A program made the translations under genes and the position numbers. From NCBI RefSeq assembly GCF_004010195.1, contig NW_025214356.1, positions 5,323-38,924 on the forward strand: a stretch of DNA of 33,602 nucleotides, given 5' to 3'. How positions within the stretch are numbered: the first letter of the stretch is position 1; each line of letters opens with the position of its first letter. Below are positions 1-33,602 of the stretch, piece by piece. The stretch comes from Chiloscyllium plagiosum. Lineage: Eukaryota. The notes under the pieces were generated by a model, which worked only from the letters and a program-made list of their open reading frames with translations, ran no database searches and was not told the DNA's origin.

Positions 1-354
1 GTTTGATTGCGATGGGATTTAGACATTGACAGTCTCGACATGAGAAGCTCCATTAACAAATCCAAAGCAGCCTTTATGCAAATAAATGGCAGGACAGACT
101 GACCGGGCTGAGTGGCTTAATCTGCGACTTCCCTGTCTCCACTCCCAGAGTGATCTCTGCGATTTGCACTGACCTGCAAAAAATGCCTTCTTCACAATTT
201 CCTGTCAGTAGTAATGGGCTGCGACAGCACCAAGGCAACAAGAATCAGTATCAGAGATATCTACATCATCGGGCTCGCTGCTCCCAGCTACACTCGGCAG
301 GCTGGCACAATACTGTTATTTATATGGACTCGGAGAGTCTGCTGTCGTTAGTCG

Positions 355-2097
355 TCACACATGTATGTACGAATATGCACACAACCACGCACACACAGAA
401 ACACACCGAGACACTGACACACACACAACACAGACACACACACAAAACCTCCCCCACACACGCCCAAACAGACACCCACACCCACCCGCACAACCCAGCC
501 CCACACATACACATGCATGCACACACACATCCACGCATACACACCAACTTACACACACTCCAATACACACACCTGCACACAAGCACATCCATAAAGTATA
601 TCCACAAATGCACCTGTACCCACCCACTCACACGCAAGCACTTCCACATATATACACACATGCACATACACGCAGACACACCCACATCCACGCATATACA
701 CACATATACATACGCATGCACATGCATACCCACACATGCACACCTACACTCACATACATCGACATGTGTGCATACCAAACACAGACGCACACACATGCAC
801 ACATAAGTACACACACCGATACATCCACTCACAACCACACACCCAGATCCACTCACTCAAATATGCACAAACTCACAGATACACACATAAATACAGACAA
901 CCACAACCACACACCCATAACCACACACCCACAACCACACACCCACATCCACAAACACACATGCACATGCACTCACCCATTCACCCACCCAACCATGCAC
1001 GCATGCACAGACCAAAAGCACACACGTCAACACACACCAGAGGACAGCCACGCAGATAGACACAGACATGCAGACTCACGCGCAAATGCACAAATATCCA
1101 CACAAACAGATGTGCACATGCACAGATCCTCACACACACGCACACTAAACCACCTATCCAGCCGCGCACACATGCACATATTCACCTACTCACACATATA
1201 CACACACACGTTGAAACATCAACATGCACTTCCTTACACAAACGCACTCGCACCATGCATACACATGTGCAAACACACATATCCACGCATAGACGCACAC
1301 CGACGCCGACCCCCACACATACAAACACACAAACACAGACAGCCACATGCACATCCTCATACAACCAAATGCAACCGGATGTGTACACATACACTCACAC
1401 ATACACGCATAAACAACTATGGAAAACAATCACAACCATCAACACACGCAATCGTTCACAACTACACACCCACATGCACACACTCAAAACAAATACACAC
1501 ATACTCACCTACCCACACATCCACGCATGTAGCCACCCACAGCCACAGACAGGCACGTACACAATCAAAACCACATGCAATGCACTCACACAGACAAACG
1601 CCCACACGTAAGCATAGACACACCAGAACACACACACCCGCACACACTCACGCATATGCATAAACACACCAACCACACACCCACACACTTATGCACACAC
1701 TCACACTTATGCGCACAAACCCACACCAACGCACACATAGGAAGTCTCTCCCATACAGCAACACACACAGCCATAAGCACACACATACAAACGCACACAC
1801 CACACAAACATCCACATCAACATGCATGCACAGGCACAGACACATAGGCACACACACCCACACACACAGCGATACAAACACCCACACACCTTCACATGCC
1901 GACACCCGCACACCCACACACTCACGCATGCACATGCACAAACACAGCGACACAAACACCTACACACACCCACAACCAGGAGCACCTCCCACACCCACAC
2001 ACTCACGCATGCACATGCACACATCTCACACCAACACTCATATCCTCACACACCCACATGCCCCCACACCCATGCACACACCCACACCCACGCGCAT
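355..2097. repeat. Long degenerate (CA)n/CAYA low-complexity tract
   Basis: About 1.75 kb of interrupted CACA/CATA/CGCA, which produces the spurious His/Thr and Cys/Val ORFs. Confidence 0.95.
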
Positions 2098-2099
2098 CA

Positions 2100-3280
2100 A
2101 TAGTGTACTATCATTTTGATTAATTGCAGCCTGTGAGTCAGAAAGTTGGGCATCCAGTTGGAGTGTGTGGAACTGAGACGTAGATCATAGTGTTTTGCGA
2201 TCAGTCTGGAGGACATTATGGTGATGAAGGGGGAGTTGCAGTCGATGAGCAGGAATCTGACGTAGGTGACCTTGTTGCCTATATGTTCCAGGGGTGAGTG
2301 CAGGGCTAGGGATATGGCATCCGTTCTGTAACTGTTATGTCAGTTGGCAAATTGTCGTGGATCCAGACAGGTGGAGAGACTGGAGTTGATGTGGGTTATG
2401 ACACACTTCAGGATTATTCAAGTCAGCGGCACTGAGCGGAAATCATGAAGGCACATTGCTTTCTCAGTTACTGGGATGATAGTGATCTTCTTGAAGCAGT
2501 TGGGGATTTCAGCTTCTACGAAGAGAGTTTGAAGATGTCAATGATTAGCTCTGCAAATTGGTCCACACAGGATCTGAGTGCTTGTCTGGGAACACCACTA
2601 ATACTTTCCATCGTTTGCCTCTCAGGAAGAACGATCTAACATCTGAAATGGTGATGGAGAGTACAAATGTGCCCGGAGCTGTTGGCCCGGCTCCACAAAA
2701 CACCTAGCATTCTTCTCAAACTGAGCTTAGAAATCATTGTGCACGTCCAAGAGGTACGTGCCCTTGTCTGTTATCTTGCTTTGTTTCATATCCTACCCTG
2801 TAATGCAGCTTAGGCCTTAACACAGGCGGTGGTAGTGTGGTTGGTTGTTGTGGTCCTCTAATGTGATCTGGCACCGAATGATAGCAACCCTGATGGCTTT
2901 GAAGAGGATATATACGTCGTTCCATGTCTTCCGACCTGAATGCTGGTCTTCAGTAGGAAGTGGATTTCCTGGTTCATCGAAGGTTTCCAGTTGGAGAACA
3001 ACATGATTGACATTTTAGCTGCACAGTCCTCCACACATTTGCTAATGAATCCAAGCTTTTGCTACGGACTAATCCAGGTTTTCCACCAATTGCTTGAATA
3101 CAATCCAGTCCACCGATTCCAAGAACTCCAGGAGATGGTTCTCTACTGCTTCAGACCAGCATCGTATCACTTTTTGTGAAGGGCCCTACTTCAACAAAAA
3201 GGTTTCAGCTTCTGCTTGTGAGCTGGGAGGAGGAATACAGCGGTGTGATCTGACTTTCCGAAGTTTGGACAGGGTATAAT
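2100..3280 (-). mobile_element. Decayed Rex1/Babar-type LINE fragment (end of endonuclease, linker, N-terminal RT)
   Basis: Minus-strand translation across frameshifts gives FGKSDHTAVFLLPAHKQKL, RCWSEAVENHLLEFLESVDW, ALRSCVDQFAELIIDIF, IPNCFKKITIIPV, LDPRQFA, DAISLALHSPLEH and TYVRFLLID, which match Rex1-clade ORF motifs. Stops and frameshifts are present. Confidence 0.85.
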
Positions 3281-3299
3281 GAAGTACATTGACTCTACA

Positions 3300-3645
3300 T
3301 GGAACTCCAAACGCACAGCACCGTGGTTGCCATTGACTCCCTCCGTCTATAAGTGTGACCCCAGCTCCACACCAGTCTGGCTACCATTAACCTGCTGTGG
3401 GGTCTGTATGCAAATCCGGACCAAAAGCACTGTTCTTCCCAACGACCTGCTCTATTTATACATGTGACTCCCTGCTCGTAACACTATGTTTCACCTCAAC
3501 CAGGTCTATCTTGCACGAGATTCCAGAACCATAGCACTGAGGGTACCACTCACATGCTCTGTCCCTAGGTGTGACTCCAGATTCACTTCGCAAATTTTTG
3601 GTTTGACTTGTTCTGACTGTGCATGTGACCACAGAACCACTTCGG
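3300..3645 (+). repeat. Highly degenerate 54-bp minisatellite (~6.5 units)
   Basis: TGTGACTCC-like unit starts at 3300, 3354, 3409, 3463, 3516, 3570 and 3624 (324 bp = 6 x 54). Confidence 0.75.
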
Positions 3646-3649
3646 TCAG

Positions 3650-3740
3650 TTCTGACAAGGGTAATTCGACCTGAAAAGTTGGCAATGCCTTCTCTCCACA
3701 GTTGCTGCCTGATCCATTGAGCGTGGCCAGCAGATTCTGT
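3650..3740 (+). mobile_element. Decayed Penelope-like tail relic with broken hammerhead-like motif
   Basis: CTGACAA-GGGT-AATTCG-ACCT-GAAA followed by TCTCTCCACAGTTGCTGCCTGATCC..CCAGCA resembles the HHR+GATGCTGCCTGACCTGCTG tail seen at 17736-17811. Confidence 0.5.
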
Positions 3741-4414
3741 GATGATGATTTATTGAGTTTGGGGAAAGTGGCCTTAGAGTCTGAGTGACCAAATATTGGC
3801 AATGTGTTATGTGCCCGGATTATTTGAGGGACCAAGCCTAGCAGCCTCTCCTGTTTTTAACAGAAAATTTCATTCTGTGCGTTTTACCACGAAATGGTGC
3901 ATTCACCTCCTCGAAACACACAAACCTGCTAGATATTTTCCTTAATGTTTGAACAATGCGGACAGGAATTTGTGTGATTGATGGTCGTCTGGTGTTCGGT
4001 ACGCAAGCAGATAGAATTTTGTTTCCTACTCTATCCCAGTGCAGAAACCAATTTCATTTCGAATCTTTGAACTCAGATATGAGGCAGTGGAGATTCTCAG
4101 ACAATTGTCAAAACCGACTGCTGAATTGAGAAACATGCCCTTTCCACCCCCAAGTTAAAGGTATAAAATAAAGGCGTGAATTTGGTTGTTGGCTGTGGTT
4201 TGTGTATGTTCGAGCACAGAATAACATAATCAGGAAGTCGAGGGGAGACTTTTCAGCCCATTGAGTCCTCTACCAAGAAATACTATTCTAAATATTCACC
4301 AGTCCCACATACTAAAACATGGCTGTAGACTTGAAAGTGAATCATCCGATGGCGTTTTAAAGATTGTGAGATGTCGTTCCTCACCTGCCCTTCCATACAA
4401 ACAGTTGAAAATCC

Positions 4415-4720
4415 TTTGCTTGAATGTTCATCCAGAAACCCAGATGATGTTCTGGGAACCTGGGTTTGAATCCCGCCCTGACAGATAGTGGAATTTGAAA
4501 TCAAATATTAAAAGGAATATGGAATTTTGACGCTGATGATAAGAATGAGTCGGAAAACACAAGTGGTTCACCAATGTCCTTTAGGGAAGGAAAGTGTTAT
4601 CCATCCGTAGTCTATATCTGGCACCAGATCCATAGAAATGATGTTGACATCTAAGTGGTGTTTAGGTGGGCAATAAATGCTGCCTAACCAGAGACGCTGT
4701 CATCTGTAAATAAAATAAAA
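4415..4720 (+). mobile_element. Decayed tRNA-derived SINE (family uncertain)
   Basis: B-box-like GGGTTTGAATCCC at ~4462, central TGGTTCACCAATGTCCTTTAGGGAAGGAAA block, GGGCAATAAATGCTG tail and A-rich end. Confidence 0.7.
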
Positions 4721-5729
4721 TCATCAGCTACGTTTCAAATACAATTTGTGTCTCTTTGTCATTAACTCTCGAGTGTGGTGTGCAGCTGTTTTTTTTCTTC
4801 ACTGTCTCCATGCCCCTCATGACCTCATACACCTCAAACAGGCCTTCTCAGTAGCTTCTCTGCTGCAATCAAAAGAAGCTGGCCATATCCAGTGTCTCTT
4901 CACACCTAAGTTGCTCAATAGTACACAGGAAATCACATTAAATGAACTGATTCTTCTTATTCAAACATAATGCTTCACTGCATTAACTTCTGAGGAAAAT
5001 ACATGCAAAGCGCTGTACAAGTAGAGAGAATAAAAAAAGAAAGAAATGCTCATTGATATCAGCAGTGTGGCAAGTAGGACTTGCCCCTGTGCTCTCACCG
5101 ACCTACATAAGGCCAGAACAATGCAAATTGCTATCTCCCCGTTCTAACCAGAATTTATTGGGAGTTACAACAGTACAGATGGCTCAAATTGTGTTCAACT
5201 TACTTTGTGTGGTGCTGTAGGTTTAGCCTAATGTTGACAGAACCAACTCAAATTCATACAGTGAGTATCAATGTGAAGGTTCAGAGGGACTGTGGCGTCC
5301 TCCAGTAGTTTGCCAACAGGGAGTGAGATGTATCAGAGGCTTTGGCAGGCTTAGAAGTATAGCCGAGAAGTGCACACAATACTTTGGCTGTGTTCTGAGC
5401 AACGTTTTGTACAGTTCCTGCAGTAGCTTTCTCAGCGACATAACGAGTATTTCAGATCGTTTGTTAAGAGCTGAAGGACAGTGTGAGACCAGGACAGCGC
5501 TTGAGAAGCTGAGGAAGAGGTCTGAAAAACTTTGTTGTTTCTATTAGACCCCTGGTTTTGGTACAGCATGTGAATGGTTGAGGGATGGACCACACTTCTG
5601 ACCACAACTATGTACTCTCAGCCGACTTGCCAATCTTGCAAACTGGAAGGTTATCAAATCTGAACCCAGGTAGGAGCGGCAGTTTATAAAGTGTAGATTG
5701 AGCCACACTCATTGCACTTTAAAAGTGTA

Positions 5730-6050
5730 AGAGGCGACATTATTGAAATATCCAAGATTTTTAAGGAGCGTGGAAAGGTAGATGCAGAAAGGCAGTTTCC
5801 CCAGTGGTAAAGCCTGGAACCGGGGGCATCATCGCAGAATTCTGGGTCACCCATTGAGTTGGAATTTCTTGTCTCAGAGATAGTGAATCTTCTGAATTCT
5901 TTACCGCAGAGAAATGTGGAGGTTGGTTCGGTCAGTATATTTAAGGCTGTGATAAAGTAAGTTTAATCACGATGGGGAATCGAGAATTATGGGGAAAAGG
6001 CAGGAAATTTGAGTCAGGATGATGCGAACAGTCACGATCTTTTGGATTGC
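5730..6050 (+). mobile_element. CR1 LINE 3' end fragment
   Basis: RGDIIEISKIFK-like ORF2 C-terminus, then a TTCTTGTCTCAGAGATAGTGAATCTTCTGAATTCTTTACC block typical of CR1 3' ends. Confidence 0.7.
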
Positions 6051-6084
6051 CAATGCAGTCTCGATGAGCATTCAATGGTGTGAA

Positions 6085-6240
6085 ATCCTCTTTGGGGTTG
6101 TGAGACCAAACGACACACAATACTCCAAGTACGTTCTCGCCAACGCCCTGTATAACTTCAGTGAGTCATTCCGATTTCTGAACTGCATTCCCTTTGCAAT
6201 GAATGCCGCCATATCATTTGCCTTCCACATGGCTTGCAGT
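6085..6240 (-). mobile_element. Short CR1 ORF2 fragment
   Basis: Minus-strand reading LKLYRALARTYLEYCV resembles the CR1 motif LYKALVRPHLEYCVQFW. Confidence 0.6.
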
Positions 6241-6929
6241 AACGCAGGAAGTCAGTAAATATTTGATTCCAAGCACCTTGAGAAAGAGGGTCAGACAGGA
6301 TCATGACTGGTTCCGTTTCAGAGGACATTTCGAACAAAATGACATGCGCACAACAAAAATGTTTAATAATTGTATCATGGAGCAGGCCAGGCACCCCATC
6401 AAAATATTTCAAGGAAATAGAGGAGACCCTTTCTTGGCTAATTGTTTGAAGCAGGTGCAGAGAGGATATTCGAGCTGGTCCCACCACTTAGTTTGAAACC
6501 AAACAGAATTAATTTGCAAGAATATCGAATGAACTATAAAGAATAGCTACAGAGTATAGATTAATTTAACCGATCTGAAAACTGAACAAATCATCCCAAT
6601 TTAATCATGTTGCAAATTACTGCAACAATCTCCATAAACAAGGCCTTGGCACAAAATATGAAATCAAACACAGGTCCACGGCGGAGAGAGAGCAGAGAGA
6701 TTCAGCATCGAACACGTTCTTCCATGGAGCTGTTTCTTTGACAAGAGCCTCAAAACTGACTGACTACATGCTCTGAACAGCCAGATTGCTCGAAATCAAA
6801 CCTAACCAATGACAAGATAACCGTGTTAAAGGAGCAATATCGTCGGACTTGGGAGACAGCTGGTGGTAATTTATCTTCACAGTCACCATATCCGAGACGA
6901 AGGGAGCGCTTGAGAAACTCGGATCAGCG

Positions 6930-7830
6930 CGGTATTAATGACTTGGAGCAAGGAAGTGAACATCCACTCGCCAAAATTGCAGACGACTTTACGATCGGTG
7001 GAATGGCAACTTGTGAGCAAGATCGAAACAGCTTATTGAAATATATTAATTGTTCAAGTCAGTGGGCACAAAATTGACTAATATTGTATAACATTGAAAG
7101 ACCTGAAGATATTTATTTTGGGAGGGGGGAAAAAACAGATTTTTTTTTACATGAAGGAAACTGCAACACAATGGGACTTGTGAGGAAATGTTACCAATAC
7201 AGAAAAAGCTGGCACAGAGATGCAAAAGGCATCCAGAAAGGCTAATGGAATGTTCATTCTTATTTCAAGATTTTCAAGTATCACATCAGGGAAGTCTGAC
7301 TGCAAATGATCAAGATGCTGGGGAGGCAACGTCTGGAATAGTATGCAAAGTTTTTGCTCCCTTATGGAAGGAAAGATGTAATTTCATTGGAGACAGATCA
7401 CAGAAGGATGCTTGCAGGTTTGAAGAGAATATCTCATATGGAAAACCAAAGTCTGTTGCGAGCTATGGACTGAAGTTTACGATAATGAGAGGTGCTCTCA
7501 CGAGAAATATGCATGATTCTGAAGCGTGCTTAACAGGGAAAATGCTGATTTGAGGTTTACCAAGACCAGCGTGCCAGAGTCAATAAGCACCAATTTAGAG
7601 AGAGATGAGAGGGAATGTTGTTTCTCAGGATATTTGAAACTCCGTGTCACAGAGAGCAATGATAACCAAAATCCTTGTTTATATTTAAGACTGAGATAGG
7701 TAGAATCTTGATCCATCGGGGAATCACGGTTTACAGAGAAAGTCAAGATAGTGGATGAGAGGAATTTTGAGACAGAGTCGGTCCTGTTGAATAGCAGAGG
7801 AGGTTTGAGATGCAGAACCACCTATTCCTC
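6930..7830 (+). mobile_element. Decayed CR1 LINE 3' portion (RT catalytic region to 3' end)
   Basis: INDLEQGSEHPLAKIADDFTIGG (cf. INDL...KFADDTK), followed by LEYYAKF- and RGALTR-like remnants. Many stops. Confidence 0.7.
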
Positions 7831-8684
7831 ATCGTGTCTGACATTACTTTAATATTTTTCTCGTTCACTCCTTCCTAAATGATATTTTCACCGTTCAGAC
7901 AGTGAGAACTTTAATCTTTCAAGTCATACAATCCTTTACGAAAACATGACTAGAATGGGTTTGTGGGGAGGGGTGGGGGGGTTTGCAGGGCGGGGCTGGG
8001 GCTAGTTCGCTCGGGTCAAGGTGGGAATTCGGAAAGCAAACAGAAACCTGTTCACCACTCTCTAATTAAGACGGAGACGCAATGAAACCACTATATTGTA
8101 ATCAGACAGATTATTCAGTCATATTTGATCACTGAACACTTTTTAGTTGCTGGATTGTCTATGTCAAAACAATGTTTACTCTGTTGGATGGCTGATATTT
8201 GGGTACTGAGAAGTATGTATCATGTGTTCTGTCCACAGTCAAACAGCATCTGAAGTGATAAATACATAAGATGATTAACAATTGGACACTCGAAAATATG
8301 GACATTGTACAATGTCTACAGTAATACAGTATGTACAGTGTTGAAGAACTGAAATTTGGACATTCAGCAGCATGCATCATATGTATTATCTGCAATGATT
8401 GAATGTCTACAGCATGGGAGACTGTTAATTAAACATTCAGCTTTGTGTAGCCTGTATATGGAAAACAGGACAGCAGAATGAGATGCTGGATGTTTTACAA
8501 TCTTTACCGTGAGACAATGAAGCTTTTGTTGAGCTCTGGGAGACGGAAACTAACTTTTTGGCCGTTAAGCCTGTGTTAGAAGAACTCAATAATAGGCAGT
8601 CTGTTGAGGTGGTGACGTGAAAGTGTCCCTATCTTTAGTCCAGAGATCTGGGTTCTTTGAGCCATGGACTCCTACAGCACGGAG

Positions 8685-8889
8685 GAGAAAGTGAGGACTG
8701 CAGATGCTGGAGATCAGAGATGAAAAATGTGTTGCTGGAAAAGCGCTGCAGGTCAGGCTGCATCCAAGAAGCAGGAGAATCGATGTTTCAGACATAAGGC
8801 CTTCTTCAAGAATGAGCAGGGTGTGCCAAGCAGGCTAAGATAAATGGTAGGGAGGAGGGATTTGGGGGAGGGGCGTTGGGAATGCGATA
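8685..8889 (-). mobile_element. Partial Penelope-derived hammerhead monomer (end of tandem unit 1; ribozyme core mutated)
   Basis: Copy of 9645-9849. The minus-strand core reads TTGAAGA...GAAACATC instead of CTGAAGA...GAAACGTC. Confidence 0.8.
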
Positions 8890-9644
8890 TACGAAAACAT
8901 GACTAGAATGGGTTTGTGGGGAGGGGTGGGGGGGTTTGCAGGGCGGGGCTGGGGCTAGTTCGCTCGGGTCAAGGTGGGAATTCGGAAAGCAAACAGAAAC
9001 CTGTTCACCACTCTCTAATTAAGACGGAGACGCAATGAAACCACTATATTGTAATCAGACAGATTATTCAGTCATATTTGATCACTGAACACTTTTTAGT
9101 TGCTGGATTGTCTATGTCAAAACAATGTTTACTCTGTTGGATGGCTGATATTTGGGTACTGAGAAGTATGTATCATGTGTTCTGTCCACAGTCAAACAGC
9201 ATCTGAAGTGATAAATACATACAGTTCCAGATGATTAACAATTGGACACTCGAAAATATGGACATTGTACAATGTCGACAGTAATACAGTATGGACAGTA
9301 TTGAAGAACTGAAATTTGGACATTCAGCAGCATGCATCATATGTATTATCTGCAATGATTCAATGTCTACAGCATGGGAGACTGATAATTAAACATTCAG
9401 CTTTGTGTAGTCTGTATATGGAAAACAGGACAGCAGAATGAGATGCCGGATGTTTTACAATCTTTACCGTGAGACAATGAAGCTTTTGTTGCGCTCTGGG
9501 AGACGGAAACTAACTTTTTGGCCGTTAAGTCTGTGTTAGAAGAACTCAGTAATAGGCAGTCTGTTGAGGTGGTGACGTGTAAGTGTCCCTATCTTTAGCC
9601 CAGAGATCTGGGTTCTTTGAGCCATGGACTCCTACAGCACGGAG

Positions 9645-10173
9645 GAGAAAGTGAGGACTGCAGATGCTGGAGATCAGAGATGAAAAATGTGTTGCTGGAA
9701 AAGCGCTGCAGGTTAGGCTGCATCCAAGAAGCAGGAGAATCGACGTTTCGGACATAAGGCCTTCTTCAGGAATGAGTAGGGTGTGCCAAGCAGGCTAAGA
9801 TAAATGGTAGGGAGGAGGGATTTGGGGGAGGGGCTTTGGGAATGCGATAGGTGGAAGGAGGTTAAGGTGAGGGTGATAGGGCGGAGAGGGGGCGGAGGCG
9901 GAGACGTCGGGAAGAAGATTGCAGGTACCTGGGGGATGCAGTGAGAGAGGGACTCACTGAAATCCTTGTAGAGGGAGGAAGAGAGCTTCTTCAAGGAAGG
10001 CATCCTTGCAAGAGGATTCGCAGTAGTTTAAAATCAACTCGGAGAAAGTTAGAAACGTCGATTCTCCTGCTCCTTGGATGCTGCCTGACCTGCTGCGCTT
10101 TTCGAACAACACATTTTTCAGCTCTGATCTCCAGTATCTGCAGTTCTCACTTTCTCCTAGTTGATTTTAACCT
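9645..10173. mobile_element. Left-arm remnant of the Penelope-derived hammerhead cassette (full monomer on -, partial on +)
   Basis: Reverse complement of 17337-17860, truncated at 10173 by the left-arm deletion. Confidence 0.85.
9738..9774 (-). ncRNA. Minimal type I hammerhead ribozyme motif (core intact, one stem II mismatch)
   Basis: Minus strand reads CATTC-CTGAAGA-A-GGCC-TTAT-GTCC-GAAA-C-GTC-GATT. Confidence 0.6.
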
Positions 10174-10346
10174 GAAACATGAGGGGACATGAGAGTCTTT
10201 AGCAGGTCAGTTCAAGAAATCCCGTAATGCTTTGTATCGCTACGTCAGGGATAAACGAATGACAAGGTTTAGATTAGGGGCAGTCAAGGATAGTCCTGGG
10301 ACGTTGTGTGGGGAGTTCGAGGAAATATGAGAAGCATTGAATGAAT
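10174..10346 (+). mobile_element. CR1 ORF2 fragment, inverted copy of 14523-14695
   Basis: YRYVRDKRMTRFRLGAVKDSPGTLCGEFEEI-like CR1 linker; near-identical reverse complement of 14523-14695. Confidence 0.85.
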
Positions 10347-10846
10347 NNNNNNNNNNNNNNNNNNNNNNNNNNNNNNNNNNNNNNNNNNNNNNNNNNNNNN
10401 NNNNNNNNNNNNNNNNNNNNNNNNNNNNNNNNNNNNNNNNNNNNNNNNNNNNNNNNNNNNNNNNNNNNNNNNNNNNNNNNNNNNNNNNNNNNNNNNNNNN
10501 NNNNNNNNNNNNNNNNNNNNNNNNNNNNNNNNNNNNNNNNNNNNNNNNNNNNNNNNNNNNNNNNNNNNNNNNNNNNNNNNNNNNNNNNNNNNNNNNNNNN
10601 NNNNNNNNNNNNNNNNNNNNNNNNNNNNNNNNNNNNNNNNNNNNNNNNNNNNNNNNNNNNNNNNNNNNNNNNNNNNNNNNNNNNNNNNNNNNNNNNNNNN
10701 NNNNNNNNNNNNNNNNNNNNNNNNNNNNNNNNNNNNNNNNNNNNNNNNNNNNNNNNNNNNNNNNNNNNNNNNNNNNNNNNNNNNNNNNNNNNNNNNNNNN
10801 NNNNNNNNNNNNNNNNNNNNNNNNNNNNNNNNNNNNNNNNNNNNNN
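10347..10846. other. Assembly gap (500 N)
   Basis: Run of N. Confidence 0.99.
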
Positions 10847-11409
10847 TCCAAAATCCGACTCTCCCATTTCTTCTGATTCCACTTCAACGTGTTTTCACTG
10901 TCACACACATTTTAGAGAACAGTTTATGGGGTTATTGGTGGTGGAGGAGTTGAGCTCCTTCTTGCAGTCCGTGTGCTATAGACTGACCCATAACCAACTG
11001 CCAAGTTTGAAATTCTACGATCTGGACAGGGCAATATTTACGGATTGACCGATATATTTCCAAGTCAGGATGGTGAATGTCTTGGAGTACGATTTTAAGT
11101 GCTCCCGTGTATTTACCACCCTTGCCCTTCCAGGTGGAAGTGAACATACGTTTGTAACGTATTGTCTATTATCCCTCTGATCACACTTCAGAGAGATGGT
11201 AACGGTGCATTTCGCATTTTCTCTCAACAGTGAATCTATGAAGCTGGCTGGTAAGGAGCTGACAGTAGTGACTATGTCGCTGCCATTTCTGACCATTGCC
11301 CCCCGATGGCAACATGGTTCACAATCGTCACAATCTGAAATTAGACACAGGCTCCAGGATAATAACAATGCACTGATCAACTGTATTGACGTTTCTAAAA
11401 CAGTGAGTT

Positions 11410-11925
11410 AGGGTTCATGGAGATGCGCACAATCTCGACAGGGCCAGGATACAGAGAATGAAGGTGGCAAAACATTTCACCTTCCTCGATGATGTGCTCA
11501 TTCCGGGTCTCCTCCACCGCCTAAACAAGGCCACCCACAAACTGAAGGAAGCACATGTCATTTTTCATCTCGGTGATCTAGAAGCACATGGCCTCAACAT
11601 TGACTTCACCAGTTTCCAAATCTTCCTGCCCATCTCACATCCAACCCCTCTGACTTGGCACTATCCTATTGTTCTGCACAACATTTACATATTCCTTACC
11701 ACCTATCCGTTCCAACATCCCCAGGGACCTAACACAATCACCTTCTATCTATGTGCACCTATCGTAATCCAACCTACTTTTATACCGGCCCCAAACCTGG
11801 TATTCATTATTCAGTCCGTCCCTCTATTCCCCTGAACTGTTGAAGACCCCTGCCCGAAACGTCAACCCTCCTGGTCCTTGGGTGTTGCCTGACCTTCTAT
11901 GCGTTCCCAACGCCACATTTTATGG
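11410..11925 (+). mobile_element. Decayed Penelope-like element 3' end (GIY-YIG C-terminus, pyrimidine-rich UTR, degenerate hammerhead)
   Basis: ORF 11458 reads VAKHF..DDVLIPGLLH..ATHKLKEAHVIFHLGDLEAHGLNIDFTSF, matching the vertebrate PLE GIY-YIG end (VAxHF...IFRLGTLxPxGLN). CTGTTGA..GCCC-GAAACGTC lies at ~11837-11863, followed by a GTTGCCTGACC tail. Confidence 0.8.
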
Positions 11926-13007
11926 TCCCTGCATCATCACCAAGAAATTGAAAATTAAGAACTGGTCAGTTCTCATCCTTTGCTGATTTTCGGCTGCAGT
12001 ATAATCTACTTGGAAAATTAAATGAACTCATTTGATACGTCAGGGTCTCCTGTAGTTAATAACTGTGAAAAACAAAAGACGGACAGAATCTGTGATGCCC
12101 ATGCGAGGCATTTCATTCATGACTCAAACAGTAACATGCACAAGCATACACTCAAATCCAGGACCGACCACATGCACTGACATACACACACACAATGTCA
12201 ACGATGCTTAGGAACACATGAATATTCGCACAGACACCACCGACAAACACACCCAGATGTTCATACAAACAGAGGTACATCTTCAGTCATGCATTGTAGA
12301 TCGTGTTGGATAAGTGATGTTTGAGCCTATTCCTTATGATCTTTACCTCAGCTGATGCCCGAGCTGAATCTTCATTGTTGACATCATTCGGATAGTAAAA
12401 TTGGCAAACCAGGGACCCAACCTCAACATTTACATAATAGCAATGACACGAAGATGGAAAGTTGAAGCATTTTTCCCAGATGCTCATAGATAGAAAAGGA
12501 CAAGAGGAGCCATGGAAAGCAACTGCGAAACAGAAGTAGAGCAACTTTATAAAATACGGTGGATAGCGGGAGCGGGAGATAATCCCAAGGTGTCTTCGAA
12601 TGTTAGATAGACATGTATTAACAAATTAGTGAGGCCAATTATTTAATCGGGGAGATAAGACTTGCAATTTTCACACAGTATACGCCCAAGGTTGGCAGTG
12701 AAGTGTTGGATGGTCTGATCGAGAGGTTTTTATATTGGTGCCAGAGTACTGGAGGGAAATCTCGAGGTCTGCTTCCAGGCAGTGTTTGAGGTTGGGTGAG
12801 ATTCAGTCACTGGTAGAGATGCACCAATAGGAACTGAGAAAAGGCTGATTTGAGAAATGTGGAAAACGCTTTCAGGTTTGGTTAACTGGAACATGGTATG
12901 GCAACGAGAGCTGGAAGCTCACTCACTCATACAATATACCCCTGGAAAGCGATATGTAATCAGAAAGGAAAGTCACAGCAGATCTTTGCGCTGAACTGGG
13001 AAACCAA

Positions 13008-15070
13008 TCTGAAGCCCATCTAACCAACATTATTCTATTGTCATCCATTGTTTATCCAATGACTGTTAAACGCCCCAAACGTTGGAGTGTGGACCACTGT
13101 TGGAGGGAAGGCGTTCCAGGCCCTTACTATTCTCTGACTAAAACACCTACTTTTCACATCTGTCCTCCGTCAATCTTCCCTCAATTTCCAAACTATGTCC
13201 CCTCGTGCTAGCCATCCCCAATCGAGGAAAAGCACTCTCACTATCCAACTTATCCATCCTCTCACCATCTTATATGTCTCAATTACATCACCTTGCAACA
13301 TTCTCTCTAACGAAAGCAGCCTCAAAGACATCAGCCTTTCATCTTAAGACCTCCTGGCAACAAACTGGTAAATGTCTTCTGCGCCCTTTCCAAATTTTCC
13401 ACATCATTCCTCTCATGCAGTGACCAAAACTGTATGCAGTGCTCCAAGTGCAACTGCACCAATGATTCGTAAAGCAACATGACCTGATGGCATCGAAACT
13501 CAATCGCTCTACCAATAAAAGCGAACACACCATACAATATCATGGTATCCCTATCAAATTGTGTGGCATCTATCAGGGATATATGGGCATGCACACTGAA
13601 ATCTCTCTGCCCATCCACACTGCTAAGTATATTACCATGCACACTTTTCCGCCTTAAGCTCCATTTGCAATCTGTCAGCCGAGCTCTGCAGCTTATCTGT
13701 GTCGGTCTGGAATCTGCAACATCCTATCGGCACTGACCACAACTCCAATGACTTTAGTGTCATCCGAAAATTCATTAACCCATCTTTCTACGCTCTCATT
13801 CAGTTCCTTCAAAACAACTGAAAAACAGCACTGTCCCAAAACAGATCCTTGCGGTATACCGGTAGAAAATGAACATTTCCCATCAATGTCTTCTATCAGC
13901 CAGCCAATCTCTGATCCAAAGCGGTAAACCACCCTCAATCCTATGCCTCCATATTTTGTGCAACAGCGTACACCGGACACCTCATCAAACGCTTTATTGA
14001 AATTGTATACGCTGCATTAAAAACGTTACCCGCATCCCCTAATTTGTTCACCTTCTGAAACAACTCAATACCGTTTGTGAGGCACGATGTACCCTTTACA
14101 AAATCGTGCTGACAAGCAAGCCCTAATCAAATTGTTCCTGGCCAGATGATTAGAAATTCTATCTCTCGTAATCCTTTCCAACATTCCTCTCACAATTGAA
14201 GTAAGGTAATTTCCAGGGTTAACTCTACTTCCCTTCTTAAACAAGGGGCCAACATTTGCTCTCCTCCTGTCTTCTTGCATTATTCCTGTAGACGATGACG
14301 ATAGAAAGGTTAAAGCCAAATGTCCAGCTATCTCCTCCCTGACCCTCCAGAGAATACTTGAATGAATCCCATCCGGCCCAAGTGTCTTACTTATTTTCAC
14401 ATCTTACAAAATTGCTATCATCTCTTCCTTATTAACCTCAATCCCGCCTTGTCTAATATCCTTTATGTCAGTATTCTCCTTCGCAACATTACCCTTTTCC
14501 AGTGTGAGTAAGGACGAGAAATATTCATTTAATGCTTCTCACATTTCCTCGAACTCCCCACACAACGTCCCAGGACTATCCTTGACTGCCCCTAATCTAA
14601 ACCTTGTCATTCGTTTATCCCTGACGTAGCGATACAAAGACTTACGGGTTTTCATGAACTGACCTGCCAAAGATTCTCATGTCCCCTCATGTTTCTCCGT
14701 AGGTCTCTCATTAGGCCTTTCAGGCTAACTTGCAATTTTGAAGCGCCCTAACTGGGCCTTCACGTGTCATATATACTTAAGCCTCCTCTTCCTCTTGATA
14801 ACGTATTCAACTTCTTTAGTAAACTACGCCCCCCCCTCGCTCGACTCCTTCCTCCCTGTCTGACAGGCACTTACTTAACAACGCTCAGTACCTGTTCCTT
14901 TATCAAGCTCCACTTTTCAATGAAGTCCATACGGTTCACTTTATTTCACTAAATCTTGCCTAATTGCATCATAATTGCCTTATCCCCAGCTATGTCCCAT
15001 ACCCTGCGGTATATACCACTCCCTTTCCATCGCTTAAGGGAAAACAACCAAATTGTGGTCACTGTCACCG
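13008..15070 (-). mobile_element. Decayed CR1 LINE ORF2 (endonuclease end through RT to 3' end, internally deleted)
   Basis: Minus-strand motifs GDSDHNLVVF, GPDGIH..EEIAG..ANVGPLFKKGSRVNPGNY, GIPQGSVLG, FSDDTKVIGVV, LHLEHCIQFWS..LERAQKTFT. Confidence 0.9.
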
Positions 15071-15391
15071 ATTTGCTTACCTACATTCAAATCTCACACC
15101 TGGCCTGTTTCATTGTCCGATGACAGGCCTTGCCTGGCCTTTTCTATCTACATTAGAACCCTTCAACATGCTAGAGAAGACGTTGCAGGGGGACTGTCTG
15201 ATACTTTTTTATTGTCATTAGCCATGGGTGACGTCCCGGAAGACTGCAGGATAGCGAATTGTGCGCCCTTATTCAAGAAGGGCAGTAAGTAAAAGCCTGG
15301 GAAAGAAAGACGAGTAAGGCGAATATCCGTGATAGGTAGGTTACGTGAGAAGATTCTGAGATAAAATAAACATACATTTGGACATATATTC

Positions 15392-15811
15392 AAAGTTTGT
15401 GAGAAGATGTGTAGCTCGGGTGCTCGTTGTTGTGGTTCTGTTCGTCGAGCTGGGAATTTGTGTTGCAGACGTTTCGTCCCCTGTCTAGGTGACATCCTCT
15501 GTGCTTGGGAGCCTCCTGTGAAGCGCTTCTGTTATCTTTCCCTCGGCATTTGTTGTGGTTTGAATCTGCCACTTCCGTTTGTCAGTTCCAGCTGTCCGTT
15601 GCAATGGTCGGTATATTGGGTCCAGATCAATGTGCTTTTTGATTGAATCTGTGGATGAGTGCCATGCCTCTAGGAATTCCACGGCTGTTCTCTGTTTGGC
15701 TTGTCCTATAATAGTAGTGCTTTCCCAGTCGAATTCATGTTGATTGTCATCTGTGTGTGTGGATACTAAGGATAGTTGGTCGTGTCGTTTCGTGGCTAGT
15801 TGGTGTTCATG
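15392..15811 (-). mobile_element. 5'-truncated Penelope-like element (second family): GIY-YIG C-terminus plus hammerhead tail
   Basis: HEHQLATKRHDQLSLVSTHTDDNQHEFDWESTTIIGQAKQRTAVEFLEAWHSSTDSIKKHIDLDPIY in ORF 15485..16006; hammerhead-like motif at 15465-15504. Confidence 0.85.
15465..15504 (-). ncRNA. Minimal type I hammerhead motif with one core mutation (CAGAGGA for CUGAnGA)
   Basis: GCA-CAGAGGA-T-GTCACC-TAGACA-GGGGAC-GAAA-C-GTC-TGC: stem I GCA/TGC, stem II GTCACC/GGGGAC, palindromic ACGT stem III. Confidence 0.55.
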
Positions 15812-17047
15812 AACAGGAAGTTTTTTGATTAGTGTCCATATGGTAGGCTGCTCTGGAAAGTCAGTTCGTACGGAATCCAGAGGTGCTCGCAAATTGGGTA
15901 CACAACTGGCTTGATGGTAGAAAGCAGAGTGTAATAGTAGACGGATGTTTGCCTGACTGGAGGGCTGTGACTCGTAGAGTGCCTCATGGATCGGTACAGG
16001 GCACACTATTTTTTGTGATCTGTATCACTGATTTGGATGAGACTGGATATGGCGGGAGGAGTAAATTTTCAGTTGACACTAAAAGAGGCAGAACCATGGA
16101 GAGTGAAGAAAGTGACCGAAATTGCAGCAGCCCTTGATCTGCAGGGGAAGTGGACTGACAATTGGCAAATGGAGTTTGCTCCAGATAAACATGTGGTCTT
16201 GCATTTCGTGGAAAGTCACGTCAAGGTAGGATTTCATTATAAAGCGTAGGACCTTCAGGGGTGTCGTGAAACAGATGGACTTTGGAATTCAGGTCCATGA
16301 TTCTCTGAAAGTGAAGTCACAGATAGACACGGCAGTGAAGAAGGCTTACAGCACACTGGCCTTCATCGGCCAGGACATTGAGTATAGAAGTTGAGAAGTC
16401 ATGTGTCATTTGTACAGGACGTTGATGAGGCTGCACCTGAAGTATCCTGTTCAGTTTTGCTCACATTGCTATAGGAAGGATGTTACTAAACTGGAAAGAG
16501 TGCTAAATAAATTCACAAGGATGCTGCCAGGTCCCAATGATCTGATTTATAGGGAGAGATTGGGCAATTTAGGATATTTATGTTCAGAAGGCAACTGATG
16601 GGGTGTCGGACAGGATTTTGTAGAAGTGTATAAGACCTTGAGAGGAATGTATAGGGTGAATGTGCTCAGTCTTTTTCGCTCGGATGGGCAATTGCGGACG
16701 AGAAGGCATCAGTTTATGTTTAGAGCGGAAACAATAAAAGGGAAACTAAGGGGTAACGTGTTACACAGAGGATGGTATGGATATGGAGTGGAATGGATAG
16801 AACGAGCTGACAGCAGACGTGGTTGGAGCAGGTGCATTAACAATATTTAAAATGCATTTGAACCAATACATGGATAGGAAATGTTTCGGATGATATGGGC
16901 CAAGTCCAGGGAAATGGAGTTTATGATCATTAACATTTTGATTGTCGTGGACCAATTCAGGCAAAGGGCCTGTCTCCGTGCTGTAGGAGCTGAAAAATGT
17001 GTTGCTGGAAAAGCGCAGCAGGTCAGGCTGCATCCAAGGAGCAGGAG

Positions 17048-17084
17048 AATCGACATTTAGGGCATAAGCCCTTCTTCAGGAATG
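17048..17084 (-). ncRNA. Degenerate hammerhead motif (perfect stem II, GAAA mutated to TAAA)
   Basis: Minus strand reads CATTC-CTGAAGA-A-GGGC-TTAT-GCCC-TAAA-T-GTC-GATT. Confidence 0.45.
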
Positions 17085-17730
17085 AGGTGAGTATGCCAAA
17101 GCGGCTAAGATAAAAGATAGGGAAGAGGGACTTGGGGGAGGGGCATTGGGAATGCGATAGGTGGAAGGAGGTAAAGGTGAGAGTGATAGGCCGGAGAGGG
17201 ATGGGGGCGGAGGGGTCGGGAAGAAGATTTCTGGTAACTGGGGGGGCGTGCAGTGAGAGAGAGACTCATTGAAAGCCTTGTAGAGGGAGGACGAGAGCTT
17301 CTTCAAGGAAGGAATCCTTGCAAGAGGATACGCAATAGGTTAAAATCAACTGGGAGAAAGTGAGAACTGCAGATACTGGAGATCAGAGCTGAAAAATGTG
17401 TTGTTCGAAAAGCGCAGCAGGTCAGGCAGCATCCAAGGAGCAGGAGAATCGACGTTTCTAACTTTCTCCGAGGTAAACCTACTGCGAATCCTCTTGCAAG
17501 GATGCCTTCCTTGAAGAAGCTCTCTTCCTCTCTCTACAAGGATTTCAGTGAGTCCCTCTCTCACTGCACCCCCCAGGTACCTGCAATCTTCTTCCCGACC
17601 TCTCCACCTCCGCCCCTTCTCCGCCCTATCACCCTCACCTTGACCTCCTTCCACCTATCGCATTCTCAACACCCCTTCCCCAAATCCCTCCTCCCTACCA
17701 TTTATCTTAGCCTGCTTGGCACACCCTACT

Positions 17731-17767
17731 CATTCCTGAAGAAGGGCTTATGTCCGAAACGTCGATT
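17731..17767 (+). ncRNA. Minimal type I hammerhead ribozyme motif, catalytic core intact
   Basis: CATTC-CTGAAGA(17736-42)-A-GGGC-TTAT-GTCC-GAAA(17756-59)-C-GTC(17761-63)-GATT. Stem II is 4 bp with one G.U, stem III is palindromic ACGT, and stem I is weak. Confidence 0.7.
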
Positions 17768-18729
17768 GTCCTGCTTCTTGGATGCAGCCTGACCTGCAGC
17801 GCTTTTCCAGCAATACATTTTTCGTCTCTGATCTCCAGCATCTGCAGTCCTCACTTTCTCCTCCGTGCTGTGGGAGTCCATGGCTCAATGAACCCAGATG
17901 TCTGGACTAAAGATAGGGACACTTACACGTCACCACCTCAAAAGACTGCCTATTATTGAGTTCTTCTAACACAGACTTAACGGCCACAAAGTTCGTTTCA
18001 GTCTCCCAGAGCTCAACAAAAGTTTCATTGTCTCACGGTAAAGATTGTAAAACATCCGGCATCTCATTCTGCCGTCCTGTTTTCCATATACAGGCTACAC
18101 AAAGCTGAATGTTTAATTATGAGTCTCCCACGCTGTAGACATTGAATCATTGCAGATAATACATATGATGCATGCTGCTGAATGTCCAAATCTCAGTTCT
18201 TCAACACTGTATATACTGTATTACTGTAGACATTGTGCAATGTCCATATTTTCGAGTGTCCAATTGTTAATCATCTGGAACTGTATGTATTTATCACTTC
18301 AGATGCTGTTCGACTGTGGACAGAACACATGATACATACTTCTCAGTATCCAAATATCAGCCATCCAACAAAGTAAACATTGTTTTGACATAGACAATCC
18401 AGCAACTAAAAAGTGTTCAGTGATCAAATATGACTGAATAATCTGTCTGATTACAATATAGTGATTTCATTGCGTCTCCGTCTTAATTAGAGAGTGGTGA
18501 ACAGGTTTCTGTTTGCTTTCCGAATTCCCACCTTGACCCGAGCGAACTATCCCCAGCCCCGCCCTGCAATCCCCCCACCACCACCACCCCACCCCACAAC
18601 CCCATTCTAGTCATGTTTTCGTAAAGGATTGTATGACTTGAAAGATTAAAGTTCTCACTGTCTGAACGGTGAAAATATCATTTAGGAAGGAGTGAACGAG
18701 AAAAATATTAAAGTAATGTCAGACACGAT

Positions 18730-19631
18730 GAGGAGTAGGTGGTTCTGCCTCTCAAACCTGCTCTGCTATTCAACAGGACCGTCTCTGTCCCAAAATTCCT
18801 CTCATCCACTATCTTGACTTTCTCTGTAACCCGTGATTCCCCGTTGGATCAATATTCTACCTATCTCAGTCTTAAATATAAACAAGGATTCTGGTTATCA
18901 TTACTCTCTGTGACACGGAGTTTCAAATATCATGAGAGACGACATTCCCTCTCATCTCTCTCTAAATTGGTGCTTATTGACTCTGACAGGCTGGTCTTGG
19001 TAAACCTCCTATCAGCATTTTCCCTGTTAAGCACGCTTCAGAATCATGCATATTTCTCGTGAGAGCATCTCTCATTCTCGTAAACTTCAGTCCATAGTTC
19101 GCAACAGACTTTGGTTTTCCATATGAGATATTCTCTTCAAACCTGGAAGCATCCTTCCGTGATCTGTCTCCAATGAAATTACATCTTTCCTTCCATAAGG
19201 GAGCAAACACTTTGCATAATTTTCCAGACGTTGCCTCCCCAGCATCTTGATCAGGTGCAGTCAGACTTCCCTGATGTGATACTTGAAAATCTTGAAATAA
19301 GAATGAACATTCCATTAGCCTTTCTGGATGCCTTTTGCCCCTCTGTGCCAGCGTTTTCTGCTTTGGGAACATTTCCTCACAAGTCCCATGATGTTGCAGT
19401 TTCCATCATGTAAAAAAAAAACGGTTCTTTTTTCCCCCTCCCAAAATAAATATCTTCAGGTCTTTCAATGTTATACAATATTAGTCAATTTTCTGCCCAC
19501 TGACTTGAACAATTAATATATTTCAATAAGCTGTTTCGATCATGCTCACAAGTTGCCATTCCACCGATCGTAAAGTCGTCTACAATTTTGGCGAGTGGAT
19601 GTTCACTTCCTTGCTCCAAGTCATTAATACC
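18730..19631 (-). mobile_element. Decayed CR1 3' portion (mirror of 6930-7830)
   Basis: INDLEQGSEHPLAKIVDDFTIGG in ORF 19485..19739. Confidence 0.7.
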
Positions 19632-20509
19632 GCGCTGATCCGAGTTTCTCAAGCTCTCCCCTCGTCTAGGATATGGTAACTGTGAAGATAAATTACCACC
19701 AGCTGTCTCCCAAGTCCGACGATATTGCTCCTTTAACACGGTTATCTTGTCATTGGTTAGGTTTGATTTCGAGCAGTCTGGCTGTTCAGAGCATGTCGCC
19801 AGTCAGTTTTGTGGCTCTTGTCAAAGAAACAGCTCCATGGAAGAACGTGTTCGATGCTGAATCTCTCTGCTCTCTCTCCGCCGTGGACCTATGTTTGATT
19901 TCATATTTTGTGCCAAGGCCGTGTTTATGAAGATTGTTGCAGTAATTTGCAACATCATTAAATTGGGATGATTTGTTCAGTTTTCAGATCGGTGAAATTA
20001 ATCTATATTCTGTAGCTATTCTTTATAGTTCATTCGATAATCTTGCAAATTAATTCTGTTTGGTTTCAAACTAAGTGGTGGGGCCAGCTCGAATATCCTC
20101 TCTGCATCTGCTTCAAACAATTAGCCAAGAAAGGGTCTCCTCTATTTCCTTGAAATATTTTGATGGGGTGCCTGGCCTGCTCCATGATATAATTATTAAA
20201 CATTTTTGTTGTGCGCATGTTATTTTGTTCGAAATGTCCTCTGAAACGGAACCAGTCATGATCCTGTCTGACCTTCTTTCTCAAGTTGCTTGGAATCAAA
20301 AATTTAGTGACTTCCTGCGTTGCTGCAAGCCATGTGGAAGGCAAATGATATGGCGGCATTCATTGCAAATGCAATGCAGTTCAGAAATCGGAATGACTCA
20401 CTGAAGTTATACAGGGCGATGGCGAGAACGTACTTGGAGTATTGTGTGTCGTTTGGTCTCACAACCCCAAAGACGATTTCACGCCATTGAATGCTCATCG
20501 AGACTGCAC

Positions 20510-20823
20510 TCCAAAAGATCGTGACTGTTCGCATCATCCTTACTCACATTTCCTGCCTTTTCCTCATAACTCTCGATTCCCCATCCTGACGAAACTTTGT
20601 CACAGCCTTAAATATACTGACCGAACCAACCTCCACATTTCTCTGCGGTAAAGAATTCCGAAGATTCAACTAGCTCTGAGACAAGAAATTCAAACTCAAT
20701 GGGTGACCCAGAATTCTGCGATGATGCCCCCGGTTCTAGGCTTTACCACTGGGGAAACTGCCTTTCTGCATCTACCTTTACACGCTCCTTAAAATCTTGG
20801 ATATTTCAATAATGTCGCCTCTT
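20510..20823 (-). mobile_element. CR1 3' end fragment (mirror of 5730-6050)
   Basis: Reverse complement of the left-arm fragment. Confidence 0.65.
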
Positions 20824-22449
20824 ACACTTTTAAAGTGCAATGAGTGTGGCCCAATCTACACTTTATAAACTCCCGCTCCAACCTGGGTTCAGCCTTGATA
20901 ACCTTCCAGTTTGCAATATTGGCAAGTCGGCTGAGAGTACATAGTTGTGGTCAGAAGTGTGGTCCATCCCTCAGGCATTCAAATGCTGTTCCAAAACCAG
21001 GGGTCTAATAGAAACAACACAGTTTTGCAGACCTCTTCCTCAGCTTCTCAGAGCACTGTCCCAGTCTCACACTGTCCTTCAGCTCTTAACTAACGATCTG
21101 AAATACTCGTTACGTCGCTGAGAAAGCTACTGCAGGAACTGTACAAAACGATGCACAGAACACAGCCAACGTATTGTGTGCACTTCTAGGCTATATTTCT
21201 AAGCCTACCAAAGCCTCTGATACATCTCACCCTCTGTTGGCAAACTACTGGAGGACGCCACAGTCCCTCTCAACCTTCACATTGATACTCACTGTGTGAA
21301 TTTGAGTTGGTTCTGTCAACATTAGGCGAAACCTACAGCACCATACAGAGTAAGTTGAACACAATTTGAGCTACCTGTACTGTTGTGGCTCCCAATAAAT
21401 TCTGGTTAAAACGGGGAGATATCAATTTGCATTGTTCTGGCCTTATGTAGGTCATTGAGAGCACAGGGGAAAGTTCCTACTTGCCACACTGCAGATATCA
21501 ATGAGCATTTCTTTCTCTTTTCATTCTCTCTACTCGTACAACGCTTTGCATGTATTTTCCTCAGAAGTTAATGCAGTGAAGCATTATGTTTGAATAATGT
21601 TCCTAGGTACTTGCCTGTACTTCTAATTATGTTGTGTACATTTCTGACATCGAAGAAGAAAAGGCGACATGCAATGCTGCAAAGCATCAGCATTTCCGAC
21701 CGGGGAGATGCCTCATCTCAGCAATTCAGCTTCTATTCTATGGTGTCAATCCAATAAACTGAGAACCATCGTTTATTTTCAGTGATGTGATTAAAAACTG
21801 TGTGACACTGGCAAGCGACGAGTTTCCGTGTCTCATTTCCCATTCAGATTAGTCACTTAACAGAGTGTCTGGGAAGAAGGAGGAGATCAGAAAATGGGTA
21901 AGGCGCATTGATGGCATTTTCACTGGAGGAGTTTAATTTAGTGCAGGGGGGGGCTTTGCTGAGGCCGCAGCTGGAGAACCATGTGTAATTATGGCCTCTG
22001 TACTGTAGGAAGGATTTGGATGCCTTGAAGAACGTGCAAAAAAAGGTTTACCGTTTAGTGATTGGAAACAGGTGGATTGTATTGACGATGTGACCTTTAT
22101 TCGGGTTGATAACTTGGGGAAGTCAAAGATTCCTGAATGAAAGATGTAGAGAGGGCATCCAAAGTCTCCACAGTTGAGAGACCTCCTCCGAGATGTCTGG
22201 CCACAGTCAGTATACTGTGCCAATGCAAGTAAAGAGGGAATTGAGGTACAAGCCCCTATGCAGTTATTTTGACCAGAATGTTGCCTGTTTTACAGTATAC
22301 CACTTGTCAGGAGAGGTTTTCCCTTGATTGTTGAAGGCTGGGTGCAGTCTGGCTAAAAATACCTCGAATTATGTGAACCGTGAATAGGTTACCCAGCTGG
22401 AGAGCTCGCCCAGGCTTGTTATGTCAAATACTGGTGGGTATTATTTATG

Positions 22450-22640
22450 TTGTGAGGGCAAATCTGGAAAGGAAATGCGTGAGGAAAGGGTTTTGCACGC
22501 AGAGTGGTAGGCGTCTGGATCACATTACCAGAGGCGATACTGGAAACAAATATGATGGCAATATTTTGACATACATATGACCAAGCAGAGAACAACGAGA
22601 TGTAGTCCATGTGCAGGCAGATGCAATTAATTTGGCCCAC
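22450..22640 (+). mobile_element. Old CR1-like 3' end fragment within the right-arm-only segment
   Basis: GTGAGGAAAGGGTTTTGCACGCAGAGTGGTAGGCGTCTGGATCACATTACCAGAG resembles the CR1 terminal RxxFFTQRVVxxWNxLP block. Confidence 0.5.
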
Positions 22641-22888
22641 ACATGCAGGAAGAAGAATAAATTCATTTAATGTGATTTCCCGTGTACTATTGAGCAACTT
22701 AGGTGTGAAGAGACACTGGATATGGCCAGCTTCTTTTGATTGCAGCAGAGAAGCTACTGAGAAGGCCTGTTTGAGGTGTATGAGGTCATGAGGGGCATGG
22801 AGACAGTGAAGAAAAAAAAACAGCTGCACACCACACTCGAGAGTTAATGACAAAGAGACACAATTTGTATTTGAAACGTAGCTGATGA

Positions 22889-23195
22889 TTTTATGTTATT
22901 TACAGATGACAGCGTCTCTGGTTAGGCAGCATTTATTGCCCATCTAAACACCACTTAGATGTCAACATCATTTCTATGGATCTGGTGCCAGATATAGACT
23001 ACGGATGGATAACACTTTCCTTCCCTAAAGGACATTGGTGAACCACTTGTGTTTTCCGAATCATTCTTATCATCAGCGTAAAAATTCCATATTCCTTTTA
23101 ATATTTGATTTCAAATTCCACTATCTGCCAGGGCGGGATTCAAACCCAGGTTCCCAGAACATCATCTGGGTTTCTGGATGAACATTCAAGCAAAG
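22889..23195 (-). mobile_element. Decayed tRNA-derived SINE (mirror of 4415-4720)
   Basis: Reverse complement of the left-arm SINE. Confidence 0.7.
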
Positions 23196-23964
23196 GATTT
23201 TCAACTGTTTGTCTGGAAGGGCAGGTGAGGAACGACATCTCACAATCTTTAAAACGCCATTGGATGATTCACTTTCAAGTCTACAGCCACGTTTTGGTAT
23301 GTGGGACTGGTGAATATTTAGAATAGTATTTCTTGGTATAGGACTCGATGGGCTGAAAAGCCTCCCCTCGACTTCCTGATTATGTTATTCTGTGCTCGAA
23401 CATACACAAACCACAGCCAACAACCAACTTCACGCCTTTATTTTATACCTTTAACTTGGGGGTGGAAAGGGCATGTTTCTCCACTCAGCGGTCGGTTTTG
23501 ACAATTGTCTGAGAATATCCACTGCCTCACATCTGAGTTCAAAGATTCGAAATGAAATTGGTTTCTGCACTGGGATAGAGTAGGAAACAAAATTCTATCT
23601 GCTTGCGTACCAAACACCAAACGACCATCAATCACACAAATTCCTGTCCGCATTGTTCAAACATTAAGGGAAATATCTAGCAGGTTTGTGTGTTTCGAGG
23701 AGGTGAATGCACCATTTCGTGGTAAAACGCACAGAATGAAATGTTCTGTTAAAAACAGGAGAGGCTGCGAGGCATGGTCCCTGAAATAATCCGGGCACAC
23801 AACACATTGCCAATATTTGGTCACTCAGACTCTAAGGCCACGTTCCCCAAACTCAATAAATCATCATCACAGAAACTGCTGGCCCCGCTCAATGGATCAG
23901 GCAGCAACTGTGGAGAGAAGGCATTGCCAACTTTTCAGGTCGAATTACCCTTGTCAGAACTGAC

Positions 23965-24308
23965 CGAAGTGGTTCTGTGGTCACATGCACAGTCAGAACA
24001 AGTCAAACCAAAAATTTGCGAAGTGAATCTGGAGTCACACCTAGGGACAGAGCATGTGAGTGGTACCCTCAGTGCTATGGTTCTGGAATCTCGTGCAAGA
24101 TAGACCTGGTTGAGGTGAAACATAGTGTTACGAGCAGGGAGTCACATGTATACATAGAGCAGGTCGGTGGTAAGCACAGTGCTTTTGGTCAGGATTTGCA
24201 TACAGACCCCACAGTAGGTTAATGATAGCCAAACTGGTGTGGACTGGGGTCACACGTATAGACGGAGGGAGTCAATGGCAACCACGGTGCTGTGCGTTTG
24301 GAGTTCCA
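23965..24308 (-). repeat. Degenerate 54-bp minisatellite (mirror of 3300-3645)
   Basis: GTCACA/GAGTCACA motifs at ~54-bp spacing. Confidence 0.7.
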
Positions 24309-24329
24309 TGTAGAGTCAATGTACTTCAT

Positions 24330-24996
24330 TATACCCTGTCCAAACTTCGGAAAGTCAGATCACACCGCTGTATTCCTCCTCCCAGCTCACAAGCAGAAGC
24401 TGAAACCTTTTTCTTTGAAGTAGGACCCTTCACAAAAAGTGATACGATGCTGGTCAGAAGCAGTAGAGAACCATCTCCTGGAGTTCTTGGAATCGGTGGA
24501 CTGGATTGTATTCAAGCAATTATTGGAAAACCTGGATCAGTACGTAGCACCATCTTGGATTCATGAGCAAATGTGTGGAGGACTGTGCAGCAAAAATGTA
24601 AATCAGGTTGTTCTCCAACTGGAAACCTTCGACGAACCAGGAAATCCACTTCCTACTGAAGATCAGCATTCAGGTCGGAAGACATGGAACGACGTATATG
24701 TCTTCTTCAAAGCCATCAGGGTTGCTATCATTCGGTGCCAGATCACATTAGAGGACCACAACAACCAACCACACTACCACCGCCTGTGTTAAGGCCTAAA
24801 CTGCATTACAGGGTAGGATATGAAACACAGCAAGATAACAGACAAGGGCACGTACCTCTTGGACGTGCATAATGATTTCTAAGCTCAGTTTGAGAAGAAT
24901 GCTAGGTGTTTTGTGGAGCCGGGCCAACAGCTCCGGGCACATTTGTACTCTCCATCACCATTTCAGATGTTAGATCGTTCTTCCTGAGAGGCAAAC
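24330..24996 (+). mobile_element. Rex1/Babar LINE fragment (mirror copy; resumes briefly at 25526-25610 after a foreign insert)
   Basis: ORF 24439 reads IRCWSEAVENHLLEFLESVDWIVFKQLLENLDQY..KAIRVAI..; upstream FGKSDHTAVFLLP. Confidence 0.85.
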
Positions 24997-25304
24997 TCGA
25001 AATGGCGGTGACTCTCGGTTCATTACGATCGTGCTCCAGCGAATGGTCGTGAATTCACGTGATCAGGTCATTGGATTTTCAGAAATTCCGATTCAGGCAA
25101 GTGTGAAAACGCTCACGGAGATGTCCTCTGGAATTTGAAGCGGCGTACCCTTCCACTCAGGCTATTGTTTCGGCCTGCTGTGTCTGATTCAAACAGAAAC
25201 TTCCCGTGACTGTCGCCAGTGGGCAATCGTTGTGGGCAAGACTTCCAGATCAAGATTTACTTCCAATGTCGCTGTTTTCATTGTTTAAACGAAATCATTT
25301 CACT

Positions 25305-25376
25305 TGCCTGTTCAGGGAATTGAATCTGAGATTACCACCTTACAGATCGGGTTGCTAACCACTATAAGAACGAGAA
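25305..25376 (-). pseudogene. Decayed tRNA-Asp(GTC)-like sequence
   Basis: Minus strand TTCTCGTTCTTATAGTGGTTAGCAACCCGATCTGTAAGGTGGTAATCTCAGATTCAATTCCCTGA aligns without gaps to vertebrate tRNA-Asp (TCCTCGTTAGTATAGTGGT.AGTATCCCCGCCTGTCACGCGGGAGACCGGGGTTCGATTCCCCGA, recalled) at about two-thirds identity. Stems are broken and the anticodon position reads GTA. Confidence 0.65.
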
Positions 25377-25612
25377 ACATTCTTTTCAATCCTGGCGTTT
25401 AGGTCACATATCGAATCGCCTACTTGGAAATGAAGGTGTGGTCAGTCCCTTCAGGAATGTGACATGACCTGTAGGACTGAGGGGCTGCGGATACACTTCA
25501 GTTCTCTCGGAATGAGTCTGGAAGGCTACGTCTCAGTTCCAAACACTCCAACTGGATGCCCAATTTTCTGACTCACAGTCTGCAATTAGTGAAAATGATA
25601 GTACACTATTGA

Positions 25613-27356
25613 TGCGCGTGGGTGTGGGTGTGTGCATGGGTGTGGGGGCATGTGGGTGTGTGAGGATGTGTGCGTTGGTGTGAGATGTGTGCATGTACAT
25701 GCGTGAGTGTGTGGGTGTGTGAGGTGCTCGTGGTTGTGGGTGTGTGAAGGTATTTGTGTCGTTGTGTTTGTGCATGTGCATGCGTGAGTGTGTGGGTGTG
25801 CGTGTGCGGGTGTCGGCATGTGAAGGTGTATGGGTGTGGGTGTGGGTGTTTGTATCGGTGTGTGTGTGGGTGTATGTGCCTATGTGTCTGTGCCTGTGCA
25901 TGCATGTTGATGTGGATGTTAGTGTGGTGTGTGCGTTTGTATGCGTGTGCTTATGGCTGTGTGTGTTGCTGTATGGGAGAGACTGCCTGTGTGTGCGTTG
26001 GTGTGGGTTTGTGCGCATAAGTGTGAGTGTGTGCATAAGTGTGTGGGTGTGTGGGTAGGTGTGTTTATGCATATGCGAGAGTGTGTGCCGGTGTGTGTGT
26101 TCTGGTGTGTCTATGCTTACGTGTGGGCGTTTGTATGTGGGAGTGCATTGCATGTGGTTTTGAGTGTGTACGTGCCTGTCTGTGGCTGTGGGTGGCTGCA
26201 TGCGTGGATGTGCGGGTGGGTGAGTATGTGTGTATATGTTTTGCGAGTGTGCATGTGGGTGTGTAGTTGTGAACGATTGCGGGTGTTGATGGTTGTGATT
26301 GTTTTGTATGGTTGTTTATGCGTGGATGTGTGGGTGTATGTGTACACATCCTGTTGCATTTGGTTGTATGAGGATGTGCATGTGGCTGTCTGTGTTCGTG
26401 TGTTTGTCTGTGTGGGGGTTGGCGTCGGTGTGCGTCTATGCGTGGATATGTGTGTTTGCACACGTGTATGCATGGTGCGAGTGCGTTTGTGTAGGGAAGT
26501 GCATGTCGGATGTGTGCACGTGTGTGTATATGTGTGAGTAGGTGAATATGTGCATGTGTGCGTGGCTGGATAGGTGGTTTAGTGTGCGTGTGTGTGAGGA
26601 TCTGTGCATGTGCACATCTGTTTGTGTGGTGAGGATCTGTGCATGTGCACATCTGTTTGTGTGGGTATTTGTGCATTTGCGCGTGAGTGTGCATGTCTGT
26701 GTCCTCTGGTGTGTGTTGGGGTGTGTGCTTTTGGTCTGTGCGTGCGTGCATGGTTGGGTGGGTGAATGGGTGAGTGCATGTGCATGTGTGTTTGTGGAGG
26801 TGGGTGTGTGGTTGTGGGTGTGTGGTTGTGGGTGTCTGTATTTGTGAGTGCATCTGTGAGTTTGTGCATATTTGAGTGAATGGATCTGGGTGTGTGGTTG
26901 TGTATGTATCAGTGTGTGTACTTATGTGTGCATGTGTGTGCGTCTGTGTTTGGTATGCACGCATGTCGATGTATGTGAGTGTAGGTGTGGATGTGTGGGT
27001 ATGCATGTGCATGCGTGTATATGTGTGTGTGTGTGCGTGGATGTGGGTGTGTCTGCGTGTATGTGCATGTGTGTTTATATGTGGAAGTGCTTGCGTGTGA
27101 GTGGGTGGGTATAGGTGCATTTGTGGATATACCTTATGGATGTGCTGTGTGTGGGTGTGTGTATTGGAGTGTGTGTAAGTTGGTGTGTATGCGTGGATGT
27201 GTGTGTGCATGCATGTGTGGGGCTGGGTTGTGCGGGTGTCTGTTTGGGAGTGTGTGGGGGAGGTTCTGTGTGTGTGTCTGTGTTGTGTGTGTGTCAGTGT
27301 CTCGGTGTGTTTCTGTGTGTGCGTGGTTGTGTGCATATCCGTACATACATGTGTGA
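25613..27356. repeat. Long degenerate (TG)n low-complexity tract (mirror of 355-2097)
   Basis: Reverse complement of the left tract with slippage indels. Confidence 0.95.
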
Positions 27357-27788
27357 TGAATAATGACAGCAGGCTCTCCGAGTCCATAAAAAAACAACAG
27401 TATTGTGCCAGCCTGCCGAGTGCAGCTGGGAGCAGCGAGCCCGATGATGTAGATATCTCTGATACTGATTCGTGTTGCCTTGGTGCTGTGGCAGCCCATT
27501 ACTACTGACAGGAAATTGTGAAGAAGGGATTTTTGGCAGATCAGTACAAATCGCAGAGATCACTCTGGGTGTGGAGACAGGGAAGTCGCAGATTAGGCCA
27601 TTCAGCCCGGTCAGTCTGTCCTGCCATTTATTTGCATAAAGGCTGCTTTGGATTTGTTAATGGAGCTTCTCGTGTCGAGACTGTCAATGTCTAAATCCCA
27701 TCGCAATCAAACCCTTCTGAGCTTTCCTTTCCTGGGTCACTTTGTATTCGGTAATTGTAAGCGGGATTTAAAGAGAGGGAGGGAATAG

Positions 27789-28110
27789 CGTGGCACAGTG
27801 GCAAGCTGCTTAATACTGCTGCCTTAGCGAATCAAGAACATGGGCTCAATTGCACCTTGTACGACTCTCTATGTGGAGTGTGCACATTCTCCCTGTCTCT
27901 GCGTGAGTTTCATCGGAGTGTTCTGGTTTCCTCCCACTTTCCAAAGATGTGCAGTTTATTGTATTCGGCCTGACAAATTGCACATGATGTGCAGGCTAGT
28001 CGAATTAGCCATGGGAAGTACAGACTTGGAGGGATGCAGTGGATCTAGTGAGATTCTCTTTGGAGTGTTGGTATGGACTCGATGGGTCAAATTGCCAACT
28101 TCCGCAGCGT
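27789..28110 (+). mobile_element. HE1-like V-SINE, decayed
   Basis: tRNA-like head GTGGCACAGTGG..ACTGCTGCCT..GGGCTCAATT, then V-domain TGTGGAGTGTGCACATTCTCCCTGTCTCTGCGTGAGTTTC..GGTTTCCTCCCAC..CCAAAGATGTGCAG and tail GGACTCGATGGGTCAAATTGCC. Confidence 0.8.
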
Positions 28111-28674
28111 AAGATAAATCAAGTAATCTGTAACGAGGGCAGAGTGTAAGTGTGATAAATTAATGCATCAATCACTGAGGGGTTGTGATGCCGAATGTCC
28201 TGCCTGGGGGTGAAGTGTGGTTGCGTGGTATTGGACGCAGATTAAATTAAAACCTCCAAGAAGTGAAGAGGAGTTAGCAGCATGGCGCTTGTACAGCTTG
28301 CAAGGAATAAAGGACAGAACAGACCCCTTCAGTGATACAATAACACTGCCTTTAAATCTTGATGATTTCTCTCTCTTCAAAACTCTTTCTTTGCCCCAGG
28401 CAGACAACTATCAACCTTGGCTTTACAAGTTCAGCTGATGGAGGGGCACAAGTAAGCCTTTCAGCCCATCGAATCTGGTCAGATATTGAAGTGTCTGATT
28501 TGGTAATACTTATCTCTTTTCATGGGTCTTTTACCCATGATCCTTGAAACGGGGTAAACAGCTTCTGCGCATCTCCCTTGTCAAGTCCCGCTTTGAATTT
28601 TATGTGCTTAATTAAGGTCTCCAATAGTCTGAAACGCTATCTCACCAAGGAGCTATCGTTATCATCTTGTATTT

Positions 28675-28940
28675 NNNNNNNNNNNNNNNNNNNNNNNNNN
28701 NNNNNNNNNNNNNNNNNNNNNNNNNNNNNNNNNNNNNNNNNNNNNNNNNNNNNNNNNNNNNNNNNNNNNNNNNNNNNNNNNNNNNNNNNNNNNNNNNNNN
28801 NNNNNNNNNNNNNNNNNNNNNNNNNNNNNNNNNNNNNNNNNNNNNNNNNNNNNNNNNNNNNNNNNNNNNNNNNNNNNNNNNNNNNNNNNNNNNNNNNNNN
28901 NNNNNNNNNNNNNNNNNNNNNNNNNNNNNNNNNNNNNNNN
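28675..28940. other. Assembly gap
   Basis: Run of N. Confidence 0.99.
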
Positions 28941-29058
28941 TGAAATCGATATCAAGACGTCTGTGCTTCTCCAATTTTGGCCTGGTGTGTGCTGGAGCAT
29001 TTTAACCAATTTTCCAAAAATCCATCAGCTATTCTGATCATAAATCCCCTCGTGCCAA

Positions 29059-29375
29059 CCTCTTCCTCTCTCTCTCTCTCTCTCTCTCGCTCCGCTTCTC
29101 TCCATATCTCATTTCTTCACTATTGCTATCTCTCTTTTTATGTGTGTGCGTGCATGTCTTGATTCTAGTTTCGACTCTATATTTTAGTCTAAATCTGCCC
29201 TCAGTTCCATCTCTGTCTCTATCACTTCCTCTGTCTTTCACTTGCTTTTCTCTTTCTTACTCTGTTGTCCTTTATCTCCCTTTCTCTCCATCTCTATCGG
29301 CCTATCTCTGTTTTTCTCCAACTCGCTCTCTCACTACCACTTCGCTGTCTCCATCTCTCTCTGCGTCTCCTCCTT
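29059..29375. repeat. Degenerate (CT)n polypyrimidine tract
   Basis: A pure (CT) run at ~29066-29088 followed by ~290 bp of interrupted TCTC. Confidence 0.85.
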
Positions 29376-30169
29376 TAAGACGTTCCAGCAAACAAAAAGT
29401 TTTCTGGCAAATCATGGTCACGTGTCCAATGAGCTGCTCATGTGCCTCATGACCATTTTGGAGCACCACGGGACATTTCTTGACAACATTTTCCTCAATA
29501 TGAGCTGCACGGTCCTCCCAGAATTATGGTCCCAGAATTAAGACTCTGAGTCTTATTTCACTCGGAGTAACGTGCAAAGTTTTGTTTTCCAAATTGAAAT
29601 GATCCCAGCTTGTGGTCATCGTGTAAAAGTAAGGAGCCACACTGAAGCCTGGCTTGATGGGCCATAAGGGTGAAATTGTTTTCTTTGCACCTACCATCGA
29701 AGCCTGTCAATGAATGAGTTCATCAGAGGCTGCAGCATAGGATCAACAGAAAACACTGCAACATTATATTTTAACATAACGAATTATGTAAACAATTATC
29801 TTAAACAGCAGAAACATTGTTGCGAAGATGTCATTCTAAGGATTAGAAAGTTTCATCCGTTTAACTTCAGCAACAACCATAAAAATGATCACATCTCAGA
29901 GAAGAGTTGCCATTATGTCCACAACAGTGTTATGACTTCAACTGAAAACTGGGATTCCGTTAAGCATGACGGTGCATCTCCAGTTAATATATTAGTCTGG
30001 AGTCCCTTAAAATAAGCTGCTTATGCTGATGACTTATTTCTGAACGAGTTTTTTTTTGTAAAGCCTGCTTTCAGAAAGAGTTTGAAACACATTAAGATGT
30101 TTAATGACATTAGAGAACAAGATGTTGAAAACATTGTATTCGGACGGATCAAGGATAGGCTAACTATTT

Positions 30170-30895
30170 AAAATCAGAGAGTTGTGACAAGGGGACCGTT
30201 TCAGGATGACATCCTGTAACTCCGGGATGGCCACAGGGGTCAATGCTTGGGGTACAACTGCATACAGTCTACAATAATGACTTGAACGAGTGAGTCGAAT
30301 GCACCAAACCCAAATTTGCAAAGGACATAAAAATAGTTTCGAAGGCAGGTAGTTAGGATCTTGCAAAGGGACTGCAGAGTTACATGGAGAAGTTATGTGG
30401 ATGGGAAAAAAATGGAAGTTGCAATATAATGTGGGTAAATGTGTGGTTGTGCATTTATTTTACAGGGAAGAATAGAGTAACTCAATATTATAAAGTGGAG
30501 AAAGAATGCAGAAAGTTCTGTAACAGGATGATCAGGGGGAGTCCATCCATGTATTTCAAATATAAAGCATCAAAGTATAATGTGTCCGATAGATAGCAAT
30601 TGGAATGGTGCGCAAAAGTCATGCTGTCTTTCTAAAATTGTGCAATGTAGATATCTAAATACGGCTGGACATGGATAAAATATTTGAGTCTATTAACGAT
30701 GCAAATATATGCTGCCATTGTAGGCAGTCCACAGAGGATTGACTGCCTGGTCCACGCATGGAGGAAAAGTCGTCGAAGGAGTGTTAACGTAGATTGAGCC
30801 TGCAATTTTTGGAGTTTAGATGAATGAAAGGAGATCTTATTGTAGTATCCAATATTCAGAAAATTGAGCACAGTTCCAGTTTCTATTTCCCTTGG
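30170..30895 (+). mobile_element. Very decayed CR1 RT/3' fragment
   Basis: GMATGVNAWG/NNDLNE..KFAKDIK-like remnants of GVPQGSVLG..INDL..KFADDTK; AAGGAGATCTTATTG near 30828. Confidence 0.6.
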
Positions 30896-31023
30896 TCAAT
30901 AAAATGGAGCATTGTACAGTCTTCTGATTTGCACACCACATAGTTCGAATTCTTTGGAACACACACATGTTCTGTTCTCCATATCCCTCACTTACATATC
31001 AAATAAAACACTACGCACATTTC

Positions 31024-31785
31024 NNNNNNNNNNNNNNNNNNNNNNNNNNNNNNNNNNNNNNNNNNNNNNNNNNNNNNNNNNNNNNNNNNNNNNNNNNNNN
31101 NNNNNNNNNNNNNNNNNNNNNNNNNNNNNNNNNNNNNNNNNNNNNNNNNNNNNNNNNNNNNNNNNNNNNNNNNNNNNNNNNNNNNNNNNNNNNNNNNNNN
31201 NNNNNNNNNNNNNNNNNNNNNNNNNNNNNNNNNNNNNNNNNNNNNNNNNNNNNNNNNNNNNNNNNNNNNNNNNNNNNNNNNNNNNNNNNNNNNNNNNNNN
31301 NNNNNNNNNNNNNNNNNNNNNNNNNNNNNNNNNNNNNNNNNNNNNNNNNNNNNNNNNNNNNNNNNNNNNNNNNNNNNNNNNNNNNNNNNNNNNNNNNNNN
31401 NNNNNNNNNNNNNNNNNNNNNNNNNNNNNNNNNNNNNNNNNNNNNNNNNNNNNNNNNNNNNNNNNNNNNNNNNNNNNNNNNNNNNNNNNNNNNNNNNNNN
31501 NNNNNNNNNNNNNNNNNNNNNNNNNNNNNNNNNNNNNNNNNNNNNNNNNNNNNNNNNNNNNNNNNNNNNNNNNNNNNNNNNNNNNNNNNNNNNNNNNNNN
31601 NNNNNNNNNNNNNNNNNNNNNNNNNNNNNNNNNNNNNNNNNNNNNNNNNNNNNNNNNNNNNNNNNNNNNNNNNNNNNNNNNNNNNNNNNNNNNNNNNNNN
31701 NNNNNNNNNNNNNNNNNNNNNNNNNNNNNNNNNNNNNNNNNNNNNNNNNNNNNNNNNNNNNNNNNNNNNNNNNNNNNNNNNNNNA
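31024..31785. other. Assembly gap
   Basis: Run of N (right edge +/-1). Confidence 0.98.
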
Positions 31786-31863
31786 GTGTGTCCGAGAAAT
31801 GTGGTTTTGCTAAAATTGTGCAATCTAACTATGGCTTCATATGGCTAAAATATCTGATATTGT

Positions 31864-32518
31864 GGGAGAGGGCGCTGGTACAGTGTTGGTGCAGACGATG
31901 GGGACTCTATCAGTGGGTCAGTGCTGACTGAAATGACAATGTCGGAGGGTCAGTGGTGAGAAAGAAATTACTATTGCATGCTGAACGCTGAGGATGTGGG
32001 TATCGTCAGAAGTTCGTTCCTGAAGAAGTAGGCTCTGCCAGAGTGTTTGTGTTGAGGGAGTGTTGCATTGCTGAAGTGTCAGAACGGGGGGAGTCCCATT
32101 GTCAGAGAGACAGTGCCGCAATAGCGCTACACTGAGAAAGGGTCGTTCTGAGGCAGTGACACGTTGTCAGAGAGTCACTGCTGGCTGAGGTTAGCTCCAC
32201 ACTGTCAGAGGGTCAGTTCTGAGGGAGTGACACACTGTCAGATGGTCATTGTTGAGGAAGTGCCGCACTCTTTGAGTCAGAGTTGAGGCAACACCTCACT
32301 GTCGTAGGGTCAACACTGAGGAAGGTCCTCACTGTTGGAGGGAGAGCGCTGAATGAATTTTGCACTGCCAGAATGTCAGCACTGAATGAGGTCGGCATGG
32401 TAGGCGGGTCCTTGCTGATTGAGCGGCGCACTGACAAACGGTTAGTGCTGAGGGAGTACCAATCTGTCGGAGGCTGAGTGTTGATGGAGAGAGCACAATT
32501 GAAGGGTCAGTGTTGAAC
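31864..32518 (+). repeat. Degenerate 33-bp minisatellite (consensus ~GGTCAGTRCTGAGGGAGTGCYGCACTGTCAGAG)
   Basis: Best unit GGTCAGTTCTGAGGGAGTGACACACTGTCAGAT at 32211-32243; GGTCA/TGAGG/CACTGTC recur at ~33-bp spacing. Confidence 0.8.
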
Positions 32519-32549
32519 ATGTACTTTCTTGTTTGAGGGTCTTTGTCTG

Positions 32550-32770
32550 AGGGACGTGAATCGGTGGAATCCCTAACGCGTACGAGCGTTTGAGGTTGGG
32601 TCAGTCAGTATATTCAAGGCTGAGATGCAGAGATAGCTCTTTAATAAGGAAGTGAATTGTGCATTCAGGGGCAAAAGGAGGAAACTAGAGGCAGGGATGA
32701 TCAGATCAGCCGCATCACATTGAATGGCTGAGCATCCTTGATGGGACGAATGTCTCATTTATGCTCCAGT
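32550..32770 (+). mobile_element. CR1 3' end fragment
   Basis: GTGAATCGGTGGAATCCCT..GGGTCAGTCAGTATATTCAAGGCTGAGAT..ATCAGATCAGCC..TTGAATGGC resembles 5880-6075. Confidence 0.65.
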
Positions 32771-33389
32771 GTTCACACGCAATTCCAGATCATTCGCAGC
32801 TCGGAACACGTGCATTGTCCAATTCATCGTATAGACATCTTTTTGGTCCACTGTGCAGGAATGAAGATCATGATCAGCAGTTTGTTCCGGTGAAGGAGGT
32901 GGTGAAATTCGGATGTAGGCTCTGAAGGGCCGAGTTATTAAGATGAAGCATATCCAGACTGTATCAGATGTTAATTAACTAAGTGAGACTCTCAAATTTC
33001 TCACATCAATGATGCGCTTTCTGCTCTCTCCTCAACGAACGTTTAGGCAGGATACAGTATTGGCCCTTCCTCACTGCTTGGCCGGGGGTGAGCTAACACT
33101 ATCCAGGTACCGTGAGGCGGGTAATTGCATGTCTGCACCCTATCTCACTTGGAATTTTAAAATTCTGAAACCTATCACAGATTCAACATTTCGAGTTGCT
33201 CAGCCCAACGAAAAGGGGCTCACTGGTCTCGTTGCGAACTTGTTTGGTTCTGATCAACTCAGCTCTTGGGTCTTTTGAATCATCTTGTACTGAATCGATT
33301 ATCGCAGTGTCACAATGCCGAACAGCACCACGCAAGAGGAGCAAAAAATAAATAATTCGGCAAGCACAAATTCACCGCACAATGTTTAA

Positions 33390-33602
33390 GCATGCATCTG
33401 TGCATGTGTGTGTGGGTGTGGGGGGGAGGGCTGCATGAGGTTAATAGTGTCTTTGGGAGACTGTGTGTATCTGTGTGAGTGTAAGTGCAATTGTCCATCA
33501 GAGTGTGCGTGCGAGTATGGGAGTGCATAGTGAGTGTCTGAGAGAGATTTCTTTGTGGGAGAGACGCTCTGCATCAGTGTATGGGAATGTAAGATTGTGG
33601 GT
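33390..33602. repeat. Degenerate TG-rich tract
   Basis: Interrupted GTGT repeats running to the window end. Confidence 0.7.

Follow-up and report, generated by a model that had tools for sequence, protein, structure and literature searches.

An inverted repeat around a 500-N gap in the Chiloscyllium plagiosum assembly, probably formed by Hi-C scaffolding of paralogous copies

The window analysed here is a stretch of 33,602 nucleotides from Chiloscyllium plagiosum (NCBI RefSeq assembly GCF_004010195.1, contig NW_025214356.1, positions 5,323 to 38,924 of the forward strand). As assembled, it holds two long, similar sequences in opposite orientation, and it raises the question of whether these are the arms of a genuine palindrome. 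An initial annotation had described a giant, aged palindrome, in which 1-10346 mirrors 14523-27712 at roughly 95-97% identity. Our blastn and global alignments bear out this inverted match between a left copy (L) and a right copy (R), with 342 substitutions over 8,894 aligned columns (3.85%). Blastn bit scores reach 6,224, and by this measure chance cannot account for the match. Once the left tandem duplicate and a swapped piece (both described below) are left out, the shared sequence comes to about 8.9 kb, short of the arms of at least 10 kb that had been proposed. The two copies and their aligned blocks are as follows:

1-10346, minus strand: L copy of the duplicated unit, a single gap-free contig cut at both ends, by the window start and by the 500-N gap
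14523-27712, plus strand: R copy, portion shared with L (blastn and global alignments)
1-2183/27712-25526: inverted block, 4.1-6.0% substitutions over three sub-blocks
2613-4958/24996-22650: inverted block, 2.7% substitutions
4957-7936/21597-18624: inverted block, 4.3% substitutions
8890-9849/18623-17656: inverted block, 4.0% substitutions
9850-10173/17655-17337: inverted block, 3.1% substitutions
10174-10346/14695-14523: inverted block, 4.6% substitutions
25609-27372, plus strand: decayed simple-sequence tract rich in TG/CA, with its mirror image at 341-2100

In the first of these blocks, BLAST identity is only 91.6% because of gaps within the CA-rich tract. The duplicated unit crosses several element boundaries, is not a single transposable element, and has a low copy number. 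Across it, bin depth in three public runs switches between 40-300 and 10^4-10^6, and we therefore regard it as low-copy DNA with high-copy repeats embedded in it. The elements in the window presumably belong to the CR1, Rex1/Babar, Penelope-like and HE1 SINE families. Segmental duplications are usually defined as longer than 1 kb, and the L/R pair falls among them at more than 1 kb and more than 90% identity. It resembles the low-copy segmental duplications of vertebrates in being a multi-kilobase, repeat-rich unit with more than 90% identity, several copies, copy-specific indels and patchy identity, and differs from them in that no gene was found in the part of the shark unit examined.

Protein and RNA gene searches agree with the earlier observation that no gene is visible in the arms or spacer. 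Rfam gave no match at gathering score and seven weak matches at E up to 5, none near its own family cut-off, and ARAGORN found no tRNA gene; a stretch at about 25300-25380 that looked tRNA-like by eye matched no tRNA when searched locally against Rfam. The Pfam cut-off was reached by none of 84 frames, selected from frames of at least 60 residues in the right copy, spacer and flank plus one left frame, in a search by frames that short exons would escape. Five of the 84 gave weak Pfam matches (E 0.019-0.049), including RVT_1 at 15847-16134. Three candidate exons were rejected: frame 20075-20401 had no match in PDB or the protein collection, frame 20069-20359 had none in PDB or Atlas, and 10850-11405 overlaps a high-copy repeat, with a bin depth of 16,000-41,000 and loose ends at 11087. 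For the LINE frame at 24424-24789 a longer homologue was not found, and frame 15488-15814 matched two proteins, nameless or uninformatively named. RNA run X21, read to about 2%, left 12 of 30 bins without depth; 95% of its matching reads diverge onward from the stretch, and it says nothing firm about a gene. No function of the duplicated unit is detectable with the methods applied.

Four large arm-specific rearrangements separate L from R, in keeping with the several large indels noted initially: two R-only segments, one swap and one left tandem duplication.

14696-17336, plus strand: R-only segment of 2,641 bp, absent from L
21598-22649, plus strand: R-only segment of 1,052 bp, a deletion in L with 2-base microhomology at the junctions
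24997-25525, plus strand: 529-bp foreign piece in R, which took the place of 429 bp of LINE
2184-2612, minus strand: ancestral LINE reverse-transcriptase piece, in L only (translation)
7937-9849, plus strand: tandem duplication in L, with halves 7937-8889 and 8890-9849

The first segment is a deletion in L, because in R a LINE frame passes through 14695 unbroken and the repeat cut at 17336 likewise carries on; near-identical low-depth contigs from public DNA runs X1 and X3 cover 15814-17012. The second is carried unbroken by contigs spanning 21423-22713 (X1) and 21423-23030 (X3). In global alignments, left 2184-2612 and right 24997-25525 form a non-homologous swap. We assign the replacement to R because the LINE frame runs unbroken across 2184 and 2613 in L and because an X1 contig of 1,638 bp departs from R exactly at 24996. 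The LINE piece at 2184-2612 we take to be Rex1/Babar-like. From its sequence, the tandem duplication in L could have arisen falsely where two contigs were joined and the join closed. With arms that have diverged and carry copy-specific changes, the pair is, as first proposed, no identical fold-back chimera, and represents transposon debris that was duplicated long ago.

The two copies meet at a gap:

10347-10846, unstranded: 500-N gap, which a Hi-C scaffolder likely introduced as a join of nominal length

The initial annotation had cautioned that the left contig is joined across this gap, and the caution was apt. The contigs flanking it measure 10.3 and 22.8 kb, and the remaining gaps in the window are 266 N and 761 N. 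Passages of PMC9292758 give 500 N as the spacer that the Hi-C scaffolders 3D-DNA and SALSA2 insert by default, and passages there and in PMC6719893 describe Hi-C orientation as dependable only for long sequences. A fixed-size scaffolder gap between short pieces, a criterion for misjoins, is what we find at 10347-10846. We infer from its size alone that a Hi-C join produced the gap, whose length is probably nominal. Homology between L and R extends to base 1 and to base 10346, the last base before the gap, and therefore neither arm end is a homology breakpoint. On translation, the LINE frame cut at the L end (10346) carries on in R past 14523; the gap interrupts a LINE, and L is cut off mid-element. 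Among the 15 of 1,670 joints listed, all on the right side, no read or contig spans or contradicts the gap.

Contigs from the public DNA runs add a third sequence type, represented by high-depth contigs, of which the long ones listed differ from R by 2.0-4.8%. This type carries 21598-22649, which L lacks, and at 23197 another 24 bases that neither L nor R has. Relative to contigs 99.4-99.8% identical to R, its depth is 3.41-fold in X1 (7 contigs vs 1) and 3.34-fold in X3 (5 vs 2), ratios that rest on the 8 and 7 contigs listed for these runs, among 24 of 324,543 pieces listed. Listed contigs over the right side measure at most 1.6 kb, and none of the 8 listed for run X7 is near-identical to R. 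Depth is no direct copy number, and the baseline for a single copy is inferred; read in this way, the roughly 3.4-fold depth of the third type over R-like contigs points to a family of likely about four copies per genome, neither two arms nor two alleles. If the low depth were haploid, the total would be two loci, a number that a palindrome could supply.

These depths bear on whether L and R represent a single locus, as two haplotypes or as X and Y forms, placed falsely side by side as a heterotype false duplication. Passages of 10.1101/2020.05.22.110833 describe heterotype false duplicates as often adjacent with a gap, and an inverted join would be expected for haplotypes for the same reason as for the paralogues discussed below. 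Against this, depth stands at about 3.4:1 in two samples and not at 1:1, there are three sequence types, and at 3.8% the divergence is some 19-fold the mean diversity of 0.002 that a passage of PMC10587355 reports for the epaulette shark. The L/R pair thus shows none of the marks of heterotype false duplication (half depth for each, two types only, allelic divergence), and the haplotype alternative, also raised initially, is highly improbable. Three types and a 3.4:1 depth favour paralogues over alleles, to the extent that the assumed baseline depth holds.

The third type also informs the sequence between the gap and the R copy:

10847-14522, plus strand: apparent spacer, a continuation of the duplicated unit assembled on R only

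X1 contigs lie in the spacer at 12164-12617 (depth 46.5) and 14240-14653 (depth 51, bridging 14523), and X1 contigs in the arms have depths of 41.5-51.8; the means are 48.8 for the spacer (2 contigs) vs 46.9 for the arms (5 contigs). The spacer is covered by the same kind of high-depth contigs, diverged by 2-3%, as the arms, and is therefore a continuation of the duplicated unit. Its equal depth counts against a unique loop, whose expected depth is half that of the arms.

We favour, with a probability of about 0.62, a reading in which L and R are old copies of a family of transposon debris, with about four copies per genome, whose head-to-head layout was produced by a Hi-C scaffolder joining them over a nominal gap. 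The locus is best read as an ordinary low-copy segmental duplication, probably turned palindromic by scaffolding. Elsewhere in the family, the bases that end the left contig continue without a break into spacer sequence, of which the assembly has a copy only where the right scaffold begins. Pairs of reads derived from these other copies would therefore connect the tail of the left piece with the head of the right one, and a join of these two ends is an inverted repeat by construction. In a toy Hi-C model, which is unnormalised and supposes the other copies to be missing from the assembly, the inverted join was top-scoring in 9 of 9 settings with hidden copies. When the true layout was direct and one to three copies were hidden, the observed join came out on top in 11 of 12 settings; without hidden copies, the correct direct one did so in 3 of 4. 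A Hi-C bias toward inverted joining of homologous pieces, as this model predicts, is proposed here and was not met in the passages on Hi-C scaffolding in the papers cited.

The locus shares with published false duplications and Hi-C misjoins, as passages of 10.1101/2020.05.22.110833, PMC6719893 and PMC9292758 describe them, that similar sequences abut across a fixed-size gap and that the input pieces are short and not reliably oriented by Hi-C. It differs from them in that the shark pieces are likely real paralogues and not haplotypes, so that only their adjacency and orientation are doubtful. When a large and diverged inverted repeat has a 500-N gap at its centre and its match reaches the gap, it is what Hi-C scaffolding of two homologous pieces is expected to yield, and such repeats should not be read as palindromes without spanning reads.

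The assembled sequence does have the shape of a tight palindrome that arose in one fold-back or breakage-fusion event, with arms of at least 10 kb flanking a unique spacer no longer than about 4 kb, and that is now decaying; its arms have diverged and so do not represent a library chimera. We nevertheless consider this origin very unlikely. The inner end has neither a homology breakpoint nor a fold-back junction, the spacer stands at arm-level depth, a third sequence type is present, and 96% identity falls below the 99% that defines converted palindromes in passages of PMC8327919. The short-spacer palindrome of the initial annotation is not borne out, since both ends of its left arm are cuts, its spacer has the arms' high-depth relatives and its gap length is probably nominal. 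The fold-back, breakage-fusion or amplicon origins suggested for it are likewise disfavoured by a spacer that belongs to the repeated unit, a deeper third type, a gap of Hi-C default size, and a join orientation that the toy model predicts.

Ampliconic palindromes are defined in passages of PMC8327919 by arms of at least 8 kb and an identity of at least 99%. Like those described there for the mammalian X and Y, the shark arms exceed 8 kb (8,894 aligned columns) and are inverted as assembled; unlike them, they are 96% rather than at least 99% identical, with kilobase indels between them. The shark pair also lacks a unique spacer bounded by homology breakpoints, its inner end being a contig end inside a LINE. 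Ampliconic palindromes usually, though not necessarily, carry a protein-coding gene within the arms (21 of 26 on the human X); none was found in the shark arms by the frame search above, which short exons would escape. No paper on shark palindromes or inverted duplications appeared by title among the 12 of 220 literature matches listed, and the string "palindrom" is absent from the main text of a preprint on shark sex chromosomes.

One part of the alignment sets L and R apart from the third type:

22650-24996, plus strand: lower-divergence block (2.7% between L and R), containing a 24-bp gap at 23197

L and R differ at 63 of 2,345 columns in this block vs 177 of 4,248 (4.2%) in neighbouring blocks (Fisher p=0.002), and relative to the high-depth contigs the 24-bp gap is common to both. 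Together, the shared gap and lower divergence hint, at the sequence level, at a closer tie between L and R alone. Both would fit past conversion between copies that are truly adjacent and in opposite orientation within a cluster of segmental duplicates. The distance between them would then probably exceed the assembled one, since inside the gap L likely runs on into a spacer copy of its own. True closeness can also lie behind a Hi-C join, and duplicates frequently occur in clusters. However, the toy model predicts the same join without adjacency. Outside 22650-24996, moreover, L bears the letter of the high-depth type and not that of R at all 11 listed sites and matches this type at 4 of 6 clear indels, although the sites listed are the best-supported 40 of 937, a selection that favours such a resemblance. 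We hold adjacency in a cluster to be somewhat unlikely.

More broadly, a real inverted pair is possible, though clearly the lesser prospect. Its more specific form is doubtful: a real, gene-free inverted repeat with arms of 9-13 kb, forming one pair in a four-copy family, which would have lasted some ten million generations without collapse or homogenisation and would keep one ancient conversion trace at 22650-24996. If true, it would be a dated relic of a decaying palindrome in a vertebrate that mutates slowly. Were the assembled layout correct, the locus would offer a rare, dated and unconverted large inverted repeat in a shark, from which rates of decay and conversion could be measured. Biologically, the L/R pair is probably nothing unusual: transposon debris duplicated to a low copy number. 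The duplicated unit decays neutrally, perhaps with an occasional exchange between copies. That the arms are not being homogenised at present, as first suggested, agrees with the tandem duplication in L, whose halves have drifted apart at 18 of 953 columns (1.9%) and each still differ from R by 4.0%.

We compared the window with itself and aligned the matching blocks globally. Five long inverted matches tile 1-10346 (L, the left copy) against 27712-14523 (R, the right copy), a correspondence far above chance, whose coordinates and identities agree with the initial annotation. Over 8,894 aligned columns, which take in a single copy of a tandem duplicate in L, the copies differ by 342 substitutions, or 3.85% (3.95% after Jukes-Cantor correction; 2.7% in the lowest block and 6.0% in the highest). 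The annotation also rightly ruled out an identical fold-back chimera. The two substitution classes are nearly balanced, transitions barely exceeding transversions both between the arms and between the window and public runs. The divergence is about 19 times the mean diversity of 0.002 reported for the epaulette shark, and at that species' pedigree mutation rate of 7e-10 per generation (PMC10587355) it would correspond to a crude and probably too old age of ~2.8e7 generations. Overall, the duplication that L and R represent is real and old, low in copy number and made up of transposon debris.

Three large differences are specific to one copy:

14696-17336, present in R only: deletion in L; the LINE frame in R runs on across 14695
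21598-22649, present in R only: deletion in L; unbroken in contigs of two public runs
24997-25525, in R: replacement in R; the LINE frame of L is continuous across both junctions

The third is assigned to R because of the continuous frame in L and because a 1,638-bp contig from one public DNA-type set (X1) departs from R at exactly 24996. The 529-bp replacement piece is CpG-rich (observed/expected 0.90, against ~0.5 around it), has relatives in public runs with up to nine contigs per site, and may have its origin in a small family of repeats or in a region of regulatory type. L also carries a tandem duplication of 953 bp. Its two halves differ from one another at 18 of 953 columns, and each is 4.0% from R; if the duplication is real, it would imply no homogenisation between L and R at that place since its origin. 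These separate deletions, replacement and duplication indicate that L and R each decayed independently. Divergence is lower in 22650-24996 than in the neighbouring blocks (63 of 2,345 versus 177 of 4,248 columns, p=0.002), and this stretch contains a 24-bp gap common to both copies. Both features fit an old exchange between L and R, and so perhaps closeness. We consider a real inverted pair, at unspecified spacing, possible though unlikely.

Homology extends to window base 1 and to the final base ahead of a 500-N gap at 10347-10846, one of three gaps in the window (the others are 266 N and 761 N). The inner end of L falls within a decayed LINE reading frame that R carries unbroken through 14523. 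Since the arm ends are thus cuts inside homology, the sequence shows no duplication breakpoint and offers no fold-back junction for inspection.

Public runs allowed us to examine the supposed spacer, 10847-14522. Twenty-four runs were listed for 10850-20840, and the best of them contained half of the words in that stretch; contigs of four runs (three DNA-type sets and one RNA run) were aligned on 10847-25600 at 88% likeness. Sets X1 and X3 come from one study and X7 from another, and X1 is perhaps the source sample, in which case it is not independent of the window. Run contigs are described as consensus paths in which minor variants are collapsed (10.1101/2024.07.30.605881), and hence show presence, not absence. 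In X1, two spacer contigs are 2.0-2.2% from R and on par in depth with the arm contigs of that set, which lie at 41.5-51.8: one covers 12164-12617 at depth 46.5, and the other, at depth 51, covers 14240-14653 and crosses 14523, where the arm was supposed to end. Similarly, summed depths are 62.8, 154.4 and 290.2 in the low-repeat spacer bin 12323-12814, versus 74.2, 141.2 and 152.2 in the arm bin 20687-21178. The spacer is not unique sequence, since its depth matches the arms, whereas half that depth would be expected of a single-copy loop flanked by two arms. The initial annotation had proposed a giant aged palindrome with arms of at least 10 kb flanking a spacer of at most ~4 kb; with spacer depth equal to arm depth it is left without a unique spacer, and we regard this tight palindrome as highly improbable.

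High-depth run contigs are 2.0-4.8% from R. Among the best-supported 40 of 937 sites, a selection that favours sites changed in R alone, they carry L's letter at all 11 that L covers. Of nine listed indels, four side with L, two (20426, and 24 bases at 23197) set these contigs apart from both copies, and three lie in one-letter runs and are ambiguous. Because they share letters with L, have their own indels and contain 1,052 bp missing in L, these contigs are neither L nor R but a third type. At 15814-17012, by comparison, X1 and X3 contigs are 99.4-99.8% identical to R (3/573, 1/530 and 3/539 letters differ; each P <1e-4 were true divergence 3%), at depths of 13.9 in X1 and 27.1-30.5 in X3. 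Excluding one X3 contig 9.7% from R, taken as another transposon copy, the high-depth type exceeds these near-R contigs 3.41-fold in X1 and 3.34-fold in X3, or ~3.0-fold once words shared with R are allowed for. Residual depths with the window's letter are ~8-16 in X1 (one 31) and form two groups in X3, ~14 and 22-30, which suggests a diploid single-copy level of ~28 in X3. Together with the depth ratio, this level points to roughly three further copies beside R, although depth is no copy number; should the low depth be haploid, the total would be two loci.

Among the contigs listed for X7 none is near-identical to R; the two of low depth differ from it by 2.9% and 6.4%. The 2.9% contig lies at 16076-16490, a stretch over which X1 and X3 differ from the window by no more than 0.6%, and runs of X7's study contain 0.34-0.35 of the words versus 0.45-0.50. 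Either X7 samples a more distant population that bears the same label, or the contig is another copy. In the region 15380-15814, near-identical X1 and X3 contigs both depart from the window at 15814, each with 174 unaligned bases; the window's LINE frame seems short by about 174 bases there, beside a high-copy insertion, and R may carry a deletion polymorphic between individuals.

A gap of 500 N is the default in 3d-dna and SALSA2, and reliable Hi-C orientation is limited to long sequences (PMC9292758). SALSA2 weighs contig-half links, with inversions common among short contigs (PMC6719893), and collapsed and allelic contigs draw false links (10.1101/2023.11.18.567668). In other copies of the unit, the L tail would continue straight into the spacer sequence, assembled here at R's head only, and their read pairs would link L tail with R head. 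We built a toy Hi-C model on the real L-R alignment, unnormalised and with other copies assumed missing from the assembly. An inverted join came top in all nine settings (the join seen in six, the other inverted join in three). When the true layout was direct, at 1 kb-1 Mb, and one to three copies were hidden, the join seen won 11 of 12 settings; with none hidden, the correct direct join came top in three of four, the fourth giving near-equal counts at 1 Mb. The model predicts a palindrome shape even without a real palindrome, which does not make the join wrong. Among 15 of 1,670 joints listed, all but one within high-copy repeat, no contig spanned or broke the 500-N gap. The giant palindrome is unproven, and a scaffolding product is more likely.

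In its length, its identity and what it contains, the unit fits a segmental duplication. Compared with ampliconic palindromes of mammalian sex chromosomes, for which 8-kb arms and 99% identity are used (PMC8327919), its arms are long enough but its identity is too low, and a unique spacer is lacking. The unit also resembles heterotype false duplications, whose copies are placed next to each other with an intervening gap (10.1101/2020.05.22.110833), but depth and divergence here favour paralogues.

No tRNA turned up in the window and no Rfam family reached its cut-off, nor did any Pfam domain in the 84 frames scanned; searches with two exon-like frames gave no relatives, and a tRNA-like look near 25300-25380 had no Rfam support. 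Public-run depth is 40-300 in low-copy bins and 10^4-10^6 in repeat bins, as expected for low-copy DNA strewn with transposon copies, which we take from sequence style to be CR1, Rex1/Babar, Penelope-like and HE1 SINE elements. Short inverted and direct repeats (70-380 bp) at 16987-17861 and 8683-10173 come from copies, arranged head to head, of a single element of very high copy number (depth ~10^6). CpG observed/expected is 0.37-0.90 over 15 segments of the window, high for decayed vertebrate repeats. A degenerate 1.76-kb CA/TG tract at 341-2100 and 25609-27372 is strongly strand-skewed (GC skew up to 0.6) and still aligns between copies, with 4.4% substitutions and 13 small gaps. Outside the duplicated part, a decayed tandem repeat of ~33-bp period occupies 32099-32600.

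Follow-up and report, generated by a model that had tools for sequence, protein, structure and literature searches.

The locus at 16974-17876 of the window (the whole stretch of 33,602 nucleotides from Chiloscyllium plagiosum analyzed here) raises the question of whether a ~399-nt unit bearing a hammerhead is a retrozyme spread through a circular RNA, or a derivative of a Penelope-like element (PLE). A sequence-only reading had described it as about 1.2 head-to-tail units on the minus strand plus an inverted full copy, devoid of RT and endonuclease. The feature is real and was correctly located. Unit A and a partial unit P lie on the minus strand and unit B on the plus strand (Table 1), the minus-strand GTC triplets at 17052 and 17451 are indeed 399 nt apart, and Pfam returns no family for the ORF 17364-17792, in line with the lack of RT and endonuclease. 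The 1.2 copies can be read as the pair of pseudo-LTRs belonging to a single element with an internal deletion, and the insertion as one old, internally deleted, non-autonomous PLE copy with the standard head-to-head architecture.

Table 1. Coordinates of the insertion, its target and its paralogues within the window.
Feature	Position	Strand	Remarks
Target, presumed decayed CR1-type LINE 3′ part	15815..16973	+	end broken by the insertion; broken RT/C-terminal frames
Left target-site duplication (TSD)	16974..16989		3 final nt common to the end of unit A
Unit A	16987..17352	-	leader, ORF start decayed and without its ATG, deletion joint, 3′ UTR, hammerhead whose core has two mutations; ends at the short 3′ site, without tail
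Partial unit P	17353..17458	-	5′ pseudo-LTR remnant (probable); begins within the hammerhead at 8 nt upstream of the cut site; continues through the tail
2-nt filler, head-to-head inversion junction	17459..17460		junction also present in the paralogous arm, at about 10050-10053
Unit B	17461..17862	+	inverted second copy; begins with the 9 final nt of the upstream tail, ends at the long 3′ site
Parent PLE-type ORF, first 26 codons	17502..17578	+	26/26 identical to residues 1-26 of P0001 / XP_060689572
Joint of the internal deletion, with the ORF start fused to the 3′ UTR	17578..17579	+	also in unit A, about 17236
3′ UTR / pseudo-LTR body, pyrimidine-rich	17579..17735	+	C or T at 121/156 bases over 17580-17735
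Minimal type I hammerhead core	17736..17763	+	only intact core of the insertion
PLE "tail", 34 nt	17829..17862	+	arm B only; missing from arm A
Right target-site duplication	17861..17876		1 mismatch; 2 first nt common to the end of B
Paralogue of right TSD, B, junction and P	9629..10173	-	inverted segmental duplicate; without A and left TSD
Third partial copy, B and right TSD	8669..8889	-	product of local tandem duplication in the left arm

The ~16-bp direct repeat reported to flank the whole cassette stands. The two 16-mers are 15/16 identical when compared within the window, with an outward extension that is not clean, and the paralogous 16-mers at 9629-9644 and 8669-8684 (reverse-complemented) each match the first repeat at 16/16 positions. 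An identity of at least 15/16 is expected by chance at ~2e-8 per placement, or 8e-6 with 400 placements allowed. The perfect match at 9629-9644, already pointed out from the letters, is therefore correct, but it does not represent an independent insertion, since it belongs to an inverted segmental duplicate of 10 kb. At position 17872 of the right TSD, both letters occur in the public run X2, in which the tail-TSD-flank joint likewise occurs. Upstream of the insertion, the DNA exhibits broken CR1-like RT/C-terminal frames, for which Pfam reports only RVT_1 at E 0.038, below the cut-off; from the ends of shark CR1 elements, we take the target site to be a CR1 3′ tail. A fragment at 15400-15815 (-), between CR1-like pieces, shows similarity to a third PLE-like family at its endonuclease end; its motif is presumably of endonuclease type, Pfam returning nothing above the cut-off.

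Self-comparison of the window reveals an inverted duplication (1-10173 versus 17337-27712, 92-97% identity), with the insertion on the inner margin of the right arm. The left arm has no equivalent of 14696-17336, while 10174-10346 matches 14523-14695 in inverted orientation. Within it, 7937-8889 and 8890-9849 form a tandem duplication, and its end lies at a 500-N gap; it is either a segmental duplicate or a mis-scaffolded haplotype. The two paralogous B copies are 95% identical and the flanks 96%, as compared with 87-89% between A and B. An assembly artefact was rejected as the origin of the element: both arms, 4-5% diverged, contain the same inversion junction, and the tail-TSD-flank joint is present in X2. 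Of note, P is identical in both arms (10053-10158 versus 17353-17458, 105/105) while B and the flanks differ by 4-5%, which has a chance of about 0.008 and may reflect either gene conversion or an assembly effect. Elsewhere in the window, a decayed 33-bp tandem repeat covers 31903-32492, and long degenerate CA/TG-rich tracts occupy 350-2100 and 25530-27330.

The hammerhead of unit B (17736-17763) possesses a bulged A before a 4-bp stem II, a palindromic ACGU and a cut site after 17763; its helix I is very weak, and the hammerhead is not the minimum-energy fold. Judged on the description in PMC4209133, it is a minimal type I hammerhead within a pseudo-LTR. A minimal-core scan of the whole window reports three matches, at 17736 (B), at 9769 (-, the paralogue of B) and at 11837 (an unrelated element), and none in the minus-strand arm of the insertion. 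Only one of the three cores of the insertion is thus intact, that of A carrying two substitutions and P retaining the 3′ half only. The match at 11837 (+) is a variant core in the 3′ end (11450-11930) of a second, diverged PLE-like family, with 72-79% identity to the tail of the present one. An Rfam search (E<=1) returns no hammerhead, no Rfam model fitting this core, and two matches, both to mir-297, below the gathering score and on the CA-rich repeats described above. The metazoan PLE minimal hammerheads described by Cervera and de la Pena (2014, PMC4209133) likewise have this core, a bulge before stem II, no true helix III and a short helix I, and belong mostly to truncated copies; pairs on opposite strands, separated by 100-700 bp, are described as well. 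In contrast, stem II is 4 bp here versus 7-8 bp in the Schistosoma consensus of the same description, and two of the three motifs are broken here.

The origin of the unit becomes apparent from its coding part. The ATG at 17502 opens 26 codons, all identical to the start of P0001 (XP_060689572), a RefSeq "mucin-2-like" protein of Hemiscyllium ocellatum, and the identity ends at the 26th codon, exactly at the joint 17578/17579 that A and B have in common. In run X2, the letters past 17578 continue the parent ORF. Contig pieces in this run end at 17568-17579 or begin at 17579-17587, and none of the 24 listed (142,655 further pieces exist) bridges the joint. Because the ORF identity stops at the joint, the X2 letters continue the parent ORF and the listed pieces stop on either side, the joint is assigned to an internal deletion, so that the check for an internal deletion suggested by the sequence-only reading is positive. 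The 399-nt unit is a leader and 26 codons fused to the 3′ UTR, the minimal hammerhead and the tail; it is thus not simply a pseudo-LTR, and not an RNA in its own right either. Splicing as the source of the joint was also considered and dropped, as no AG precedes its 3′ side in the one parent-type contig shown. With 26 codons only, the present copy is devoid of an ORF with a PLE-type RT and GIY-YIG, and it is therefore a non-autonomous derivative. The deletion leaves a 96-codon open frame (17502-17792 on the plus strand, 9713-10003 on the minus strand) that, in each of the two B copies, crosses the UTR and enters the hammerhead. This frame is low-complexity, stop-poor sequence whose start is lost in A, and a protein search with the 96-residue chimeric ORF of B confirmed neither of its two candidates as a relative.

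Regarding the parent protein, the N-terminus of P0001 is shared by five of 248 candidates, itself included and hence by four others, and a search of 50%-representative proteins finds P0001 alone. One of these proteins, P0005, combines a P0001-type N-terminus (E 5.8e-12) with RT-like motifs, which we take to be PLE RT motifs. Atlas neighbours at a score of 0.89 have RVT_1 in 15% of members, which is a lead only; Pfam and PDB return no match for the parent RT, the PDB matches of P0005 all falling on the ClpX piece of the gene model. Atlas matches for the P0001 N-terminus name no family, and no endonuclease was seen in the parent-type proteins. The assignment to PLEs is thus a probable one, based on the hammerhead, the architecture and these presumed RT motifs. 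The ORF start of the element also appears in shark gene models: P0001 begins with it, the whale-shark "prostatic acid phosphatase-like isoform X1" (P0004) has the ORF-start domain as its C-terminus, and P0005 joins this domain, the RT-like motifs and the ClpX piece. These models represent either mis-prediction or exonisation. The species named among the relatives are carpet sharks.

Four public runs were compared with 17440-18039. In X2, the summed contig depth is 11.0 million over the tail, 6.2 million over the hammerhead, and 0.75 million over the ORF start; it falls to 0.11-0.14 million next to the joint and to 61-141 in the flank, and the X1 profile has the same shape, without the flank; summed depths in these two runs are not copy numbers. 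Tails end at 17860-17863 in unlike flanks in both X1 and X2 (agreement 0.34-0.36). The runs show that the family is very abundant, dispersed and composed mostly of 3′ ends. Among the 15 joints listed (63 more exist), nine connect the ORF start to the UTR, the hammerhead or the tail at differing points, each at a depth of 34-495, and head-to-head joints from 17458-17459 are found in X2 at other loci. Since the ORF-start joints are many and differing and are accompanied by head-to-head joints, deleted and inverted derivatives are common and varied in the family. Many different ORF-start-to-hammerhead joints in X2 fall at 17729-17733, just upstream of the core.

The raw poly(A) reads of run X21 comprise 2,541 matches, informative at the family level only, of which 94% run on into unlike sequence in both directions. 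They leave the family at both 3′ sites, 158 near the short site and 904 at 17860-17862, so that the ends of A and of B are both regular ends of the family. The indexed public runs list no RNA run carrying this sequence, which counts neither for nor against. No pile-up of read starts or ends is observed in X21, a poly(A) single-cell library of which ~2% was read and which would hardly show one. Exact-pattern scans report no family member in viral, metagenome and genome contigs, and the five matches of a pattern scan with the RT-like part of P0005 were not confirmed. No description of the present shark family was found in the literature, a search that lay outside Repbase/Dfam and outside the supplements of the Li, Clavereau and Pollet preprint, where the chondrichthyan is named; PLE-derived retrozymes, including one chondrichthyan, are already in print (bioRxiv 10.64898/2026.07.22.740005).

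The architecture of the insertion can be compared with two known systems. The typical insertion unit of PLEs is described as a partial tandem with an adjacent inverted 5′-truncated copy and a one-sided tail of 30-40 bp (PMC8557442), and from Adineta vaga a PLE copy is reported that has an internal deletion, inverted pLTRs and a TSD of 10 bp (PMC3846280). The present locus exhibits a minimal hammerhead, a partial tandem with an inverted copy, a one-sided tail and a TSD. It therefore resembles the units described for EN+ PLEs (Penelope/Poseidon, Neptune; Arkhipova et al. 2013, PMC3846280; Craig et al. 2021, PMC8557442) in its tandem pseudo-LTRs, inverted 5′-truncated copy, 34-nt one-sided tail, TSD and non-LTR target. 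However, its TSD is 16 bp and not 8-10 bp as given for rotifer EN+ PLEs, its inverted arm is the whole unit since all but 26 codons are deleted, and its ORF starts about 40 nt after the tail and not inside the pseudo-LTR, as described for EN+ PLEs. For PAc, the Anolis carolinensis Poseidon (Frangieh et al. 2024, PMC11167929), the protein is described as nicking and extending both target strands and using uncleaved RNA, with no need for hammerhead cleavage; the tail is set by two neighbouring internal sites at which the RT starts, as seems to be the case here. In PAc, the hammerhead and the RT start are placed inside the ORF start, whereas here they are upstream of it.

Animal retrozymes, in turn, are described as type I hammerhead units of 150-450 nt that are arranged in tandem and give rise to self-paired circles on expression (Cervera and de la Pena 2020, PMC7229834), and Li, Clavereau and Pollet (2026), who trace the class back to PLE pseudo-LTRs, ask for two consecutive units whose motifs are complete (bioRxiv 10.64898/2026.07.22.740005). 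As described in these two sources, animal non-LTR retrozymes share with the present locus a type I unit of ~400 nt, non-autonomy, derivation from PLEs and a TSD of more than 4 bp. The locus differs from them by lacking two consecutive intact hammerheads (the one intact core lies in the plus arm and none in the minus arm, although the source element may have had both) and by retaining the parent ORF start. Its motif is minimal and does not show the ~6-bp helix I and loop contacts of a canonical type I hammerhead, minimal motifs being accepted by Li et al. as well. The monomer is only weakly self-paired (z about -1, for a copy decayed by several percent), and unit B has a GC content of 210/402 (52%) with its 16-bp TSD, where retrozymes have GC below 50% and a TSD above 4 bp. 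Since it has a single intact motif, folds no better than shuffled sequences and has 52% GC, filing the locus as a retrozyme was rejected in spite of its size and long TSD; its source element, with two motifs at a spacing of 399 nt, may have functioned as one. The condition under which the sequence-only reading would have given up its proposal, namely that the unit is simply the standard pseudo-LTR and that neither independent multimers nor a ~400-nt RNA exist, holds in part: the unit is more than a standard pseudo-LTR, and independent multimers or a ~400-nt RNA were not found in the data examined.

The explanation that we favour, with modest confidence, is that a linear transcript of ~1.3 units of an internally deleted PLE was copied in trans into two cDNAs placed head to head. 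A PLE would have lost nearly its whole ORF, yielding a pseudo-LTR, the leader, 26 codons, the joint and the 3′ UTR/pseudo-LTR, with the two hammerheads 399 nt apart. Its linear, uncleaved transcript may then have been mobilised in trans by an intact PLE protein, whose endonuclease would have nicked both strands of the CR1 tail 16 nt apart. One nick would have primed at the short 3′ site for copying nearly the whole RNA (A and P), and the other at the long site, 34 nt further, for copying one unit (B). The two cDNAs would have been joined head to head, and the insertion would have decayed before most of it was copied by the 10-kb inverted segmental duplication. The arm lengths (472 nt for A and P, 402 nt for B) both fit one 1.3-unit transcript, B ends 34 nt beyond the end position of A, and, counted from the cut site, the ends of the arms lie 65 and 99 nt downstream, where the 3′ ends usual in the family are. 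Within the 73 nt common to P, A and B, the single informative site is 17786, where the minority letter stands in A and in each of the three B copies, and the majority letter in P. As A and B share this letter without P, the site suggests that P represents the 5′ pseudo-LTR and A and B the 3′ one. A and B also agree at 10 of 12 family-polymorphic sites versus 7-8 expected, a weak excess. The majority letters were tabulated at 19 sites from 40 rows listed (112 more exist), chosen where B differs, so that this table shows only the changes of B itself. As P runs 8 nt past the cut site, the template was either uncut or re-ligated there. A and B differ by 11-13%, and their derivation from one source is presumed.

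One feature goes against this linear 1.3-unit transcript: B stops 24 nt from the start of A, as if one longer P-A-B RNA had been primed twice. By our estimate, such a geometry has a chance of ~7-8% on a 1.3-unit template. The source may then have been a head-to-tail dimer or a longer array of the deleted unit, an incipient non-LTR retrozyme as Li et al. (2026) understand it, one linear P-A-B read-through RNA being twin-primed, with a first cDNA running from the long site of B until it met the second, from the short site of A; we regard this as possible and clearly less probable. Twin priming is known from L1, and P, A and B read as one RNA leave 24 nt missing at the inversion in just this manner. 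The deletion joint shared by A and B and the letter at 17786 fit as well, and PLE-derived tandem units averaging 363 bp are reported for the one chondrichthyan genome sampled (bioRxiv 10.64898/2026.07.22.740005). However, no head-to-tail A-B joint is present within the window, TRF does not find a 399-nt array, and the fall of the X2 depth toward the joint together with the unlike tail flanks (agreement 0.34-0.35) indicates that the copies are mostly dispersed ends. A dimeric PLE protein could moreover carry two RNAs, which makes a multimer unnecessary, and the multimer with a 24-nt twin-priming deletion is ranked lower since the end of A coincides with the short 3′ site of the family.

The size of the unit, within the 150-450 nt of animal retrozymes (PMC7229834), would also suit a 399-nt monomer released by double hammerhead cleavage, ligated into a circle and copied for more than one round by a PLE RT priming internally. 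Hammerheads at a 399-nt spacing in the source could adopt a dimeric fold, internal priming would work on a circle, and copying past the cut site is also expected of a ligated one. Nevertheless, we consider this origin unlikely. A circle predicts P, A and B to be identical at insertion, whereas P has the family majority letter at 17786, a single site; neither arm exceeds 1.2 units; and self-pairing is weak (z -1.20 for the linear form; for the circle z -0.99, with 41% paired and 10 of 60 shuffles equally good). Minimal PLE hammerheads are described as cleaving poorly even as dimers (PMC4209133), one of nine Xenopus dimers was cleaved and eight were not according to the preprint (bioRxiv 10.64898/2026.07.22.740005), and for the Anolis PLE reads with their end at the cut site were not found (PMC11167929). 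The rolling-circle reverse transcription of a ~399-nt circular RNA put forward by the sequence-only reading is thus not borne out, in view of the one intact core, the standard PLE architecture, the arm ends at the usual 3′ sites of the family, the letter at 17786 and the weak self-pairing. The broader part of that proposal, mobilization by a Penelope RT from a template with more than one pseudo-LTR, agrees with the single TSD-bounded insertion and the deletion joint. Least probable of all is an origin at the DNA level, in which A and P were later copied by inverted duplication or two related copies were inserted at one spot. The position at the inner edge of the 10-kb inverted duplication, with further rearrangements, and the 11-13% difference between A and B would suit it. 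Against it, a single 16-bp TSD bounds both arms, and B carries a tail missing from A and is therefore no DNA copy of A. The inversion junction occurs in both paralogous arms and hence predates the duplication, and head-to-head joints near the hammerhead exist at other X2 loci.

As a side result, a shark protein annotated in RefSeq as "mucin-2-like" begins with the ORF start of this element. It is improbable, in our judgment, that the 399-nt fusion represents an amplified shark retrozyme family whose circular RNA was copied by a PLE RT from two internal starts, the locus being a fossil in which both target strands were primed on one multimeric or circular template. If true, this would provide direct genomic evidence, with a defined parent and joint, for the postulated circle-to-genome step of animal retrozymes, which is still hypothetical. 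With its two RT start sites producing arms that differ by the tail, the locus is a tidy illustration and shows no new mechanism. It likewise exemplifies the way in which the two hammerheads of a PLE reach retrozyme spacing through an internal deletion, and might represent an intermediate between PLEs and retrozymes along the route proposed by Li et al. (2026).
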